A stretch of DNA of 32,000 nt, taken from assembly GCA_025839675.1 (NCBI GenBank), contig CP104013.1, positions 540,001 through 572,000 of the forward strand, in the 5' to 3' direction. Position 1 is the stretch's first letter. Each line of letters starts with the position of its first letter. The position numbers and the translations under genes are program-made. The stretch comes from Candidatus Lokiarchaeum ossiferum. Its GTDB lineage: Archaea; Asgardarchaeota; Lokiarchaeia; Sigyniarchaeales; Promethearchaeaceae. Of this stretch, positions 1 through 32,000 are shown one piece after another. Below the pieces are notes generated by a model. The model made no database searches, had not been told where the DNA came from, and saw nothing but the letters and a program-made list of their open reading frames with translations.

Positions 1-617
1 CATCCACTAATATCCCCATTATTGTACGAGCAAAAAACCGTTCAAAATCTGGTGATTGGTTAGCAAATAAAGTGGATACTGAGGAAATATCAAAAAACGC
101 ATTAATCAATAATGAAACATGGCGTGATTTTATAAGATATTCAAGGAGTAAAGGAAATCAAGACAAGAATATACCCCTAGTTGGATATATCAAAAATTAT
201 GTGCCAATTCCTTATGTGAAATTAAAATCATCTAATTCATCAGTTCGGGTTTTAAAGTTGAAGTTTATTTCTCAATTCGTTGAGCAAACCGAAATGGAAG
301 AGTATGAATCTTTCATATACTTAATTTTCAAGGGAACTGATCAGAAAGGGACAAATTTACTATATGCTCATGCAAGTGCCTTGCTTTCTTTCACAAAAAA
401 AGGGGATGCTCTCACAAATTCTGAAGAAAACAATATCTTTGATCTTCTTATTTTAAGTGCGGCACTCGGTGATGAAAAAAGAAGTATTGGTCTTTCTGGA
501 TTAGAAAGATTATTTGTTTATCCTTATACGGATGTAAGCTTCCGGATATATGGTCCTGCAATATTCTTATATGGATTAGAGGCGATAACTTATGCAAAAA
601 GAAATGAATACGAATAA
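1..617 (+). CDS. hypothetical protein, 5-prime partial (runs off left window edge); first visible gene of a three-gene co-directional cluster
   Basis: Frame 3 is open from nt 3 (..STNIPIIVRAKNRSKSGDWLANK..) through the GTG listed at 72 to TAA at 615-617. The ORF-track start at 72 is therefore probably not the true start. The 3-prime end overlaps the next ORF (ATG 592) by 26 nt. No motif recognised. Confidence 0.6.
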   Translation, partial: STNIPIIVRAKNRSKSGDWLANKVDTEEISKNALINNETWRDFIRYSRSKGNQDKNIPLVGYIKNYVPIPYVKLKSSNSSVRVLKLKFISQFVEQTEMEEYESFIYLIFKGTDQKGTNLLYAHASALLSFTKKGDALTNSEENNIFDLLILSAALGDEKRSIGLSGLERLFVYPYTDVSFRIYGPAIFLYGLEAITYAKRNEYE

Positions 618-3600
618 AAATCCTATTCCAATTCCATTGTTATTTGGAGAAGCATACGAATTAGGTAATTATATGGGAATGCTTTCAGTTGTAGAAAGTA
701 TTAAGAATAAAAAGATGCTCTCGTTAAAAGCAAATGGAGATGTCTTTAATCCCATTGAAATTGACGTAGAATGCATTCAAGATTTTAGTATCCAATTTGA
801 GAGAATGTATGGAATAAATTTTATTGAACTAAAAGAGATCTTTGCTCGACTAAGACCTTTAGGAGAAACAATTTCAATTGAAGATCAACTTTTTCGATTT
901 AACTCGGATTTACATGAATTTGGAAAGACAATTGTTCACAGATCAGTTAAAAGTCGTAGTAATTTCGTCAAAGTATCCCAATCTGAAATAGAGATATTGA
1001 TTAAAGAATTAACAAATGAAATTAATGGAGTAAATTTTGTATTAGAAATTATTTCCGGTTTTTTTGATGGTCAATCGTTTGTTGAATGGTGTGAATTGCA
1101 ATTTCATGATGATTTTAACATTTTAATTGAAATGAATCTTTATGATGAGCAAAATCCAGAGAATCACGCAAAAAAACCAGATCTAATGGTAGTTCAAAAC
1201 AAAAAAGTGGTTTTAATCGGCGATATTAAATCATATTTTCCATTCATTAGACAAAATCGAACAAATCGGTTAAAAGATGCCTTAAATCAAATTCCGGTCG
1301 AAGGATTAAATAGTGAAATGTTAAAAGATTCATCATTTGTTCCTGAAGCCCTGTATTTGAATGATTTTGTAAAACGATATAATCTTTTGACCCGGTATTT
1401 TAAAATGATGATGTATGTTGAGATCATTTATCAAAATAGTGATGAACTCTTTCAACAGAATCCTTTATTTAGTATTGTTGTGCTTCCTGGAAAATCTGTA
1501 TTATTCCATTTCCAAAATTATTCCGATTTTGAAGAAAAACGCGAAATCCTCTTGAAAACAATTCCGTTTAAGATCAAAGATCCAAATTCTTGTGATTATG
1601 ATATAAAAGAAAAGATACTTAATGAGCATCAAGTTGATTTGGAATATGATTTATTAACAGGAGATAGATATATCGAACCAAATAATGAGAAAGGACAGTA
1701 TCTAATACGAGAAAGATACTATGATAGACCAGAAGACCTAACGATTCCCTTAGGTAAAATCCCCGTTTTTTCAGCAGCGGAAGAAATAAAAACAGCAATA
1801 GAACCTCCTATTGCTAAAGGATGGAAAGGTACACCTGTGTTAAATATTCAAACACTACATTTGAAGAAAATAATTAAAAAGTTAACACAGGAAAACTCAA
1901 AGTTCCACTGTATTATTGATGGATCAGACCAAGGAACAGGTAAAAATTTCTCGTTTGCTAAATATATCAAGTATCTTGATAATGAGGATATAGAACAATC
2001 TATTTTAATGGTCTGTCCTAGAAAAGACACGCTAAATGAAACGATTATTTCAATTTGCAATAATCTAGGTATTGAAGCACCTCACTTAGATGATTATGGA
2101 AATATTCAAGATTCAGAATTTAACCAAGGTAAGGTAAAAATTCGATTAATTCGTAGTGAATTTGGCCAACAAATCGTTTTCAACCAGAGAGGATGGATAA
2201 ACCAGAAATTTACTTACGGAGGGGAAGGCGCTACAAGTAAATTAAATAATTTGATAAAAACACCTAAATCTGGAATTGAAATCACATTTCTAACCGCTCA
2301 AACTTTACCCTTCTATTTTCGGTCCCATAAGCAACAGAAACTCCCCCTCCAACATTATAAAAAATTTTATCAAAGATTTGATTTAATCGTCTTTGATGAA
2401 CTTACCAATTCTCCTCCTTTAGTCAGAGAAGTGTTAATTGATTTAATTAATGGATATAAGCAAATCCAAACAAGAATTCCTAATATCATTCCAAAGATGC
2501 TAGTCTTGGATGCATCTATTACAAGTCCAGATTTATTTATTCAACAATTCAAACCTTTAATTTCTGCCGATTCAAAATTTTCAACGTTTTCGGAATATAT
2601 TCAAAGCTATGAAGAAAATCCAATTGAAGATGTTTTTGAAGAAGTTTTCATCAAACTTGATTATTTCAGGTATCAATTGAATCAATCTTTAATATATGGT
2701 TATTCTTCAATTGGGTGGCAAGATGACTATGTATCTATGCCGTTTGAAGAGATAAAAAACCAAATTCAAGAACAAATAACAATAATTCAAAAAAAATATT
2801 GGCCAAATTTCCCTGATTTCGATACATTACTACAACATGGGGAAGTGATGTTCTTTATTGATAACAAGTCTCTAATTGAAGAATTTAATGATTGGATTAT
2901 TGAATTGGGATATGATTGTGGAATTTCAATAGCTGAACAAAAAGAGAGAGCATTTTATGATTCAAAGAATATAATTGGGACAAATTCACTTGCTTTTGGG
3001 ACCAATTTCCCTTCCAAAAAATTAATGATCATAATACCTCCCTATCAAGGGACAGACTATTTCAAGTATCGACAAAATATCGAATTACTCCGACAGGTAA
3101 CCAAACGAATGCGAGGTTCTGATGAGAATGTTGACCGAATGGTAAGCTTTTTAGTTTTTCCTACTAAAGAGAACAATATAGATTTATCTCAGTCAGTATC
3201 GATTAATTTCTATAGAATAAGAAACAGCATCCGGGAATTCCTTTATCAGAAGAAATACCATCAGCTTCCATCATTTTCCTCATATCTGAATAATATTCCA
3301 AGCATAAATCCGAATTACGATACAAAATTAAGGAATTCTTCTATTTATACTCCCAAGGTTCCTTCATTTGGAATGAAGGATAAGAATCAAATAAGTTTAG
3401 AATTCTTTTTAGGAACCATTTTCCCTAAATTACGTGTTATTTTTTTAAAGTGGGGATTTCGCTGTCGAACGTCTTTTAAAATTGGCTTTAATAATGATAA
3501 ATATATTGGGCTACCTTTATCTAATTTCATCTGCTATACATTAGATAACCAGGATTTCTCACGTACTTTTCAAATCGAAGTCTATGCATCTAAAGCTCTT

Positions 3601-4212
3601 TCTGATTTGTCTAAATTGAAAAAATATTTGGCAAAAAATACTGCGGAAGTCAGAAATGATTTAGCGTTTGTATATAGAATGATGCAATGGCATAATCAAC
3701 ATGAAAAACAACCAAGTAAGGCTGCTTATAACATAATTGATAGAGAGATTAAAAATATTGAACAATCTGAAACAGATGGCAAAAAATGTCTAATATTATT
3801 TGCGCATTTCATCCAAAACCTATTCAATGTGAATTCGTTGCCGCTGTCTGGAACTGCATATTTACTCACATTGAACATTGCCGAAAAAACAAGTAATACT
3901 TTTGGTAATAATCTAAATATTTATCAGCAGATAAGCTATCAGAACAAGGAATATGTAAGTCAATTGTTTAAAATGACATCTCCTTTGAAATCATTATATT
4001 TTGGTGCAGGGAATTACTTTGAGCAACCTGTCTTAGTTAACATTGAGAAGAAAGGATTAACGACCGTTGGATACTTATGTCATTATCCAAATTTTGCTCA
4101 TTTTGATTTTTCCCAACCAAATTATCAATTATTGAAGTATTGCCTATTAAAAGAATTATACCGGGAGAACTATGTATATCTTCCAAATTTATTAAAAGGA
4201 TCTACTTTATAG
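592..4212 (+). CDS. PD-(D/E)xK nuclease-like N-terminal domain fused to a P-loop / SF2-helicase-like ATPase (1206 aa), family not recognised
   Basis: Uninterrupted 1206-aa ORF with AGAGG about 10 nt upstream of ATG 592. Nuclease-type signature 'KKPDLMVVQNKKVVLIGDIKSY' (P-D at nt 1177-1182, D-I-K at 1222-1230). P-loop 'DGSDQGTGKNFS' (nt 1933-1947). Walker B/motif II-like 'DLIVFDELTNS' (D-E at 2395-2400). Motif III-like 'MLVLDASIT'. A possible motif VI-like 'TKRMRGSDEN' lies further downstream. Confidence 0.75.
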   Translation: MQKEMNTNKNPIPIPLLFGEAYELGNYMGMLSVVESIKNKKMLSLKANGDVFNPIEIDVECIQDFSIQFERMYGINFIELKEIFARLRPLGETISIEDQLFRFNSDLHEFGKTIVHRSVKSRSNFVKVSQSEIEILIKELTNEINGVNFVLEIISGFFDGQSFVEWCELQFHDDFNILIEMNLYDEQNPENHAKKPDLMVVQNKKVVLIGDIKSYFPFIRQNRTNRLKDALNQIPVEGLNSEMLKDSSFVPEALYLNDFVKRYNLLTRYFKMMMYVEIIYQNSDELFQQNPLFSIVVLPGKSVLFHFQNYSDFEEKREILLKTIPFKIKDPNSCDYDIKEKILNEHQVDLEYDLLTGDRYIEPNNEKGQYLIRERYYDRPEDLTIPLGKIPVFSAAEEIKTAIEPPIAKGWKGTPVLNIQTLHLKKIIKKLTQENSKFHCIIDGSDQGTGKNFSFAKYIKYLDNEDIEQSILMVCPRKDTLNETIISICNNLGIEAPHLDDYGNIQDSEFNQGKVKIRLIRSEFGQQIVFNQRGWINQKFTYGGEGATSKLNNLIKTPKSGIEITFLTAQTLPFYFRSHKQQKLPLQHYKKFYQRFDLIVFDELTNSPPLVREVLIDLINGYKQIQTRIPNIIPKMLVLDASITSPDLFIQQFKPLISADSKFSTFSEYIQSYEENPIEDVFEEVFIKLDYFRYQLNQSLIYGYSSIGWQDDYVSMPFEEIKNQIQEQITIIQKKYWPNFPDFDTLLQHGEVMFFIDNKSLIEEFNDWIIELGYDCGISIAEQKERAFYDSKNIIGTNSLAFGTNFPSKKLMIIIPPYQGTDYFKYRQNIELLRQVTKRMRGSDENVDRMVSFLVFPTKENNIDLSQSVSINFYRIRNSIREFLYQKKYHQLPSFSSYLNNIPSINPNYDTKLRNSSIYTPKVPSFGMKDKNQISLEFFLGTIFPKLRVIFLKWGFRCRTSFKIGFNNDKYIGLPLSNFICYTLDNQDFSRTFQIEVYASKALSDLSKLKKYLAKNTAEVRNDLAFVYRMMQWHNQHEKQPSKAAYNIIDREIKNIEQSETDGKKCLILFAHFIQNLFNVNSLPLSGTAYLLTLNIAEKTSNTFGNNLNIYQQISYQNKEYVSQLFKMTSPLKSLYFGAGNYFEQPVLVNIEKKGLTTVGYLCHYPNFAHFDFSQPNYQLLKYCLLKELYRENYVYLPNLLKGSTL

Positions 4213-4218
4213 AAACTT

Positions 4219-4222
4219 GGAG
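4219..4222 (+). promoter_or_regulatory. Shine-Dalgarno-like GGAG upstream of ATG 4232
   Basis: GGAG lies 9 nt before ATG 4232, and 7 nt after the TAG stop (4210-4212) of the preceding ORF. Confidence 0.4.
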
Positions 4223-4231
4223 TTGAATTAT

Positions 4232-6163
4232 ATGAAAAATGACAAAAAAAAACAAAAATTGGAAAATAATGAAATCATAATCAGATCATGTGAATTAGAA
4301 ATCAATAATTTAGATGAATTCGAACAAATTGCTAATTTTTTTCAATCTTCAAGTTATGTTTTCCGAGGTTTATCAAATCATAAATATGAAATTACTTCAA
4401 AGTATGATCGTGCACGATTTAATACTGCAAAGTTAGATGCAACAAGAGCAACACCATATATTCTACAACATATTAAAAAATTGGTTCTAAACTTTAAAAA
4501 TATATTAGATGACGCAACGAATTCTTATTTAATTAATGATAAAATCAAGAAATTTTTAAAAGCATTAAATTCTTCTACAACAGATATATCTGATTCAGAG
4601 AAAAATCTTGCTTTACTTTGTTTACTTCAACATTACGGTTGTTCTACTCCTTTAGTTGATTTCACACGAAATATCAATATCGCCTTATATTTTGCTTGTT
4701 CTGATAAAATAAATGAAAATGGATGTATTTGGGTAGTAATGCCGTCTCGGCTTCTTTGGTCTTCAGGTCATCAAATGGTCACAGATACATGGGAAGAAAG
4801 TAATTCTCGTTTTTTTTCATTTAAAGATATTGCAAATTTAATATTCTTAGAGAATTCAAATTACCTTCATCGTCAAATTGCTTTAATAGATTTTAATCAA
4901 TTTTGCATTAACTATAATTTACCATCTTTTCCGAGAATTGAAAATCAAGAAGGAGTTTTTGGATTTGGACGAGCTGATGATAAATCTTTTTGGGAACAAT
5001 TTCAATCACATTCAATTTTTACTGCATTTGATACTGATAATAAAGAGGAAATTATGCAAATCCTTAATTCTCAACAAGAAAATCCGATTTTAATTGCGAA
5101 ACTAATCTTAACTACAGAATTTAAGAGAAATTGGTGGGAAACAAATAAAGAAAAATATAAAAAATATTGTAGTGTATTCTTATTCCCTGATCAACAAGGA
5201 ATTTTTATTGAAACAGATCTTCAAACGAAATTTTCATTTAGTTATATGGATCGAATCATTTCTGATAAAAGAAAGTATAAAAGATTACTTCAATCTATTT
5301 ATGGGAAAGATTTTACAGATAGAATTTTGAATTATAATATTAGGATAAAATCTGAAAATATCATATCAACTCTAAATAAATATTATAGAAATGATCAGAA
5401 AAGATGTATGAAATGTAAAGAATATTATAATCGATTAAATATAATTGAAAAACGGGATTTTTCACAACGCAATATGGATTTTCCAGCATGGTTAGGAAAT
5501 CTTGATTATACTTTGGAAAAAGGAAAACCTTATCGAAAGAACATTATGATTATTGGAGAAAGTGTTACATCAAAATTCAAAAATAAAAAAATGAAATCAG
5601 GTAATAATTTATCTAATAAGCGAATAAATAATATATGTTTTGAATTAGGAACCATTACTAAAGATTTCTCAGAATCGAATGATCCCGAAGACTTGATCTC
5701 TATTTCCGTCTTCTGGGCGAAAATCCAAGAAATGTTTCAAATCCATTCTCCTGAATTTCTAAATAATTTTTATCTCACAGATGTGGGGAAATGTGATTGT
5801 AATAAGAATCATTATATGTTATTTACATGCGGTATGAATTATCTGCTAAAAGAAATTAAATTTATCCATCCAAAGATTATTTTAATTATGGGAAGAAGAG
5901 CACAAAGGCTTTTTCTTTCCCTATTAAGTTTTGATTCACAGGTAAAATCAATCAAATATGATAATAAAAATTTACCCGCTCTATCTTATTTTAAACCAAA
6001 TATGAAAAAACCTGTGAAAGGTGAATTTAGCTATTTGAAAAATCTTGAAAATCCAATTCATTTTCTTTGCGTCCCACATACTTCATCTGCGAATAACAAA
6101 TTTAAAGATTGGAATCAAATTGGCGATTTCATCAGACAACAATATAGTTTTAATTTTCATTAA
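4232..6163 (+). CDS. FRG-domain protein with C-terminal uracil-DNA-glycosylase-superfamily (family 4/5-like) domain
   Basis: The ORF is open from TTG 4217. ATG 4232 sits 9 nt after GGAG (4219-4222) and is preferred as the start. FRG hallmarks: 'YVFRGLSNHKYE', 'LLQHYGCSTPLVDFTRNINIALYFAC', 'PRIENQEGVFGF'. C-terminal UDG-like pattern: CxxC 'RCMKCKEY', motif-A-like 'IMIIGESVT' (G-E-S at nt 5555-5563), 'LTDVGKCDC', 'LKEIKFIHPKIILIMGRRA', and motif-B-like 'LCVPHTSSANN' (nt 6073-6087). Confidence 0.8.
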   Translation: MKNDKKKQKLENNEIIIRSCELEINNLDEFEQIANFFQSSSYVFRGLSNHKYEITSKYDRARFNTAKLDATRATPYILQHIKKLVLNFKNILDDATNSYLINDKIKKFLKALNSSTTDISDSEKNLALLCLLQHYGCSTPLVDFTRNINIALYFACSDKINENGCIWVVMPSRLLWSSGHQMVTDTWEESNSRFFSFKDIANLIFLENSNYLHRQIALIDFNQFCINYNLPSFPRIENQEGVFGFGRADDKSFWEQFQSHSIFTAFDTDNKEEIMQILNSQQENPILIAKLILTTEFKRNWWETNKEKYKKYCSVFLFPDQQGIFIETDLQTKFSFSYMDRIISDKRKYKRLLQSIYGKDFTDRILNYNIRIKSENIISTLNKYYRNDQKRCMKCKEYYNRLNIIEKRDFSQRNMDFPAWLGNLDYTLEKGKPYRKNIMIIGESVTSKFKNKKMKSGNNLSNKRINNICFELGTITKDFSESNDPEDLISISVFWAKIQEMFQIHSPEFLNNFYLTDVGKCDCNKNHYMLFTCGMNYLLKEIKFIHPKIILIMGRRAQRLFLSLLSFDSQVKSIKYDNKNLPALSYFKPNMKKPVKGEFSYLKNLENPIHFLCVPHTSSANNKFKDWNQIGDFIRQQYSFNFH

Positions 6164-6228
6164 TTATGATAATGTTAGAACTGTAAGATTAATTGAAAAA
6201 GTTTTTACAAAAATCCTGATGAATAATA

Positions 6229-7293
6229 TTAGTAAAGATTAACAATTTTTTCATCTAATATGTCAATATTAGCATCTTGTGTAAATTTTGTAGAACTTTT
6301 ATTCAATATATGCTTTACAGAAGCATTAGCTTCATTACATACAATCAATAAGAGATCTGGTTTTTTTTTTAGTCTTTCTTCAAAATTTTTTAGATATTCA
6401 ATATTAGATTTTCTGATTCCTGTAGATCTAATACCACAATACAATGAAAGAAGTGCACTTCCAAATTCTGCACAAAATTCTTCTTTAGCTTTTACAAGAA
6501 TTCCATTTCTTTCAAGAATTTCTTGTTTTTTGCTCTCATCATAATTTGCTTCAATAATTTTTTTTTCATATTTTGCTTTACCCCAATCACGTCCTCTTCT
6601 ATCTTTATGAGTCAAACTATGGATTAATTCATGGAAAAAATCTCGATAATACTGATAAGTCATACCCTCGTAAGAATTTATATGTTTTATCAGGATTTCA
6701 TCAATATTTTTCTCATAATCGTATCTATATCTAGGGATTCCTTGGGAAATATTAATTATTTTTGGGATGTTTTGCATCTGAGTAATAATATCTGTCGCTT
6801 TCTTTACTATTCTGAATTTTGGTCTGAGAAGGGGATTTACTTGATCAATATTCCAGACTTCAAACAACTTGATATCGTATTCAATAGGTTCTTTCCATGG
6901 ATGCTGCTCTTCTTTTGGGAGTTTATTGAATTTCTCCATTTGTTTGTAATAATGGTAATTTCTTATACTTCCTGCTATAAATGTAGGTTGCTCATACGAA
7001 TTTATACAATATCCTACTTTTTGAACGGCATCCCGAGTTATCCATTGCCTAGTCTTAAATCTCTTTTCTTGCATTGAGAGTTCACAAATTCCCTGATTGA
7101 ATATGGAATATGGAATTGAGGGAGTATAATAATTGGAATGATAGAGGGATATTTCTTTATTTGGTTGAATTTGAACAGTGTTTTCATCATCTTCAAAAAT
7201 TATATAATCTGAACTTTTTAAAGTTTCAAAAATCTTCTTAGAATTAGTTCTTAGAAATTTTGTTAATGAGTTCCGATTTTTTATAATGGTCAT
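6229..7293 (-). CDS. ardC: ArdC-like anti-restriction protein (ssDNA-binding N-domain + zincin HExxH metalloprotease domain)
   Basis: 354-aa ORF. 'RFKTRQWITRDAVQKVGYCINSYEQPTFIA' resembles the ArdC/DUF1738 N-domain core (WxTxxQA..G..V..GE). 'YYRDFFHELIHSLTHKDRRGRDWG' resembles the ArdC metalloprotease signature (HELxHxTGHxxRLxRD). Convergent with the FRG gene and divergent from the NERD gene. Confidence 0.7.
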   Translation of the reverse strand: MTIIKNRNSLTKFLRTNSKKIFETLKSSDYIIFEDDENTVQIQPNKEISLYHSNYYTPSIPYSIFNQGICELSMQEKRFKTRQWITRDAVQKVGYCINSYEQPTFIAGSIRNYHYYKQMEKFNKLPKEEQHPWKEPIEYDIKLFEVWNIDQVNPLLRPKFRIVKKATDIITQMQNIPKIINISQGIPRYRYDYEKNIDEILIKHINSYEGMTYQYYRDFFHELIHSLTHKDRRGRDWGKAKYEKKIIEANYDESKKQEILERNGILVKAKEEFCAEFGSALLSLYCGIRSTGIRKSNIEYLKNFEERLKKKPDLLLIVCNEANASVKHILNKSSTKFTQDANIDILDEKIVNLY

Positions 7294-7516
7294 TACACAC
7301 AGTTAAAATAGAACCCTTTAAGAAAACATTTACTACCTAATTAATAGCAATCGTTGATAGTGATTCCTATGAATTAACCATCATAATACCAAAATCCATT
7401 TGAATGATAAGAGAGAAATAAGAAATTAGATGATCTAAATAATTACGACATTAAATCTCAGGAAATTATGTTTATATAGATCAGCTCCTTCTTTTTTTCT
7501 ATCAAAGTGATTAATT

Positions 7517-10500
7517 ATGGTCAAAGTCTTCTCAGAAATTGGATCAAATAAAATTAGTAAACAACATAAGAAAATTATCAGATGGATGGAACAATCATCC
7601 GAATTTAAGGATGCTGTTGTATTTTTAGAATTTCGATTTCATGGATTTGGATCTCGAGATGTGGATATACTTGTTTTACTAAATGATCGGATTCATTTGA
7701 TTGAATTGAAAGGACACACATTTACAGATATTCCAATGAATGGGAAGTGGCAATTTTATGATCATAAAACTCATCAAAAAAAAGAATACCCTCCTGAGGG
7801 GAGGAGAAATCAAGAAACGCCATATCAACAAGCGATTAATACTGCAAATTCATTAAAGAAATGGATTCAAAATCATTGTAATGAGCTAACTGGTGAGCTC
7901 GCTGATAGCATAAACATTCAAAACTTCTTGAAATCTGAAGAAGAATTTGATATATTTCCAATTGTTTTCATTAATGATAATAAATTTTTGGACAAAAAGA
8001 AAATACAAGAACATCCTTGGTGTAAAATTTGTGTTGGGACTGCTCAATTGAAGAAGAAATTAAAAAGAAAATATGATACAAGTGTGAAACTAGACTCTAT
8101 CTTTTTTGAAGAAATGGCAGATATGTTCAATATTTCTGATCAAAAAAAATCCAAAAAGGGTAGAATTAATCAAACTCTAATAAAAATTCTCAGATATATG
8201 AAAAAGAATAACCCGAAATGGAAAGATCAAGAAATAATTAGGGATACTGTGTTTGAATCTGGTGAATGTCGTAAAGCAGAAGTAAGAAAAGCAATCAAAC
8301 GGGGAAAAAAAGAAAATATTATATTCCAATCGAGTGAAGGCTTGATATTGAATGAACTGTTTAGTAAACTAATTAATCTTCAAAAATCTTCAGAAAGTGC
8401 TTATAAAGAATGGGAACATATTACTTTGCTATCAATATACCAGAGAAATGGCCCTGAACTTTTCAAACTCTACGTAGATCATATTTATGGAAATCCAGTG
8501 GATTTAACTGCACAAGATCAGATGATAAAATCAAACCAAATTTTATCTTCTATCCAAATTATCCCTGGTAATCTTTTATATTATCTTTTTAGTGAAGAAA
8601 TTCAATATAATTCCCCATCTCCTTCAGGTTTTTTCCGATCAGGAGGTATAATTCACTGTGATATCCAAGATCAAAACTACGCTCCGTTCATCGATAAAAC
8701 AGGATTTGAAATGAGTCAACTATTGGCACAAAAATTACGCTCTGGTAAAATAGTAGGAATCGTTGGTGCAGCTGCATCAGGAAAGTCTACATTAACTCGT
8801 CTTATTGGGTTCCAATTGTTAGAAATGCAAAAATCGGTTATTTATTTCACACCTTCTGATTTTAATGATGAAATTGTTCATCGTATTATAGAATATGAAG
8901 GAAACGCCGAAAAAGACGAAAATTCCGAAATATACATAATTTGTGAAAATATTCACTTGTTTTCTGATGTTCAAGCCCAAAATTTGGTTAAGATTATATC
9001 AAAAGCCCATTCTTCTCGTTTTCTTGTTACAAGTCGATATATTGGTGACACCTTTTTGGAAAAAATTCCTACAAAAATCAAAGATAAGAATAGGATAGAC
9101 ATTATTGATTTAGATGATGAGGCACAAATCTTGCAACGATATGAAGGATTAACCAGAACTTTTCTTCAATATAAGTTTTCACAGATTACAGGAAAACAGA
9201 TAGATCAAGTTGTCAAATACATTCTTAAAAATTCCACTAAGGTTGTTTCACTTATTCAAATTGAATTACTTTCAATTGTAGATGTTAAAAATATTAAGGA
9301 ATTGACGAATAGATGGCTCTCTCCTAGTTTTCATAACCAATATTTTGAATCTACTTTAGAAAAATATGTAGAATCAAAGATCTCAACACTTATAGATGAA
9401 AATAGTAATAAAGAAGAAGAAATTAGAACCTTATTATATTGCATTGTAGTTTTTGCATCCCTTGAGATCCCTCTAAGACAAGATTTGCTTGTCACAATCA
9501 GTCAAATTAATCCTGAGAGTATCTATGAATATTTTACACAATGGGAATCTTTGAATGAATTCCAACTAAATGAATATGCAGATATATGCCTTCATCCGGT
9601 ATTAGCGCAAAAGATCTTAGACATTCTACCAAAAATTTCAGAAAATTGGAACTTTTTAGAAAGTAGTTTAATGAAATTACATGCTAAAACACCGGGATTA
9701 TCAATAAGTGATAAAGTCCGTCAAATTATTGTGGAAGAAGATCCCACCTTTTTAGGACAAATTCTCGGGAGTCAAGGAGAACGTTCTCCATTCTTAGATT
9801 TTCGTTCTATTGATATTAAACGTCTTGCCTTCTATTTTGATACCATTTCTTTTGAGGAATTTGTCGAAATTATTAGAATTGTTCGGTATTATAACCCATA
9901 TTGGTCTCAATTGCGATGGAATGAGTTATTTGAGTTATTGACCATCCCAAATATAATTGAAATGATATTAGAATGTGAGTCGATTCAATCTCTATTAAGT
10001 TTCTTAAGAATACTAGACGAATCCAGATGGCCTGGTTTTTGGGAAATAATTGACTCCTTATCGGTTGATTTTCTTATCGATCTATTTGATGAGGAGTTCG
10101 ATGATGCAGATCGATCATTACGACAACTCAGACAGTGGGGATATCCTAAAATCAATTATCTCGAATACCAAATTGTATTTGATGCGGTATTTAGAATGAT
10201 AGAAAATCAAAGAAATAGACAATATTGGAGAATTCCCTTTGTAATCACTGAACCTGCTTTTTCAACCATTCAAAATATGGATGTAGATTCATTAATTCAA
10301 AATAAACTTAAAGCGGATTGGTTGAGCTTTACAAAATTTATTGAATTCATTGATACTAACGCTGCACGTCTCCATTGTGATAACAATCTCCGCGGAAAAA
10401 TGATCAACAATGTTTTATCCGACAATCTTCAGAGATATGACATTGATATGTATTGCACGGCATTAAGGTTGATAAAAAGCACCGGTTCTGATCAAAATTC

Positions 10501-12208
10501 TGAGGTAAAAGAAATATTAGAAAATACAGATTATAACACCTTGCGTGAGAATTTCTTACAGTTGGACGCAAGTTGGCTTAAATTTTATATTTCCCTAACA
10601 ATTAAATTCGAGATCCCTGAAATAGTCGATTTTCTGCATGGATTCTCTTTGCAAGACATCATCCAAATTTGGAATAATCCAAGAAATGAGGAAGAAGGGC
10701 AGAATTACTTGGATGAATTTTTGGTAAAATTACATGAAGTTCAATGGCCATATTTATCTGAGTTTATAGAATCTTTTGGACTGGATTATTATTCTCAAAG
10801 ATTAGCTGCAGAAAACATTACAAAAAAACCTGAAGAATTCTATGATTCACGTCTTCTGTGGTTTCTTTTAACACATGAATGGCCATCAAAAAATCTTTTT
10901 ATCGACCATTTTGATTTTATGACATTTGTACAAAATGAGAATGCCCATGCAGCTATCCATTTGTTAGAATTAATTGCACCTATTAATCTTTCAAATTTCA
11001 TTAACTTAGTAAAAGAGCTTTTTTTAAAGGTATTCTATGAAGAGAGGCATTTTGATTTACATTATGTAATTAAATATTGTATCGATGAAAAGATCCCATG
11101 GACAGAATGGGTTGATATTCCCTATATTATTAATGAAACAGAACAGGATACTCGTGAATCCAAAAGATTAATTGAAATCTTAAAGGAATCCGGATGGGAA
11201 CTCCCAGAACAAGTTAATCTTCTCCTTAAGCAACAAGATTCAAAGAAAAAACAAGACCATTTAAATCGGTTAAGTTCTATTTGGAAAGCCAATTATTATT
11301 TGGAGAATGGTCAGCAAGAAAAAGGTATAGAAATATATAAAAATACCATCAATGAAAGCAATATGAAGGGAAATATAGATAAAGCCATTAGAATAATTGA
11401 TGGATTAAAAAGAATCGACTCAAAAATTAAAGCAAATCTCGCTAATCTCATCTCAATTGAACTTTTCCAATCGGCTCATATTAAGGTAGAAGATCAATTC
11501 CATGATGTAGGACATTTATTGAAACGCTTAATTGATAGTGGACATTCACAAATTCCTGAAATTCTTTATGAAATTTTCATTAGAATGTCTCCAAAAAATA
11601 CAAATAAATTAGTGGAAATCATCTTGAGATATTGTTCATTAGAGCAATATTATGAAAATCTATGGCATTTATTATGGAAACATCAGAAATATGAATACTT
11701 GAATGGTTTGACGGATAAATTTGATGGGATAACTGCAAAAAATCAAAATGTAATAGAACCGAAACTTTTCATCGAATTGTTGGATAATTGGTTTCTTTGG
11801 GAAATGTATCTCCGGATTTGTATTTACGTTAATGAAGATTCTTCCCAAAAAGAACAATCACTTTTAGACAGTCTTTTCTCGGATAAGCTATCCATCGAAA
11901 GACTTTTGGGACTAATTCATATCGAAAAACGGACAAAATCAAGTATCATTCAAAGATTATTTACGTTAGATCAATCGACTTTGTATGGAATCATATCTCG
12001 TTCCTCTCCGACATCTTTTATTCGATTTCTACAATTGATGCAGAGTAATTGCCCATATTCTAGTTATGCTGAATTTATTCATCGAATTGAAAACGAGAAA
12101 TGGGAAAACCTCTTTGAGAATCTCGATGATGAGATGAAAATGAGCGTCAAGATACTATTTATGAGTGTTGGTGTTTCAATTTTTGATAGTTTGGAAATCT
12201 ATGATTAA
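7517..12208 (+). CDS. NERD nuclease-domain / P-loop NTPase / long alpha-helical repeat protein (1563 aa; STAND/Avs-like tripartite layout)
   Basis: NERD-type pattern 'SRDVDILVLLNDRIHLIELKGHTFTDIPMNGKWQFY....ETPYQQAINTANSLKKWI' (nt ~7650-7870). Walker A 'GIVGAAASGKSTLTRLIG' (nt ~8755-8810). Walker B-like 'EIYIICENIHLF'. About 1000 aa of helical sequence follow, with recurring [LI]xx[LI]xxxxW[PGE] units. Confidence 0.75.
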   Translation: MVKVFSEIGSNKISKQHKKIIRWMEQSSEFKDAVVFLEFRFHGFGSRDVDILVLLNDRIHLIELKGHTFTDIPMNGKWQFYDHKTHQKKEYPPEGRRNQETPYQQAINTANSLKKWIQNHCNELTGELADSINIQNFLKSEEEFDIFPIVFINDNKFLDKKKIQEHPWCKICVGTAQLKKKLKRKYDTSVKLDSIFFEEMADMFNISDQKKSKKGRINQTLIKILRYMKKNNPKWKDQEIIRDTVFESGECRKAEVRKAIKRGKKENIIFQSSEGLILNELFSKLINLQKSSESAYKEWEHITLLSIYQRNGPELFKLYVDHIYGNPVDLTAQDQMIKSNQILSSIQIIPGNLLYYLFSEEIQYNSPSPSGFFRSGGIIHCDIQDQNYAPFIDKTGFEMSQLLAQKLRSGKIVGIVGAAASGKSTLTRLIGFQLLEMQKSVIYFTPSDFNDEIVHRIIEYEGNAEKDENSEIYIICENIHLFSDVQAQNLVKIISKAHSSRFLVTSRYIGDTFLEKIPTKIKDKNRIDIIDLDDEAQILQRYEGLTRTFLQYKFSQITGKQIDQVVKYILKNSTKVVSLIQIELLSIVDVKNIKELTNRWLSPSFHNQYFESTLEKYVESKISTLIDENSNKEEEIRTLLYCIVVFASLEIPLRQDLLVTISQINPESIYEYFTQWESLNEFQLNEYADICLHPVLAQKILDILPKISENWNFLESSLMKLHAKTPGLSISDKVRQIIVEEDPTFLGQILGSQGERSPFLDFRSIDIKRLAFYFDTISFEEFVEIIRIVRYYNPYWSQLRWNELFELLTIPNIIEMILECESIQSLLSFLRILDESRWPGFWEIIDSLSVDFLIDLFDEEFDDADRSLRQLRQWGYPKINYLEYQIVFDAVFRMIENQRNRQYWRIPFVITEPAFSTIQNMDVDSLIQNKLKADWLSFTKFIEFIDTNAARLHCDNNLRGKMINNVLSDNLQRYDIDMYCTALRLIKSTGSDQNSEVKEILENTDYNTLRENFLQLDASWLKFYISLTIKFEIPEIVDFLHGFSLQDIIQIWNNPRNEEEGQNYLDEFLVKLHEVQWPYLSEFIESFGLDYYSQRLAAENITKKPEEFYDSRLLWFLLTHEWPSKNLFIDHFDFMTFVQNENAHAAIHLLELIAPINLSNFINLVKELFLKVFYEERHFDLHYVIKYCIDEKIPWTEWVDIPYIINETEQDTRESKRLIEILKESGWELPEQVNLLLKQQDSKKKQDHLNRLSSIWKANYYLENGQQEKGIEIYKNTINESNMKGNIDKAIRIIDGLKRIDSKIKANLANLISIELFQSAHIKVEDQFHDVGHLLKRLIDSGHSQIPEILYEIFIRMSPKNTNKLVEIILRYCSLEQYYENLWHLLWKHQKYEYLNGLTDKFDGITAKNQNVIEPKLFIELLDNWFLWEMYLRICIYVNEDSSQKEQSLLDSLFSDKLSIERLLGLIHIEKRTKSSIIQRLFTLDQSTLYGIISRSSPTSFIRFLQLMQSNCPYSSYAEFIHRIENEKWENLFENLDDEMKMSVKILFMSVGVSIFDSLEIYD

Positions 12209-12229
12209 AACTTTGAGAGGAAGGAAAAA

Positions 12230-12448
12230 ATGGCAAGATTGGATTTACATAATTGTACTCTTGAGGATGCTAAAATGGAAATATTTAGTTTTCTTCAACA
12301 CACGCTTGTCACTCGTGATCCAACTGTGGAAATTATCCACGGGCATATTCATGACACATAAATTCGAGATTTCATTGATTCCACAGATTTCCAAGAAAGA
12401 TGTCAAAAAGAGGGGATCTGCATTGAAAATAAAATTCGACATAGCTAA
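12230..12448 (+). pseudogene. Smr-like (small MutS-related nuclease domain) ORF interrupted by an in-frame TAA
   Basis: ATG 12230 lies 21 nt after the NERD gene stop and is preceded by GAGAGGAAGG. Translation: 'MARLDLHNCTLEDAKMEIFSFLQHTLVTRDPTVEIIHGHIHDT', then TAA at 12359-12361, then in the same frame 'IRDFIDSTDFQERCQKEGICIENKIRHS' to TAA at 12446-12448. The first half fits the Smr pattern LDLHG.t..eA......fl.......v.iIHG. The second half fits only weakly. Confidence 0.4.
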
Positions 12449-12688
12449 GGTGGAGCTACGACATTTACAATCGAAATTCCTATAATGAATTCTCCAAACT
12501 CACAACAGGATTCTGAAAATCGTTGTATATGTTGAAGAATTGTAAAAAAATAACGCTTTAATATTATTTAGTTCATCTTTTCTTGAGATTTGTTCATTTA
12601 TTTATTGACTACGAAGAAAAATTGATTATCTTCTTTGATGAATGTCAAAAATCAAAATTTTTTTATATTTCATTGAAAAGAAGATATT

Positions 12689-13537
12689 ATGGGGCATTAT
12701 CTTCGTCAAAAAGATTTAGAGTATTTATTTTCTTCAAAGATTACTGTATCCTCTATTGTTGAAGATTTAGATTTACTAGATATTTCTAATTCTGTAGAAG
12801 ACTTCCACGAACAAATGAAAACTAATAATTTTGATGTTTTTGGAGTTAAAAAAGATGGAAAAAATATTGGATATGTTAATTTGGTGGATATTCAAGACCA
12901 ATTAGAGAAAGAACCAGAAGAAAGGGATGTTATCGAAAATATTTATAAGGAATTTAAAATCGGAGAGCTGATATCTTCTCATACTCCAATTTTGAAAACC
13001 ATCCTTCTAATGAAAGAAAAAAAGCGTTTATTTATTCTAGAAAATGAAAAAATCTCTGGCATTATAACTAAAGCAGATTTGCAAAAGATCCCTGTCCGAG
13101 TTGTCCTTTTTGGATATATTAGTATCTTTGAACATTTCCTCAATACATTAATTAATGAAAAAGCACCTGAAATTAATTTATCTGGAATTATTCCAGAAGA
13201 AAAGATACAAGAAGCAAATAGACTTCTTGAACAAAAAAAAATAAATAAAGAAGAAATCGATTTAATTGGTTGTTTGACTTTATCTTCTAAAGCTAAAATT
13301 CTCCATAAGGGAATAGAAGGTAATACTTGTGAGACAATATTCAATATTTCTAAATCTAAACTTAGCAAAATTTGTTCCCATGCAGATAAGATTCGAAATA
13401 GTATATATCATTCTCAAAAAACTATTAGTTTGAATATCAAGGACAAGATTATGGATAATCTCCTCGAAATGCAAAAAATTTTGGATAATCAACCATTATT
13501 TTTTGATAATTGGCCGACTAAGAGTCTTCCAAATTAA
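12689..13537 (+). CDS. CBS-pair domain protein with C-terminal HEPN-like (R-N-x3-H) helical domain; candidate ligand-gated RNase
   Basis: 282-aa ORF flanked by 240 bp and 535 bp of non-coding DNA. Two CBS-like units: 'ITVSSIVEDLDLLDISNSVEDFHEQMKTNNFDVFGVKKDGKNIGYVNLVDI' and 'KIGELISSHTPILKTILLMKEKKRLFILENEKISGIITKADLQK'. The C-terminal helical part contains 'HADKIRNSIYHSQK' (R-N-S-I-Y-H at nt 13394-13411), which matches the HEPN Rx4-6H motif with the typical polar residue after the Arg. Confidence 0.65.
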   Translation: MGHYLRQKDLEYLFSSKITVSSIVEDLDLLDISNSVEDFHEQMKTNNFDVFGVKKDGKNIGYVNLVDIQDQLEKEPEERDVIENIYKEFKIGELISSHTPILKTILLMKEKKRLFILENEKISGIITKADLQKIPVRVVLFGYISIFEHFLNTLINEKAPEINLSGIIPEEKIQEANRLLEQKKINKEEIDLIGCLTLSSKAKILHKGIEGNTCETIFNISKSKLSKICSHADKIRNSIYHSQKTISLNIKDKIMDNLLEMQKILDNQPLFFDNWPTKSLPN

Positions 13538-14072
13538 AGATCTGTAAAAGTTTATGGTTTTTTTTATGTCTTGAAAATCAACAAGGAAAGTATTGATCAT
13601 ACAGTTTCAACCGTTCATTTTCACTTTTATCATTTTGGTTTTTTTTTAAATGTAGTTGTGCATTCACTCCGGTTGGTGTCTGTTTCAGTAATAATGATCG
13701 AATTCTAGTATCTAACAAACCATGCATAATCACAGTCTATTAATGGTATCAATATCTAAATTTTCGAGTTTTCTGGAGAATGGTGGTTAAATTTGTAGTC
13801 TTTCAATACATCATGATGAACATTTCCCATATATTGTTCGTACTTCTTTAGAAAGGATTCATTTTTAATTACTCTAATATAAACAAAGTATATATTTTGT
13901 AAATTTAATCATAAGGAATTAAGAAGTTTTTTATGGAGACAATAACAAGTTTTAAAAAAGAAACAGACTGAATCTTTACTTTCATTTGTAAGACAAAGAA
14001 AAATAAACATTCAAAATAGAGGTTATTAAAATTAATAGTAAATCAATTCCCGATTTTAGTATTGGTGAGATA

Positions 14073-16952
14073 GTGACTGCCAGACAGCGTCTTTGGCGGA
14101 TAGATCAAATCCATTTTGATGAAAACCAAGAATTCTATTATTACTCAGTAAGTAATGTTTCAGGGGTACCTTCTAATGAAGTACTCTTTCCTAGCATTGA
14201 ATCGATTAAAAAAAGTGAAATACCTCCTCCCGCAAAAGATAAATTAGGTTCTCCTCGATATCAACAACTCCTACTACAAGCACTCCGATTAGATTTAATT
14301 TATGGCACAACTTCTTTTATCAGCCTTCAAAATTCAAAAGTAATCCCCATTTCATATCAAATGGTTCCTGTTCTCATGGCGCTGAATATGAAAAAGGTGC
14401 GTTTACTTTTAGCCGATGATGTAGGTCTTGGTAAAACCGTAGAAACGGGACTTATTTTACAGGAATTATTAGGACGGAAACGAATTAATCGTGTGCTTTT
14501 TGTAACTCCGGCGAATCTTCGGGAGCAATGGCAAACTATTCTTCGTAATTTCTTTGGAATAGATGCCGTTATTATGTCTCGTCGTAATCGACGTCATCTG
14601 GAATCGGAATTATTAGTAGGAGGTAGTCCTTGGGGATACTACAATTTTGTGATTACATCTGTAGATTATGCCAAACAACTTGATGTACGCAGCGAAATAA
14701 TGCAATTTAATTGGGATATGGTAGTAATGGATGAAGCCCATAACATTATGATGCCACACGGAGGGGTAGATGATGTTGATAATAAAAACATTAAAAAAAG
14801 TTATTTATTTGCCCGTCAATTGACCGAAAAATATCCTCACCTTTTACTATTAACCGCGACTCCTCATAATGGCTATAAAGATTCATATACAAGCTTATTG
14901 AAGATGGTTAATCCCAATATTATTGAAGAGGTTGATACCGAAATTGAGATTGACAAAGATTTGGCAATTAACCATGTCTGCCAACGTCGAAGACATGATG
15001 TGGAACAATGGATCGGGGATCGCTATGAAAAAAGTCCATTTCCAGAACGCGATTCTGATGAGATTTTCATCACTCCTTCAGACCAATTCCACCATACTAT
15101 GGAAAAACTCTCTAAATTTGCGAATTATGTTATGAATTACGTAAATAAACTCACCACTGAAGATAATCAACGCAGTTATTGGACAATCTTACACTTTTTC
15201 AAACGTGCAATCAGTTCACCGGAAGCATTAATATGTTCTATTGATAATCGAAATGATGAAATAGATAAAAAATTAAATGAAAAACATCAAGCGATTGAAA
15301 ATTTAACACAGTTCCTTTCGATAGAAGAAGCCGGGCAATCAGTATTAGATGGTGCAGAAACCGATCGAATTTCGGAGGAAGAACGAGATATTCGAAACGA
15401 TCGAATTGTTTTAGCACAATCAATGGATTTATTATCCCAAGAAAAGGGTTTATTACTTGAGGTACAGGTAGAAGCGGAGAAATTAAAGAAAAAAGACAGA
15501 AAAGTGGATGAACTTATCAATGAAATTATTCCTAATTTATTAAAGAATTCCAAAAAAGTCATTCTATTCACCCGATATATCGACACGTTGAAATATATTC
15601 ACCAAAATCTCAAAGAAACCATAGATAGCGGATCGTTGCGATATAAAGGAATGGATCTCTTTTATGTGCATGGGCAACTCCCATCTCAAAAACGTATGGA
15701 AATTTATGACGATTTCTTAAAAAATCCTGCAGCGATTTTAATCTCCACGGATTGTATGGCAGAAGGGATTGATTTGCAATTTTCTGCCAATCAAATCATC
15801 AACTATGAATTGACCTGGAATCCGAACCGGCTTGAACAAAGGAATGGACGGGTGGATCGATTCGGACAACCGGAACCAAAGGTGTTCATCCGCACCTTGA
15901 TCATGAAAGACACGATTGAAATGGATATATTAGAATTACTTGTTAAAAAAGCTCAGAATATTAAAGAAGAATATGGATTTGTCCCCGGGTTTTTCGGAGA
16001 TCCAAAGGATATAATTGATCGCTTGACGAAAAGACGGAAAGAAAAACTAAAACCACAAGCAACTTTGGATAGCTATTTGAAATTAACTCCTAGAATAATG
16101 GATGATTTGGTCTCGACTTTCTACAATAAAGAAAATCTGGAAGAAATTCTGAAAGATTCATTTTACGGTCATAATAATATTGATTTACAAGAGATTGAAC
16201 ATCGGATGCAGATGAGTCAAGAAAAAATCGGTTCAAGCGCCACGATATTTGCATTCTTAAAATCTTCAGTGCAACTCTATAAAGGGAATCTAACTCAAGC
16301 TAAAGAAAACGAACATATTTTTGAGGTGCAATTACCACCCGAAATACTACATGATCTCAATGTAGAGGTGGAGGGCCCAATTCGGGTGACACAAAATATG
16401 AATCTTGGTGCTACACGAAAAGATGTTGATGCTTTGAGCTTAAAAAATGCTTTAATTGCTGGATTAATTGAAAAGGTAAAAAATGAAGCTTTTATTGAAG
16501 AAAAACAATTTTACGGTCGAACTGCAGCATTTACGTCTACACATGCCGAAACGGTAAAAGCAATATATCATCTGAAAATCCGGTATTATATAAACACTGA
16601 TCCACCGAGTATCACTGAAGAGATTACCACATTGGGTATAGATTTATTTTCTGAAGATATCTTAACCGAAAAGTCTATCAATCAAATAATCTCCGGTGAA
16701 ATGAATAATGCGGGGAAACCTGATGCATTTGTATTAAAACATATTGCCAAAGCATTAGAAAATACTGATCTGGAAATAAAATTTGAAGATCTTGCAAATC
16801 GACGAAAACAAGAATTGATTAATGAGCGTACTGATTTGATCCAACGATTACAGGAACAGGGTTTGACTGCAGATTTGCAGGGGATTTCAGATGTTAAAGT
16901 TGTGGGCACAGATCTTCTCACGATCGCTATAATCTATCCTCAAGGAGATTAA
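14073..16952 (+). CDS. drmD: SNF2-family helicase (DISARM DrmD-like)
   Basis: Motif I 'LLADDVGLGKTVETG' (nt 14425-14439). Motif II 'VVMDEAHN' (14730-14741). Motif III 'LLLTATPHNG'. Motif V 'STDCMAEGIDLQ'. Motif VI 'WNPNRLEQRNGRVDRFGQ' (~15838-15870). GTG 14073 is the first canonical start. The frame is open upstream to nt 14007 and encodes a plausible N-terminus ('SIPDFSIGEIVTARQRLWRI'), so the start is uncertain. Confidence 0.85.
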   Translation: MTARQRLWRIDQIHFDENQEFYYYSVSNVSGVPSNEVLFPSIESIKKSEIPPPAKDKLGSPRYQQLLLQALRLDLIYGTTSFISLQNSKVIPISYQMVPVLMALNMKKVRLLLADDVGLGKTVETGLILQELLGRKRINRVLFVTPANLREQWQTILRNFFGIDAVIMSRRNRRHLESELLVGGSPWGYYNFVITSVDYAKQLDVRSEIMQFNWDMVVMDEAHNIMMPHGGVDDVDNKNIKKSYLFARQLTEKYPHLLLLTATPHNGYKDSYTSLLKMVNPNIIEEVDTEIEIDKDLAINHVCQRRRHDVEQWIGDRYEKSPFPERDSDEIFITPSDQFHHTMEKLSKFANYVMNYVNKLTTEDNQRSYWTILHFFKRAISSPEALICSIDNRNDEIDKKLNEKHQAIENLTQFLSIEEAGQSVLDGAETDRISEEERDIRNDRIVLAQSMDLLSQEKGLLLEVQVEAEKLKKKDRKVDELINEIIPNLLKNSKKVILFTRYIDTLKYIHQNLKETIDSGSLRYKGMDLFYVHGQLPSQKRMEIYDDFLKNPAAILISTDCMAEGIDLQFSANQIINYELTWNPNRLEQRNGRVDRFGQPEPKVFIRTLIMKDTIEMDILELLVKKAQNIKEEYGFVPGFFGDPKDIIDRLTKRRKEKLKPQATLDSYLKLTPRIMDDLVSTFYNKENLEEILKDSFYGHNNIDLQEIEHRMQMSQEKIGSSATIFAFLKSSVQLYKGNLTQAKENEHIFEVQLPPEILHDLNVEVEGPIRVTQNMNLGATRKDVDALSLKNALIAGLIEKVKNEAFIEEKQFYGRTAAFTSTHAETVKAIYHLKIRYYINTDPPSITEEITTLGIDLFSEDILTEKSINQIISGEMNNAGKPDAFVLKHIAKALENTDLEIKFEDLANRRKQELINERTDLIQRLQEQGLTADLQGISDVKVVGTDLLTIAIIYPQGD
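16943..16947 (+). promoter_or_regulatory. Shine-Dalgarno AGGAG for the first methyltransferase gene
   Basis: AGGAG lies inside the last codons of the SNF2 gene, 11 nt before ATG 16959. Confidence 0.5.
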
Positions 16953-16958
16953 AGTTAG

Positions 16959-18803
16959 ATGGCATCACAAGCAAAATTATTACGAAATATTACCACTAAT
17001 GGAGGACTATTTACCGAAAATATTTTACTGAAATTACGGGATCGTCCCAATTCTAAGAATATTGGCAAAATAACTTATTTTTATTTTCCAGAAGAGATAG
17101 AAGAGATTCAAAAAACTGGAAATCCACCACAAACTCTCGATTCTCTTGAGATAAAGCAAAAACGGGAAAAGCTGAAATCCTTACAATCTTCTATTTTTAA
17201 TTGGGGACAACGTAAGTGGGAAGAAACATATCCTGATTTGGAATTAAATAAATTGGAAGATCCAGACATAGAAACAAAATGGTTGCTTCCTTTATTAGAA
17301 CAGATCGGTTATGAACTTGAGCCTTTTGACCGATCTTCTGATGATGGGACTGATACAGGGGTGTTAGGTGATTTTCAAATCAAATATCAAACAACAAATC
17401 CATCTATCCAATTGTTTTTTCATTTTGTTTGCCCTAATGATGATTTAGATAAAAAAATAAAAACAAATCCCAAACAACTTTCACATCATGATATTTGCCA
17501 GCAATATGTGAACTATCATCCAGATGTGAAATGGCTTATTCTTTCTAATGGTACTCAATTACGTCTCCTCTCTACATATTATTACTCATATTCTAAAGGT
17601 TATTTGGAGTTCAATCTAAAAGATATTTTTGGAGGAGATCTTCAGGAATTTTTAGTATTTTTTAATATATTGCATCCTTCTCGGTTTATAAAAATCGAAC
17701 CGGATAAACATTCACTTATTGAAGATTTTCAAGCAGAATCACAGGAAGAAGGTGTAAAAGTAGGAAATAATCTTCGAGATAATGTGCATAATGCAATCGA
17801 AACTCTAGGGAATCAGCTTATCCAACAAAATAACGAATTATATACAAATATTAAAAATGAAAAGATCAATTTACAAGAGTATTACGCCGAATTACTGCGA
17901 ATCATATACCGGATCATTTTCATTTTATATGCGGAGCAAAGAAATATGTTGCCCGGATCCGGAACGTTATATTTCAAAAATTTTTCCTTATCTTCCTTTC
18001 GGATGCTGGCAGAAAAACCAATTAAAAACGATTCCCAATCGGATTTATGGCAAAAACTTTTTGTTACTTTTCAACTAGTGAGAGATGGCAATAGTTTTAT
18101 GGGAATACCTTGTTTTAATGGAATCTTATTTGATAATACCAATTTGTCTATTTTATTTCCAGATGGTAAAGAAAAAGGTATTATATATTCAGTTTCAAAT
18201 GATATTACATTAGGGATCATCCGACTACTTACTACAGCCCAATTTGGAAACATTCGCCAACGCATCAATTTTATAGAAATTTCAGAGGAAGAAATTGGAG
18301 CTATTTATGAATCATTGCTTGAATATCGCCCAATATTTGATAAAAGAGGAAATTTTAATTTGGAATACGAATCTAATGAAAGGAAAGGTACCGGAACCTA
18401 TTATACTCCAAAAAATATAATTGATATCTTTATTAAAAATACGATAGAACCAAAAATTCGATTTATATTAGATGAACATGCTGGAAATCCACAGATACAG
18501 GAAAATGAAATAAGAAAATTAAAAATATGTGATCCTGCTTGTGGTAGTGGCACATTTCTTCTTTCAGTATTAGATTCTATGGGTGAACATTTAGCCAAAA
18601 TTCGTAGTCCAAATTCCTATCCAACTGAAATAGAATTAAGAAATGCACGACGTGAAATCTTACAACATTGCATTTATGGTGTCGATAAAAATCAACTTGC
18701 AGTGGAATTGTGTAAAATTTCTCTTTGGTTACGGGCATGTGTTAAGGATAAACCTTTGAATTTTCTCGATAATCATATTAAATGTGGAGATTCACTACTA
18801 GGT
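16959..18803 (+). repeat. Copy 1 of a ~1.85-kb diverged direct repeat (shared N-terminal half of the two methyltransferase genes)
   Basis: Aligns codon-for-codon with 20657-22503, from 'KLLRNITT.GGLFTENILL' to 'DNHIKCG.SL.G'. Long identical peptide runs are present (e.g. YYAELLRIIYRIIFILYAEQRNMLPGSGTLYFKNFSLSSFRM) despite many synonymous nucleotide differences. Confidence 0.85.
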
Positions 18804-20642
18804 ATTTTAGAAAAGAAAGAAAATTTAATGATTGAACCTACAAATTATAAAAATCTAAAGTGTAATCCTAATATCAAAAGGAAATTGATTCAACAATTAA
18901 AAAATGAGGTAAATTCTTTTAAAAAATCTAAAAATAAAATAGTACCTTTAACGAAATTCCTTGATTCTAATCAAATGGTTATATTCGACATAAAAAAATA
19001 TGAAAATATCAATAGTTTACCAGAAGATACAAAAGAAGATATTATTCTGAAAATGAGTAAATATAATCACTTACATGATGATCTTAATTTCAAAAAACTA
19101 AAACTAATATCAGATACGTGGATTTCGAGTTTTTTATGGTCAATTGATAAAAACATTAAGAGTATTGCAGATTTTTCTTATCCAAATAATATTTTGCTTG
19201 AAGAAATTAAATTAGGAAAAATATATAAGAGAAATAATTCTGAAGACACTTCTCAAATTAGTAAAATTCAAAAAATGGCAAAAAAAGAGAAGTTCTTTCA
19301 TTGGTATTTGGAATTTCCTGAAATTTTTAATAAACCTAACAAAGGCTTTGATTTTATTTTATCAAATCCACCATATGTCGAATCTCGTGGAATACCTGAC
19401 TATTATTGGAATTGGTTACGACTTCACTACAAGAGTTCATATAAAAAGTTTGATCTCTCGGTTGTTTTTCTCGAAAGGATCGTTCAGTTATTGAAACCTA
19501 ATGGAAAAGCAGCTATAATAACTTCAAATAAATGGTTAGTTGCAGATTATGGTTTGAAAATAAGAGAAATATATTTAAAAGAAACTAAAATTGAATCTAT
19601 TTATGACATCTCCCATTTAAATGTATTTTCTGAAGCCGATACTTATCCTATTATCATATTTGTTACTAAACCAGAATTAATTTCAAAGATTGAAGGAAAA
19701 GATACTTACTTATTCAAGCCTTCATCATTTAAAGAATTGTGGAATAATGATTATAAAAAAGAAAAATATGCGATCTCTCAAGGTTTTTTTGAAAGATTTC
19801 CTAATATTATATTTCCAACTACTATAGAACCTAAAAACATTATGTTATTAACCCACATTTGGAATTTACTTCCAAAATTTGCTTTTCTTCTTGGTGGACT
19901 AAATAGTCCATATGTTCTGAAAAAAGGAATACATACAGGCAATATAAAAGAAAAATTAATCTTAAAAAATCCATCTGTTATTCATGATTCGTTTAAGAAA
20001 TTAATTACAAGCCGAGAAAAAGTGGACAGATATCATTTTTCTTGGGAAGGATATTACGTTAATTATGATCCGAGTATTATTAAAAAGGAAAATGGAGAAT
20101 ATGGTAGCTTAAGAGAAAAATGGATATTTGAAAGTAATCCAAAAATTTTCATTAAATTATTTGGGAAGCGCATACAAGCGGCTTTAGATTCTGAAAAATA
20201 TTATGCTAATAATTCTATTATTATAGTTGTAAAAAACAATAATGAATCTAAAGAAAACTCAGATGAAATATTATCCATAAATAATGAATTTTATTATCTT
20301 ATAGGCATATTGAATTCTGATTTGATTTCAGTATTTTACAAAATAATATTTCATCATACTCATGTTCGAGGAGATTTTCTCCAATATTATATCAAAGATT
20401 TGGAAAATATTCCAATTATAAAGCCATCCACAGAAAATATTGAAACTGTTATTAAAATTGGAAAAATTGCAAAAAAGTTAATTAAATTATATATTACTGT
20501 AGAGATTAATAAAGATAAAATCCAAATCTTAGAAGATGAGTTGAATAATTTAATACATATTTTGTATAAGTTAGAACAATTAAATTTGGGTTCATCATGG
20601 AATGAATTAAAAAATCAATTCCTAGATTATATTGATTTTTAG
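16959..20642 (+). CDS. drmMI: N6-adenine DNA methyltransferase, Eco57I/type IIG-like, NPPY type (DISARM DrmMI-like), paralogue 1
   Basis: 1227 aa. SAM motif I 'KICDPACGSGTFLL' (nt 18531-18551). 'FFHWYLEFPEIF'. Catalytic motif IV 'ILSNPPYVESRG' (N-P-P-Y at 19365-19376). 'LLKPNGKAAIITSNKWL'. TaqI-C-like specificity signature 'YYLIGILNSDLISVFY'. The N-terminal ~610 aa are paralogous to the next ORF. Confidence 0.85.
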   Translation: MASQAKLLRNITTNGGLFTENILLKLRDRPNSKNIGKITYFYFPEEIEEIQKTGNPPQTLDSLEIKQKREKLKSLQSSIFNWGQRKWEETYPDLELNKLEDPDIETKWLLPLLEQIGYELEPFDRSSDDGTDTGVLGDFQIKYQTTNPSIQLFFHFVCPNDDLDKKIKTNPKQLSHHDICQQYVNYHPDVKWLILSNGTQLRLLSTYYYSYSKGYLEFNLKDIFGGDLQEFLVFFNILHPSRFIKIEPDKHSLIEDFQAESQEEGVKVGNNLRDNVHNAIETLGNQLIQQNNELYTNIKNEKINLQEYYAELLRIIYRIIFILYAEQRNMLPGSGTLYFKNFSLSSFRMLAEKPIKNDSQSDLWQKLFVTFQLVRDGNSFMGIPCFNGILFDNTNLSILFPDGKEKGIIYSVSNDITLGIIRLLTTAQFGNIRQRINFIEISEEEIGAIYESLLEYRPIFDKRGNFNLEYESNERKGTGTYYTPKNIIDIFIKNTIEPKIRFILDEHAGNPQIQENEIRKLKICDPACGSGTFLLSVLDSMGEHLAKIRSPNSYPTEIELRNARREILQHCIYGVDKNQLAVELCKISLWLRACVKDKPLNFLDNHIKCGDSLLGILEKKENLMIEPTNYKNLKCNPNIKRKLIQQLKNEVNSFKKSKNKIVPLTKFLDSNQMVIFDIKKYENINSLPEDTKEDIILKMSKYNHLHDDLNFKKLKLISDTWISSFLWSIDKNIKSIADFSYPNNILLEEIKLGKIYKRNNSEDTSQISKIQKMAKKEKFFHWYLEFPEIFNKPNKGFDFILSNPPYVESRGIPDYYWNWLRLHYKSSYKKFDLSVVFLERIVQLLKPNGKAAIITSNKWLVADYGLKIREIYLKETKIESIYDISHLNVFSEADTYPIIIFVTKPELISKIEGKDTYLFKPSSFKELWNNDYKKEKYAISQGFFERFPNIIFPTTIEPKNIMLLTHIWNLLPKFAFLLGGLNSPYVLKKGIHTGNIKEKLILKNPSVIHDSFKKLITSREKVDRYHFSWEGYYVNYDPSIIKKENGEYGSLREKWIFESNPKIFIKLFGKRIQAALDSEKYYANNSIIIVVKNNNESKENSDEILSINNEFYYLIGILNSDLISVFYKIIFHHTHVRGDFLQYYIKDLENIPIIKPSTENIETVIKIGKIAKKLIKLYITVEINKDKIQILEDELNNLIHILYKLEQLNLGSSWNELKNQFLDYIDF

Positions 20643-20645
20643 GAG
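20641..20645 (+). promoter_or_regulatory. Shine-Dalgarno AGGAG for the second methyltransferase gene
   Basis: AGGAG overlaps the TAG stop of paralogue 1 (20640-20642) and lies 11 nt before ATG 20657. Confidence 0.5.
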
Positions 20646-20656
20646 TTAACAAATCA

Positions 20657-22503
20657 ATGACATCAAACGCAAAATTATTACGGAATATAACCACCAGTGG
20701 GGGACTGTTTACAGAAAATATTTTATTGCGATTACGAGATCAACCCAATTCAAAGAATATCGGTAAAGCTACATATTTTTATTCAGTAAAAGAAATAGAA
20801 GAGATAAAAAATACTGGAAAATCACCACAAACTCTTGACTCTCTAGGCATTAAACAAAGACAGGAAAGATTAAATTCCCTTAGAACCACAATTTTCGATT
20901 GGGCACAGCGGAAATGGGAAGAAATTTTTCCAGATATGAAACTACATAAAGTAATAAAATCCGATATTGAAAAGAAATGGTTACTTCCCTTATTTGAACA
21001 GATTGGTTATGAACTTGAACCATTTAACCAATCATCAAGTGAAGAATTCGATACCGAGGTTCTTGGCGATTTTCATATTAAGTATCAACCAAAAATCCCC
21101 AAAGTGCAAGTTTATTTCCATTTTGTTTCTCCCTATGATGATCTCGATCAAAAAGTAAAATCAAATCCAAAACAACTCTCCCATCATGAAATTTGTCAAC
21201 AATTTGTGAACTATCATCCCAATGTGAAATGGTTAATCCTATCAAATGGCACACAACTGCGGCTCCTCTCAACATACTACTATTCTTATTCTAAAGGTTA
21301 TGTAGAGTTTAATTTACAAGATATTTTTGGTGGGGATCTGCAAGAATTCAAAGTAATGTTCAATATGATACATCCTTCTAGGTTTGTCGGTATCGAATCA
21401 GAGAAAAAATTGCTTATTGAAGATTTCCAAGCAGAATCAAAAGAAGAAGGAGTAAAGGTGGGAGATAATCTCCGGGATAATGTACATAATGCAATCGAAA
21501 TGCTCGGTAATAAGCTAATTCAACAGAATGATGAGCTTTATAAGCAAACTAAACAGGAAAAGATCGATTTACAAAAATACTATGCCGAATTATTACGGAT
21601 CATCTACCGGATCATTTTCATTTTATATGCAGAACAAAGAAATATGCTGCCTGGATCTGGAACTCTATATTTCAAGAATTTTTCCTTATCTTCATTTCGG
21701 ATGATGGCAGAAAAACCAATTAAGAATGATTCCCAATCAGACTTATGGCAAAAACTCTTCTTAACTTTTCAGCTTGTTAAAAATGGAAATAAAAAAATGG
21801 GGGTGCCATGCTTTAATGGAAGTCTCTTCGATAATACAAATTTATCAATTTTATTTCCTAATGGTGGAAAAGAAGGTATAAAATACATTATCTCAAATGA
21901 TATCTTATTAAGAATCATCCGGTTACTCACAACTGCTCAAATAGGCAATATTCTCCAAAGAATTAATTTTATTGAAATATCTGAAGAAGAAATTGGAGCT
22001 ATATATGAATCCTTACTTGACTATTTTCCTGTTTTTAGCAAAAGGGATCAATTTAAACTCCCCTATCAAACCACTGAGCGAAAGGGTACGGGTTCTTATT
22101 ATACTCCCAAATCTTTAATTGATATTTTATTGAAAACAACGTTAAAACCATTGATAGACGATACACTTGCAAATATCGGAATTGATCCTTTTGACCAAGA
22201 AAAAGCGATATTAAGAATCAAAATTTGCGATCCTGCTTGTGGTGGAGGTACCTTTTTACTATCTGCTTTAGATTTTATTGGAGAAAAATTAGCAAAAATT
22301 CGTAAAACAGATTCAAGTCCAACAGAGGATGACTTACGACATGCTCGTCGCGATGTCTTACAAAATTGCATCTATGGTGTTGATAAAAATTCCCTTGCGG
22401 TTGAATTATGTAAAATATCTCTTTGGTTACGAGCATGTGTTAAGGATAAACCGTTGAATTATCTCGATAATCATATAAAATGCGGGAATTCCTTAATTGG
22501 ATT
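20657..22503 (+). repeat. Copy 2 of the ~1.85-kb diverged direct repeat
   Basis: See copy 1 (16959-18803). Same orientation, with starts 3.7 kb apart. Confidence 0.85.
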
Positions 22504-24757
22504 TGGAAAAAACCCTGAAAGTTTATTAATTTCAGATAAAAATTTTAAGGCTTTGAAAGGAAATAAACAAACAGGAATTGAATCTGAAAATAAGAAATTA
22601 TGGAATGAAATTAAAAAACAAGTTCAGGATGAATTAAAAAATCTAAAGAAAACAAAAGCAAAACCTGGAACTTTGACAAAATTTCTCCCTGGACAAGAAC
22701 TAAAGTTGGATATTAAAAAATTTCAAGAAATCAGTAATATGACTGAAAATTCAATTGAAGAAATAAATCTGAAAAAAAAAAAATATACTGAATGTTTTAA
22801 CCGAGAGATCTATAAATCTCTAAAATATTATGCAGATGCATGGACGGCCAGTTTTTTTTGGCCATTAGAAGAGAAAAATGTTAGATTTATTGATTATAAA
22901 TATCCTAATAATACTTTATTAAATGATCTGAAAAATGGACGTATTATTAGCAAAAGTCAAAAAATATTAGAGAATATTTCTGAAATTTCTAAGCAATATC
23001 AATTTTTCCATTGGTATTTAGAATTTCCTGAAGTTTTTGATAAAAAAAAGCAAGGATTTGATTTAATTTTAGGAAACCCACCATGGGATGTTATTGAATT
23101 CAAAGAAAATGAATTTTTTATTGGAAAAGATTTGGAAATAACTCAAGCAGGAAATCAATCTAAACGCAGAGAATTGATTAAATCTCGCAAAAATACTAAT
23201 CATTCTTTGTGGAAAACATATAAGCAAAATTATAATCAATTATTGAAAGAAAAACACTTTTATTCTCAGTCTAATTTTTACTTTTACACTGCTAAAGGAA
23301 AAATGAATTTATATCCACTTTTTACTGAAAAATTTAGCAATTTACTAACAAAACAAGGAAGACTTGGTTATATTGTACCTTCAAAACTCATTACAAATTA
23401 TTTTATGCAAGATTTTTTTAACAAATTAGTCAATGAGAAGAAAATAATCTCTCTTTTTGATTTTAATAATAAAGAAAATCTTTTTAGAGGCATAAGTTCT
23501 CAGCAGAAATTTTGCCTGATTTCTTTAGGAAATGTGTCGAAGGAATCTAAATTTATCCCAATGGCTTTTGAATTGGAAAAAATTGAAGAAATAAATCCTG
23601 TCTTAAATTTAATGGAATATTATAATTTAGAAGATATTTCAAATCAATTAAATCTTGATTCAAAACTTTTATTATTAGAGAGTAATGATTTTCAAACTTT
23701 TAATCCGAATACAAAAACATGTCCAATTTTCACTAACAATTTCACTTACAAAATTTTTAAGAAAGCATATAAGTATCCAATTTTAATTTTAAGAGATGAA
23801 TCAAATAATGAATTAAAAAATTGTTGTAATATCGAAATATCAACTATTTTTAATGCTGCTTCTGATTCAAATCTATTTATTGAGAAAAAAGATTTAGAAA
23901 AATTAAAAGTTGAATCAGAAAATAAATTATCCGGTGGAATATGGAAAGATGATAAAAATAAATATCTACCACTATACGCTGGAAAAATGGTATGGCAATA
24001 TGATCATAGATATCAAGGAATAATTAAAACAAAAGCAGCACAAAGAAATGAAAAATCTTTCGCAATTTCTGAGGAACAGAAGAAAAATATTCAATTTTAC
24101 AACATACCTGCATATTGGATCAAAGAAGAAGATTTTATGGCAAATCTTCCCAAAAAATGGAATAAAAAGTGGTTTTTTGCATTTAGAGATATAACAGGAT
24201 CAAAAAACGAGAGATCATTAGTCTGTTCGATAATTCCATTTTATCCAAGCAATCATACACTTCCAATTGTATACCAAAAGGAAGATAATGAACATAATGC
24301 GGAAAATCTTTGTATACTCATCGCTAATTTTAATACTCTTATTATGGATTACATCGCCCGTCAAAAGATATCCAGTCAACATATGAGTTTTTATGTAGTT
24401 GAACAATTACCTGTCATTCCTTTTGAAAAATATCCTACAAATATAAAAGCCCTGATAGTGAACAAAATCTTAAAATTATCTTATAATTCTCTAGATTTAG
24501 AAGAATTTGCCAAAGATTTAAATTTTACAGAAAATCCCTTTATTTGGAATGAAGAAATTAGACTTAAAATAAAATGTGAGATTGATGCAATTTATGCATT
24601 GTTATATAAAATTGAGCGAGATGAATTGGAAAAGATTATTGAAACATTTGATGTTTTAGAGAAAAAGGAATTAGATAAATATGGTTCTTTTAAAACTAAA
24701 AGTTTAATCTTAGATAATTTTGATAAATTTGCACAAAAATTGGAGTTGTTTGAATAA
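20657..24757 (+). CDS. drmMI: N6-adenine DNA methyltransferase, type IIG-like, NPPW type (DISARM DrmMI-like), paralogue 2 with a different catalytic/target-recognition half
   Basis: 1366 aa. Motif I 'KICDPACGGGTFLL' (nt 22229-22249). 'FFHWYLEFPEVF'. Motif IV 'ILGNPPWDVIEF' (N-P-P-W at 23075-23086). 'MNLYPLFTEKFSNLLTKQGRLGYIVPSKL'. The C-terminal ~650 aa ('ERSLVCSIIP', 'FYVVEQLPVIPF', 'CEIDAIYALLYKIERDELEKI') are unrelated to paralogue 1. The TAA stop abuts the next ATG (TAAATG at 24755-24760). Confidence 0.85.
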   Translation: MTSNAKLLRNITTSGGLFTENILLRLRDQPNSKNIGKATYFYSVKEIEEIKNTGKSPQTLDSLGIKQRQERLNSLRTTIFDWAQRKWEEIFPDMKLHKVIKSDIEKKWLLPLFEQIGYELEPFNQSSSEEFDTEVLGDFHIKYQPKIPKVQVYFHFVSPYDDLDQKVKSNPKQLSHHEICQQFVNYHPNVKWLILSNGTQLRLLSTYYYSYSKGYVEFNLQDIFGGDLQEFKVMFNMIHPSRFVGIESEKKLLIEDFQAESKEEGVKVGDNLRDNVHNAIEMLGNKLIQQNDELYKQTKQEKIDLQKYYAELLRIIYRIIFILYAEQRNMLPGSGTLYFKNFSLSSFRMMAEKPIKNDSQSDLWQKLFLTFQLVKNGNKKMGVPCFNGSLFDNTNLSILFPNGGKEGIKYIISNDILLRIIRLLTTAQIGNILQRINFIEISEEEIGAIYESLLDYFPVFSKRDQFKLPYQTTERKGTGSYYTPKSLIDILLKTTLKPLIDDTLANIGIDPFDQEKAILRIKICDPACGGGTFLLSALDFIGEKLAKIRKTDSSPTEDDLRHARRDVLQNCIYGVDKNSLAVELCKISLWLRACVKDKPLNYLDNHIKCGNSLIGFGKNPESLLISDKNFKALKGNKQTGIESENKKLWNEIKKQVQDELKNLKKTKAKPGTLTKFLPGQELKLDIKKFQEISNMTENSIEEINLKKKKYTECFNREIYKSLKYYADAWTASFFWPLEEKNVRFIDYKYPNNTLLNDLKNGRIISKSQKILENISEISKQYQFFHWYLEFPEVFDKKKQGFDLILGNPPWDVIEFKENEFFIGKDLEITQAGNQSKRRELIKSRKNTNHSLWKTYKQNYNQLLKEKHFYSQSNFYFYTAKGKMNLYPLFTEKFSNLLTKQGRLGYIVPSKLITNYFMQDFFNKLVNEKKIISLFDFNNKENLFRGISSQQKFCLISLGNVSKESKFIPMAFELEKIEEINPVLNLMEYYNLEDISNQLNLDSKLLLLESNDFQTFNPNTKTCPIFTNNFTYKIFKKAYKYPILILRDESNNELKNCCNIEISTIFNAASDSNLFIEKKDLEKLKVESENKLSGGIWKDDKNKYLPLYAGKMVWQYDHRYQGIIKTKAAQRNEKSFAISEEQKKNIQFYNIPAYWIKEEDFMANLPKKWNKKWFFAFRDITGSKNERSLVCSIIPFYPSNHTLPIVYQKEDNEHNAENLCILIANFNTLIMDYIARQKISSQHMSFYVVEQLPVIPFEKYPTNIKALIVNKILKLSYNSLDLEEFAKDLNFTENPFIWNEEIRLKIKCEIDAIYALLYKIERDELEKIIETFDVLEKKELDKYGSFKTKSLILDNFDKFAQKLELFE
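22772..22783 (+). repeat. A12 homopolymer (four AAA Lys codons) inside methyltransferase paralogue 2, upstream of the NPPW motif
   Basis: Read directly: ...aatctg aaaaaaaaaaaa tatact..., encoding 'NLKKKKYTE'. This is the longest mononucleotide run I noticed inside a coding region in the window. Confidence 0.9.
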
Positions 24758-27700
24758 ATGCCAGAACAATTAAAAAGACAAAAACCACAAAACATTTTTT
24801 TAATGGCCGATCGTCTACAAGAGACGTATGAACAATTTGTCCGTTCATTCCAATATTTTCAAAATGAGAAAATTCAAACGTGGGTGGACGATCAGATGGA
24901 AAAGCACGATCTACTTTTCCGAGATCCGTATATTGAATTGAATTTCCAATTTGAAAATGGAATTCCACTTGCAGAGATGGTCACCCAAAACTATATGCAT
25001 GCAAGAATCCCAGAAATCTTCAAAATTTCTCCCTACAAACACCAATCTCAAGCAATTACTCGGATTCTCAAAGAAAACCAAAATATTATCGTGTCCACGG
25101 GAACGGGCTCCGGAAAAAGCTTGTGTTATTGGATTCCTATTATCAATACATGTCTGGAAATGAAGCAGAAAGGATTAGACGGGATTAAAGCAATTGTTAT
25201 TTTCCCGATGAATGCCTTAGCCAATTCTCAATACAATGCATTGGTGGATACAATCCAAGATTATACGGATCTCAAAGTTGGGCGATATACAGGAGATACA
25301 GCATACTCACGGAAAGAAGGGGAGAAATTACTAGAAGAACGCGCCACACGAGAACCTTACAAATGTGAATATCTCTCCCGGCAAGAGATGCAAGATAACC
25401 CCCCCGATATTCTTATTACGAATTATGTAATGTTGGATCTCTTACTTATGCGGCATGATGATAAAAAACTCTTTCCCGGAAAACATGAAGGTCACCTCAA
25501 ATACCTCGTCTTAGATGAAATTCACACCTATAATGGAAATACGGGATCGGATGTAGCTTGTCTCGTTCGCCGATTGAAGGAAAAAACCAATACCATTGGA
25601 AAACTCCGCTGTATTGGCACTAGTGCAACCATTCAGGATAATAAAAAAGACACCGATCCAAATCAACCTTCTTCGATTATCGAATTTGCAGAAAAAATAT
25701 TTGGAGAACCCTTCACCAACAATAGTTTAATTACAGCAACGCACATCAAATCAGATGTTACATTCGATAAAATCGTGAAACTCCCAAAAACCATTAAAAT
25801 TGATACTGAGGAACTGAATGCCTTTGATGGAACCCTCCCTACAACGATTCCAATCGCAAATAAATTACTCGCGAGCCCTCTCACTTCAGAGGAAGTGGGC
25901 GATGAATTTCAATTAGGTGTTAAATTTGAATATCATGAAACGATTTTATTCCTCCAAGATCAACTCAAAGAAATCGCTCAATCACTTAAAGATCTTGCCA
26001 CCACCTACCGATCCAAATTACGACCGGGAGAATCCGAAGCAAAATGTTTACAAGAGTTAAAAGCCGCATTTTTAGTGGGAACCGTCGGAAAAATTACCAA
26101 AAACGAAGAAAAACGCCCATTAATTGTGCCAAAACTGCATCTCTTCTTCTCCCGAGGGCACGATATTCACTCCAGTCTCACCCAACTCGGCCCTTATCCC
26201 ACGATAGATGGGAATGTCATTTGCCACGAAACCGAATACAAGACCTACCCGATGTATTTCTGTCGGAATTGTGGGCATGAATTTTATAGTGTGATCATAT
26301 CCGAAGATAATATGGTCTATCCGCGCAATTTAGATGAAGAACAACCCGGAAAACTTTTCTATCTCACCCCTATCACTGATGCGAATAATAATTGGGAGGT
26401 TCCCGAACAATGGATCAATACAAAAGGCGATGTAAAGAAGAGTTACCAACCTGCGCAACCCACACGAACATTATACTGTCCGAAACATAACGTGATCGAA
26501 AGCACGTGCGGATGTCCTAAAGTATTGGAAGTCTGGCAGATTGCCTATCCGATCCAACTCTGTCCTTCATGTAATATTTTTTATACCAAACGCAAAGGTG
26601 AATATGGAAAACTCTTTTCGTTCAACTCCACCGGACGGAGTTCTTCCACCGATGTCTTAACGGCTAAGCTCTTGAGAAATTTATCACGAGACCAAAAAAA
26701 GTTAATTGTTTTTACCGATAACCGTCAAGATACGTCATTGCAAGCAGAACATTTGAATGAATTTCAACGACGCTTGAATTTTCGCCAGATCATGCTCGGA
26801 GTTCTCCAAAAAATTCACACACATGGCGATCGGATCACGGATCTCGAAATTGGGAATTATATCTTCGCATATCTTTCCGAAACAGGAAAACTCCCCGAGT
26901 ACAGTATCGAAGAAGCGGATGAGTTTAGTTCGGCTCCCCCGCCCATTATTGAATATAAAAGTTTTCTCACATATTTGGCAGTATCCGATATTATGCAGTC
27001 CAATTATTTCCTCGACCTCAATCTGGATAAATTGGGAATTTTAAAAATCGAGTACGATATGTTGCATAAACTCGCCGGACACTCTCAATTAACCAATCAT
27101 TTTATCTTTAAACGATATAACCCCACTCAGAATTATGATTATATGCGAGGATTGCTGGATATATTCAGGTGGAATGGGGCAATTGCAAACGGGAATTTTA
27201 GCAAATCGGGGAGTAAATTCAAACAATGGGAACGAAAAATTAAGGCAGACCTCCTCTTCGATATTAACAAAAATCATTTTACCAATTTTGGCTATACATT
27301 TGAGATACCGAAAAATCCCAAGACAAATAAACGCAGTCGGGTGCTCTATGATAACTACGCAGTATCATTGAAAAGTTTGACTGGTAATAACTCCGTAATT
27401 CTTAATTGGACCCAAAAATTCTTCAAAGTGGAAAAAGAGGATGCGGAAAAAATTATCATTGAAATGATTCAAATTCTCGAAAAAACCAAATTTATCCAAA
27501 AGATCTGGGCGGATCGTCCGAAAACCGATTTTTACCAAATCGCAGAAGGCAAAATCCTTTTCAAATTAAACGCAGAAGAGCAATTTCAGCAATGTCCCAA
27601 ATGCCATAAAGTGTTTTATTTTGATGAATTTTCCGAGTGTGCGTGGCGGAATTGTCCGACCCTCAAATCTCATATTGTTGATCATGACAATTATTACTAC

Positions 27701-30109
27701 AAACTCTACCAAACAGAAAATGATCCCTATTCGGAAATCCATGCGAAAGAGCATAGTGCTCAAGTGGATGGGAAAATGCGGGAAGAGTTTGAAGATAATT
27801 TCAAAGCAACAAAGAAAGAAAGCTTAAACGTATTGGTGTGCACCCCCACCATGGAATTGGGGATAGATATCGGTGACCTGTCCGCGATTATTATGCGGAA
27901 TGTACCCCCCGATCCCAGTCGCTATGCCCAACGAGCCGGAAGGGCAGGAAGAAAAAATCAACCCTCAATTATTGTGGTATTCTGTGGGACCGGATATGCC
28001 AAAGGACCGCATGATCAATACTTTTATCAGCGCCCGGATCTCATAGTTTCTGGAAAGATCGAACCACCTAATTTTCTCTTGGATAATCGGAAACTGATTC
28101 AACGGCATTTGCATTCGATGATCTTTGAACATATGGATACTAAAATTTCGCAAAAATTAGGGGCGAACTGGGATCTGCAGAATGATAACACTCAACCACC
28201 ATTTCCGATGCATGAAGGTTTGAAAAACCAAATCGATCGGGAAATCCTCCGTAAAAAAGCAGTCTTACTTTCTCAAATCCAATTGGCCTTTACAGCAGAA
28301 ATTGGGAAATTTGATAAATGGTTCAATGAAGATTTTATCCTTAGTATTATCTCCCAGTTTCGATCCCGGCTCGATAAAATTTTCGATGAATTTCGGGATG
28401 ATTACTACATACTCTTAGATGAACTTGATTTTCTGCATTCAAAGACGCGAACGGGAGATACTTCCTATAAGAAAGATCGCAAATATTCCGCGCTAAAATT
28501 TAAGTTGAAAAAGATTACCGAAGGTAATCTACCGTATACAACCTTTTCCTATCTCTCCAATTATGGGTTTATTCCGAACTATGGATTCTCGAGTTCTGCA
28601 TCCATGGTGTCCATGTATAACCTGAGTAAAGATAAAACTTTTGATTTATGGCGTTCTTCTGTCATTGCCATCCGGGAATATGCTCCTTATAATCAGATTT
28701 ATTTCCTCGGCAATAAATACCAAGTGACTAAAGCAGAGGTGAGAACCACTAAAGGCAAAATTGAAGTGCAGGATATGTATATCTGCCCGTATTGTGAAGA
28801 GATCTTGATGGATACACCCCAGCAAAAAGTAAAGTGTCTTTCGAATTGTCTGAGTTGTCAAAACCCAATTGATAATGGACAATTCAAGTATGCCTTCGAG
28901 TTTCCGCACATGTCCTCAATCAATAAAGAACGAATTACCTGTGATGAAGAAGCACGGATGGTCAAAGGCTATGAAGTTTCCATGAACTACAAATGGACCA
29001 ATAAAGCGAAAGAATATCAAATTATCGAAACTAAGAATGATAACGCATTAGTGGAATTGTCCTATGAGCATAATGGGAAAATTTTCATTGTGAATAAGGG
29101 CGTGGTGAAAAGTGATAAAAACAACCCGAATGAATCTAATTTAGAACCCTTTTATTATTGTAGTGCCTGTGGGGCGTGGTTACATGAAACACAAGTGAAT
29201 ACTCACTTGGATAATTGTGAGCGAAATGGCACAAGTGAAAATCTCTATAATGATGGATATTGGCTCTTTGTCGAAGGGAATCATGATGTGTTAGAATTTA
29301 AGGTACCATTCATAGGACCAGTACATCCTTCTATTAAAGAAATTCTGACATTCTACACCACAATGAAAGAGACTATCACCCAATCAATCTTGATAACGTT
29401 CAATTTAGGGGAAAATGAAATCATGCGTTTCCTCCGACCTCAGCAAGGTACGGACAATTTTTCTATTGTAATCTTTGAGAAAGAAGAAGGTGGCACAGGA
29501 ATATTGAAATCGCTGCTGAATCCCGAAATTACACGGTTTGACCAGTTTATTAAAAATCTGAAACGAATTCTTCATGTGGAAAAATTAGTTCCTTATCAAG
29601 AAACTCGGGATGCGTGCCATAAAGCATGCTATAACTGTCTCTTAGGGTTCCGCAATCAATTTGAGCACGAGTATTTGGACCGGAAGAGTATCCTCCCAAT
29701 AATCACTCGGCTAGAACAAATCACTTTAGAAGCAAAGAAGAATGAATCAGAGAATGCTGAAGATCATTTCACTCAACTCTTGGACCAATGTGATTCAGAT
29801 CTCGAAAAACTGGTTTTAAAGGAAATTCAAAAACAAAACTTGCATTTTCCCACCGAAGCACAGAAAACCTATTTCCAAGGTGATACTCCCATAGTAACTG
29901 CCGATTTCTTCTATACACCCGAAACCTATATCTTTGTCGATGGCCCTCCTCATGAACAAGATCATGTGGAACTTGATGATAAAAACAAACGTGGAATATT
30001 AGAAAGTCATGGTAAAATCGTGATTGAAATGGATTTTTGTGATGGGCTATATAAACACCAGCCAGAATTAATTAAAAAAGAAGTGCAAAAGTTGAAACAA
30101 TATTTATAA
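24758..30109 (+). CDS. drmA: DEAD/DEAH-box helicase + DUF1998 (MrfA-type Zn-binding) + C-terminal Vsr/DUF559-like endonuclease; DISARM DrmA-DrmB fusion-like (1783 aa)
   Basis: Motif I 'VSTGTGSGKSLCY' (nt ~25097-25120). Motif II 'LVLDEIHTY' (25514-25525). Motif III 'GTSATI'. Motif V 'VCTPTMELGIDIGDL'. Motif VI 'RYAQRAGRAGR' (~27929-27952). Zn-ribbon-like CxxC clusters lie between motifs III and V ('FCRNCGHEF', 'LCPSCNIFY', 'CPKCHKVFYF..C..NCP'). DUF1998-type clusters: 'CPYCEE...CLSNCLSC' (from nt 28784) and 'ACHKACYNCLLGFRNQFEHEYLDR' (~29615-29690). C-terminus 'ADFFYTPETYIFVDGPPHEQDHVELDDKNKRGILESHGKIVIEM' (nt ~29900-30035) fits the DUF559/Vsr-like pattern aDF....iE/fVDG..H......D..R...L...G..V. 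Confidence 0.85.
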   Translation: MPEQLKRQKPQNIFLMADRLQETYEQFVRSFQYFQNEKIQTWVDDQMEKHDLLFRDPYIELNFQFENGIPLAEMVTQNYMHARIPEIFKISPYKHQSQAITRILKENQNIIVSTGTGSGKSLCYWIPIINTCLEMKQKGLDGIKAIVIFPMNALANSQYNALVDTIQDYTDLKVGRYTGDTAYSRKEGEKLLEERATREPYKCEYLSRQEMQDNPPDILITNYVMLDLLLMRHDDKKLFPGKHEGHLKYLVLDEIHTYNGNTGSDVACLVRRLKEKTNTIGKLRCIGTSATIQDNKKDTDPNQPSSIIEFAEKIFGEPFTNNSLITATHIKSDVTFDKIVKLPKTIKIDTEELNAFDGTLPTTIPIANKLLASPLTSEEVGDEFQLGVKFEYHETILFLQDQLKEIAQSLKDLATTYRSKLRPGESEAKCLQELKAAFLVGTVGKITKNEEKRPLIVPKLHLFFSRGHDIHSSLTQLGPYPTIDGNVICHETEYKTYPMYFCRNCGHEFYSVIISEDNMVYPRNLDEEQPGKLFYLTPITDANNNWEVPEQWINTKGDVKKSYQPAQPTRTLYCPKHNVIESTCGCPKVLEVWQIAYPIQLCPSCNIFYTKRKGEYGKLFSFNSTGRSSSTDVLTAKLLRNLSRDQKKLIVFTDNRQDTSLQAEHLNEFQRRLNFRQIMLGVLQKIHTHGDRITDLEIGNYIFAYLSETGKLPEYSIEEADEFSSAPPPIIEYKSFLTYLAVSDIMQSNYFLDLNLDKLGILKIEYDMLHKLAGHSQLTNHFIFKRYNPTQNYDYMRGLLDIFRWNGAIANGNFSKSGSKFKQWERKIKADLLFDINKNHFTNFGYTFEIPKNPKTNKRSRVLYDNYAVSLKSLTGNNSVILNWTQKFFKVEKEDAEKIIIEMIQILEKTKFIQKIWADRPKTDFYQIAEGKILFKLNAEEQFQQCPKCHKVFYFDEFSECAWRNCPTLKSHIVDHDNYYYKLYQTENDPYSEIHAKEHSAQVDGKMREEFEDNFKATKKESLNVLVCTPTMELGIDIGDLSAIIMRNVPPDPSRYAQRAGRAGRKNQPSIIVVFCGTGYAKGPHDQYFYQRPDLIVSGKIEPPNFLLDNRKLIQRHLHSMIFEHMDTKISQKLGANWDLQNDNTQPPFPMHEGLKNQIDREILRKKAVLLSQIQLAFTAEIGKFDKWFNEDFILSIISQFRSRLDKIFDEFRDDYYILLDELDFLHSKTRTGDTSYKKDRKYSALKFKLKKITEGNLPYTTFSYLSNYGFIPNYGFSSSASMVSMYNLSKDKTFDLWRSSVIAIREYAPYNQIYFLGNKYQVTKAEVRTTKGKIEVQDMYICPYCEEILMDTPQQKVKCLSNCLSCQNPIDNGQFKYAFEFPHMSSINKERITCDEEARMVKGYEVSMNYKWTNKAKEYQIIETKNDNALVELSYEHNGKIFIVNKGVVKSDKNNPNESNLEPFYYCSACGAWLHETQVNTHLDNCERNGTSENLYNDGYWLFVEGNHDVLEFKVPFIGPVHPSIKEILTFYTTMKETITQSILITFNLGENEIMRFLRPQQGTDNFSIVIFEKEEGGTGILKSLLNPEITRFDQFIKNLKRILHVEKLVPYQETRDACHKACYNCLLGFRNQFEHEYLDRKSILPIITRLEQITLEAKKNESENAEDHFTQLLDQCDSDLEKLVLKEIQKQNLHFPTEAQKTYFQGDTPIVTADFFYTPETYIFVDGPPHEQDHVELDDKNKRGILESHGKIVIEMDFCDGLYKHQPELIKKEVQKLKQYL

Positions 30110-30343
30110 TTAATCAAAATAAATGAACGGAATATGACTGATGAACGAATAATTTGGCAAGAATCTGCTTGAGATAAAGATCGAAATTATATTAATATCT
30201 GTTTAAAATATAATGTAATTTTAAATGGTCCGGGTCGATTTGGTCCTTGGCCAAAGTGTGAACCAGAACTTCGAGAATATGGAAGAGAAATAGGAATAGA
30301 TAAGGGTCGAAAGGTAGAAGATTTACGCAGATTCGCAGAACAG

Positions 30344-31249
30344 ATGAAGGAAGGAGATATTGTTTTATTACGTTTAGGCACCGATCAAATTCATGCGGTA
30401 GGAATTGTTGTAGGAGATTATCGTTATAATGAGTTGTTCGCTGATGTAGATGGATGGGATATTCAACATGTTCGTCGAGTAAAATGGATCTGGCCAAATT
30501 CAATATATGGTGAGAAAGTTAAAAAGTTTCCAACTTATTCTGCAAAAAGTGGAGATACAACTCAGTTGCTTGGAGAAAATAGCAAAAGAAAACCCATTTT
30601 AGATTGGTTTAATGAATTGGAAATTAGTTTTGATGAAATAAATTTAAGTTTACCCCCTCTTCCAGAAATAGAAATCGATAATCGAAATATAACTTTAGAT
30701 TTAATTGGAGAATTTCTTTTCGATAAAGGGGTATCTTATCAATCAATTGAAAATCTAAAACAAGTTATTGATGATCTTCAAATGATTGCTAAATGGTATG
30801 ATGGAGATGCGAAACTAAAACCATCGGAATATGAAACAGAATGCTATCTAATCATACCTTTACTAAGAGCATTAGGTTGGACTCCCCAAAAAATGAAATT
30901 AGAATATAGTCCTCCCAAACATCGAAAACGAATTGATATTGCTTTATTTACATATTTACCAAGAAATGAAGAAAACATTACTACAATTGTCGAAGCTAAA
31001 AAAAAAGGGAGATCTATATTCAGAGCATTTAATCAAGCAAAAAATTATGCAGATACGAATGTTAATATAAAAAAAATCATCGTTTCGGATGGAATACGAT
31101 ATGCTGTTTATTTCAAGAAAGAGAATAAATGGAAATTACATGCTTATTTAAATCTAATTCGATTTCAGATTGATTATCCTATTTATAATTGTTCAGGTAC
31201 ATTAGAAGCGTTATGGACTATGACACCAGAATGGAAAGAAGGTTTTTAA
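30344..31249 (+). CDS. HsdR-N-type PD-(D/E)xK nuclease-domain protein; annotated from the first ATG after an in-frame TGA, likely a disrupted longer gene starting at ATG 30134
   Basis: C-terminal 'ECYLIIPLLRALGWTP....RIDIALFTY....TTIVEAKKKGRSI..FNQAKNYA....KKIIVSDGIRYAVYF' is the classic type I R-subunit N-terminal nuclease pattern (D...ExK...Q..Y....TNG..w.ly). The same frame is open upstream from 30173. With ATG 30134 it reads 'MTDERIIWQESA[TGA]DKDRNYINICLKYNVILNGPGRFG...'. ATG 30344 has no SD. Confidence 0.65.
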   Translation: MKEGDIVLLRLGTDQIHAVGIVVGDYRYNELFADVDGWDIQHVRRVKWIWPNSIYGEKVKKFPTYSAKSGDTTQLLGENSKRKPILDWFNELEISFDEINLSLPPLPEIEIDNRNITLDLIGEFLFDKGVSYQSIENLKQVIDDLQMIAKWYDGDAKLKPSEYETECYLIIPLLRALGWTPQKMKLEYSPPKHRKRIDIALFTYLPRNEENITTIVEAKKKGRSIFRAFNQAKNYADTNVNIKKIIVSDGIRYAVYFKKENKWKLHAYLNLIRFQIDYPIYNCSGTLEALWTMTPEWKEGF

Positions 31250-31255
31250 TTCAAT

Positions 31256-32000
31256 CTAATTGTCACTTTCACGCGCAGCGAGATATAGCTTCCATTTACT
31301 TTTTTTCTTATCAAATTTAGGATTAAAGATCGCCATCCCAGGGGTAAACTCAATTATGAGTGAATTGCTATTAGTTTTTTCATTTTCAATAGATTTTAGA
31401 TTTTTCTCGCATACTATTGATAAAACTTCAAATATTTCTTGAAGTTCGGATAACGAAAAGTAGGATGCATATTTTTCCTTTAATTTTTTTAATTTATTGG
31501 ATAAGGCGGAAGAATCGTTATTCTTTATGAAAACACATCCACCCAAGTCATTTTCCATAAATATTAAATTTTCATGGAGAGTTCGGTACGAATTCCCCCA
31601 AGATCTAGGTTTTATTACGGGATTTACATGTATATTGGAATTTTCTCGAATTTGTTTTTTATATCTTAATTTTCCATGAGGATCAATGATAACAGAGAAT
31701 TGTTCATCAATTGGTGAGAGAATTACTACCGAATGAGTATACACTTGAAGGAAAACATCATCAAATTCTCCTTGTTGTGTAATCTGATTCAATGTTTTAA
31801 TTGTATCATTTATCAGTCCAAAATTGAGTTTAATTTGTGAAACTTTACTTGAAATTTGGATAGGAGATTTATTCGTGCCGATTCCTATGGTATGCATGGC
31901 ATTCATGGCAAAATGAGGATTTATTACCGCCGGGAAATAGTTTTTCCAAAATTGTATAAAATTCGGAATATTCTGATTGATGTTCAAGTATTCAGGATTA
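31256..32000 (-). CDS. hypothetical protein, 5-prime partial (runs off right window edge)
   Basis: The minus-strand frame remains open past the TTG listed at 31987 (..NPEYLNINQN..) to the window end. The TAG stop at 31256-31258 lies 6 nt from the stop of the convergent gene. No motif recognised. Confidence 0.55.
   Translation of the reverse strand, partial: NPEYLNINQNIPNFIQFWKNYFPAVINPHFAMNAMHTIGIGTNKSPIQISSKVSQIKLNFGLINDTIKTLNQITQQGEFDDVFLQVYTHSVVILSPIDEQFSVIIDPHGKLRYKKQIRENSNIHVNPVIKPRSWGNSYRTLHENLIFMENDLGGCVFIKNNDSSALSNKLKKLKEKYASYFSLSELQEIFEVLSIVCEKNLKSIENEKTNSNSLIIEFTPGMAIFNPKFDKKKSKWKLYLAARESDN

What the first reader, a model, noticed from the sequence alone, without database searches (positions are those of the whole stretch)
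1..6163. Uncharacterised three-gene cluster: unknown protein + PD-(D/E)xK-helicase fusion + FRG/UDG-like protein
Three co-directional ORFs show a 26-nt overlap and then a 19-nt gap, which suggests an operon. It sits beside an anti-restriction gene and other defence genes. The middle protein has a nuclease signature (PD...DIK) ahead of a helicase-like P-loop core. This resembles single-chain nuclease-helicase defence proteins, by analogy only. The last protein pairs an FRG domain with a glycosylase fold. I do not recognise this trio as any named defence system. A helicase/nuclease combined with a possible base-excision enzyme would be a plausible system against modified phage DNA. The operon may continue upstream of the window.
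Basis: partly seen in the sequence, partly recalled or inferred. Interest (0 to 1): 0.7.

Follow-up and report, generated by a model that had tools for sequence, protein, structure and literature searches.

The report
Archaeal Argonaute-like protein plus nuclease-helicase pair
The "three-gene cluster" is a conserved, unannotated archaeal gene pair (a large protein with a predicted Argonaute-like fold followed by a nuclease-helicase), probably a new DNA-targeting defence system, and the third gene (FRG + uracil-glycosylase-like) is a local add-on.

Summary
The ORFs, spacings and domain calls are real, but the unit is drawn wrongly. The window is from Candidatus Lokiarchaeum ossiferum B35, an Asgard archaeon.

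- **ORF 72..617** is not a 181-aa protein. It is the last 205 codons of a 1051-aa gene, "A", cut by the window edge.
- **The conserved unit is A plus B.** A is followed at once by the 1206-aa nuclease-helicase "B" in all nine lineages found (Lokiarchaeia, Odinarchaeota, Archaeoglobus, Thermococcus/Pyrococcus and unnamed metagenome lineages).
- **C is not part of it.** The FRG+UDG gene "C" follows B only in this strain.
- **B** has a PD…GD[IL]K nuclease motif and SF2 helicase motifs I, Ia, III, V and VI in every lineage; motif II keeps its glutamate (DE or EE).
- **A** matches no Pfam, PADLOC, PHROG or PDB sequence. Its AlphaFold model (pTM 0.78) best matches a full-length Argonaute (RsAgo), then NurA and RNase H-fold nucleases.
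- **Neighbours** are mostly defence genes (pAgo, McrBC, Lamassu-like, RM/DISARM-like).

Best reading (about 50%): a sensor/guide-binding Argonaute-like protein recruits a translocating nuclease, as in DdmDE or the pPIWI-RE triads. It shows no detectable sequence similarity to solved DdmD/DdmE chains or to Pfam/PADLOC Argonaute and pPIWI-RE models, the domain and gene order differ, and it is found only in archaea. C is probably a separate FRG-type defence gene that is co-transcribed here.

The parts
1..617 (+). 3' end (last 205 codons, frame 3, bases 3-617) of gene A. The full gene is 1051 aa (NEF87_000470). The window holds the end of the RNase H/PIWI-like domain and the conserved C-terminal motifs GDEK (468-479) and RLFVYPYTD (507-533).
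   Evidence: The frame is open to the window edge. The identical contig L001 gives the full gene. 100% identity to the Ca. L. ossiferum protein. AF2 model pLDDT 75.5, pTM 0.78. Foldseek best hits are RsAgo, TM1739 and NurA.
592..4212 (+). Gene B, 1206 aa. It has an N-terminal PD-(D/E)xK nuclease, an SF2 helicase/translocase and a conserved C-terminal region of about 350 aa with unknown fold. It overlaps A by 26 nt.
   Evidence: Pfam ResIII. Foldseek gives SF2 helicases, with Type ISP LlaGI on top. A homologue lies directly downstream of A in all nine lineages.
1078..1233 (+). PD-(D/E)xK nuclease core of B: FVEWC (E165), KKPDL (P196, D197), IGDIKS (D211, K213).
   Evidence: P196, D197, G210, D211 and K213 are invariant in 7 divergent homologues and conserved in all 9 aligned. 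The predicted alpha-beta-beta-beta-alpha order fits the fold.
1924..3117 (+). SF2 helicase core of B: motif I SDQGTGKN, Ia PRKD, II FDELTNS, III LDAS, V IGTNSLAFGT, VI RQVTKRMRG.
   Evidence: Motif residues are invariant across the family.
4232..6163 (+). Gene C, 643 aa (NEF87_000472). It has an N-terminal FRG domain (FRG motif at 4361-4369) and a C-terminal family-4-like UDG domain: CMKC 5405-5416, IIGES 5549-5563, GKCDC 5786-5800, FTCG 5822-5833, PHTSS 6074-6088. It is a lineage-specific add-on and not part of the conserved module.
   Evidence: Pfam FRG 6.7e-16 and UDG 4.3e-7. PADLOC PDC-S15 1e-18. TIGR00758 UDG_fam4 scores 22 bits, far below its cut-off. Weak alignment to a PDB chain named uracil-DNA glycosylase, 4zbx. 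C is absent after B in the other lineages.
6229..7293 (-). Context only: a convergent ArdC-like gene (ssDNA-binding N-domain plus zincin metallopeptidase, HELIH).
   Evidence: Pfam MPTase-PolyVal 1e-7 and ArdcN 8e-4. PHROG anti-restriction protein 5.6e-20.

Best explanation
The real functional unit is a two-gene archaeal module, A then B, probably a defence system.

- **A** (1051 aa; only its tail is in the window) is a very divergent protein. Its predicted structure resembles a full-length, probably catalytically inactive Argonaute: an RNase H/PIWI-type C-terminal domain preceded by a Rossmann-like, MID-like region.
- **B** (592..4212) fuses a PD-(D/E)xK nuclease to an SF2 translocase.
- **Proposed mechanism.** A recognises foreign nucleic acid, most likely through a bound short guide held in a pocket. 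The candidate pocket residues are the invariant H546/Y550/Q604 and the conserved C-terminal GDEK…RLFxxPYxD segment. A then recruits or licenses B, which translocates along the target and cuts it. This is the logic shown for DdmE/DdmD and proposed for the pPIWI-RE/DinG/REase triads.
- **C** (4232..6163) is an FRG (ART-superfamily, predicted NADase-type effector) plus family-4-like UDG fusion. It is a separate gene of the FRG type that PADLOC lists as the candidate defence system PDC-S15. It sits behind B in this strain and is probably co-transcribed.

**Shown:** gene structure, strict A-B linkage, motif invariance, fold matches and island context.
**Inferred:** guide binding, recruitment of B by A, DNA as the target, and the defence phenotype.
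For: 1. **Linkage.** In all nine lineages an A homologue (727-1121 aa) is followed by a B homologue (941-1239 aa) with an overlap of up to 29 nt or a gap of at most 5 nt.
   - Own lineage; L005-7; L009; Odinarchaeota L010+L008.
   - L011; L012; Archaeoglobus-type L013-15; L016/17; Thermococcus chitonophagus L018.
   - The downstream proteins not already found by the search (L011-L014, L016-L018) match the B profile at 1e-59 to 1e-258.
2. **Co-divergence.** The two proteins diverge and change size together: A/B identity is 56/61, 29/38, 28/32 and 27/31%, and short A goes with short B.
3. **B active sites.** The nuclease and ATPase active-site residues of B are invariant.
4. **A fold.** The A model is good (pTM 0.78).
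   - Against 350,542 PDB chains, the only matches with E below 0.01 are RsAgo (772-807 aligned columns, covering its whole length, E 8e-4, prob 1.0) and the NurA/TM1739 RNase H-fold nucleases. QDE-2 MID-PIWI follows at E 0.14.
   - The viral library gives only weak RNase H domain matches.
5. **Context.** Neighbours are a canonical pAgo and a Schlafen-like protein (L010), McrBC and a type IV-like helicase (L011), LmuB/mad3-like ATPases (L012), a LmuA-like STAND protein (L005), an integrase and RHH (L014/15), and an RM/DISARM-like cluster, a NERD protein, an FRG protein and an ArdC-like protein here.
6. **Rarity.** The family is rare and patchy: 13 cluster representatives among 1.84 billion proteins, every named member archaeal and annotated 'hypothetical'.
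7. **Precedent.** DdmE (an inactive pAgo) plus DdmD (a helicase-nuclease) is experimentally established (10.1101/2024.05.10.593530). The pPIWI-RE triad model is in PMC3702460.
Against: - There is no sequence-level support. Pfam Piwi and pPIWI_RE models, PADLOC pAgo models, hhalign against a neighbouring pAgo and PDB profile searches are all negative.
- NurA-type nucleases match the C-terminal domain almost as well.
- No DEDX tetrad can be placed.
- The MID-pocket assignment (H546/Y550/Q604) comes only from secondary-structure order and conservation.
- The B model is poor (pLDDT 54), and no A-B contact was modelled.
- In Thermococcales and L016 the pair lies beside housekeeping genes (aIF5B), not in an obvious island.
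- No experiment exists.
Confidence: 0.5

Rival explanations
1. A is a NurA-like RNase H-fold nuclease with large extra domains and does not bind guides. A and B together form a helicase-nuclease machine that resects or degrades DNA ends, comparable to HerA-NurA or AddAB. It would serve DNA repair, or guide-independent destruction of linear or foreign DNA.
For: - NurA (2ygk, E 7e-3) and the TM1739 RNase H-fold nuclease (1zup, E 3e-3, TMt 0.39) are among the top Foldseek hits. The NurA/HerA-like TdpAB also appears, weakly.
- The long forms of A keep acidic residues on predicted RNase H strands (INIEG, FDEFF) and a near-invariant GDEK.
- In Thermococcales the pair lies next to housekeeping genes.
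Against: - The best and longest matches are to a whole Argonaute, not to NurA alone.
- The acidic residues on strands 1 and 3 are lost in the short forms, while pairing with B is retained.
- No HerA-type ATPase is present.
- The distribution is far too sparse and patchy for a repair function.
- Most contexts are defence islands.
Confidence: 0.2
2. A, B and C form one three-component system in which the helicase-nuclease cooperates with a glycosylase-type enzyme to attack phage DNA that carries modified or uracil bases.
For: - In this strain C starts 19 nt after B, with a GGAG Shine-Dalgarno-like motif. This fits co-transcription.
- C has a UDG-superfamily domain that keeps GE and H motif remnants and four cysteines placed as I recall for family 4.
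- The arrangement recurs in four contigs of the same lineage.
Against: - C is absent downstream of B in every other lineage that can be read.
- FRG proteins are modelled in PADLOC as single-gene candidates (PDC-S15).
- The four contigs that carry C are the same strain or lineage (B product 100% identical) and are not independent observations.
Confidence: 0.07
3. A-B is a replication, maintenance or transfer module of an integrated mobile element or provirus and not a host defence system.
For: - Phage-type HNH and SNase-like endonuclease genes lie directly upstream, and an ArdC-like anti-restriction gene lies downstream.
- A small HNH gene also precedes A in L005.
- An integrase and RHH genes follow B in L014/15.
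Against: - A and B have no relatives in 2.9 million viral contigs, 50,697 phage records or 72,556 plasmids, and no PHROG family.
- The two HNH genes are not orthologous.
- No polymerase, primase, capsid or conjugation genes accompany the pair.
- Defence genes are typical cargo of such elements.
Confidence: 0.08

Closest known systems
DdmDE (Vibrio cholerae plasmid-elimination system: DdmE long-C pAgo + DdmD helicase-nuclease)
   Same: - A two-gene module.
- One partner has an Argonaute-type fold and no DEDX tetrad. The other is a protein of about 1200 aa that combines an SF2 helicase with a PD-(D/E)xK nuclease.
- The likely logic is the same: a sensor recruits a translocating nuclease.
   Different: - The PDB sequence profile searches, which should include the solved DdmD and DdmE chains if those entries are in the copy, found nothing.
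- The nuclease is N-terminal in B and C-terminal in DdmD.
- The Argonaute-like gene comes first here.
- A is about 1050 aa and is not recognised by any pAgo model.
- The family is exclusively archaeal.
pPIWI-RE triad (REase, DinG helicase, pPIWI-RE; Burroughs et al. 2013, PMC3702460)
   Same: A divergent PIWI-type protein is obligately linked, through overlapping genes, to a restriction-endonuclease-fold nuclease and an SF2 helicase. The triad was predicted to be a guide- or hybrid-directed restriction system.
   Different: - Here the nuclease and helicase are fused in one protein and lie downstream of the PIWI-like gene.
- I saw no conserved cysteine cluster of the DinG Fe-S type in the B alignments (by eye).
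- Pfam models, which as I recall include the pPIWI_RE families, do not match.
- The triad is bacterial and this pair is archaeal.
Long-B pAgo systems (e.g. RsAgo; pAgo-nuclease BPAN systems)
   Same: RsAgo is the best structural match. As I recall, RsAgo is a long-B pAgo with a catalytically inactive PIWI, and this class relies on an associated nuclease effector.
   Different: There is no sequence homology. A has about 300 extra residues. The effector here carries its own helicase motor.
Type ISP restriction enzymes (LlaGI) and Cas3
   Same: These are single polypeptides that join a nuclease to an SF2 translocase. In LlaGI the PD-(D/E)xK nuclease is N-terminal, by my recollection. LlaGI is the top Foldseek hit for B.
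   Different: B has no methyltransferase or target-recognition domain. It depends instead on a separate partner, A. The match is weak (E 6e-5, TM 0.11-0.13) and the model is of low confidence.
PDC-S15 / FRG-domain candidate defence proteins, and family-4 uracil-DNA glycosylases (for gene C)
   Same: C matches the FRG domain strongly. Its C-terminal part belongs to the UDG superfamily and has a family-4-like motif layout.
   Different: - The matching PDC-S15 profiles are 254-422 positions long and cover only the N-terminal FRG part of C (to residue 256 at most), so none covers the UDG part.
- No close relative of the fusion was found in the metagenome or plasmid collections searched; the broader protein-homologue search was not run on C.
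- The UDG motifs are altered (GESVT for GE[AG]PG, PHTSS for HPS), so glycosylase activity is uncertain.

Membership tests
DdmDE | The partner is recognisable as a prokaryotic Argonaute (MID + PIWI; long-C clade). | tested here: inconclusive
   Fold level: RsAgo is the top Foldseek hit over about 770 columns. Sequence level: negative against Pfam and the PADLOC pAgo models and by hhalign against a pAgo.
DdmDE | The effector has an N-terminal SF2 helicase and a C-terminal PD-(D/E)xK nuclease, and is homologous to DdmD. | tested here: not met
   In B the nuclease (aa 163-214) precedes the helicase (aa 445-842). PDB profile searches, which should cover DdmD chains, find nothing even at E up to 10.
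DdmDE | DNA-guided plasmid elimination that needs the ATPase and the nuclease. | not testable with these tools
   This needs in vivo plasmid-loss assays and guide sequencing.
pPIWI-RE triad | A PIWI module of the RE type (Pfam pPIWI_RE models). | tested here: not met
   No Pfam family matches A or the 12 relatives scanned, even at E up to 10.
pPIWI-RE triad | A three-gene operon in the order REase, DinG helicase, PIWI; bacterial. | tested here: not met
   There are two genes in the order PIWI-like then REase-helicase fusion. I saw no conserved DinG-type cysteine cluster. All named hosts are archaea.
Argonaute (long pAgo) | A DEDX catalytic tetrad in PIWI (for active members). | tested here: not met
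   No conserved D/E/D/X set exists. The candidate strand-1 E782 and the FDEFF motif are lost in the short forms, and strand 4 reads R-A-K-N where I recall R-D-G in active PIWI domains. This fits an inactive PIWI, but the positions are inferred without a structural alignment.
Argonaute (long pAgo) | A MID domain with a binding pocket for the guide 5' end. | tested here: inconclusive
   A beta-alpha region (aa 525-655 of the model) carries the invariant H546, Y550 and Q604 directly before the RNase H-like domain. No structural superposition was available.
NurA-HerA | A NurA RNase H-fold nuclease paired with a HerA hexameric ATPase. | tested here: not met
   NurA and TM1739 match the C-terminal domain. 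The partner is a monomer-type SF2 helicase, and no gene with a HerA-type annotation appears among the called genes next to the pair in any locus.
Known nuclease-helicase defence systems in PADLOC 2.0 (Hachiman, Nhi, Druantia, Zorya, DISARM, Dpd, etc.) | A match to the system's HMMs. | tested here: not met
   No PADLOC model matches at E up to 0.1 for B (with two homologues) or A (with two homologues).
PDC-S15 (FRG-domain candidate system), for gene C | An FRG domain protein acting as a stand-alone gene. | tested here: met
   Pfam FRG 6.7e-16 and PADLOC PDC-S15 1.1e-18. The FRG motif is at aa 44-46. There is no conserved partner, because A-B occurs without C elsewhere. No defence activity has been tested for this protein.
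Family-4 uracil-DNA glycosylase, for the C-terminal domain of C | UDG fold, with the GE[AG]PG and HPS motifs and four Fe-S cysteines (motif definitions from memory). | tested here: inconclusive
   Pfam UDG scores 30.5 bits against a cut-off of 24.3. TIGR00758 scores only 22 bits against 125. The motifs are altered (IIGES-VT, PHTSS). The cysteines CxxC (392/395), C521/C523 and C533 are present. Activity is not testable here.

The most novel reading that the evidence does not exclude
A-B defines a previously unrecognised, deep-branching, archaea-only clade of Argonaute-fold proteins. It occurs in Asgard archaea, Archaeoglobi and Thermococci, and sequence methods cannot detect it. It works with a dedicated nuclease-helicase effector. 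That would make it an independent archaeal counterpart of the bacterial DdmDE and pPIWI-RE systems and a new branch in the history of the PIWI/Argonaute superfamily near the eukaryotic stem.
Probability: 0.45. Interest if true: 0.85.

Novelty: new variant of a known kind. Interest (0 to 1): 0.72.

Why it matters
- **A blind spot in Argonaute surveys.** Argonautes are central to eukaryotic RNA silencing, and published analyses favour an archaeal, possibly Asgard, origin for eukaryotic Argonautes. A family with an Argonaute-type fold that every current Argonaute profile misses would show that sequence-based surveys of archaeal Argonautes are incomplete. This family is present in the cultured Asgard archaeon Ca. 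L. ossiferum.
- **Convergent design.** It would also show that the 'sensor Argonaute plus helicase-nuclease' design of DdmDE arose, or diverged beyond recognition, in archaea as well.
- **An experimental route.** The pair also occurs in cultured Thermococcus and Pyrococcus species. As far as I know these are relatives of genetically tractable strains, so the idea can be tested directly.
- **Possible tool.** The system is compact, with two genes, and its members come from hosts ranging from mesophiles to hyperthermophiles (host growth temperatures from my own knowledge). If it proves programmable it could be useful as a tool.
- **Gene C.** The FRG plus UDG-like fusion had no close relative in the collections searched. 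It deserves its own test as a sensor-effector protein.

Tried and rejected
**Searches that found nothing**
- Pfam, NCBIfam, PADLOC and PHROGs on A and B gave only ResIII in B.
- PDB sequence searches with profiles of A (11 sequences) and B (4 and 7 sequences) gave nothing meaningful, even at E 5-10.
- hhalign of the A family against the canonical pAgo encoded next to the Odinarchaeota copy showed no similarity.
- Pattern-based scans of GTDB genomes (2), JGI metagenomes (2) and IMG/VR (2) with A, B and C found nothing. Loci from JGI samples were recovered by exact look-up, so these negatives probably reflect limits of the patterns or the collections. I do not count them as evidence of absence.
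- tblastn of A, B and C against plasmids, and of A and B against phages, gave no match.
- Literature searches for an Asgard or archaeal Argonaute plus helicase-nuclease system found no description of this pair.

- The word-indexed homologue search found only 4 B relatives and 1 A relative. The exhaustive HMMER search was needed to reveal the wider A family.
- The B model is low quality (pLDDT 54). Only generic SF2 matches can be trusted, and the C-terminal 350 aa remain unassigned.

**Ideas considered and rejected**
- A conserved HNH-A-B trio. Small HNH genes precede A in two lineages, but they belong to different HNH families, are barely similar, and are absent elsewhere.
- A tRNA-flanked integrated element. 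No tRNA gene lies in the window or the flanks.
- The bacterial promoter/terminator scan was not used, because the host is an archaeon.
Full report
**What is in the window**

Bases 1-6163 hold three co-directional reading frames: 72..617, 592..4212 and 4217..6163.
- The first two overlap by 26 nt.
- The third most likely starts at the ATG at 4232, 19 nt after the stop of the second. A GGAG lies about 9 nt upstream of that ATG.
- The finding's coordinates and spacings are therefore correct.
- G+C is about 30% throughout, rising to 0.39-0.42 at 25-30 kb.

**The first ORF is truncated**

- Frame 3 is open from base 3 to 617.
- An exact look-up of the middle protein recovered a 10.4-kb public contig (L001). 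It is identical to the window over 7276 bp and extends it 3104 bp to the left.
- On that contig the first ORF is the tail of a 1051-aa gene, here called A.
- The A product is 100% identical to NEF87_000470 of Candidatus Lokiarchaeum ossiferum, and the third product is NEF87_000472 of strain B-35. The window therefore comes from a cultured Asgard archaeon.
- Upstream of A lie two small phage-type endonuclease genes, one SNase-like (91 aa) and one HNH_3 (79 aa).

**Gene B (592..4212, 1206 aa)**

- Pfam sees only ResIII (aa 420-604, 8e-5). PADLOC, NCBIfam and PHROGs see nothing.
- Alignment with homologues shows a canonical PD-(D/E)xK set: E165, P196-D197, G210-D211-x-K213. The predicted alpha-beta-beta-beta-alpha order fits.
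- SF2 motifs follow: I (SDQG[TI]GK[NT]), Ia (PRK), II ([DE]ELTNS), III (DAS), V (IGTxSLAFG) and VI (RQVxKRxRG).
- These residues are invariant in seven homologues that share as little as 23% identity.
- The AlphaFold model is poor overall (pLDDT 54). It retrieves only generic SF2 helicases, with the Type ISP enzyme LlaGI on top.
- PDB profile searches by sequence find nothing.

**Gene C (4232..6163, 643 aa)**

- The N-terminal domain matches Pfam FRG (6.7e-16), the PADLOC candidate PDC-S15 (1e-18) and a PHROG of unknown function.
- The C-terminal domain matches Pfam UDG above the gathering score, and matches family-4 UDG models only weakly.
- By eye it keeps a CxxC, a GE motif (IIGES), the V/G-K-C motif with a further cysteine, and an H-T-S motif. 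This is the layout of Fe-S family-4 enzymes as I know them, but with altered catalytic motifs.
- The Aravind group classes FRG in the ADP-ribosyltransferase superfamily and predicts it to be a NADase-type antiviral effector (PMC9503650).

**What is conserved**

The result splits the trio.

B has very few relatives by the word-indexed search (4 in 5.8 billion). Exact look-ups of their contigs, and of relatives of A found by an exhaustive HMMER search (13 representatives in 1.84 billion), gave nine lineages. In each, an A homologue is followed directly by a B homologue:

| Lineage | A (aa) | B (aa) |
|---|---|---|
| Ca. L. ossiferum (this window) | 1051 | 1206 |
| L005-7 (A 56% and B 61% identical to the window's) | 1048 | 1207 |
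| L009 (B split or frameshifted at the contig end) | 1028 | 682 plus a further piece |
| Odinarchaeota MAG (A at the end of one contig; its tail and B on another) | at least 1004 | 1215 |
| L011 (B 31% identical, E 5e-172) | 1121 | 1239 |
| L012 (B cut by the contig end) | 917 | at least 494 |
| Archaeoglobus-type L013-15 | 926 | 1047-1052 |
| L016/17 | 789 | 1001 |
| Thermococcus chitonophagus (L018) | 727 | 941 |

- The junction ranges from a 29-nt overlap to a 5-nt gap.
- The downstream proteins in L011-L014 and L016-L018 match the B profile at 1e-59 to 1e-258. Those in L005-7, L008 and L009 were found as B homologues in the first place.
- A and B change length and diverge together.
- C follows B only in the Lokiarchaeum contigs, and these carry an identical B product.
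- No other accessory gene is conserved.
- The unit is therefore A+B. C is a local addition, probably co-transcribed here.

**What A is**

- No Pfam, PADLOC, PHROG or PDB sequence match exists for A or its relatives. This holds at permissive thresholds for Pfam and PDB.
- An AlphaFold model built from 13 family members is good (mean pLDDT 75.5, pTM 0.78).
- In a Foldseek search of 350,542 PDB chains, the only matches below E = 0.01 are these:
  - Rhodobacter sphaeroides Argonaute, in several entries: 772-807 aligned columns over its whole 755 residues, E 8e-4, probability 1.0.
  - The RNase H-fold nucleases TM1739 and NurA.
- Neurospora QDE-2 MID-PIWI follows at E 0.14.
- A viral structure library gives only weak RNase H domain matches.
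- The C-terminal 290 residues show the strand-strand-strand-helix-strand order of an RNase H fold.
- Directly before it lies a beta-alpha region that carries the family's invariant H546-x-Y-Y-Y550 and Q604. This is where an Argonaute MID pocket would sit.
- The extreme C-terminus (GDEK…RLFxxPYxD) is the best-conserved part of the protein. In DdmE, residues near the C-terminus (K674, E678) help hold the guide's 5' phosphate.
- No DEDX tetrad is conserved, so the PIWI-like domain is probably inactive.

**Context**

- Here, A-B-C is followed by an ArdC-like gene, a 1563-aa NERD-ATPase, a CBS-domain protein, and a block of a DrmD-like SNF2 gene, two DrmMI-like methyltransferases and a DruE-like helicase.
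[quoted passage not shown] It does not mention this locus in the sections I read (10.64898/2026.02.13.705702).
- Elsewhere the pair lies next to:
  - a canonical pAgo and a Schlafen-like protein (L010);
  - McrBC and a type IV-like helicase (L011);
  - LmuB/mad3-like ATPases (L012);
  - a LmuA-like STAND protein and a Csa3-like regulator (L005);
  - an integrase and RHH proteins (L014/15);
  - in Thermococcus and L016, the aIF5B gene.
- Neither protein has relatives in the viral contigs, phage records or plasmid records searched.

**Mechanism**

The best-supported reading is a defence module. A, an Argonaute-like and probably non-cleaving sensor, recognises foreign nucleic acid, plausibly through a short guide. 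It then recruits or licenses B, whose motor moves it along the DNA while its PD-(D/E)xK domain cuts.

This logic has been shown experimentally for DdmE/DdmD and was predicted for the pPIWI-RE/DinG/REase triads.

- Shown here: gene linkage, invariance of the catalytic motifs and the fold matches.
- Inferred: guide binding, the A-B interaction, the target and the phenotype.
- Main rival: A is a NurA-like nuclease and the pair is a guide-independent DNA-degrading or resection machine.

**Comparison and novelty**

The pair works like DdmDE but is not a member of that system.
- There is no detectable sequence similarity.
- The domain order in the effector is reversed.
- The gene order is reversed.
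- The host range is archaeal.

It also fails the defining tests for pPIWI-RE triads, NurA-HerA and every PADLOC-modelled nuclease-helicase system. I rate it a new variant of a known kind. All named members are annotated 'hypothetical protein', and I found no paper that describes it.

**Verdict**

- The interesting object is not the trio. It is the A-B pair, which reaches outside the window.
- Confidence that A-B is a conserved functional pair that includes an active nuclease-helicase is high, about 0.9.
- Confidence that it is a defence system is about 0.7.
- Confidence that A is Argonaute-like and acts as the sensor is about 0.5.

Noticed in passing
window 14073-30109 (+): A hybrid restriction-like block. 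It holds a DrmD-like SNF2 helicase (14073-16952), two tandem DrmMI/type IIG-like methyltransferases (16959-20642 and 20657-24757) and a 1783-aa DruE-like helicase (24758-30109). The two methyltransferases are 66% identical over their first 810 aa or so and then diverge completely, which looks like a duplication with swapped specificity domains. G+C rises to 0.39-0.42 in the DruE-like gene against about 0.30 elsewhere, which suggests foreign origin. A preprint calls this 'R-M with a putative DrmD component'.
   Followed up: partly
window 7517-12208 (+): A 1563-aa protein with an N-terminal NERD nuclease-related domain, a P-loop NTPase (weak STAND, AbiLi and KaiC-like matches) and about 1000 aa of unassigned helical sequence. 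It is possibly a STAND-type sensor.
   Followed up: no
L001 28-303 and 333-572 (immediately left of the window): Two small phage-type endonuclease genes, SNase-like (PHROG 452) and HNH_3, lie directly upstream of gene A. A different small HNH gene occupies the same position in the 56%-identical locus L005 (6516-6731). The two are barely similar, so they look like independent insertions and not a conserved component.
   Followed up: partly
L010 7099-9504 and 4056-6254: In the Odinarchaeota MAG, the A-like gene lies about 500 bp downstream of a canonical pAgo (PADLOC pAgo 1e-231) and next to a Schlafen/AlbA_2 protein. A classical Argonaute and the Argonaute-like A therefore coexist side by side.
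   Followed up: no
L018 7398-15006 (Thermococcus chitonophagus CP015193) and L016 1-5945: In T. chitonophagus the short-form A-B pair sits immediately downstream of the aIF5B gene. In L016 it follows the end of a gene with elongation-factor domain 4, probably the same gene. This suggests a shared insertion site or vertical inheritance in these archaea. An Mrr-type nuclease and a Cas6 gene lie within 10 kb in T. chitonophagus.
   Followed up: no
window 30344-31249 (+) and 12689-13537 (+): A 301-aa protein with an HSDR_N (type I restriction R-subunit N-terminal, PD-(D/E)xK-like) domain lies after the DruE-like gene. A 282-aa CBS-domain protein lies between the NERD-ATPase and the DrmD-like gene. 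The roles of both are unknown.
   Followed up: no
L009 905-4789: In one metagenomic lineage a 1294-aa protein with no detectable domain, unrelated to A, precedes the A-B pair on the same strand. It may be a lineage-specific third component.
   Followed up: no
method note: The word-indexed homologue search missed most members of both families, probably because of the AT-rich, low-complexity composition. It missed the 56%-identical A of L005 and the 31%-identical B of L011. Rarity estimates from that tool alone would be too low.
   Followed up: yes

What the first reader, a model, noticed from the sequence alone, without database searches (positions are those of the whole stretch)
4232..6163. 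FRG domain fused to a family-4-like UDG fold with altered active-site motifs
The C-terminal ~230 aa follow the order of family 4/5 UDG landmarks. These are an N-terminal CxxC ('CMKCKEY'), motif A in the form 'GESVT' instead of GEAPG, 'LTDVGKC', further Cys residues compatible with an Fe-S cluster, and motif B as 'PHTSS' instead of HPS(P/A). The altered motifs suggest a substrate other than uracil. DNA-glycosylase-based anti-phage defence acting on modified bases has been reported (e.g. Brig1). I do not know of a described FRG-UDG fusion.
Basis: partly seen in the sequence, partly recalled or inferred. Interest (0 to 1): 0.6.

Follow-up and report, generated by a model that had tools for sequence, protein, structure and literature searches.

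The report
Archaeal FRG–glycosylase fusion protein
A cultured Asgard archaeon (Lokiarchaeum) carries, inside a cluster of anti-virus genes, a so far unique protein that joins a complete FRG (ADP-ribosyltransferase-like) protein to a complete iron-sulfur DNA-glycosylase-like protein whose base-reading residue differs from that of uracil glycosylases, so it is probably an untested one-protein defence against foreign DNA with unusual bases.

Summary
ORF 4232-6163 (+) encodes 643 aa. Pfam reports FRG (59 bits) and UDG (30.5 bits), both above cut-off. A confident model of residues 331-643 matches family 4 uracil-DNA glycosylases (4zbx: Z 13.3, rmsd 3.0 Å, 174 of 192 residues).

The C-terminal module belongs to a rare family: 37 clusters among 1.84 billion representatives, almost all stand-alone. 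In the 29 aligned members, the four Fe-S cysteines are kept in 28 of 29. The motif-A Gly, the motif-B His and an Asp in place of the uracil-reading Asn are invariant. That points to an active enzyme with a non-uracil, possibly cytosine-type, substrate.

The N-terminal module is a complete FRG protein with all family invariants and a weak but coherent ADP-ribosyltransferase-like fold.

I found no second FRG-UDG fusion in the representative library, in 400 genomes of the phylum, or among long FRG proteins.

The gene lies in a defence island and is unusually AT-rich. It is not a conserved part of the upstream Argonaute-like/helicase pair.

Function is untested. The best reading is a defence glycosylase coupled to an NAD-using module.

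The parts
4232..6163 (+). Whole gene, 643 aa: FRG module fused to a UDG-like module
   Evidence: Open frame with ATG at 4232 and an SD-like GGAG upstream. Pfam FRG and UDG are both above cut-off. GC is 26.7% against 33.6% for the genome, the 1.1 percentile of equal-size windows.
4232..5245 (+). N-terminal module (about residues 1-338): a complete FRG protein, ART-superfamily-like
   Evidence: PF08867 scores 59.4 bits on residues 41-162. PADLOC PDC-S15 models hit at E 1e-18 over residues 17-251. It aligns end to end with stand-alone FRG proteins of about 300 aa. Model: pLDDT 66, pTM 0.72. About 40 of the top 50 chains in a 48,161-chain search are ADP-ribosyltransferase-fold proteins, best Z 5.2.
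4361..4369 (+). F44-R45-G46, the name-giving FRG motif
   Evidence: R45 and G46 are invariant in 13 aligned FRG proteins.
4628..4666 (+). Q133-H-Y-G-x-x-T139-x-L-x-D143-x-T145, the conserved FRG core motif
   Evidence: Q133, H134, G136, T139 and D143 are invariant in alignment A4.
4946..4960 (+). Q239-E-G-V-F243, the third conserved FRG motif, preceded by R235
   Evidence: Q239 is invariant; R235 and F243 are conserved in at least 90% of sequences.
5246..5248 (+). Met339 codon at the fusion junction; likely the former start codon of the UDG-like gene
   Evidence: Stand-alone relatives begin 10-20 residues before the conserved LLxxIYGK block, which is where M339 lies. Stand-alone FRG proteins end about 20 residues after the LFP motif, here F318-P319. 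This reading is an inference.
5267..6160 (+). C-terminal module (residues 346-643): Fe-S UDG-superfamily fold, nearest to family 4
   Evidence: Model: pLDDT 85, pTM 0.89. Foldseek top hit 4zbx at E 1.8e-5. VIA Z 13.3, rmsd 3.0, 174 of 192 residues aligned. The family profile hits 1ui0 at E 3e-6. 25 of 29 family members hit PF03167.
5405..5416 (+). C392-x-x-C395, first two putative 4Fe-4S ligands
   Evidence: Cys in 28 of 29 family members at each position. They align with the CKKC of S. tokodaii UDG.
5552..5569 (+). Motif A: I441-G442-E443-S444-V445-T446 (family 4 has GEAPG)
   Evidence: G442 is 29/29 and E443 is 17/29. The motif aligns with IMFVGEAPGEN of 4zbx.
5771..5794 (+). Y514-L-T-D517-V-G-K-C521: Asp replaces the uracil-reading Asn; C521 is the third Fe-S ligand
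   Evidence: Y514 and D517 are 29/29; C521 is 28/29. D517 aligns with N82 of 4zbx and with the Asn of ITN in 1ui0.
5828..5830 (+). C533, fourth putative Fe-S ligand
   Evidence: 28 of 29. It aligns with the second Cys of 1ui0 and 4zbx, downstream of KC.
6074..6088 (+). Motif B: P615-H616-T-S-S (family 4 has HPS/HPA)
   Evidence: H616 is kept in 24 of 24 sequences that reach this column. It aligns with the motif-B His of 4zbx.
592..4212 (+). Upstream 1,206-aa nuclease-helicase, 19 nt from the FRG-UDG start; a neighbour and probably co-transcribed, but not a conserved partner
   Evidence: ResIII hit. Its homologues in G045 and G015 keep the 1,051-aa partner but not an FRG-UDG gene. In G015 an AAA_15/AAA_21/DUF3696 ATPase follows. 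In G045 no co-directional ORF follows within 336 nt.

Best explanation
The gene encodes a single-polypeptide immune protein of an Asgard archaeon. It was made by end-to-end fusion of two proteins that each exist on their own.

The C-terminal half is an iron-sulfur DNA glycosylase of a rare clade that is sister-like to family 4 UDG. It would scan DNA, flip a base into its pocket and cut the N-glycosidic bond. Its base-reading Asn is replaced by an invariant Asp. The preferred substrate is therefore probably not uracil but a base with an exocyclic amine, most simply a cytosine derivative such as those used by viruses that modify their DNA. Excision would leave abasic sites that block replication of the invader, as shown for Brig1 and Brig3.

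The N-terminal FRG half is an ADP-ribosyltransferase-superfamily module that most likely uses NAD+. Tethered to the glycosylase, it would either consume NAD+ once foreign DNA is engaged, or ADP-ribosylate the DNA or a protein at the lesion.

Shown here: the domain identities, the fold, the residue conservation, the genomic setting and the uniqueness of the fusion. Inferred: enzymatic activity, substrate, NAD+ use and the defence role.
For: - Domains and fold.
- Active-site-like positions are conserved across 29 family members and all are kept in the fused copy: G442, Y514 and D517 at 29/29, H616 at 24/24, four Cys at 28/29, and an aromatic at 470 at 29/29.
- D517 aligns with N82 of S. tokodaii UDG. 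Brig1 has an acidic residue (E147) at that position, and Brig3 needs D127 (PMC11078745; bioRxiv 10.64898/2026.02.25.707755).
- From established knowledge, the Asn-to-Asp change in human UNG confers cytosine excision.
- The genome has its own family 1 UNG, so uracil repair is covered.
- The FRG half keeps every invariant of stand-alone FRG proteins, hits the PADLOC candidate family PDC-S15 at E 1e-18, and has an ART-like fold signal. This agrees with its published classification as an ART-superfamily predicted NADase/effector (PMC9503650).
- Setting: by my Pfam hits, the flanks hold a ResIII helicase, a NERD plus P-loop protein, SNF2 and DEAD helicases, two Eco57I-type methyltransferases and an ArdC-like gene. 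Earlier notes of this scan, which I did not test, read these as an Argonaute-like/helicase pair, a NERD-STAND sensor and an ARMADA operon.
- The gene's GC lies at the 1st percentile of the genome.
- It was not found in the same-genus genome G138, which is 85% complete.
- Brig1 and Brig3 loci also carry ADP-ribose-type genes.
Against: - No activity has been measured.
- Stand-alone relatives of the UDG-like module sit mostly among housekeeping genes (ThiC, lipoate ligase, MFS transporter, SAM synthetase, MtrA). Only some are near defence-type genes: GmrSD in L004 and Schlafen/AlbA_2 in L020. The family as a whole may therefore be a repair family.
- The ART-fold evidence for FRG is weak in score (best Z 5.2, Foldseek not significant, model pLDDT 66).
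- No FRG protein has a demonstrated biochemical activity in the papers I could search.
- The fusion is a singleton, so there is no comparative evidence that the two halves work together.
- No modified-base virus of this host is known to me. The paper on a Lokiarchaeum virus does not mention DNA modification.
Confidence: 0.45

Rival explanations
1. Sensor-effector reading. The UDG-like half binds or flips a foreign base and serves mainly as the trigger. The FRG half is the only effector, and it depletes NAD+ to abort infection.
For: Immune proteins commonly fuse a sensor to an NADase-type effector. FRG is predicted to be a NADase effector (PMC9503650). Stand-alone FRG proteins are PADLOC single-gene defence candidates.
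Against: All catalytic-type residues of the UDG-like family are kept in the fused copy. A pure binding module would be free to lose them. The module nests among presumably active stand-alone enzymes (99/98 support).
Confidence: 0.2
2. Housekeeping or damage repair. The UDG-like family removes a damaged base in archaeal DNA. The FRG fusion is an accessory or an accident with no immune role.
For: Stand-alone relatives lie next to ThiC, lipoate ligase, MFS transporter, SAM synthetase, MtrA and a Rad51-like gene. One source names a member family 4 uracil-DNA glycosylase.
Against: The family is very rare and patchy: 37 clusters in 1.84 billion representatives, and only a few of 400 genomes in the phylum. 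That does not fit a core repair function. This copy sits in a defence island, is strongly AT-rich (1st percentile), is fused to a defence-candidate domain, and was not found in the same-genus genome.
Confidence: 0.15
3. Third subunit of the upstream module. The protein works with the 1,051-aa Argonaute-like protein and the 1,206-aa nuclease-helicase, for example as their effector.
For: The three genes are co-directional and tightly packed: a 26-nt overlap, then a 19-nt gap.
Against: The pair recurs in G045 and G015 without any FRG or UDG-like gene. In G015 a different ATPase gene follows, and in G045 nothing co-directional follows within 336 nt. The gene's GC (26.7%) differs from that of the pair (30-31%).
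Confidence: 0.1
4. Artefact or decaying gene. Two adjacent genes were fused by a sequencing error or a recent stop-codon loss, with no selected function for the fusion.
For: The fusion is a singleton. An in-frame Met (M339) sits where the stand-alone genes start.
Against: The frame is open over 1,932 nt in a closed 6.03-Mb contig, and the identical protein is on record from 3 contigs and several sources. There is no leftover intergenic spacer. Both halves keep all family invariants and have the same base composition.
Confidence: 0.05

Closest known systems
Family 4 uracil-DNA glycosylases (UDGa; S. tokodaii 4ZBX/4ZBY, T. thermophilus 1UI0, T. maritima 1L9G)
   Same: Same fold: Z 12-13.3, rmsd about 3 Å, almost the whole chain aligned. 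Same order of landmarks. Four Cys sit at the positions of the 4Fe-4S ligands. The motif-A G-E and motif-B His are present.
   Different: The uracil-reading Asn is an invariant Asp. Motif A is GESVT, not GEAPG. Motif B is PHTSS, not HPS/HPA. There are extra family-specific blocks (LLxxIYGK, MDFPxW). NCBIfam UDG_fam4 scores 22 bits against a cut-off of 125. The module is also fused to an FRG protein.
Brig1, Brig2 and Brig3 anti-phage DNA glycosylases (UDG superfamily)
   Same: They share the UDG-superfamily fold with S. tokodaii UDG as the nearest solved structure. They have an acidic residue where repair UDGs have Asn (Brig1 E147) or an essential active-site Asp (Brig3 D127). They lie in defence islands, and their loci carry ADP-ribose-type genes (PMC11078745; 10.1101/2025.10.29.685425; 10.64898/2026.02.25.707755).
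   Different: The Brig proteins are bacterial single-domain proteins. The Brig papers I searched do not mention Fe-S clusters or cysteines. No sequence was available to me, so homology beyond the superfamily level is untested. Here the enzyme is archaeal, Fe-S-type and fused to FRG. No phage phenotype is known.
FRG domain proteins (PF08867; PADLOC candidate PDC-S15)
   Same: The N-terminal 338 aa align over their full length with stand-alone FRG proteins and keep all invariant residues.
   Different: Known FRG proteins are stand-alone (about 300 aa) or attached to unrelated large proteins. None found carries a UDG domain.
DNA-targeting ADP-ribosyltransferases (DarT, pierisin, Scabin)
   Same: They appear among the fold matches of the FRG model (Z 2.5-4.3). 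They show that ART-fold enzymes can act on DNA bases.
   Different: The scores are too low to place FRG with them. The catalytic motifs differ (FRG has R…T…Q-x-G). No DNA ADP-ribosylation by an FRG protein is known.

Membership tests
UDG superfamily (PF03167) | Score above the Pfam gathering threshold | tested here: met
   30.5 bits for the whole protein and 31.5 bits for the module alone, against a cut-off of 24.3. 25 of 29 family members also pass at E <= 0.001.
UDG superfamily (PF03167) | Alpha/beta UDG fold | tested here: met
   Model pLDDT 85, pTM 0.89. Z 13.3, rmsd 3.0 Å, 174 of 192 residues aligned to 4zbx. All 16 Foldseek hits with E <= 0.001 are UDG-superfamily proteins.
Family 4 UDG (UDGa) | Four Cys ligands of a 4Fe-4S cluster (CxxC, K-C, and a C about 12-16 residues later) | tested here: met
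   C392, C395, C521 and C533 align with the Cys of 4zbx and 1ui0 and are kept in 28 of 29 relatives. Cluster binding itself was not tested.
Family 4 UDG (UDGa) | Motif A GE(A/G)PG | tested here: not met
   The motif is GESVT. G is 29/29 and E is 17/29 in the family, and Pro is absent in the query.
Family 4 UDG (UDGa) | Asn that reads uracil (I-T-N-x-V-K-C) | tested here: not met
   Asp517 occupies this position, and it is Asp in 29 of 29 relatives.
Family 4 UDG (UDGa) | NCBIfam TIGR00758 / NF040953 above cut-off | tested here: not met
   22.1 bits against 125.3, and 19.6 bits against 250.
FRG domain (PF08867) | Score above the Pfam gathering threshold, with conserved FRG, QHxG..T..D and QxGxF motifs | tested here: met
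   59.4 bits against 25. R45, G46, R60, Q133, H134, G136, T139, D143, Q239 and P319 are invariant in A4 and present in the query.
PADLOC candidate PDC-S15 | Match to the PDC-S15 HMMs | tested here: met
   12 PDC-S15 models match, the best at E 1.1e-18 over residues 19-251. PDC-S15 is itself an untested candidate; I found no functional study of it.
ADP-ribosyltransferase (ART) superfamily, for the FRG half | ART fold with an NAD-binding split beta-sheet | tested here: inconclusive
   Best Z is 5.2 (TreX) and Foldseek is not significant. Even so, about 40 of the top 50 of 48,161 chains are ART-fold proteins. A published classification agrees (PMC9503650).
Brig1/Brig2/Brig3 defence glycosylases | Sequence homology to a Brig protein, and excision of a modified phage base | not testable with these tools
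   No Brig sequence or structure was reachable. None appears among the PDB matches, and the PADLOC library predates them. Activity needs experiments.
Argonaute-like plus nuclease-helicase module (upstream pair) | Conserved co-occurrence with the pair | tested here: not met
   The pair is present in G045 and G015 without FRG or UDG-like genes downstream.

The most novel reading that the evidence does not exclude
The two halves act on the same nucleotide. The glycosylase-fold module flips out or excises a base in foreign DNA, and the tethered ART-fold module uses NAD+ to ADP-ribosylate the exposed base, the abasic sugar or a nearby DNA end, making a lesion that cannot be repaired. That would be a new kind of DNA-directed immune chemistry. 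It would also be a prokaryotic example, in the closest archaeal relatives of eukaryotes, of direct coupling between base excision and ADP-ribosylation, which in eukaryotes is divided between glycosylases and PARPs.
Probability: 0.1. Interest if true: 0.85.

Novelty: new variant of a known kind. Interest (0 to 1): 0.55.

Why it matters
DNA glycosylases have only recently been recognised as anti-virus effectors (Brig1-3, Dag1/2), and all the characterised ones I found are bacterial. This protein would extend the principle to Asgard archaea.

It would also define an Fe-S, Asp-type clade of the UDG superfamily with an unknown substrate. And it offers a handle on the FRG domain, a widespread defence-candidate domain for which I found no demonstrated activity. 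Because the two halves are fused, the partner activity and the likely target (DNA) of FRG become testable in a single purified protein.

Tried and rejected
I took genomic context of relatives from the search for related loci and the genome search instead.
- **The search for related loci with the 29-sequence alignment** failed because no stretch was conserved enough. A 7-sequence alignment gave 1 genome locus, 3 metagenome loci and no viral locus, so the context sample is small.
- **Word-indexed homology search of the full protein** found no full-length relative. A search among longer FRG proteins gave three, none with a UDG domain. The non-FRG part of the 666-aa P0046 does not match the UDG-like profile (hhalign probability 0.15).
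- **The 636-aa gene that follows the helicase homologue in G015** looked like a possible counterpart because of its size and position. It is an AAA_15/AAA_21/DUF3696 ATPase unrelated to P0001.
- **The bacterial promoter/terminator scan** gave no more sites than shuffled sequence and does not apply to an archaeon.
- **Foldseek on the FRG model** gave nothing significant.
- **ESM Atlas rows** for the C-terminal module scored 0.78, below the level that means anything. They only repeat 'UDG-like'.
- **Literature searches** for an FRG-glycosylase link, or for functional work on PDC-S15, found nothing relevant.
Full report
**Observation.** The window has an uninterrupted ORF at 4232-6163 (+). It has an ATG start, a GGAG 9 nt upstream and a stop at 6161-6163, and it encodes 643 aa. 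Pfam reports FRG (PF08867, 59.4 bits against a cut-off of 25, residues 41-162) and UDG (PF03167, 30.5 bits against 24.3, residues 498-623). PADLOC's candidate family PDC-S15 (FRG proteins) matches residues 17-251 at E 1e-18. NCBIfam gives only sub-threshold family 4 UDG hits (22 bits against 125).

**The C-terminal module.** An exhaustive HMMER search with residues 331-643 against 1.84 billion representatives found only 37 proteins at E <= 0.001. Nearly all are 250-350 aa long and align from about residue 346 of the query to its end. One (P0010, 592 aa) has a C-terminal extension, and none has an N-terminal FRG-sized extension. Of 29 aligned members, 25 hit PF03167 on their own.

With that alignment AlphaFold2 gave a confident model: pLDDT 85.3, pTM 0.89. 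All 16 Foldseek PDB matches with E <= 0.001 are UDG-superfamily proteins, led by family 4 (4zbx at E 1.8e-5). VIA-align gave these scores:

| Target | Z |
|---|---|
| 4zbx (rmsd 3.0 Å, 174 of 192 residues aligned) | 13.3 |
| 1ui0 | 12.8 |
| 1vk2 / 1l9g | about 12 |
| family 5 (2d3y) | 11.7 |
| UdgX | about 11 |
| SMUG1 / TDG | about 9.6 |

The family profile hits 1ui0 at E 3e-6 and 4zbx at E 1.3e-5. The CxxC, motif A (IMxIGE against IMFVGEAPGEN) and motif B (His) are collinear.

**Conserved positions.** In the 29-sequence alignment:
- The four Cys (392, 395, 521, 533) are each kept in 28 of 29. The single exception, P0038, has lost all four together.
- Motif-A G442 is 29/29 and E443 is 17/29.
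- An aromatic residue at 470 is 29/29.
- Y514 and D517 are 29/29.
- Motif-B H616 is 24/24 among sequences that reach it.

D517 aligns with N82 of S. tokodaii UDG and with the Asn of ITN in T. thermophilus UDG. That is the residue that reads the Watson-Crick face of uracil. The Brig1 paper names the same reference residue and places Brig1 E147 there (PMC11078745). Brig3 has an essential D127 (10.64898/2026.02.25.707755). From established knowledge, changing this Asn to Asp in human UNG creates a cytosine glycosylase.

I therefore read the family as active Fe-S glycosylases with a non-uracil, possibly cytosine-type, substrate. This is an inference.

It is not family 4 in the strict sense. Motif A lacks A-P-G, the Asn is missing, and the family 4 HMMs are far below threshold. 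The genome has a canonical family 1 UNG (GQDPYP … HPSPLS). It also has a separate 259-aa Fe-S UDG-like protein that keeps the Asn.

**The N-terminal module.** Residues 1 to about 338 align end to end with stand-alone FRG proteins of about 300 aa. Every invariant residue of that set is present: R45, G46, R60, Q133, H134, G136, T139, D143, Q239 and P319.

The model is of moderate quality (pLDDT 66, pTM 0.72). Foldseek finds nothing significant. In an independent search of 48,161 chains the best Z is only 5.2. However, about 40 of the top 50 rows are ADP-ribosyltransferase-fold proteins: Rhs TreX, PltA, LT, pertussis S1, Scabin, pierisin, DarT, Tpt1, PARPs, diphtheria toxin, Arr and MbcT. That coherence supports the published assignment of Frg to the ART superfamily as a predicted NADase/effector of prokaryotic immunity (PMC9503650).

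I found no experimental study of an FRG protein. The FRG half also matches a phage protein family of unknown function (phrog_4962, E 8e-17).

**The fusion.** The junction is clean. Stand-alone FRG proteins end about 20 residues after the LFP motif (here F318-P319). Stand-alone UDG-like proteins start 10-20 residues before LLxxIYGK. An in-frame Met (M339, ATG at 5246-5248) lies exactly there and looks like the former start codon.

In a maximum-likelihood tree the fused module sits inside a starred clade (99/98) of ten proteins. The other nine are stand-alone (P0010 has a C-terminal extension). The nearest is P0004, at 36% identity, a hypothetical protein of a Promethearchaeota MAG. Both halves have the same base composition (26.8% and 26.6% GC).

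I found no second FRG-UDG fusion in any of these searches:
- the representative search;
- 400 genomes of the phylum, which hold only separate UDG-like genes (G255, G227, G241) and separate FRG genes;
- longer FRG proteins;
- viral contigs.

The identical protein is on record from three contigs and several sources, and the genome is a closed 6.03-Mb contig. An assembly artefact is therefore unlikely.

**Organism and setting.** The genome is archaeal, with three full-length archaeal SSU rRNA genes at about 1,470 bits. Earlier notes of this scan name it as a cultured Lokiarchaeum. I recall the size 6,035,313 bp as that published for Ca. L. ossiferum B35; this is from memory and I did not check it.

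The gene is the last of three tightly packed co-directional genes: a 1,051-aa unknown, a 1,206-aa nuclease-helicase that overlaps it by 26 nt, and the FRG-UDG gene after a 19-nt gap. An earlier follow-up read the first two as an Argonaute-like/helicase pair.

I confirmed that this pair recurs in G045 and G015. In G015 it is followed by an AAA_15/AAA_21/DUF3696 ATPase, and in G045 by no co-directional ORF within 336 nt. The FRG-UDG gene is therefore separate cargo in a variable slot.

By my Pfam hits the flanks hold:
- an ArdC-like gene on the other strand;
- a 1,563-aa NERD plus P-loop protein;
- SNF2 and DEAD helicases with two Eco57I-type methyltransferases;
- an HSDR_N-like gene.

Earlier notes read the NERD protein as a STAND immune sensor and the methyltransferase operon as ARMADA.

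The gene's GC (26.7%) is at the 1.1 percentile of equal-size windows in a 33.6% GC genome. It was not found in the same-genus genome G138, which is 85% complete. A preprint reports that two L. ossiferum strains differ greatly in defence content. Its PADLOC-based list in the main text does not mention this gene.

**Counter-evidence for a defence role of the family.** Stand-alone relatives lie mostly among ordinary genes:
- ThiC, lipoate ligase, MFS transporter, cupin and PHP genes in L028;
- SAM synthetase in L020;
- a Rad51-like gene and MtrA in L021;
- a transporter and an ArsR gene in L019.

Only L004 (a GmrSD gene 3 kb away, in a Bathyarchaeia contig with phage-like remnants) and L020 (Schlafen/AlbA_2) hint at conflict.

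**Conclusion.** The thing is a new domain architecture built from two known kinds of module. The best-supported mechanism is a defence glycosylase for non-canonical bases, coupled to an NAD-using ART-like module. The main rivals are a sensor-plus-NADase reading, a repair role, and membership of the upstream module. Everything about activity is inference and needs the assays listed.

Noticed in passing
L003:1348-2127 (-) = G000:C1 about 648.5-649.3 kb: A second, stand-alone 259-aa Fe-S UDG-like protein in the same genome. It keeps the Asn (Y-T-N-L-V-K-C) and is only distantly related to the fused module (hhalign E 2.7e-5 over 69 columns). Its function is unknown.
   Followed up: partly
L026:7324-10250 (-) (G015): In another genome of the phylum, the Argonaute-like/helicase pair is followed by a 636-aa AAA_15/AAA_21/DUF3696 ATPase and an overlapping 339-aa unknown. 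This suggests a variable accessory slot downstream of the pair.
   Followed up: partly
L029:833-1621 (-) and L029:2511-3320 (+): A metagenome contig carries two UDG-like genes about 900 bp apart on opposite strands. One belongs to the family studied here. The other is a weaker PF03167 match (22 bits).
   Followed up: no
L004:941-1864 (+) and L004:4750-6447 (-): In a Bathyarchaeia MAG contig, a stand-alone member of the UDG-like family lies 3 kb from a GmrSD-type restriction enzyme (an enzyme type that targets modified DNA). Weak phage head-tail connector-like ORFs lie between them.
   Followed up: partly
P0010 (592 aa) and its sister P0026: P0010 carries a C-terminal extension of about 280 aa with no Pfam match after the UDG-like module. 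It is the only other fusion seen in this family.
   Followed up: partly
P0038 in alignment A1: One family member has lost all four Fe-S cysteines together (V, gap, F, M) while keeping G, Y, D and H. This fits coordinated loss of the cluster.
   Followed up: no
window 30344-31249 (+): A 301-aa ORF after the large DEAD-helicase gene has HSDR_N / HSDR_N_2 (type I restriction R-subunit N-terminal, PD-(D/E)xK-like) matches. It may be a stand-alone nuclease at the end of the methyltransferase-helicase operon.
   Followed up: no
window 4232-5248 (+): The FRG half matches phage protein family phrog_4962 (unknown function) at E 7.8e-17, so FRG-like proteins are also encoded by viruses.
   Followed up: no

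Follow-up and report, generated by a model that had tools for sequence, protein, structure and literature searches.

The gene under study belongs to the cultured Asgard archaeon Ca. Lokiarchaeum ossiferum, strain B35, and is located in a 32-kb stretch of DNA that has been analysed as a whole (the window). It is an intact open reading frame that begins with ATG and encodes 1563 residues before the stop codon (Table 1); given the base composition of the window, the chance of 1563 stop-free codons is about 1e-57, and the gene calls on three independent assemblies yield exactly the same protein sequence. Its full-length relatives, of 1555-1584 aa, can be aligned with it from end to end. The motif strings quoted in a first-pass annotation all occur where it had placed them: DVDILVLLNDRIHLIELKGH at aa 48-67, and GAAASGKST and YIICEN, the Walker A and Walker B-like motifs of a central NTPase, at aa 417-425 and 473-478.

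Table 1. Features of the NERD-STAND gene and its upstream region (window coordinates, forward strand).
Feature	Residues (aa)	Position (nt)	Strand	Basis or remark
Promoter-like element, probable archaeal BRE + TATA box		7462..7478	+	ends 38 nt before ATG
Complete ORF: NERD, winged helix, STAND NTPase, α-solenoid	1563 + stop	7517..12208	+	full-length family alignment
NERD (PD-(D/E)xK) nuclease module	18-210	7568..8146	+	Pfam PF08378, invariant residues, hhalign, AF2 core
NERD catalytic core residues	E38, D50, E63-x-K65 (core); also Q105	7628-7711	+	family alignment
Predicted winged helix-turn-helix	215-280	8159..8356	+	AF2 model
Helical linker, partly low confidence	281-370	8357..8626	+	AF2; pLDDT <50 at 322-340, 365-370
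Pre-P-loop motif FFRxxGxxxxDI (aa 372-383) + nucleotide-binding domain		8627..9121	+	invariant residues, AF2, hhalign
Walker A	417-425	8765-8791	+	family alignment
Walker B YIICEN, E477 invariant	473-478	8933-8950	+	family alignment
Sensor-1 LVTSR	503-507	9023-9037	+	family alignment
STAND helical + winged-helix domains	536-730	9122..9706	+	all-helical in AF2, hhalign
MHD-like motif CLHPVLAQKIL, invariant H693-P694		9587-9619	+	family alignment
C-terminal α-solenoid, ~55 helices, presumed sensor	731-1563	9707..12205	+	AF2

The conserved promoter-like element, GAAATTATGTTTATATA, is present at the equivalent position in seven independent family loci, and an eighth locus carries a diverged copy of the block (13/16). 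Its 15-mer occurs a single time in the window, and the other TTTATATA boxes within 96 kb have unrelated flanks; the element probably acts as the gene's own promoter.

The N-terminal NERD domain that had been claimed for the protein is borne out by the Pfam NERD profile, which is matched by the target with 26.9 bits (gathering score 22.1) and by all eight family members. The residues E38, D50, E63, K65 and Q105 are invariant in the full-length alignment (8/8), as well as in the four NERD-STAND proteins from other clades (4/4); an α/β core is seen in the AF2 model, and the region also gives weak PglW matches. NERD-NACHT and other NERD-STAND proteins, namely P0014, P0018, P0016 (Odinarchaeota, MFW9994273.1) and P0043 (NERD-AAA_22-TPR), have the same NERD subtype of about 190 residues, identical catalytic residues and the same order of NERD, STAND and repeats, with hhalign aligning the NERD modules of NERD-NACHT, NERD-NPHP3_N and NERD-TPR proteins at 99.8% (E 2.8e-30), but their NTPases belong to a different clade (NACHT, NPHP3_N or AAA_22), and their sensors (TPR in P0043) and lengths differ from those of the target. 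Since the same subtype heads NACHT, NPHP3_N and AAA_22-TPR STAND proteins, NERD appears to be a swappable effector module. To our knowledge, the nuclease activity of NERD domains in general is poorly documented biochemically.

Between the NERD module and the NTPase, the AF2 model predicts a winged helix, formed by three helices and a β-hairpin (H216-231, H239-245, H253-265, E269-272, E275-278; pLDDT about 75-84), where G215 and A259 are invariant in the family alignment; as no Pfam match has been found for aa 215-280, this assignment is a model-based one.

The nucleotide-binding domain is modelled by AF2 with five parallel strands, and R374, D382, I383, G417, G422, K423, E477, H480, T505 and R507 are invariant in the family alignment. 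Its Walker B motif reads hhhhE-N, not the canonical hhhhD-D/E, and the protein may therefore hydrolyse nucleotide poorly or not at all. The comparison of the core with hhalign places it inside the STAND class: the proteins of Pfam nSTAND_NTPase5 (PF25199) align at 98.9-99.2% probability, and the best alignment (99.2%, E 2.6e-19), collinear across 295 columns, spans the pre-P-loop motif, Walker A, Walker B, the “TSR” sensor-1 and the MHD-like His693, which follows the Walker A lysine at a distance of 270 aa and is aligned with the histidine of the nSTAND5 “YHSSLA”. The NACHT domain aligns at 94.2%, over the core only, and the helical and winged-helix region by itself (wing at 682-690 of low confidence) gives no significant match (hhalign 3%). 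The motifs shared with nSTAND_NTPase5 proteins are FFRxxGxxWxDI before the P-loop, Walker A, hhhh(D/E)xxHL, (T/G)SR and the winged-helix histidine; in contrast, these proteins have D-D in Walker B where the target has E-N, and those recovered here (P0032, P0034 and P0040) are without a NERD head. Among 1.84 billion cluster representatives, the sole NTPase-level relatives of the family profile are proteins that pass nSTAND_NTPase5 (65, 52 and 45 bits; cut-off 34); the target itself scores 19.4 bits, below this gathering score, and therefore is not formally a member, and its nSTAND3 match is also below threshold. Across the family, Pfam matches are found to nSTAND3 (7/8), nSTAND5 (5/8) and ABC_tran (1/8), and weakly to IstB_IS21 (2/8). 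Foldseek, which for the N-terminal model ranks MalT second and EfAvs5 third, does not separate STAND from AAA+ proteins, with Yta7, RFC, ORC and DnaA scoring about the same as these two.

From aa ~535 onwards, the AlphaFold models are helical throughout. The helical array of the first-pass annotation is thus confirmed in kind, but its length of ~1000 aa is reduced to ~830 aa for the array proper, because aa 536-730 form the helical and winged-helix parts of the STAND module. The array is all-α (mean pLDDT 82), and Foldseek retrieves only generic solenoids (Ctr9, Kap121/114, SF3b155, Ski3; E of at least 1e-4, TM of at most 0.27), with no specific structural relative found among solved structures, including any solved Avs sensor. 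No other region of the family has diverged as far as the array (18-25% identity), whose invariant residues are few and, with one exception, hydrophobic. A weak three-fold duplication can be traced within it, at a spacing of ~240 aa (hhalign: 812-882 with 1276-1349, 88%; 796-862 with 1031-1101, 75%).

The family is tiny, with about eight full-length members among the cluster representatives. All of these have a low GC content, and those with a name are without exception Asgard. Strains B35 and B36 have an ANI of 97.2%, yet the family members of the two strains share only 29% identity and sit in different neighbourhoods. The gene is found mostly among defence genes. In B35, the window also encodes a DrmD-like SNF2 helicase, a DruE-like helicase, two methyltransferases of type IIG/DrmMI-like character and an FRG-UDG candidate (PDC-S15), and the immediate upstream neighbour, transcribed from the other strand, is an ArdC-like anti-restriction/zincin gene. 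Relatives adjoin GajA/OLD-like genes (L005 and L007), a TniQ gene (85 nt upstream of relative P0007), a Dsr1-like fragment and a weak JetC-like cluster. Defence or mobile-element genes are close neighbours in at least five loci; one relative, which carries a frameshift, has a tRNA synthetase gene nearby and no obvious defence island. No conserved partner gene has been found across the family loci, the neighbours being different in every locus.

The closest characterised relative is Avs5 (AVAST type 5; SIR2-STAND; EfAvs5, PDB 9jap, and PaAvs5), likewise a single-gene system with the tripartite order of effector, NTPase and helical-repeat sensor. Its NTPase is Pfam nSTAND3 (bioRxiv 10.1101/2025.07.08.663546), the type matched by seven of the eight family members, and EfAvs5 matches the N-terminal model over 438 columns (E 1.1e-6). 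The effector, however, is a SIR2 NADase in Avs5 and a NERD nuclease in the target, which also has a winged helix between effector and NTPase, a sensor unlike any solved structure and an archaeal host; moreover, the family profile is nearer to nSTAND5 than to nSTAND3 (Avs5-type) proteins. Avs3, Avs4 and Avs7 have in common with the target an N-terminal DNase of the PD-(D/E)xK superfamily, a STAND switch and a large α-helical sensor, and likely the logic of ligand binding, oligomerisation and nuclease assembly (PMC13581612), but their nuclease is Cap4 or Mrr instead of NERD, their NTPases are not of the nSTAND5/3-like clade, and their sensors show no sequence or fold match to that of the target. 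NERD is a nuclease or co-effector module of large defence proteins (PMC10952713; PMC10853773); in Mokosh type I, Nhi-like, PglW of BREX type 2 and DndF variants it is coupled to helicases, kinases or Dnd ATPases, whereas in the target it is coupled to a STAND switch and a repeat sensor.

Because a NERD nuclease, a STAND switch ATPase and a large helical sensor are joined in one chain, the protein is most likely an antiviral receptor of the NLR/Avs kind that consists of a single protein, and we favour, with some reserve, its reading as a stand-alone immune sensor of B35; architecture and context both point to a defence function. The STAND/Avs-like layout that had been proposed is largely supported, as regards the order of the parts and the STAND class, by Pfam NERD, the nSTAND5 alignments and the AlphaFold models, while membership in a described Avs family is not: none of the PADLOC v2 Avs models matches the 1563-aa protein.

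By analogy with Avs3, Avs4 and Avs7, the α-solenoid would in the resting state be folded back on the NTPase, so that the nucleotide-binding, helical and winged-helix subdomains stay closed while the N-terminal NERD nuclease is sequestered. Binding to the solenoid of a protein from a virus, or from another mobile element, that has entered the cell would open the switch; ATP binding would then lead to oligomerisation of the NTPase modules, bringing the NERD PD-(D/E)xK domains together as an active DNase, which the adjacent winged helix may help on DNA, and the degradation of DNA would abort the infection. In the apo state, Avs3 and Avs7 keep their PD-(D/E)xK (Cap4) domains sequestered, and these domains tetramerise once the ligand is bound (PMC13581612).

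It is unlikely that the protein instead has a non-immune role, as a MalT/AfsR-like signal-transducing regulator or a DNA-repair/chromatin factor, in which the winged helix and NERD would bind DNA and the solenoid a cellular ligand. STAND clades frequently switch between defence and non-defence roles (PMC13581612), and the Foldseek rank of MalT, the predicted winged helix and the one locus with no obvious defence island are consistent with such a role; the NERD catalytic residues, however, are strictly conserved, the DNA-binding domain is not terminal as in MalT/LuxR-type regulators, a conserved target operon is absent, and the family is rare, patchy and strain-variable, with defence or mobile-element genes near the five or more loci noted above. 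We give little credence to the gene being a cargo or maintenance module of a mobile genetic element (an addiction/exclusion function or a transposon helper ATPase) and not a host antiviral sensor: no transposase, integrase or terminal repeats have been found travelling with the gene, its neighbours change from locus to locus, and the IstB-like matches are limited to the P-loop, against which stand the ArdC-like and TniQ neighbours, those same weak IstB_IS21 matches and the promoter-like element that travels with the gene; this reading largely overlaps with that of an antiviral sensor, since such elements often carry defence genes. An ordinary AAA+, ABC or helicase-type ATPase with a superficial STAND likeness is highly improbable and already disfavoured: ABC Walker A regions are the best sequence matches among solved structures, ABC_tran is matched by the target (E 2.5e-4), most entries in the Foldseek list are AAA+ proteins and AbiLi is the best PADLOC match, but these matches span only ~50 residues around the P-loop and ABC_tran is found in a single member, Walker A and Walker B are only 47 residues apart with no LSGGQ signature, a second RecA-like domain is absent because all that follows aa 535 is helical, sensor-1 is the arginine of a TSR motif, and the nSTAND5 alignment stays collinear through the winged-helix histidine.

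The NERD-STAND protein is absent from the published B35 defence census, and would be a receptor that current defence-finding tools have missed; nuclease-headed antiviral STAND proteins are an already known kind, of which this protein would be a new version.

The open reading frame that the first-pass annotation had placed at 7517..12208 of the forward strand is intact, with an ATG start and 1563 codons followed by a stop, and the strings that had been quoted from its translation are all present: DVDILVLLNDRIHLIELKGH at aa 48-67, GAAASGKST at aa 417-425 and YIICEN at aa 473-478. At the ~32% G+C of the window a stop is expected at ~8% of the codons, and the probability of 1563 codons without one is ~1e-57; an identical protein has been called on three independent assemblies. 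The closed genome of Candidatus Lokiarchaeum ossiferum strain B35 comprises 6,035,313 bp (PMC9834061), the lineage of Lokiarchaeum being Promethearchaeota, formerly named Asgard.

The relatives of the protein have come from an exhaustive HMMER search, word-indexed searching being poorly suited to this AT-rich family: the target as query gave one relative in 5.8 billion proteins, and alignment A1 as query gave zero matches. The HMMER search, conducted with a two-sequence profile against 1.84 billion cluster representatives, returned 43 proteins at E <= 1e-3, among which are six full-length relatives of 1555-1584 aa (P0001-P0003 and P0005-P0007), a truncated one (P0004) and several fragments, the remainder matching the NERD region only or the NTPase region only. 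Eight long sequences, the target included, can be aligned end to end (alignment A2), with identities to the target of 18-29%, and the G+C of all family loci is 27-36%. The named family members belong to Lokiarchaeum or to a Promethearchaeota MAG, and the NERD-only relatives to Odin- and Heimdallarchaeota MAGs; no family match was obtained by tblastn in plasmid and phage collections, and genome-contig scans, for which the target and P0002 served as queries, yielded no relatives.

P0002 is WP_371805704.1, listed as 'ATP-binding protein [Candidatus Lokiarchaeum ossiferum]' on CP163304, which is strain B36 (bioRxiv 10.64898/2026.02.13.705702). Across their genomes, strains B35 and B36 share 97.2% identity, while their family members are 29% identical and lie in different neighbourhoods; the two genes are strain-variable and not positional orthologues. 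In one Promethearchaeota MAG (locus L129, 672-4516), a frameshift close to residue 370 breaks a family member in two, its last ~300 residues are missing, and no genes are called in the 4.7 kb behind it; this copy is either a decaying gene or an assembly error.

The N-terminal module of the target (aa ~18-210) is a NERD domain: Pfam PF08378 matches aa 19-120 with 26.9 bits, against a gathering score of 22.1, and matches all eight family members, at best with E 4.9e-9. Residues E38, D50, E63, K65 and Q105 are invariant in A2, so that the D...(D/E)xK signature and the upstream acidic residue, the loss of which would have spoken against the nuclease assignment of the first-pass annotation, are kept in every member; equivalents of the catalytic residues are also invariant in four of four NERD-STAND proteins from other clades. 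In the AlphaFold model, these residues are located on strands 34-40, 48-55 and 58-65 and on the long helix that follows, within an alpha/beta core, the layout that is expected of a PD-(D/E)xK nuclease with a putative metal-dependent activity.

The same NERD subtype occurs at the N-termini of four other proteins (P0014, P0018, P0016 and P0043; hhalign 99.8%, E 2.8e-30, 180 columns), for which Pfam gives the architectures NERD+NACHT, NERD+NPHP3_N and NERD+AAA_22+TPR; STAND NTPases from several clades thus carry this head repeatedly, as is typical of effector modules. NERD has been proposed as a suicidal DNase co-effector in comparative work (PMC10853773). Behind the NERD module, aa 216-278 form three helices and then a beta-hairpin in the AlphaFold model, a predicted winged-helix pattern for which there is no Pfam match; the helical linker that follows, up to aa 370, is modelled with partly low confidence.

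The central NTPase spans aa ~371-730. The STAND core, as Leipe and colleagues are said to have described it in 2004, consists of a Walker A P-loop, GxxxxGK[ST], on a five-stranded parallel sheet and a Walker B of the form hhhhD[D/E], reportedly with a conserved arginine that closes strand 4 (the sensor 1 known as TTR/TSR from NB-ARC and NACHT) and with a helical domain and a winged-helix domain, an MHD-like histidine of which contacts the bound nucleotide; the whole protein is reported to carry an N-terminal effector and C-terminal superstructure-forming repeats and to oligomerise in a nucleotide-dependent manner. The T(S/T)R of sensor 1 and the histidine directly after the wing of the winged helix are STAND hallmarks in NB-ARC and NACHT, the histidine being typically located ~270 residues past the Walker A lysine (278 in Apaf-1, 268 in NLRC4).

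Several of these elements have counterparts in the target. G417, G422 and K423 of the Walker A are invariant in A2, and the AlphaFold model places five parallel strands, as in the STAND core, at 412-416, 440-444, 472-476, 500-506 and 527-531. The sensor-1 segment LVTSR (aa 503-507), of which T505 and R507 do not vary, is aligned with the TTR of NACHT and the (G/T)SR of nSTAND5. The invariant pair H693-P694, a candidate for the MHD-like position, is located 270 aa past K423, after a wing-like loop, with H693 aligned to the nSTAND5 histidine, although this region alone is not significant in hhalign (3%). At the Walker B (YIICE477-N), the acidic position is an invariant glutamate and the next position is Asn in seven of the eight members and Asp in P0001, with H480 close by also invariant; the nSTAND5 relatives have DD here, and hhhhE-N instead of hhhhD-D/E is a caveat on the STAND assignment.

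Taken alone, the target has weak Pfam matches to ABC_tran, nSTAND_NTPase5 and nSTAND3, those to the nSTAND families being sub-threshold, a second caveat: for nSTAND_NTPase5 (PF25199) it scores 19.4 bits (E 1e-3) and P0001 21 bits, both below the gathering threshold of 34 bits, which three NTPase-only relatives without a NERD head (P0032, P0034 and P0040) exceed with 65, 52 and 45 bits. Profile comparison is more decisive. The family matches these nSTAND5 proteins at 98.9% in hhalign, and on cut alignments at 99.2% (E 2.6e-19) over 295 collinear columns, which span a pre-P-loop FFRxxGxxWxDI, Walker A, Walker B, TSR and His693, the last corresponding to the histidine of the nSTAND5 'YHSSLA'; the NTPase core also matches the NACHT domain of NERD-NACHT proteins (94.2%, E 1.1e-7). 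When the members are scanned singly, nSTAND3 is found in seven of the eight, nSTAND5 in five and ABC_tran in one. The core thus falls inside STAND by hhalign, as the first-pass annotation had supposed, and lacks an ABC signature; by profile-profile comparison the target is a homologue of nSTAND_NTPase5, not a formal member.

Structural and PDB comparisons are less specific. With the N-terminal model as Foldseek query, MalT ranks second and EfAvs5 (SIR2-STAND) third, with Yta7, RFC, ORC and DnaA at similar E-values, so Foldseek alone cannot separate STAND from AAA+; what it confirms for the model is an AAA+/STAND-class fold. Sequence searches of the PDB, with a single sequence and with a profile, gave ABC/AAA matches at the level of the P-loop only, of no help for classification. 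ABC ATPases have an LSGGQ signature and, between Walker A and Walker B, a helical subdomain; an ABC ATPase was rejected on the 47 residues between the two motifs, the missing LSGGQ and matches that span ~50 P-loop residues. ABC, helicase and IstB readings alike were set aside because only a minority of members show such matches, none of which reaches beyond the P-loop.

The C-terminal helical array that had been read from the sequence is borne out by the AlphaFold model, in which aa 731-1563 form ~55 helices with a mean pLDDT of 82. Foldseek matches of this putative sensor are limited to generic alpha-solenoids (Ctr9, karyopherins, SF3b155, Ski3) at E >= 1e-4 and TM <= 0.27, with the solved Avs sensors absent from them, and Pfam, repeat families included, gives no match. 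No other region has diverged as far within the family as the sensor, with a mean pairwise identity of 19-25%, as compared with 35% for NERD and 32% for the NTPase, and its few invariant residues are all hydrophobic except for one Asn; this pattern is more in keeping with a fast-evolving scaffold for binding than with an enzyme. Three related modules, ~240 aa apart (aa ~796-882, 1031-1101 and 1276-1349; nt 9950-11600), are matched by hhalign at 88% and 75%, a weak signal that suggests a three-fold internal duplication. A recurring 'W-P-x-h-x-x-h-h...' helix-start motif is also visible by eye in the sensor translation.

The window is a defence island, the features of which are listed in the table together with the positions of a promoter-like element that accompanies the family genes.

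Features of the window other than the target gene, and positions of the promoter-like element in the window and at the loci of relatives
Location	Feature	Coordinates (nt)	Remarks
Window	Gene running off the left window end	72-617	To the left of the 592-6163 run
Window	ResIII-like helicase protein, 1206 aa	592-4212	Same-strand run; no PADLOC match
Window	FRG + uracil-DNA-glycosylase-like fusion (FRG-UDG), 648 aa	4217-6163	Matches PADLOC candidate PDC-S15, E 1e-18
Window	ArdC-N / zincin MPTase-PolyVal protein, 354 aa	6229-7293	(-); divergently upstream of target
Window	Promoter-like element	7462-7478	
Window	Small ORF, 94-106 aa	12165/12201-12485	Overlaps target stop codon; called as gene in public assemblies
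Window	CBS-domain protein, 282 aa	12689-13537	No evident link to target
Window	Four-gene same-strand cluster	14073-30109	Comprises the next three rows
Window	DrmD-like SNF2 helicase, 959 aa	in 14073-30109	E 6e-103
Window	Two tandem type IIG/DrmMI-like N6-methyltransferases, 1227 and 1366 aa	in 14073-30109	
Window	DruE-like DEAD helicase, 1783 aa	in 14073-30109	E 3e-115
Window	HSDR_N-type protein, 301 aa	30344-31249	Directly after DruE-like helicase; domain is the N-terminal PD-(D/E)xK of type I restriction R subunit
Locus L001	Promoter-like element	~2500	
Locus L005 (B36)	Promoter-like element	10018-10034	
Locus L006	Promoter-like element	9938-9954	
Locus L007	Promoter-like element	2946-2962	
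Locus L008	Promoter-like element	~2185-2201	
Locus L130	Promoter-like element	~1645-1661	

On the left side of the island, the run of the helicase and the FRG-UDG fusion may be an uncharacterised multi-gene defence system; in L002 the pair is preceded by an extra 1051-aa gene. The ArdC-like protein resembles anti-restriction factors of conjugative elements, a hint that the island belongs, or once belonged, to a mobile element. The small ORF at the end of the target was dismissed as a partner, since it gives no family hits and is unconserved in other loci; it is probably spurious. On the right side, the four-gene cluster, labelled 'R-M with a putative DrmD' in the B35 literature, is a DISARM/Druantia-like hybrid, and the HSDR_N-type protein may be the nuclease component of the system of the DruE-like helicase. 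Between positions 25 and 30 kb of the window the G+C rises to 0.39-0.42, as against ~0.30 in the remainder, suggesting that the helicase gene was acquired horizontally. Scans for tRNAs, Rfam families and promoters/terminators added nothing.

Across the family loci compared there is no conserved neighbour gene. Relatives adjoin a GajA/OLD-like gene (L007, E 5e-35; also L005), a Dsr1-like fragment, a PDC-S60-like phosphoesterase, a PIN gene, a weakly JetC-like four-gene cluster and a TniQ gene. The GajA/OLD-family ATPase-nuclease gene is located just upstream of the family gene in two of the eight loci (L007, 797-2788; L005, 6784-8679), in L007 on the same strand with a gap of 222 nt, and no GajB-like gene is visible on the short L007 contig; an obligate OLD/GajA partner was rejected on this count, and the co-location may be chance within defence islands or an occasional functional pairing. 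In L130 (355-1614), a gene with a TniQ domain, the target selector of Tn7-like elements, stops 85 nt short of P0007 on its upstream side, which suggests that some family copies ride on Tn7-like elements.

What does recur upstream of the family genes is a nearly invariant promoter-like element of the form GAAATTATGTTTATATA; its block (G/A)AAAT(T)ATGTTTATATA, of 16-17 nt, ends 38-47 nt before the conserved MVK start. The element is found in seven independent loci, with a 13/16 variant in the eighth, next to genes whose proteins are at most ~30% identical and whose neighbours differ, and its 15-mer occurs once in the 32-kb window. A second, semi-conserved block, GACA(n2-4)AAATCT, is seen ~10 nt further upstream. 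The element is probably an archaeal BRE + TATA promoter, possibly with an operator, that moves with the gene; in combination with upstream neighbours that are divergent or distant, it points to a monocistronic gene under its own promoter. In a metagenome scan with the 16-mer, at least 120 AT-rich loci were found and, among the matches listed, none encodes a family member; the element is either family-specific or a generic strong Lokiarchaeal promoter. In strain B36 (L005, 10001-10078), the annotated start of WP_371805704.1 is located 26 codons upstream of the conserved MVK, with the element inside the extension, and translation probably begins at the Met of L005:10079.

The best-supported reading of the target is that of a single-protein antiviral STAND, for which we infer everything beyond the intact domains: the alpha-solenoid would bind an invader protein, the NTPase would switch and oligomerise, and the NERD domains would be assembled into a working DNase, perhaps aided on DNA by the winged helix. 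The precedent is that of the Cap4 PD-(D/E)xK domains of Avs3 and Avs7, for which sequestration in the apo protein and tetramerisation upon ligand binding are described (PMC13581612).

Three other readings have been weighed. A STAND regulator without an immune role we consider unlikely. A function in the service of a mobile element, of the kind that the ArdC-like and TniQ-domain neighbours bring to mind, appears similarly unlikely. An ordinary AAA+ or ABC ATPase, as the Foldseek and single-sequence P-loop matches might suggest, is disfavoured as very improbable by the nSTAND5 alignment (99.2% over 295 collinear columns through His693), the NACHT-domain match (94.2%), the member counts (nSTAND3 7/8, nSTAND5 5/8, ABC_tran 1/8) and the invariant Walker A, E477/H480, T505/R507 and H693-P694.

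The antiviral STAND reading can be extended, tentatively and with somewhat less than even confidence, to a group of Lokiarchaeia-restricted NLR-like receptors, in which a previously unseen, internally triplicated alpha-solenoid would recognise an Asgard virus protein and release the NERD DNase, the whole forming a self-contained cassette with its own conserved promoter/operator that is exchanged between strains.

Among known systems, the target is like Avs3, Avs4 and Avs7 in being a nuclease-headed STAND with the same proposed working mode, while its NTPase is nearest to the nSTAND5/nSTAND3 group, nSTAND3 being the NTPase of Avs5 (bioRxiv 10.1101/2025.07.08.663546). No PADLOC-DB v2 model of Avs/AVAST types 1-5 matches it at E <= 0.1, its best PADLOC matches (AbiLi, mad3, mad8 and PglW) all lying within the P-loop or NERD region, and its gene does not appear in the PADLOC/DefenseFinder census that has been published for B35 and B36. 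Our literature search found no paper that links NERD with Avs or STAND, and neither NERD nor Asgard is named in the main text of Lee et al. 2026 (PMC13581612); NERD+NACHT architectures clearly exist in the databases, and the 589 STAND clades of the Lee et al. census (198 defence-associated; Avs6-21) may already include the family.

The family is not conceptually surprising, since its tripartite logic matches exactly what the field expects; its interest for Asgard immunity is that it is unannotated and Lokiarchaeia-restricted, with a novel sensor and with both host and virus in culture. STAND/NLR receptors are the best example of an innate immune logic that is common to bacteria, archaea, plants and animals, and to our knowledge the functional work on them has been almost all bacterial. 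Here, nuclease-headed STAND receptors are encoded by an Asgard archaeon in culture and go unreported by PADLOC, DefenseFinder and the published defence census, and Asgard 'defensomes' are therefore under-counted. To the Avs repertoire they add a NERD head, not named in the Avs literature searched, an inserted winged helix and a sensor fold without a solved relative. Both cultured Ca. L. ossiferum strains have family members, and different ones, and a virus of Lokiarchaea can now be cultured as well; strains that are 97% identical with members that are 29% identical, together with this virus, therefore offer a concrete route to testing how Asgard archaea sense viruses.

Follow-up and report, generated by a model that had tools for sequence, protein, structure and literature searches.

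Class 1 DISARM, as defined by Ofir et al. 2018, comprises drmD, drmMI, drmA, drmB and drmC. A further system was named ARMADA in 2025 and is defined by a YprA-like helicase (ArmC), a BrxHII/RapA-like helicase (ArmA) and a PglX-like methyltransferase (ArmB) (PMC12458937). The gene order A-B-C is common in archaea, from which ARMADA Type II is absent, and the Vsr domain at the C-terminus of ArmC has been described as active (PMC12458937). Experimental support comes from two papers and concerns Type II only: in E. coli this type confers direct protection against phage without abortive infection, and this protection depends on every gene, on the ATPase motifs in ArmA and ArmC and on NPPW in ArmB. 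The ARMADA papers note a relationship of the system to DISARM class 1, but in the published YprA tree it groups with Druantia, apart from DISARM/Dpd (PMC12458937). A shared derived feature of this ARMADA/Druantia lineage is a set of inserts that separate RecA1 from RecA2 and are of BrxA-like, zinc-module beta-barrel and MarR-like type.

The locus described here is located on the chromosome of the Asgard archaeon Candidatus Lokiarchaeum ossiferum, strain B-35 (CP104013.1), and was analyzed within a window of 32,000 nucleotides, the whole stretch of DNA under study. ORF calling yielded four ORFs of 959, 1227, 1366 and 1783 aa, all on the plus strand, and we could reproduce the coordinates given in an initial annotation of this DNA: the ORFs are separated by 6, 14 and 0 nt, and at the TAAATG junction (24755-24760) the TAA of ORF3 at 24755-24757 directly precedes the ATG of ORF4 at 24758-24760. 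Reading frames of 959-1783 aa in DNA of ~30% GC cannot be due to chance, and the catalytic motifs are intact in all four proteins. The gene order is armA-armB1-armB2-armC, preceded by an intergenic region:

13538-14072, plus strand: upstream intergenic region of 535 nt, AT-rich on reading of the sequence, with ORFs of at most 51 aa
14073-16952, plus strand: armA, 959 aa, GTG start, SNF2/RapA-like (BrxHII/DrmD-like) helicase, UYP44193.1 (profile matches, motifs)
16959-20642, plus strand: armB1, 1227 aa, extra PglX/DrmMI-like N6-adenine methyltransferase, UYP44194.1 (profiles, motifs)
20657-24757, plus strand: armB2, 1366 aa, canonical ArmB methyltransferase, UYP44195.1 (profiles, motifs)
24758-30109, plus strand: armC, 1783 aa, YprA-family (DruE-like) helicase-nuclease, UYP44196.1, NEF87_000481 (profiles, accession match)

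The promoter of the operon presumably lies in the 535-nt region 5' of armA, where a GGTGA motif resembling a ribosome-binding site is found 4 nt upstream of the GTG start codon. An in-frame TGA at 30170 prompted us to consider an alternative genetic code; as table 11 leaves all four giant ORFs intact, this idea was dropped. Scans for tRNAs and Rfam families returned no matches. The gene just downstream of armC encodes a 301-aa HSDR_N-like protein; as a fifth component it was excluded because it is missing next to ArmC in every relative examined. Note that GenBank labels the proteins of the operon as RapA, SrmB and 'hypothetical'. The surroundings contain genes of defence and mobile-element type, encoding a NERD-NTPase, an FRG-UDG (PDC-S15) and an ArdC-like protein, with HNH and SRA-HNH genes downstream.

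All in all, we are confident that the locus represents an ARMADA Type I defence operon (armA-armB1-armB2-armC) in the archaeal gene order. An exact-sequence accession look-up matched ORF4 to UYP44196.1 (NEF87_000481), a protein for which Table S1 of Bell et al. 2025 (PMC12458937, bioRxiv 10.1101/2025.09.15.676423) has the entry 'ARMADA Type I helicase'. The assignment to Type I rests on this entry, on the single Vsr domain of ArmC and on the absence of ArmD: no UvrD-like/ArmD gene is found within ~6 kb downstream of armC, which fits Type I. The system is thus already known, its architecture having been named in 2025 (PMC12458937). The initial annotation had offered a choice between an undescribed DISARM subtype, which is superseded by this name, and a related but distinct modification-dependent system, which fits. 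Its view of the four genes as a single, DISARM-related defence operon was correct.

ArmA is the BrxHII/RapA-like SNF2 helicase of the system, encoded 6 nt from the next gene, with a Walker A motif GLGKT at residue 118 and DEAH at residue 220. It matches the Pfam families SNF2-rel_dom (2.4e-17) and Helicase_C (7e-21), its best PDB match is RapA (about 3e-26), and the PADLOC models place DrmD (5.7e-103) ahead of BrxHII (2.3e-76). In NCBIfam, DISARM_DrmD scores 378.8 bits, below the cutoff of 610.

ArmC unites a helicase core with several further modules:

25025-25648, plus strand: RecA1 lobe, residues about 90-297 (Pfam DEAD 5.3e-26, residues 94-297)
25649-27733, plus strand: insertion between the RecA lobes, residues 298-992 (AF2 model, pLDDT 86.9)
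27734-28090, plus strand: RecA2 core, residues about 993-1111 (Pfam Helicase_C 5.8e-14, residues 993-1066)
28598-29677, plus strand: OB-CON-DUF1998 (DrmB/MrfA-like) module, residues about 1281-1640 (AF2 model, pLDDT 88.1)
29825-30106, plus strand: C-terminal Vsr/DUF559-type PD-(D/E)xK nuclease domain, residues about 1690-1783 (Foldseek)

Pfam assigns residues 1-297 and 993-1189 to the helicase core. Its Walker A motif (GSGKS, residue 117) and DEIH (residue 253) are invariant in the alignment of relatives, as is TPTMELGIDIG in RecA2. The insertion comprises helical and winged-helix-like domains as well as a beta-rich module in which CxxC pairs are conserved; its conserved cysteines are C502/C505, C602/C605 and C946/C949/C961/C966, and a Foldseek search returned nothing below E=0.9, the weak top matches being mostly winged helices of the Fur/MarR type. 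Neither a BrxA-like nor a MarR-like insert reached significance in this search. For the C-terminal model, Foldseek retrieved MrfA (6znp_A, 5.5e-9) and DrmB (7s9v_B, 3.8e-5), and zinc-type cysteine clusters are found at C1343/1346/1364/1367, C1468/1471 and C1620/1624/1627. ArmC itself gives only a weak match to DUF1998 (Pfam MZB; E=0.012, residues 1543-1628), but the domain is present in 12/12 aligned relatives and supported by the fold. The earlier identification of an SNF2 helicase, an Eco57I-like N6-adenine methyltransferase and a DEAD/DEAH helicase with DUF1998 is borne out, and DrmA-type and DrmB-type modules are indeed joined in one polypeptide with a fold that matches MrfA/DrmB. The two nuclease folds that had been proposed to take the place of DrmC reduce to one, a C-terminal Vsr/DUF559-type domain predicted to be active. 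It matches the Vsr-like I-Bth0305I (3r3p_A) with a probability of 1.00 and a target-normalised TM score of 0.65 over 101 columns, and D1716, D1728, H1732, D1741 and K1744 are conserved. DUF559 itself is matched in 3/12 ArmC relatives. A second nuclease fold was not detected by Foldseek in the models of residues 1190-1783, beyond Vsr, or 298-992.

These data bear directly on the proposal of a non-canonical class 1 DISARM, in which drmD, a duplicated drmMI and a fused drmA/drmB would be combined with other nucleases in the place of drmC. DrmD for ORF1 and DrmMI for ORF2 and ORF3 are the best PADLOC matches, the C-terminal module of ArmC matches DrmB, and the ARMADA papers themselves point to a relationship. 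Both the DrmD and DrmMI families are, however, common to ARMADA, and membership in class 1 was rejected because it fails for DrmA, DrmB and DrmC. ORF4 scores 3e-115 with DruE1 and 5.5e-105 with DruE3, as opposed to 3.8e-18 with DrmA; DISARM_DrmAL reaches 24.6 bits at a cutoff of 999, and DrmA does not appear among the best 60 PDB sequence matches. Neither a separate drmB nor a PLD gene occurs in the window, the downstream flank or the fetched Asgard loci; specifically, no PLD domain is present in window ORFs of at least 100 aa, in the flank or among the genes called in nine Asgard loci, so that the reported absence of the PLD nuclease DrmC holds. Together with the position of ARMADA in the YprA tree this makes class 1 DISARM highly improbable. 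Of the observations that the initial annotation had itself named as speaking against its call, two were made: the 1783-aa protein has a DruE-like profile, and the architecture already bears a name under which the protein is listed.

The affinity of ORF4 to DruE raises the question whether two systems are present, a Druantia-type DruE effector that by chance stands beside a module of SNF2 helicase and Type IIG/BREX-like methyltransferase to which it is unrelated. In PADLOC, ORF4 is matched best by DruE models, and the PDB profile search lists two helicases of ~2,000 aa, 9tu7 and 9wae, which we take to be probably DruE, ahead of MrfA. PADLOC v2, moreover, reportedly went no further than 'R-M system with putative DrmD component' or DMS in labelling the locus of this organism. 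A chance neighbourhood is nevertheless hardly credible, as the 0-nt TAAATG junction and the gaps of 6 and 14 nt indicate a single operon and the SNF2, methyltransferase and YprA genes form a conserved trio, arranged in one of two orders, in roughly 55-60 of 80 genome loci from bacteria and archaea. No neighbouring ORF in the window matches the partner models DruH, DruA-D or DruM/F/G, and Druantia membership was rejected because these genes are absent. Furthermore, Type III DruE carries PLD domains (PMC12458937), while ArmC carries Vsr.

The survey of homologues of the 1783-aa protein, which had been suggested earlier, revealed a conserved neighbourhood, with the order C-A-B in ~45 bacterial loci and A-B-C in ~8-10 archaeal or Bacteroidota loci and in 5 Asgard loci. 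The trio is patchily distributed over unrelated phyla. This distribution also argues against a housekeeping function in YprA/MrfA-type DNA repair or chromatin remodelling, for which one could invoke the repair helicase MrfA as a member of the YprA family, the non-defence roles of RapA-like SNF2 proteins and the GenBank annotations RapA and SrmB. ArmC falls into the defence branch of the published YprA tree (PMC12458937), the locus is set among defence-type and mobile-element-type genes, and the GC content of armC is unlike that of neighbouring genes. We therefore consider a housekeeping role the most remote of the readings discussed here.

A peculiarity of this ARMADA Type I operon is the pair of methyltransferases. 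Both ArmB1 and ArmB2 match PglX models and contain the motifs DPACGxG and NPP[YW], so that the ArmB component is present twice. ArmB1 is composed of an ArmB-type N-terminal domain, a SAM-binding half (DPACGSG, residue 525), NPPY (residue 803) and a TaqI_C target-recognition domain (residues 1020-1153). It matches Eco57I (7.1e-33), N6_Mtase (9.2e-20) and TaqI_C (1.2e-15) in Pfam, DrmMI in PADLOC (4.3e-91) and, in the PDB, CamA (7lni, 2.6e-15) and M.TaqI (about 1e-6). ArmB2 has DPACGGG at residue 525 and NPPW at 807, with Pfam matches to Eco57I (1.2e-23) and N6_Mtase (1.2e-10), DrmMI at 3.5e-86 in PADLOC and the NCBIfam model met_A_Alw26 (1.3e-13) at residues 1155-1342. The comparison divides armB1 into two parts:

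16959-19376, plus strand: armB1 residues 1-806, the region common with armB2 (BLASTP, identity matrix, sliding window)
19377-20639, plus strand: armB1 residues 807-1227, the C-terminal half, containing the TaqI_C domain and the remainder of the catalytic fold, which is of Eco57I/TaqI type

Over residues 1-806/810 the two proteins are 66% identical, with 78% identity in 1-460 and 52% in 461-806, and nucleotide identity in a sliding window ranges from 56 to 87%. After NPPY/NPPW they are unrelated (17% identity between the C-terminal halves), in agreement with the earlier claim of a duplicated methyltransferase with divergent specificity halves. The C-terminal half of ArmB2 is the type found in single-ArmB ARMADA loci, and NPPW is invariant across B2-type and single ArmB proteins. 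Across 80 genome loci the C-terminal half of ArmB1 has no ArmB match; where ArmB C-terminal halves of other loci give BLAST matches at all, these are always to the ArmB2 half, the ArmB1 half being matched by none. Gene conversion or a recent duplication was discarded as an explanation, as near-identical DNA tracts are absent and the best 50-codon window shows 87% nucleotide identity. A search of 16 ArmB sequences for a Type IIG-style nuclease hidden in the N-terminal domain found no conserved D...ExK triad, a weak negative as it is sequence-based. Given their unrelated recognition halves, the two enzymes probably methylate different motifs. The N-terminal domain of L. ossiferum ArmB1, on the other hand, is closer to its ArmB2 copy (78%) than to any orthologue, which suggests that both copies must fit the same partner.

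The duplication is not peculiar to one genome, since other Asgard contigs carry the same arrangement: the order ArmA-ArmB1(TaqI_C)-ArmB2-ArmC recurs completely in two Asgard metagenome loci (L091, L092) and up to the contig end in two more (L093, L094). These at least two complete and two contig-truncated loci represent a lower bound. In 80 other genome loci and in 5 Asgard relatives the pair is missing and there is a single ArmB. That so many loci manage with one enzyme, that the C-terminal half of ArmB1 is of a foreign, TaqI_C type and that loci with two methyltransferases are scattered over the ArmC tree could mean that ArmB1 does not work within the system, whether as a duplicate that is decaying or selfish or as an independent, orphan methyltransferase of Type II that inserted into the operon. 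We regard this as unlikely, with the same four-gene order in the metagenome loci and the tight spacing of 6 and 14 nt being retained. Six B1-type proteins were examined, one of them N-terminally truncated, and the SAM-binding motif DPxCGxG and NPPY are kept in 6/6, the ArmB-specific N-terminal domain mostly or wholly in 5/6 (82-98% of ArmB1 covered).

The main text of PMC12458937 makes no mention of such a tandem pair (0 occurrences of 'duplicat' or 'two methyltransferase'), and we regard the layout as a minor, undescribed sub-variant of a known system. A more far-reaching proposal, to which we attach only tentative belief, is that ArmA/ArmB1(NPPY, TaqI_C)/ArmB2(NPPW)/ArmC constitutes a distinct, undescribed and Asgard-only subtype of ARMADA Type I, in which both enzymes would be active on different motifs and both marks would be read by ArmA/ArmC. 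If this were true, self-marking at two motifs would render viral escape through one acquired methylation more difficult, and the similar N-terminal domains (78%) would allow ArmB1 and ArmB2 to dock on one partner.

A working scheme can be drawn up from the gene content, gene order, intact motifs, ArmC C-terminal module folds and family assignment that are established for the L. ossiferum locus. The two PglX-like N6-adenine methyltransferases would mark host DNA, and ArmA, as an SNF2/RapA-like translocase, would act jointly with ArmC to detect and destroy incoming DNA that lacks these marks; ArmC would do so as a helicase of the YprA family that bears a zinc-rich insertion, a canopy of OB-CON-DUF1998 and, at its C-terminus, the Vsr-type nuclease. 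Immunity would be direct and non-abortive. For this scheme we infer that ARMADA Type I is active, also in archaea, that self is marked by methylation, that the Vsr domain is the effector nuclease and that the second methyltransferase has a role. In BREX the methyltransferase motif of PglX is required for defence, as it is in E. coli ARMADA II. Loss of the methylase is lethal in a classical restriction-modification pair; armB deletion mutants of E. coli were obtained, so that ARMADA does not behave as such a pair. The main texts of the ARMADA papers do not report methylation-dependent discrimination of self and non-self ('methylation' has 0 occurrences).

For the most part the outcome is a correction to existing annotation: a locus already catalogued under ARMADA Type I still carries the labels RapA, SrmB and 'hypothetical' in GenBank. 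Ca. L. ossiferum is among very few cultivated Asgard archaea, and for a closely related strain a cultivated virus is now available, which would allow an archaeal system of ARMADA Type I to be studied in its native host or close to it. The methyltransferase pair, which recurs in tandem and combines a common N-terminal domain with recognition halves that are unrelated, amounts to a natural experiment on the coupling of modification and restriction in ARMADA.

Among the known systems, BREX shares with this locus the PglX-like ArmB and the BrxHII-like ArmA, but PglZ, BrxC, BrxA, BrxB and BrxL are absent here and the effector is the ArmC helicase-nuclease instead. Class 1 DISARM has the same SNF2 helicase and Eco57I-type N6A methyltransferase, which score best on the DrmD and DrmMI models, and DrmA and DrmB are homologous to the ArmC helicase and OB-CON-DUF1998 module; here, however, the latter two are fused, the helicase belongs to the Druantia/ARMADA branch and not to that of DrmA, and a fused Vsr domain stands in for the PLD protein DrmC. 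Druantia, in particular Type III (DruH-DruE), offers the sequence profile closest to ArmC and the same layout of RecA1, zinc-module insertion, RecA2, OB-CON-DUF1998 and C-terminal nuclease, but our locus lacks DruH, DruA-D and DruM/F/G, has Vsr rather than tandem PLD domains and is coupled to an SNF2 helicase and methyltransferases. ARMADA Type II (armABCD; E. coli NCTC 12900, ATCC 8739, EDL933 OI-172) agrees in its three protein families and the order armA-armB-armC, but adds ArmD, a RelE-GajB/UvrD helicase missing in L. ossiferum, and its ArmC frequently bears additional EEP and Vsr domains that are inactivated, where a single Vsr is found here. The closest match is ARMADA Type I, with its YprA/DruE-like helicase ending in a single C-terminal Vsr domain, its BrxHII/RapA-like SNF2 protein, its PglX-like methyltransferase and no ArmD, and the L. 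ossiferum locus departs from it in its two tandem methyltransferases, one of the NPPY/TaqI_C kind and one canonical with NPPW.

The four-ORF layout put forward in the initial annotation is borne out by the ORF calls, with gaps of 6, 14 and 0 nt between the co-directional frames and a TAAATG junction of the last two at 24755-24760. We name the genes after the components of ARMADA, a system named by Bell et al. (2025; PMC12458937) in their analysis of the YprA helicase family and composed of a DruE-like YprA helicase, ArmC, a BrxHII/RapA-like SNF2 helicase, ArmA, and a PglX-like methyltransferase, ArmB.

Genes of the operon
14073-16952, + strand: ORF1 (armA), 959 aa, GTG start
16959-20642, + strand: ORF2 (armB1), 1227 aa
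20657-24757, + strand: ORF3 (armB2), 1366 aa
24758-30109, + strand: ORF4 (armC), 1783 aa

A GGTGA motif lies 4 nt upstream of the GTG start of armA. Four ORFs of this length cannot have arisen by chance at approximately 30% GC, and catalytic motifs are intact throughout, with GLGKT and DEAH in ArmA, DPACGSG and NPPY in ArmB1, DPACGGG and NPPW in ArmB2, and GSGKS and DEIH in ArmC. The operon is compositionally mosaic. GC content is 35-36% in armA, 24-33% in the armB pair (17001-25000) and 37-42% in armC (25001-30000), at a window mean of about 30%. For the strain's DrmD-like gene, a 2026 preprint suggests that it came from bacteria.

As evidenced by the Pfam domains SNF2-rel_dom and Helicase_C, ORF1 is an SNF2 helicase. 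Its top PADLOC models are DrmD (5.7e-103) and BrxHII (2.3e-76), its score of 378.8 bits against NCBIfam DISARM_DrmD falls short of the 610-bit cutoff, and the nearest solved structure by sequence is RapA. ORF2 and ORF3 are Eco57I/N6_Mtase adenine methyltransferases with DrmMI as top PADLOC model (4.3e-91 and 3.5e-86, respectively), and PglX was also matched. ORF4 carries DEAD and Helicase_C domains and has DruE1 (3e-115) and DruE3 (5.5e-105) of Druantia as top PADLOC models, with DrmA only at 3.8e-18; against NCBIfam DISARM_DrmAL it reaches 24.6 bits, with a cutoff of 999. A PDB search with a profile of ORF4 and 11 homologues is led by 9tu7 (1.8e-88) and 9wae (3.5e-59), helicases of about 2,000 aa that, by their size and 2026 dates, are probably DruE. 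MrfA/YprA (6znp, 1.5e-33) comes next, and DrmA is absent among the top 60 matches. The PADLOC and profile results thus place the 1783-aa protein with DruE, the very outcome that the initial annotation had named as refuting its class-1-DISARM-like call.

Residues 1190-1783 of ArmC were modelled with AlphaFold2 from a 64-sequence alignment (pLDDT 88.1), and the model matched MrfA (6znp_A, 5.5e-9 over 403 columns) and DrmB (7s9v_B, 3.8e-5 over 407 columns) in Foldseek. The last 100 residues or so resemble the Vsr-like homing endonuclease I-Bth0305I (3r3p_A; probability 1.00, target-normalised TM 0.65), also cited as Vsr-domain template in PMC12458937. Residues D1716, D1728, H1732, D1741 and K1744 are invariant or almost so across homologues, which fits a nuclease that is predicted to be active. 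Pfam MZB (DUF1998) is weak in ArmC itself (E=0.012) and was found in 12 of 12 relatives. The insertion between the RecA domains, modelled as residues 298-992 (pLDDT 86.9), folds into domains of helical, beta-rich and winged-helix-like type and contains CxxC pairs that are conserved. It yielded nothing significant in Foldseek, the weak matches being mostly Fur or MarR regulators, so that BrxA-like and MarR-like inserts in ArmC are unconfirmed. No second nuclease fold was seen in either model, so that the two different nuclease folds initially claimed find no support. Additional nuclease-like domains are known from Type II ArmC.

The claim of a duplicated methyltransferase with divergent C-terminal halves stands. 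BLASTP aligns ArmB1 with ArmB2 over residues 1-806 at 66% identity and shows them to be unrelated past NPPY/NPPW. Identity falls from 78% across the N-terminal domain (1-460) to 52% across the SAM-binding half (461-806) and to 17% across the C-terminal half. At its C-terminal end ArmB1 has an Eco57I/TaqI-type catalytic half and a TaqI_C recognition domain, and the C-terminus of ArmB2 is of the canonical ArmB type. The N-terminal domains of the L. ossiferum pair are 78% alike, but at most 57% like those of any orthologue, which suggests that they have been homogenised, yet no DNA tract exceeds 87% identity.

The gene order of Type I is usually C-A-B, with A-B-C "in many archaea and cyanobacteria" (PMC12458937). 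We fetched 80 genome loci with ArmC relatives and identified their genes in BLAST comparisons with the proteins of the window. About 45 of them, chiefly bacterial, have the order C-A-B, and some 8-10 the order A-B-C (Methanogaster, Bathyarchaeota, Euryarchaeota, Bacteroidota). Two full-length ArmB genes occur in none of the 80, and wherever the C-terminal half of an ArmB had a BLAST match it was to the ArmB2 half, never to that of ArmB1. Five close Asgard relatives (ArmC 52-54% identical, with Promethearchaeum syntrophicum included at 35%) show A-B-C with a single ArmB. A homology search with ArmB1 found full-length TaqI_C-bearing relatives. The order ArmA-ArmB1(TaqI_C)-ArmB2-ArmC is complete in two Asgard loci (L091 and L092) and cut by the contig end in two others (L093 and L094); a fifth case is surmised only from two proteins whose contigs are given with identical length. 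NPPY is present in every B1-type protein, NPPW in every B2-type or single ArmB, and the SAM motif in all. In a neighbour-joining tree of Asgard ArmC, two-methyltransferase loci are scattered among those with one. The tandem pair is thus a recurrent sub-variant, found within this sample only in Asgard archaea.

Further genes accompany the Asgard loci. A 135-aa EVE-domain gene, a modified-base reader, sits between armB and armC in L088 (9531-9938), and a divergent McrBC pair precedes armA in L091 (1656-4917) and L093 (3328-6597). The single-methyltransferase locus L087 holds a separate 860-aa Eco57I/MmeI-type methyltransferase (21215-23797) about 6 kb downstream of armC, possibly an unlinked equivalent of the ArmB1 that elsewhere is encoded inside the operon.

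The L. ossiferum operon itself is surrounded by many genes of defence and mobile-element type, and a CBS-domain protein is also encoded upstream of it.

Neighbouring genes
592-4212, + strand: 1206-aa ResIII-type helicase, upstream of the operon
4217-6163, + strand: 648-aa protein with FRG and uracil-DNA-glycosylase-superfamily (UDG) domains, 4 nt after the ResIII-type helicase
6229-7293, - strand: 354-aa ArdC-like protein (ArdC-N and zincin, MPTase-PolyVal), on the opposite strand inside the island
7517-12208, + strand: 1563-aa protein with N-terminal NERD nuclease domain and P-loop (ABC/STAND-like) NTPase
12165-12485, + strand: 106-aa ORF overlapping the end of the NERD protein gene
30170-31249 including an open 5' stretch, + strand: 301-aa HSDR_N-like PD-(D/E)xK gene (precomputed Pfam DUF8426)

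The FRG-UDG protein matches PDC-S15, a candidate family of PADLOC, at about 1e-18 and may form a separate two-gene defence candidate with the ResIII-type helicase. ArdC-N and zincin domains typically occur in anti-restriction proteins that mobile elements encode. The NERD gene, with weak matches to the AbiLi and MADS models, is a candidate defence gene. The HSDR_N-like gene was considered as a component of the system, and as it is conserved downstream of ArmC in no relative we place it outside. Its frame is open for 57 codons 5' of the ATG, up to a TGA at 30170, and this stretch contains no ATG, GTG or TTG; the start codon may be non-canonical or mis-called, or the 5' end may have decayed. The defence island extends past the window end. 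In the downstream flank (L001 18191-20037), about 3-5 kb from ArmC, follow a 279-aa HNH protein and a 291-aa SAD_SRA/HNH_2 protein of the modified-cytosine-dependent nuclease type. Neither tRNA genes nor Rfam families were found in the window.

With regard to function, E. coli ARMADA Type II protects directly and non-abortively and depends on all genes, on the NPPW of ArmB and on the Walker motifs in both ArmA and ArmC; in EHEC, protection was lost upon single-gene deletions, armB included. By our reading, ArmB1 and ArmB2 would methylate adenines in two distinct host motifs, and unmarked invading DNA would be found and cleaved by ArmA, as a translocase, and ArmC, as a helicase that bears the Vsr nuclease and a canopy of OB-CON-DUF1998 type. 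In the literature we found no demonstration of methylation as a self mark or of DNA cleavage by Vsr, nor of activity for any Type I or archaeal ARMADA.

The locus had been taken for a class-1-DISARM-like operon, perhaps an undescribed DISARM subtype or a distinct relative of DISARM that depends on modification. This reading is right in part. The system is related to DISARM, its DrmA/DrmB-type helicase is fused, and no PLD gene is found in the window or its flanks, but it is ARMADA Type I rather than class 1 DISARM. Neither is the type undescribed: the system already bears its name and the locus is catalogued, as ORF4, by exact-sequence match UYP44196.1 / NEF87_000481 of Candidatus Lokiarchaeum ossiferum B-35 (CP104013.1), is listed in PMC12458937. 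A preprint that labels an L. ossiferum locus, probably the armA-armC locus, does not use the name ARMADA. Type II always has the order A-B-C-D, in which ArmD is a RelE-GajB helicase, and does not occur in archaea (PMC12458937); behind ArmC, neither the window nor the downstream flank holds an ArmD-like gene. Bell et al. do not mention the tandem pair in their main text (PMC12458937), and an Asgard two-methyltransferase sub-variant of ARMADA Type I would be what is left as new, a modest novelty. DISARM employs a PLD nuclease, whereas in ARMADA its place is taken by the Vsr-type nuclease at the C-terminus of ArmC (PMC12458937).

What the first reader, a model, noticed from the sequence alone, without database searches (positions are those of the whole stretch)
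16959..24757. Tandem paralogous methyltransferases: a shared ~610-aa N-terminal half grafted onto two unrelated catalytic/specificity halves
The first ~1.85 kb of the two genes (16959-18803 vs 20657-22503) align without gaps. Most residues are identical by eye, with perfect runs such as 'YYAELLRIIYRIIFILYAEQRNMLPGSGTLYFKNFSLSSFRM'. The nucleotide sequences nonetheless differ at many synonymous positions (e.g. gcggagcaaagaaatatgttgcccggatccggaacgtta vs gcagaacaaagaaatatgctgcctggatctggaactcta). This points to an old duplication with both copies under purifying selection, not an assembly artefact. Beyond 'DNHIKCG.SL.G' similarity drops to short islands (FFHWYLEFPE, GFD.IL.NPP). Past motif IV (NPPY vs NPPW) the proteins are unrelated. 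One carries a TaqI-C-like 'GILNSDL' recognition module and the other a longer type IIG-like module. The system may therefore mark two different DNA motifs through a common docking or sensing domain. The direct repeats could also recombine to delete one specificity.
Basis: seen in the sequence. Interest (0 to 1): 0.75.

Follow-up and report, generated by a model that had tools for sequence, protein, structure and literature searches.

The report
ARMADA defence operon with chimeric second methyltransferase
In the cultured Asgard archaeon Lokiarchaeum ossiferum, an ARMADA-type anti-virus operon carries its normal DNA methyltransferase plus a second one assembled from a copy of the first 800 residues of that enzyme and the catalytic/DNA-reading end of an ordinary Asgard "orphan" methyltransferase, which probably gives the system a second DNA mark.

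Summary
Genes 16959-20642 (A, 1227 aa) and 20657-24757 (B, 1366 aa) align without gaps over aa 1-615. That stretch is 75% identical in protein and in DNA (dS 1.3, dN/dS 0.13), and the arrangement recurs in independent assemblies.

The interpretation needs correcting. The window is from Ca. Lokiarchaeum ossiferum B-35. The genes lie in a four-gene ARMADA Type I operon: SNF2/BrxHII-like helicase, A, B, YprA/DruE-like helicase. B is the canonical ArmB (NPPW), collinear with the single methyltransferase in 80 of 80 loci from other prokaryotes. A is the derived chimera.
- aa 1-796 are ArmB-like and already include SAM-binding motifs X and I-III.
- From motif IV (NPPY) to the end, A is 50% identical to a conserved, syntenic, nuclease-free ~630-aa methyltransferase family of Promethearchaeota. 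It nests inside that family with 100% bootstrap.

A second Lokiarchaeal clade (five loci) built an analogous chimera from a different donor at the same junction.

Both copies keep all catalytic motifs and family-conserved residues. The most likely function is a second specificity module plugged into one helicase-nuclease machinery, but this is untested. Recombination between the repeats is unlikely: the longest identical run is 26 nt.

This is a new variant of a known system.

The parts
14073..16952 (+). ArmA: SNF2/RapA/BrxHII-like helicase (959 aa), first gene of the operon
   Evidence: Pfam SNF2-rel_dom, Helicase_C and ResIII. PADLOC DrmD 5.7e-103 and BrxHII 2.3e-76. NCBIfam DISARM_DrmD scores 379 bits, below its 610-bit cut-off, and RapA gives 5e-43. 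It is conserved next to the methyltransferase in all related loci.
16943..16947 (+). AGGAG Shine-Dalgarno-like motif 11 nt upstream of the ATG of gene A, inside the 3' end of armA
   Evidence: Alignment of the two upstream regions. The gap between armA and A is 6 nt.
16959..20642 (+). Gene A (1227 aa, NEF87_000479, UYP44194.1): chimeric second methyltransferase, with an ArmB-derived N part and an orphan-methyltransferase-derived C part
16959..18368 (+). A aa 1-470: non-catalytic N-terminal module of ArmB (alpha/beta domain plus helical domain). It is 77% identical to the same part of B.
   Evidence: No Pfam family hits this part. The AF2 model has pLDDT 86.8, and its best PDB matches are MmeI, PglX/BrxX and DrdV. 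Remote homologues carry Pfam MmeI_N and MmeI_hel. A and B have evolved at equal rates here. No D...(D/E)xK triad is conserved in the family.
18369..18803 (+). A aa 471-615: SAM-binding half of the gamma-class methyltransferase fold (motifs X, I, II, III). It is 68% identical to B.
   Evidence: Pfam N6_Mtase and MmeI_Mtase hits cover aa 470-597. DPACGSGTFL, YGVDKN and NHIKCGDSL can be read. A evolves faster than B here, 17 versus 5 changes, p = 0.017.
18804..19346 (+). A aa 616-796: ArmB/PglX-type helical insertion between motifs III and IV, ending in FFHWYLEFPEIF. It is 37% identical to B.
   Evidence: BLASTP E 2e-35. It is helical in the model. The PADLOC DrmMI model spans aa 471-858.
19347..20642 (+). 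A aa 797-1227: motif IV (NPPY) to motif VIII plus a TaqI_C-type target-recognition domain, derived from a conserved Promethearchaeota orphan methyltransferase family
   Evidence: It is 50% identical to P0064 (Promethearchaeum syntrophicum), aligned from FD.I..NPPY to the C-terminus. It nests in that family with 100% bootstrap. It keeps 101 of 112 family-conserved columns. Pfam Eco57I and TaqI_C hits. The model matches CamA over its whole length, TM 0.75.
20641..20645 (+). AGGAG Shine-Dalgarno-like motif upstream of gene B, overlapping the stop codon of A
   Evidence: The gap between A and B is 14 nt.
20657..24757 (+). Gene B (1366 aa, NEF87_000480, UYP44195.1): canonical ArmB, the PglX-like N6-adenine methyltransferase with motif IV NPPW
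   Evidence: It is collinear over its full length with the single methyltransferase of loci L006-L104. Eighty-eight of the related methyltransferases have NPPW. PADLOC DrmMI 3.5e-86 and type IIG 9e-62.
20657..22501 (+). B aa 1-615: N-terminal module plus SAM-binding half, the counterpart of A aa 1-615
   Evidence: It keeps 98 of 103 family-conserved columns.
22502..23056 (+). B aa 616-800: helical insertion plus FFHWYLEFPEVF
23057..24757 (+). B aa 801-1366: motif IV (NPPW) onward, the ArmB-type catalytic half and large C-terminal recognition module
   Evidence: tblastn matches to B_C in about 90 loci. The C-terminal 190 aa resemble the Alw26I/Eco31I/Esp3I methyltransferase C-terminus, 1.3e-13.
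24758..30109 (+). ArmC: YprA/DruE-like DEAD-box helicase (1783 aa) with a weak MZB/DUF1998 match. It starts at the base after B's stop codon.
   Evidence: Pfam DEAD and Helicase_C. PADLOC DruE 3e-115. MZB E 1e-3 at aa ~1543-1628. It is conserved in related loci.

Best explanation
The locus is an ARMADA Type I anti-virus operon (armA SNF2 helicase, armB methyltransferase, armC YprA-like helicase-nuclease) of Ca. Lokiarchaeum ossiferum. It has acquired a second methyltransferase gene between armA and armB.

Shown:
- B is the canonical ArmB.
- A is a chimera. Its first ~796 residues are a diverged copy of the resident ArmB. They comprise the non-catalytic N-terminal module, SAM-binding motifs X and I-III, and the helical insertion.
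- From motif IV onward, A's catalytic half and TaqI_C target-recognition domain come from a ~630-aa methyltransferase family. That family is conserved in Promethearchaeota, lies in a syntenic housekeeping neighbourhood, and has no adjacent nuclease.
- The hybrid is predicted to fold as one intact CamA-like m6A methyltransferase.
- An analogous chimera, with the same junction but a different donor family, arose separately in another Lokiarchaeal clade.

Inferred:
- The crossover used the motif-IV sequence (GFD.I..NPP) that both parents share.
- The retained ArmB N-terminal module couples a methyltransferase to the ArmA/ArmC machinery, by analogy with BREX PglX and MANTIS MtsC, which need partner proteins.
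- A therefore acts as a second specificity subunit. The host would be marked at two unrelated motifs, and DNA lacking either mark would be exposed to the same helicase-nuclease effector.
For: System identity:
- Domain content and gene order match the description of ARMADA Type I in archaea (PMC12458937).
- The same three genes are linked in 80 of 80 GTDB loci and in about 20 Asgard-like loci.

A's N part derives from the resident ArmB:
- win_A and win_B are sisters with 100% bootstrap.
- They share 106 derived states in aa 1-470.

A's C part derives from the orphan family:
- 50% identity starting exactly at motif IV.
- It nests inside the family in 100 of 100 bootstraps.
- 101 of 112 family-conserved columns are kept.
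- The donors lie in a syntenic context without a nuclease: PAP2, the methyltransferase, an Arf-like GTPase, VWA, proteasome alpha.

Independent second chimera:
- The L004/L005/L095/L096/L098 A-type has N-halves that group within another ArmB clade (99-100%).
- Its C parts are only 27% identical to win_A and group with other standalone methyltransferases.
- Monophyly of all A-types gets 0% support.
- The same three-zone identity profile is seen in every A/B pair.

Both copies look functional:
- dN/dS is 0.13.
- A keeps 93 of 103 and B 98 of 103 columns that are at least 90% conserved in 100 ArmB N-halves.
- Motifs I-IV are intact in both.
- The model of A aa 440-1227 has pLDDT 90.3 and pTM 0.91. 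It superposes on CamA over ~780 columns with TM 0.75.
- The operon is tight, with gaps of 6, 14 and 0 nt and an AGGAG before each methyltransferase gene.

ArmB as the specificity component: the NPPW mutant abolishes defence, and armB is the most variable gene of E. coli ARMADA II islands (PMC13463889).
Against: - No methylation, binding or defence data exist for this locus, or for any ARMADA Type I system that I could find.
- Whether ARMADA discriminates self by methylation at specific motifs has not been shown. The published work tested only defence phenotypes of ARMADA II.
- The role of the N-terminal module as a docking surface is an analogy, not a result.
- The linker (aa 616-796) is far more diverged (37%) than the N-half (75%), and its phylogeny is unresolved. 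win_A groups with the other A-types in 47% of bootstraps. A single ancient A-type with later gene conversion therefore cannot be excluded.
- The trees are neighbour-joining trees on corrected p-distances, not maximum likelihood.
Confidence: 0.6

Rival explanations
1. The evolutionary history is different. One ancient A-type paralogue arose once in Lokiarchaeia. Its N-half was later homogenised with the resident ArmB by gene conversion ending at motif III, in at least the L. ossiferum lineage. Its C part was replaced once by another standalone methyltransferase. Under this reading the within-genome similarity reflects concerted evolution rather than independent duplications.
For: - Identity drops sharply at the same place, just after motif III, in all A/B pairs.
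- The linker is much more diverged than expected for the N-half identity: 33-37% against roughly 60% in ArmB orthologue pairs with similar N-half identity.
- In the linker tree win_A groups with the other A-types in 47% of bootstraps, against 13.5% with win_B.
Against: - It needs more events: at least two conversions with the same end-point, a C-part replacement, and many losses of A in single-methyltransferase Asgard loci (10 informative single loci).
- Within the L004/L005 clade, A-types group with A-types and B with B (100% and 98%), so there has been no ongoing conversion there.
- The linker grouping has low support and joins the longest branches, so long-branch attraction is plausible.
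- dS of 1.3 shows that no recent conversion occurred.
Confidence: 0.2
2. A is essentially the lineage's housekeeping orphan methyltransferase, relocated into the operon. It makes the ancestral Promethearchaeota m6A mark for chromosome functions. The ArmB N part provides only expression or regulation. ARMADA's self/non-self decision rests on B alone.
For: - The donor family is widespread, strongly conserved even in its recognition domain (112 columns at least 90% conserved in 28 members), and lies in a conserved housekeeping neighbourhood without a nuclease.
- None of the 60 hits to A's C part comes from the 6.03-Mb L. ossiferum chromosome, so A may be the species' only copy of that family.
Against: - The 470-aa non-catalytic ArmB module is kept under the same constraint as in B, with equal rates and 93 of 103 conserved columns. 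That is hard to explain if A does not use ArmB-specific functions.
- A second, independent chimera uses a different donor, which points to selection for coupling foreign specificity modules to the ArmB scaffold.
- Absence of a standalone copy in L. ossiferum was not checked directly on the genome.
Confidence: 0.15
3. A and B cooperate on a single target. B hemimethylates an asymmetric motif, and A modifies the other strand or an overlapping sequence, as in type IIS systems that have two methyltransferases. The locus would then still define one recognition site.
For: - PglX-like enzymes methylate one strand of asymmetric sites (BREX PMC11341690; MANTIS preprint).
- B's C-terminus resembles the Alw26I/Eco31I/Esp3I type IIS methyltransferase family.
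- The genes are adjacent and co-oriented.
Against: - Single-methyltransferase ARMADA is the rule (80 of 80 and 10 of 16 informative Asgard loci), so B does not need a partner methyltransferase.
- A's recognition domain was inherited from a free-standing family with its own conserved specificity.
- Two different donor families were recruited in two clades, which is unlikely if the partner had to match B's site.
Confidence: 0.1
4. A is a decaying or non-catalytic duplicate, for example a decoy for viral anti-ArmB inhibitors or a regulatory subunit, and adds no methylation specificity.
For: - A's SAM-binding half evolves faster than B's, 17 versus 5 lineage-specific changes.
- The analogous A-type genes of the other clade use weak start codons, ATA or TTG.
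Against: - The ORF is intact in all assemblies.
- dN/dS is 0.13.
- All catalytic motifs are present.
- 101 of 112 donor-family columns and 93 of 103 ArmB columns are kept.
- The model shows a confident, complete CamA-like fold.
Confidence: 0.05

Closest known systems
ARMADA Type I (ArmA/ArmB/ArmC; Bell et al., bioRxiv 2025, PMC12458937)
   Same: It has the same three protein families: a BrxHII/RapA-like SNF2 helicase, a PglX-like NPPW methyltransferase, and a YprA/DruE-like helicase. It has the archaeal gene order helicase, methyltransferase, YprA. There is no GajB-like ArmD.
   Different: It has two methyltransferase genes instead of one. The extra one is a chimera of ArmB with an unrelated standalone methyltransferase. 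The paper's main text contains no occurrence of 'duplicat' or 'paralog'. Only ARMADA Type II has been tested experimentally.
BREX PglX/BrxX (specificity factor and methyltransferase of BREX; PDB 8C45, 8Q56, 9EWZ)
   Same: It has the same overall architecture: an N-terminal module, a gamma-class methyltransferase with a helical insertion before FxxEFPEVF-GFD-NPP[YW], and a large C-terminal recognition part. Foldseek matches both models. In BREX the methyltransferase is the swappable specificity determinant.
   Different: NCBIfam BREX PglX models score far below their cut-offs, 100 bits against 500. There are no BrxA, BrxB, BrxC, BrxL or PglZ genes. The partners here are two helicases.
DISARM class I (DrmD, DrmMI, DrmA, DrmB, DrmC)
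   Same: The best PADLOC hits of the SNF2 helicase and of both methyltransferases are DrmD and DrmMI.
   Different: The helicase is a single DruE-like YprA protein, not separate DrmA and DrmB. No PLD nuclease DrmC is present. The NCBIfam DrmD score is below its cut-off.
CamA / M.TaqI-type standalone gamma-class m6A methyltransferases with a TaqI_C recognition domain
   Same: A's aa 797-1227 belong to this kind by sequence (Pfam Eco57I and TaqI_C; phmmer hits to CamA and TaqI). The whole aa 440-1227 model superposes on CamA (TM 0.75).
   Different: A's SAM-binding half and its 470-aa N-terminal module are not from this family. They come from ArmB. A ~180-aa helical insertion lies between motifs III and IV.
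Type IIG/IIL restriction-modification enzymes (MmeI, DrdV, BpuSI)
   Same: The domain order is N-terminal alpha/beta domain, helical spacer, methyltransferase, recognition domain. Remote sequence homologues carry MmeI_N and MmeI_hel. MmeI is the top Foldseek hit of the N-half.
   Different: No conserved PD-(D/E)xK catalytic triad is present in the N-terminal domain of the ArmB family. In ARMADA the nuclease activity is assigned to ArmC.
Multi-specificity R-M arrangements (type I systems with several hsdS genes; type IIS systems with two methyltransferases)
   Same: One effector machinery is served by more than one DNA-recognition module encoded side by side.
   Different: Here the alternative module is a complete methyltransferase polypeptide made by splicing within the catalytic fold. 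There are no inverted repeats or recombinase nearby that would suggest phase-variable shuffling.

Membership tests
ARMADA Type I | YprA-family (DruE-like) DEAD/DEAH helicase with an OB-CON-DUF1998 array | tested here: met
   Pfam DEAD 5e-26 and Helicase_C 6e-14. PADLOC DruE 3e-115. The MZB/DUF1998 match is only weak, E 1e-3 and below the gathering score. It is 26-56% identical over its full length to the helicase of about 100 related loci.
ARMADA Type I | C-terminal Vsr-type PD-(D/E)xK nuclease domain on the YprA helicase | tested here: inconclusive
   About 155 aa follow the MZB match, but no Pfam nuclease family was detected at E of 5 or less. No structure was predicted for this part.
ARMADA Type I | BrxHII/RapA-like SNF2 helicase encoded next to the methyltransferase | tested here: met
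   Pfam SNF2-rel_dom and Helicase_C. PADLOC BrxHII 2.3e-76 and DrmD 5.7e-103. NCBIfam RapA 5e-43.
ARMADA Type I | PglX-like N6-adenine methyltransferase (ArmB) with an NPPW catalytic motif | tested here: met
   B has DPACGGGTFL and NPPW. Eighty-eight of the related methyltransferases have NPPW. Foldseek matches PglX/BrxX.
ARMADA Type I | Archaeal gene order helicase, methyltransferase, YprA, with no GajB-like ArmD (which would make it Type II) | tested here: met
   ORF order is shown. The downstream gene is a 301-aa HSDR_N-like protein, not a UvrD helicase. The order is described in PMC12458937.
ARMADA Type I | Anti-phage activity that depends on all components | not testable with these tools
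   This was shown only for E. coli ARMADA Type II.
BREX (PglX) | Score above the NCBIfam BREX PglX cut-offs, and presence of PglZ, BrxC and BrxL | tested here: not met
   Best BREX_1_MTaseX score is 99.8 bits against a cut-off of 500. No PglZ, BrxC or BrxL was found among the ORFs scanned.
DISARM class I | Separate DrmA helicase and DrmB (DUF1998) plus the DrmC PLD nuclease | tested here: not met
   There is one fused 1783-aa helicase whose DrmA hits are weak (3.8e-18) against DruE at 3e-115. No PLD-domain ORF is present in the window. DrmD scores 379 bits, below its 610-bit cut-off.
Type IIG/IIL restriction-modification enzyme (MmeI-like) | Active PD-(D/E)xK endonuclease motif in the N-terminal domain | tested here: not met
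   Of the 103 columns at least 90% conserved in 100 ArmB N-halves, none forms a D...(D/E)xK triad in aa 100-200. The conserved residues there are W108, P152, H177, Q181, N185, W192, N197, G198 and R202.
Gamma-class N6-adenine DNA methyltransferase (both A and B) | Motif order X, I, II, III, IV-VIII with FxGxG and NPP[YW], followed by a recognition domain | tested here: met
   Pfam N6_Mtase and Eco57I hit both proteins. The model of A superposes on CamA, M.BseCI and M.TaqI. Catalytic activity itself was not tested.
Promethearchaeota ~630-aa orphan methyltransferase family (C part of A only) | Membership by phylogeny and by conserved columns from motif IV to the C-terminus | tested here: met
   100 of 100 bootstraps. 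101 of 112 conserved columns are kept, against a range of 0.88-1.0 among true members. A's N-terminal ~210 aa equivalent is not from this family; the alignment with P0064 starts at its residue 211.

The most novel reading that the evidence does not exclude
Lokiarchaeal ARMADA systems have repeatedly captured the catalytic half and recognition domain of resident standalone methyltransferases by splicing them, inside the Rossmann fold at motif IV, onto the ArmB scaffold. In L. ossiferum the donor is the lineage-wide housekeeping orphan enzyme, and no standalone copy was detected in that genome. The defence system would then read the ancestral chromosomal m6A mark as 'self'. One polypeptide would serve both housekeeping epigenetics and immunity. 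The ArmB N-terminal ~600 residues would be a portable adaptor that turns any gamma-class methyltransferase into a specificity subunit of a helicase-nuclease effector.
Probability: 0.2. Interest if true: 0.75.

Novelty: new variant of a known kind. Interest (0 to 1): 0.58.

Why it matters
ARMADA was named only in 2025, and how it tells self from non-self is unknown. This locus is a natural domain-swap experiment. The same ~600-800-residue ArmB scaffold is kept under equal constraint on two methyltransferases with unrelated recognition parts. The same splice point was used twice independently.

That points to two things:
- which part of ArmB talks to the helicases, namely the N-terminal module;
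- where specificity modules can be exchanged, namely at motif IV, inside the catalytic fold.

This is useful for engineering BREX/ARMADA-like systems. It also gives a concrete prediction of two m6A motifs that can be tested in one of the very few cultured Asgard archaea. If the captured module still makes the lineage's housekeeping mark, the locus would link chromosomal epigenetics and immunity in the closest cultured relatives of eukaryotes.

Tried and rejected
- Assembly artefact or recent duplication: rejected. Four contigs from at least three runs agree, and dS is 1.3.
- BREX or DISARM membership: rejected on cut-offs and missing genes.
- Active type IIG nuclease in the shared N-terminal domain: rejected. 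No catalytic triad is conserved.
- Pfam on aa 1-470 alone: no family found.
- PDB sequence search with B: no hit.
- Metagenome scan with protein A alone: no relatives. A second scan with an Asgard N-terminal alignment gave 16 loci.
- Linker phylogeny to decide between one and two origins: unresolved, 47% against 13.5%.
- A Biopython bootstrap run timed out and was replaced by a numpy neighbour-joining implementation.
- Organism names for the donor-family hits: the cluster look-up gave none.
- Published methylome of L. ossiferum, or any description of two-methyltransferase ARMADA, BREX or DISARM: none found.
- Vsr nuclease in ArmC: not detected by Pfam.
- tRNA genes or repeats suggesting phase-variable shuffling: none.
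- MANTIS/Gao_RL as the same system: rejected, because its partner proteins are different.

Full report
**1. Observation**

The window has two adjacent + strand ORFs at exactly the stated coordinates: A, 16959-20642 (1227 aa), and B, 20657-24757 (1366 aa). MAFFT aligns residues 1-615 of both without a gap.
- Over these 615 codons protein identity is 75.0% and nucleotide identity 75.3%.
- Nei-Gojobori gives pS 0.62, dS 1.31, dN 0.166 and dN/dS 0.126. No 50-codon window exceeds 0.32.
- The longest identical nucleotide run is 26 nt. Only two runs reach 20 nt.

Identity then drops in two steps.
- Residues 616-796 are still clearly homologous (37%, BLASTP E 2e-35).
- After motif IV nothing significant remains by BLASTP.

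Both proteins are exact matches to NEF87_000479 and NEF87_000480 of Candidatus Lokiarchaeum ossiferum B-35 (6.03-Mb chromosome). The same arrangement is on contigs from at least three independent sequencing runs.

**2. Context**

A and B are the second and third genes of a tight four-gene operon, with intergenic gaps of 6, 14 and 0 nt. An AGGAG motif precedes each methyltransferase gene.
- Upstream is a 959-aa SNF2/RapA/BrxHII-like helicase at 14073-16952.
- Downstream is a 1783-aa DEAD-box helicase at 24758-30109. Its best match by far is DruE of Druantia (PADLOC 3e-115), and it has a weak MZB/DUF1998 match.

This trio and the archaeal gene order are what Bell et al. (bioRxiv 2025, PMC12458937) named ARMADA Type I: a SNF2/BrxHII-like helicase, a PglX-like NPPW methyltransferase and a YprA/DruE-like helicase. 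BREX and DISARM are excluded. NCBIfam scores are far below the cut-offs, and PglZ, BrxC, DrmB and DrmC are absent.

A scan of one genome per GTDB species returned 80 loci from many bacterial and archaeal phyla. Every one links the same three genes and has a single methyltransferase that is collinear with B over its full length. B is therefore the canonical ArmB.

**3. What A is**

The N-half of A has its closest relatives in Asgard archaea, at 44-61% identity.

The C part of A tells a different story. It is 44-50% identical to some 28 clusters of standalone ~630-aa Eco57I/TaqI_C methyltransferases of Promethearchaeota, including the one of Promethearchaeum syntrophicum MK-D1.
- The BLASTP alignment with that protein runs from its residue 211 to 631 and from A's residue 797 to 1204. 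It starts exactly at FD.I..NPPY, which is motif IV.
- In a neighbour-joining tree of C parts, A falls inside this family in 100 of 100 bootstraps.
- A keeps 101 of the 112 columns that are at least 90% conserved in the family. True members keep 88-100%.
- In two complete genomes the standalone gene lies in the same housekeeping neighbourhood: PAP2, a small ORF, the methyltransferase, an Arf-like GTPase, a VWA protein and proteasome alpha. There is no nuclease gene nearby, so it behaves as a conserved orphan methyltransferase.

A is thus a chimera.
- Residues 1-~796 are ArmB-like.
- Residues ~797-1227 are orphan-like.

The junction lies within the Rossmann fold. The ArmB-derived part brings motif X, motifs I-III, the ArmB/PglX-type helical insertion and FFHWYLEFPE. 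The orphan-derived part brings motifs IV-VIII and the TaqI_C recognition domain.

An AlphaFold2 model of A aa 440-1227 is confident (pLDDT 90.3, pTM 0.91). It superposes over its whole length on the orphan methyltransferase CamA (TM 0.75 on the target, ~780 columns). The next matches are BrxX/PglX, M.BseCI, MmeI and M.TaqI. The hybrid is therefore predicted to be one intact enzyme.

**4. Origin of the shared half**

In trees of aa 1-615, A and B of the window are sisters with 100% support. They share 106 derived states in aa 1-470 relative to 18 other Asgard-like ArmB proteins.

Other Lokiarchaeal contigs also have a tandem pair: L004, L005, L095, L096 and L098. Their extra methyltransferase is different.
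- Its N-half groups, with 99-100% support, inside another ArmB clade.
- Its C part is only 27% identical to A's. Its closest relatives are other standalone TaqI_C methyltransferases, at 36-39%.
- Monophyly of all extra methyltransferases gets 0% support in both the N-half tree and the C-part tree.

Every within-genome pair shows the same three-zone identity profile, with steps after motif III and at motif IV. The simplest reading is two independent chimeras with the same architecture.

The alternative is one ancient paralogue followed by gene conversion of the N-half and a later swap of the C part. It is not excluded, for two reasons.
- The linker is more diverged than expected.
- The linker tree is unresolved, 47% against 13.5%.

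Among 16 informative Asgard-like loci, 6 are tandem and 10 single. Among 80 loci from other lineages, none is tandem.

**5. The shared N-terminal module**

Pfam finds nothing in aa 1-470.
- The AF2 model (pLDDT 86.8) has an alpha/beta domain and a helical domain before the methyltransferase. Its best PDB matches are MmeI, PglX/BrxX and DrdV.
- Remote sequence homologues carry MmeI_N and MmeI_hel.
- Across 100 ArmB N-halves, 103 columns are at least 90% conserved. None forms a PD-(D/E)xK triad, so the domain is not an active MmeI-type nuclease.

A keeps 93 of these columns, B keeps 98, and the other clade's extra methyltransferases keep 94-97.

Lineage-specific changes in aa 1-470 are equal in A and B, 12 against 11. 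In the SAM-binding half, aa 471-615, A has changed more, 17 against 5 (p = 0.017). That is what one would expect if this half had to adapt to a foreign catalytic half.

**6. Mechanism**

The anatomy and history above are shown. The following is inferred.
- In E. coli ARMADA II, ArmB and its NPPW motif are required for defence, and armB is the most variable gene of the island.
- In BREX, PglX is the specificity factor. In MANTIS, the PglX-like methyltransferase works only when loaded by partner ATPases.
- By analogy, the ArmB N-terminal module is the part that integrates a methyltransferase into the ArmA/ArmC machinery.

A would then be a second specificity subunit. The host would be marked at two unrelated motifs, and DNA lacking either mark would be restricted.

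Confidence in the anatomy and the chimera is about 0.9. Confidence in the two-specificity function is about 0.5.

Rivals:
- A is mainly the relocated housekeeping methyltransferase. No standalone copy from the 6.03-Mb chromosome appeared among the 60 hits, though this was not verified on the genome.
- A and B act on the two strands of one site.
- A is a non-catalytic decoy or a decaying copy. This is disfavoured by dN/dS, intact motifs and conserved columns.

**7.

- [quoted passage not shown] is only half right. Only A is grafted. The graft point is motif IV, not residue 615. The shared part already contains the SAM-binding half of the catalytic domain.
- Recombination between the repeats would leave a normal single-ArmB operon and is conceivable. 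It is improbable at 75% identity, and no deletion form was seen in any assembly.

**8. Novelty and score**

The system (ARMADA I) and all domain families are known. I found no description of:
- a tandem ArmB pair;
- splicing of an orphan methyltransferase's catalytic half and recognition domain onto the ArmB scaffold;
- recurrence of that splicing in a second clade.

I rate it a new variant of a known kind, with interest 0.58. It is a clear, testable natural domain swap in a cultured Asgard archaeon, but not a new kind of system, and the functional claim is untested.

Noticed in passing
window 24758-30109: The ArmC helicase gene has GC 0.39 and GC3 0.39. The other three operon genes have GC3 0.16-0.29 and the flanks have GC ~0.30. 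The operon may be compositionally mosaic, for example through a more recent exchange of armC.
   Followed up: partly
window 592-13537: The upstream 13 kb looks like a defence or mobile-element island. It holds a 1206-aa ResIII-like protein (592-4212) and an FRG+UDG fusion matching PADLOC candidate PDC-S15 (4217-6163). On the minus strand is an ArdC-N plus zincin (MPTase-PolyVal) anti-restriction-type protein (6229-7293). A 1563-aa NERD plus P-loop NTPase (7517-12208) and a CBS-domain protein (12689-13537) follow.
   Followed up: partly
window 30344-31249: A 301-aa HSDR_N/DUF8426 (PD-(D/E)xK-like) protein is encoded directly downstream of ArmC on the same strand. It is also present in the other assemblies of this locus. 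Whether it belongs to the system is unknown.
   Followed up: no
L004:4887, L005:9767, L096:7441, L098:5587: In the other Lokiarchaeal clade the extra methyltransferase gene starts with ATA or TTG behind a GGAGG/GGTGG motif, right after the SNF2 stop codon. The canonical ArmB genes start with ATG. This may keep the extra subunit at low abundance.
   Followed up: partly
L004:566-1670; L088:2514-3203: Ubiquitin-like and E2 (UQ_con) genes, and an NYN nuclease, lie immediately next to the ARMADA SNF2 gene in two Asgard contigs. In L088 the ubiquitin/E2 gene lies between the helicase and a truncated ArmB fragment.
   Followed up: no
L006:6193-10200; L087:1203-6387; L089:2698-6596: Several Asgard ArmB genes are interrupted. 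L006 has one in-frame stop in the linker, and L087 and L089 are split into two ORFs. These could be MAG errors, pseudogenes or recoding.
   Followed up: no
L106:6001-7905; L107:6001-7917: The ~630-aa standalone methyltransferase that donated A's C part occupies the same housekeeping neighbourhood in two complete Promethearchaeota genomes (PAP2, the methyltransferase, an Arf-like GTPase, VWA, proteasome alpha). Its recognition domain is unusually conserved. This suggests a lineage-wide orphan m6A methyltransferase of unknown motif.
   Followed up: partly
window 24121-24682 (B aa 1155-1342): The C-terminal ~190 aa of the canonical ArmB match the C-terminus of the Alw26I/Eco31I/Esp3I type IIS methyltransferase family (NCBIfam TIGR02987, 1.3e-13).
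   Followed up: no

Follow-up and report, generated by a model that had tools for sequence, protein, structure and literature searches.

Does the 1783-aa polypeptide encoded by a single gene of Candidatus Lokiarchaeum ossiferum represent a new hybrid of defence proteins, or a kind that is already known? The initial annotation of the 32,000-nt stretch of DNA analysed here (the window) had read it, within a DISARM framework, as a helicase, a DUF1998 protein and a Vsr/DUF559-like endonuclease joined in one chain. An exact-sequence look-up returned UYP44196.1 (Ca. Lokiarchaeum ossiferum), 100% identical to the ORF product. This very accession stands in Table S1 of the 2025 ARMADA report (Bell et al. 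2025, bioRxiv 10.1101/2025.09.15.676423 / PMC12458937) as "ARMADA Type I helicase, Candidatus Lokiarchaeum ossiferum", and the protein is therefore of an already catalogued kind, the ARMADA Type I ArmC, with family and accession identical. Its place in the Type I clade is taken from the look-up and the authors' Table S1. The GenBank product name is 'ATP-dependent RNA helicase SrmB', and because this deposit name coexists with 2023-era profiles that return DISARM and Druantia pieces, the locus is easily mistaken for a new hybrid. The main value of the analysis is hence a correction: a deposited SrmB gene belongs to the catalogued ARMADA Type I system.

We consider it very likely that an ARMADA Type I antiviral operon occupies 14073-30109, includes the large ORF and works broadly as proposed below. 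Its genes are as follows:

14073..16952, + strand: opening gene of the operon, a 959-aa ArmA-like helicase of SNF2/RapA/BrxHII type (Pfam SNF2-rel_dom and Helicase_C)
16959..20642, + strand: MT1, an extra ArmB-like N6-adenine methyltransferase paralogue, 1227 aa (Pfam Eco57I, N6_Mtase and TaqI_C)
20657..24757, + strand: MT2, the ArmB, a PglX-like N6-adenine methyltransferase, 1366 aa (PADLOC DrmMI, 288 bits)
24758..30109, + strand: ArmC, a YprA-family helicase-nuclease, 1783 aa (UYP44196.1), whose start codon abuts the armB stop

These genes follow one another directly on one strand, the gaps between them measuring 0-14 nt. An alignment-based scan of genome contigs gave 80 genome loci (the same scan with the single ArmC protein as query found nothing), and the trio of SNF2 gene, methyltransferase gene and ArmC homologue was present in most of them. 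Three Asgard relatives, among them Promethearchaeum syntrophicum, have the A-B-C order too, and both Asgard genomes of Table S1 that we checked (P. syntrophicum and L. ossiferum) carry the three-gene system. This matches the ArmA-ArmB-ArmC order reported for many archaea, in which the Type I partners ArmA and ArmB are a BrxHII/RapA-like helicase and a PglX-like methyltransferase, respectively (PMC12458937). The published Type I ArmC combines a YprA-like helicase, Cys-rich and helical RecA2 inserts, an OB-CON-DUF1998 part and one predicted-active C-terminal Vsr domain (PMC12458937). Here we found the helicase-DUF1998 fusion, a single Vsr domain and the ArmA/ArmB partners, with no ArmD. The locus departs from the Type I description in having ArmB-type genes as a tandem pair and not singly, in a zinc module in which two Cys are replaced (S473, T492), and in an armC compositionally unlike its neighbours.

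The large ORF is real. It begins with ATG and, according to the ORF list and its translation, stays open throughout 5.3 kb, a length that at 31-39% G+C far exceeds what chance would produce. We aligned 113 full-length homologues of similar length end to end; they come from archaea and bacteria, with overall identities of 35-72%. The possibility that a frameshift or an assembly error had fused two genes was dismissed on this alignment and on the source, a 6.03-Mb contig. The architecture recurs in more than 100 homologues, 1720-1810 aa long, so the fusion is not an artefact, and the claim that helicase, DUF1998 and Vsr/DUF559-like domain reside in one genuine polypeptide stands. The parts of ArmC are:

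24758..25648, + strand: aa 1-297, N-terminal region and RecA1 (Pfam DEAD, aa 94-297; invariant columns)
25649..26617, + strand: aa 298-620, first inserted block (AF2 model, pLDDT 84.8; Cys conservation)
26618..26827, + strand: aa 621-690, first part of RecA2 with motif IV (near-invariant columns; borders approximate and inferred)
26828..27727, + strand: aa 691-990, second inserted block, helical/winged-helix-like with a zinc ribbon at its end (AF2 model)
27728..28117, + strand: aa 991-1120, remainder of RecA2 with motifs V and VI (Pfam Helicase_C, aa 993-1066; invariant columns)
28538..29692, + strand: aa about 1261-1645, OB-CON-DUF1998 'canopy' (weak MZB match; zinc sites; OB and CON from the literature)
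29747..30106, + strand: aa 1664-1783, predicted Vsr/DUF559-like PD-(D/E)xK nuclease domain (AF2, Foldseek, profiles, conservation)

ArmC is a YprA/MrfA-family SF2 helicase, with sequence similarity to the MrfA/YprA structure 6znp (E 2e-22). Pfam matched DEAD (E 5e-26) and Helicase_C (E 6e-14), and the helicase motifs are near-invariant across the 113 full-length homologues: Walker A (G115-T-G-S-G-K-S121), DEIH (253-256) and TSAT (288-291) in RecA1, then motif V (T1029-PTMELGIDIG) and motif VI (Q1058-RAGRAGR1065). A conserved RecA2 segment contains the motif IV region (about aa 647-667, KKLIVFTDNRQDT), in which K648, F652, D654, R656 and Q657 are near-invariant. About 700 aa separate motifs III and V. 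The initial annotation had described them as one very large insertion holding three CxxC clusters; the three pairs are real (C502/C505, C602/C605 and C946/C949, each in 113/113 homologues), but since the conserved segment with motif IV sits midway, the inserted sequence forms two blocks (approximately aa 298-620 and 690-990) and not one.

The first block comprises an all-helical domain (about 306-443), which occupies the 'BrxA-like' position of PMC12458937, after which comes a module rich in beta structure and in Cys (about 445-620), with C489, C502/C505, C574, C584 and C602/C605. The zinc ribbon of the second block (C946/C949/C961/C966) has its Cys in 111-113 of the 113 homologues. A model of aa 295-995 (m97d1e86628e8, pLDDT 84.8) predicted the helical domain, the beta-rich Cys module and the helical/winged-helix-like block with its zinc ribbon, in the expected order. 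Searched against the PDB with Foldseek, this 701-residue model gave nothing better than E 0.98, with weak MarR/Fur/PadR-type matches and no significant match to BrxA or MarR structures; 9tu7 and 9wae, two large helicases that we take to be DruE structures, were absent from its matches, possibly being newer than the searched library. The labels BrxA-like, beta-barrel zinc module and MarR-like come from PMC12458937.

The canopy follows in the same ORF. In ArmC itself DUF1998/MZB is a sub-threshold Pfam match (E 1.4e-3, aa 1543-1628), and PF09369 (DUF1998) was recorded, among the matches listed, in 104 of 120 homologues. The DUF1998 site H1606, C1620, C1624 and C1627 (His-Cys3) is invariant (113/113), as are two further canopy zinc sites, C1343/C1346/C1364/C1367 and C1468/C1471/H1483/C1487. 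The assignment of OB and CON in ArmC rests on PMC12458937, according to which a helicase core fused to OB-CON-DUF1998 is the norm of the YprA family and the split found in DISARM is the exception.

ArmC stops directly after one Vsr domain. The tail is predicted to be a single Vsr/DUF559-type PD-(D/E)xK domain with its putative catalytic residues intact, as the initial annotation had suspected from its last residues. An AF2 model (meff1d1738779, pLDDT 85.3) adopts a Vsr-like PD-(D/E)xK alpha/beta fold whose best Foldseek match was 3r3p, the Vsr-like homing endonuclease I-Bth0305I (prob 1.0, TM 0.68, E only 9e-3). A profile of the tail also matched 3r3p in the PDB (E 0.002), as well as 3hrl. Among 48 homologous tails, Pfam DUF559 was found in 36 (best 1e-6), MTES_1575 in 25 and Vsr in 2. 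The query's own tail, taken as the last 115 aa or as a 134-aa tail, matched no Pfam nuclease family, so that the link needed homologues, profile and structure model. Aligned by hhalign with E. coli Vsr, the tail profile reached a probability of 6% and E 0.006, a pairing of residues that is plausible yet not significant. The proposed conservation check also favoured a nuclease: the putative catalytic residues E1683, D1716, H1732 and D1741 occur in 113/113 homologues and D1728 in 112/113, with K1744 and R1745 also conserved. The string on which the domain had been recognised, ADFFYTPETY...KIVIEM, spans aa 1715-1758 (nt 29900-30031). ArmC has the same predicted alpha/beta core as the Vsr/DUF559/I-Bth0305I group (PDB 3r3p, 3hrl; Pfam PF03852, PF04480, PF18741), and its tail shows the DUF559-typical pattern 'DF...(V/I)DG..H...D..KR...G(Y)RV'. 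It differs from E. coli Vsr, whose Cys/His zinc site (THGCFWHHHHC region) gives way to VDGPPHEQDH in ArmC, and it is tethered to a translocase, whereas Vsr is a mismatch-specific nickase.

The names returned by older profiles give the two obvious competing systems. If this were a DISARM variant, DrmA, DrmB and a substitute nuclease would have been fused into one protein, and with PADLOC the upstream genes indeed scored highest on DrmD (344 bits, against 255 bits for BrxHII) and DrmMI (288-304 bits); the mBio paper, moreover, likens ArmC to a DrmAB fusion. These names are merely the nearest labels, as PADLOC v2 (2023) is older than ARMADA. NCBIfam DISARM_DrmD gave the SNF2 gene 379 bits, below its cut-off of 610, and DISARM_DrmAL gave ArmC 24.6 bits with a cut-off of 999. 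ArmC is much nearer DruE than DrmA in PADLOC (DruE1 385 bits vs DrmA 63 bits), and the DrmA match covers only the Helicase_C stretch (aa 1004-1098), while DISARM DrmA has EVE-like and trigger-loop N-terminal parts. Class 1 DISARM (DrmD, DrmMI, DrmA, DrmB, DrmC) shares with this locus the SNF2 and N6-adenine methyltransferase partners, the YprA-family helicase and DUF1998, but keeps helicase and DUF1998 in separate genes and its nuclease in a separate PLD protein. Helicase and DUF1998 share one ORF in ArmC and in the >100 homologues, as the family norm would have it, and no PLD/DrmC gene was found among the scanned window ORFs of at least 100 aa. The DISARM framing was therefore abandoned, and a variant of that system seems to us very unlikely. 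In favour of a Druantia system with the ORF as DruE, the top PADLOC matches were DruE1 (E 3e-115), DruE3 (5.5e-105) and DruE2, and the best PDB sequence matches were the large helicases 9tu7 (E 1e-51) and 9wae. The best score on DruE1 agrees with the ARMADA report, which places the ARMADA helicases nearest to the Druantia ones (PMC12458937). DruE (10.64898/2026.05.13.724313) and ArmC have in common an MrfA-like core, RecA2 insertions, zinc motifs, DUF1998, OB and a tethered C-terminal nuclease. Against this, PADLOC found none of DruA-D, DruF, DruG, DruM and DruH among ten window proteins, and the DruE1 profile alignment ends at aa 1694, short of the nuclease core. The DruE III nuclease is of PLD type and acts with the exonuclease DruH, with no methyltransferase or SNF2 partner, and types I/II reportedly have an inactivated Vsr domain, while the residues are intact here. 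The partners in this locus are an SNF2 helicase and PglX-like methyltransferases, and the ArmA/ArmB neighbourhood is consistent across loci, which leaves a Druantia assignment highly improbable.

Two further readings concern what the protein does. As a housekeeping enzyme, ArmC would be an RNA helicase SrmB, as GenBank labels it, or a DNA-repair helicase like MrfA, to which the 6znp similarity would point. NCBIfam SrmB, however, scored 41.8 bits with a cut-off of 507, ArmC is about 4x the length of that model (441 positions), and the operon contains methyltransferases and has defence-island-like neighbours (NERD-NTPase, FRG-UDG/PDC-S15, ArdC-like); we give this reading next to no weight. Alternatively, the Vsr-like domain could be silent, serving as a DNA-binding, mismatch/modification-sensing or dimerisation module, with any destruction of DNA left to another factor. 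There are precedents, since Vsr domains are reported as inactivated in DruE of Druantia I/II and extra inactive ones occur in ARMADA II ArmC (PMC12458937); given the former, a Vsr fold alone is no proof of catalysis. The published ARMADA mutants affect only Walker and methyltransferase motifs, with none in the nuclease of ArmC, and the nearest solved structure, I-Bth0305I, differs at several aligned residues. On the other hand, the five acidic/His positions persist in 112-113 of 113 archaeal and bacterial homologues at 35-72% identity, the operon has no second conserved nuclease gene (80 loci, three Asgard relatives), and the authors predict the Vsr domain of ARMADA I ArmC to be active (PMC12458937). 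A silent domain is accordingly an unlikely reading, and we favour a tethered, active nuclease in an ARMADA Type I operon.

By analogy with relatives, self-marking, substrate choice, polarity and nuclease activity of this system can be pictured as follows. ArmB would methylate adenines of the host DNA and so provide a mark of self; ArmC, with the help of the SNF2 translocase ArmA, would load on single-stranded or junction DNA of the invader; ArmC would translocate 3'-5' with ATP, as MrfA and DruE do; and the tethered Vsr-type nuclease would nick or degrade the DNA that ArmC threads. Immunity would then be direct and non-abortive, like that measured in E. coli for ARMADA Type II. The initial annotation had argued that a covalently attached effector nuclease would alter the sensing-to-cleavage logic of the system. 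This is already in the literature, because a covalent nuclease is established experimentally for the related DruE, a helicase-coupled nuclease resembling the 3'-5' helicase MrfA for which ATP-driven DNA degradation has been demonstrated (10.64898/2026.05.13.724313). DruE also forms an autoinhibited dimer. Tethering a nuclease covalently to a translocase is hence a concept already established for DruE, the sister protein of ArmC.

Type II is the only ARMADA type with experimentally proven defence, in E. coli; this defence is non-abortive and depends on ArmA-D as well as on the Walker and NPPW motifs (PMC12458937, PMC13463889). ArmC is essential in EHEC (mBio paper). The E. coli system has homologous ArmA/ArmB/ArmC roles and the gene order seen here (PMC12458937, PMC13463889), but adds ArmD, in which a GajB-like UvrD helicase is joined by a RelE-like domain; inactive EEP and Vsr domains are also frequent additions to its ArmC. 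Neither ArmD nor such added domains occur here. Downstream of armC, Pfam, PADLOC and NCBIfam revealed no ArmD-type UvrD/RelE gene, and Type II is reported absent from archaea (PMC12458937).

A local oddity is the second methyltransferase. MT1 and MT2 are 66% identical over aa 1-806 and unrelated thereafter, the divergence beginning exactly at the NPPY/NPPW catalytic motif. Both keep their SAM-binding and catalytic motifs (DPACGSG and NPPY in MT1, DPACGGG and NPPW in MT2). The unrelated C-terminal half of MT1 includes a TaqI_C specificity domain, and from its profile matches this half was identified as a TaqI_C/PglX-type module. Compared with the methyltransferases of related loci, the C-terminal part of MT2 shows 27-43% identity and that of MT1 15-20%, and MT2 has full-length tblastn coverage in these loci. 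MT2 is, on these comparisons, the orthologue of the single methyltransferase of other ARMADA loci, and no counterpart of MT1 was found in the 80 genome loci or the three Asgard relatives. If both were active, one ArmC would be licensed by two methylation specificities, a local feature beyond what the available portions of the ARMADA paper describe; we regard this as possible but rather doubtful. With its duplicated methyltransferase, the locus is a natural experiment for studying the coupling between self-marking specificity and ArmC. The composition of armC is foreign-looking, with a GC3 of 0.39 vs 0.20 in its neighbours (about twofold), and, taken with the two ArmB types, this would point to ARMADA operons exchanging cassettes in a modular way. 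The window contains no tRNA genes as possible marks of an integration site.

Beyond armC lie a 301-aa HSDR_N-like protein and then a 243-aa protein with no matches. The HSDR_N-like gene (30344-31249) was considered as a member of the system and excluded, since tblastn found no counterpart of it in the 80 loci and nothing similar follows armC in the three Asgard relatives. Nearby, the NERD-NTPase, FRG-UDG/PDC-S15 and ArdC-like genes give the region the look of a defence island.

We confirmed that the helicase, DUF1998 and Vsr/DUF559-like domains ascribed to ArmC by the initial annotation lie in a single polypeptide, on the basis of its ORF, Pfam matches, alignment and a structure model. Pfam matches DEAD/ResIII over aa 94-297 and Helicase_C over aa 993-1066. 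Conservation was read from an alignment of 113 full-length homologues (a 35-sequence version was also made), in which the classical SF2 motifs listed here are almost invariant.

24758..30109, + strand: armC ORF, ATG start, 1783 aa
ArmC G115-TGSGKS121: Walker A
ArmC aa 253-256: DEIH
ArmC aa 288-291: TSAT
ArmC ~aa 648-667: motif IV region
ArmC T1029-PTMELGIDIG: motif V
ArmC Q1058-RAGRAGR1065: motif VI

DUF1998 (Pfam MZB) gave a weak match at aa 1543-1628 (E 1.4e-3), PF09369 was recorded for 104 of 120 homologues among the matches listed, and the site formed by H1606, C1620, C1624 and C1627 is invariant (113/113). In the public record (UYP44196.1 / WP_457918475.1) ArmC is misannotated as 'ATP-dependent RNA helicase SrmB'; it reaches 41.8 bits with the NCBIfam SrmB model, whose cut-off is 507. 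A frameshift or assembly artefact behind the fusion is excluded by more than 100 homologues of similar size (1720-1810 aa, 35-72% identity) that align end to end and come from Asgard archaea, Methanothrix, haloarchaea, Bathyarchaeota, Salinibacter and many other bacteria. An identical protein is encoded on a 6.03-Mb Candidatus Lokiarchaeum ossiferum contig, and a scan of species-representative genomes yielded 586 confirmed relatives.

The string from which a nuclease had been proposed lies at aa 1715-1758. Pfam found no family match for the ArmC tail alone; among 48 diverse homologous tails, DUF559 was matched in 36 (best E 1e-6), REase_MTES_1575 in 25 and Vsr in two. Against solved structures, the tail profile matches the Vsr-like homing endonuclease I-Bth0305I (3r3p, E 0.002) and also the 'endonuclease-like protein' 3hrl. 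Both chains of 3r3p are the two best Foldseek PDB matches (probability 1.0, E 9e-3; target-normalised TM 0.67-0.68) of an AlphaFold2 model of aa 1650-1783 with a mean pLDDT of 85.3, and lower, non-significant matches include the PD-(D/E)xK nucleases TnsA, EcoT38I, VRR-NUC and XisH. Direct comparison of the profile with E. coli Vsr is non-significant (probability 6%); in that alignment D1716 stands opposite the Asp of the Vsr 'PDF' and FVDG opposite FTHG. E1683, D1716, H1732 and D1741 are conserved in all 113 homologues, D1728 and R1745 in 112, and K1744 in 109. The nuclease call therefore stands on both counts, since the tail models as Vsr-like and its acidic and histidine residues are kept in 112-113 of 113 homologues. 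Catalysis by this domain is a prediction.

Three CxxC pairs had been noted between motifs III and V, and all are present and invariant (C502/C505, C602/C605, C946/C949). The stretch of ~700 aa described there as one very large insertion does exist, but it is two insertions, split by a conserved RecA2 segment bearing motif IV. A model of aa 295-995 (pLDDT 84.8), together with conservation for the cysteines, gave the following order.

ArmC ~aa 306-443: all-helical domain
next: beta-rich domain with C489, C502/C505, C574, C584 and C602/C605
next: poorly modelled stretch, the RecA2 strand with motif IV
next: helical/winged-helix-like block
last: zinc ribbon C946/C949/C961/C966

Foldseek found no PDB match to this model better than E 0.98, and many of the weak matches are MarR/Fur/PadR-type regulators. 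The modelled folds are compatible with the BrxA-like domain, beta-barrel zinc module and MarR-like domain published as inserted around RecA2 of ArmC (PMC12458937). Positions 473 (26174-26176) and 492 (26231-26233) of ArmC hold Ser and Thr, as in two close relatives (P0002 and P0011), instead of the Cys present in 108-109 of the 113 homologues; the beta-rich insert has probably lost one of its zinc sites.

The initial annotation saw in ArmC a re-engineered DISARM, and this frame is wrong. With the 2023 PADLOC profiles ArmC scores as DruE (DruE1 385 bits, DruE3 351 bits) over DrmA (63 bits, a weak match to the Helicase_C region only), and the NCBIfam DrmA model reaches 24.6 bits, with a cut-off of 999. 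Neither a PLD gene nor a Druantia partner was detected among the scanned window proteins (Pfam, PADLOC). Helicase and DUF1998 are fused in ArmC, whereas DISARM encodes them as two genes, a split described as peculiar to DISARM and not the family norm (PMC12458937). The domain assignments themselves were right. Three genes on the same strand precede armC, with gaps of 0-14 nt.

14073-16952, + strand: SNF2/RapA-type helicase (ArmA); DrmD 344 bits, BrxHII 255 bits
16959-20642, + strand: PglX/DrmMI-like N6-adenine methyltransferase (MT1)
20657-24757, + strand: second PglX/DrmMI-like N6-adenine methyltransferase (MT2, ArmB)

This is the gene combination by which Bell et al. 2025 define ARMADA: a BrxHII/RapA-like helicase (ArmA), a PglX-like methyltransferase (ArmB), and an ArmC with a fused OB-CON-DUF1998 region and a C-terminal 'predicted active Vsr-type nuclease' (PMC12458937). 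Type I is described there as ordered ArmC-ArmA-ArmB, reversed in many archaea, and Type II, with ArmD added, as absent from archaea. The window operon likewise carries ArmA, ArmB-type and ArmC genes in the archaeal A-B-C order, and its ArmC is an already known, catalogued ARMADA Type I ArmC.

We compared the window proteins by tblastn with 80 loci carrying ArmC homologues. ArmA-like and methyltransferase genes adjoin the homologue in most of those long enough to judge, ordered C-A-B in most bacteria and A-B-C in the archaeal loci and some Bacteroidota. Three Asgard relatives (a Helarchaeota contig, Promethearchaeum syntrophicum CP042905.2 and a Promethearchaeota contig) encode ArmA of 990-1011 aa, a single ArmB of 1333-1459 aa and ArmC of 1766-1802 aa, with no conserved gene found downstream of ArmC. 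Besides L. ossiferum, Table S1 of PMC12458937 names one Asgard genome, P. syntrophicum MK-D1, in which ArmA-ArmB-ArmC follow the same order (L083 2588-15409) and ArmC is 35% identical; in another Asgard locus, L084, RAMP (type III CRISPR-like) genes cluster beside the ARMADA genes. Just downstream of armC, a 301-aa ORF (30344-31249) carries the PD-(D/E)xK-type domain found at the N terminus of type I restriction R subunits (HSDR_N-like). Since relatives do not keep this ORF next to ArmC, it is not part of the system and probably represents a separate gene or a fragment.

ARMADA Type II is reported to shield E. coli from many phages without cell death and to depend on each of its four genes, on the Walker motifs in both ArmA and ArmC and on the ArmB NPPW motif (PMC12458937). 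ArmC is essential in EHEC. DruE of Druantia III, an ATP-driven nuclease with an MrfA-like helicase core, loses DNA degradation and defence in both helicase and nuclease mutants (10.64898/2026.05.13.724313). By analogy with these relatives, Type I ARMADA may work as follows: ArmB would mark host DNA, ArmC with ArmA would engage the invader's single-stranded or junction DNA, and ArmC would translocate 3'-5', the threaded DNA being cut by its tethered predicted Vsr-type domain.

The upstream half of the window (592-13537) resembles a defence or mobile island.

592-4212: ResIII-like 1206-aa protein
4217-6163: FRG + UDG-like protein, PADLOC PDC-S15 match
6229-7293, - strand: ArdC_N + MPTase-PolyVal (metallopeptidase) gene
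7517-12208: NERD + P-loop/STAND-like 1563-aa protein
12689-13537: CBS-domain protein

Related loci, the three Asgard ones included, have a single ArmB and the window has two. MT1 and MT2 share 66% identity over aa 1-806, beyond which they are unrelated, the similarity breaking at the catalytic NPPY/NPPW motif; both retain SAM and catalytic motifs. MT2 is the orthologue of ArmB in other loci (the canonical ArmB), and MT1 carries a specificity module of the TaqI_C type at its C-terminal end. ArmB in the window is duplicated and chimeric. Composition suggests that armC has a history different from that of its operon partners, because its GC3 is 0.386 (GC 0.388) compared to 0.196 and 0.211 in the methyltransferase genes and 0.289 in armA; the remaining window genes have 0.17-0.28. 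Over the final 400 nt of armC, GC3 drops to 0.23.
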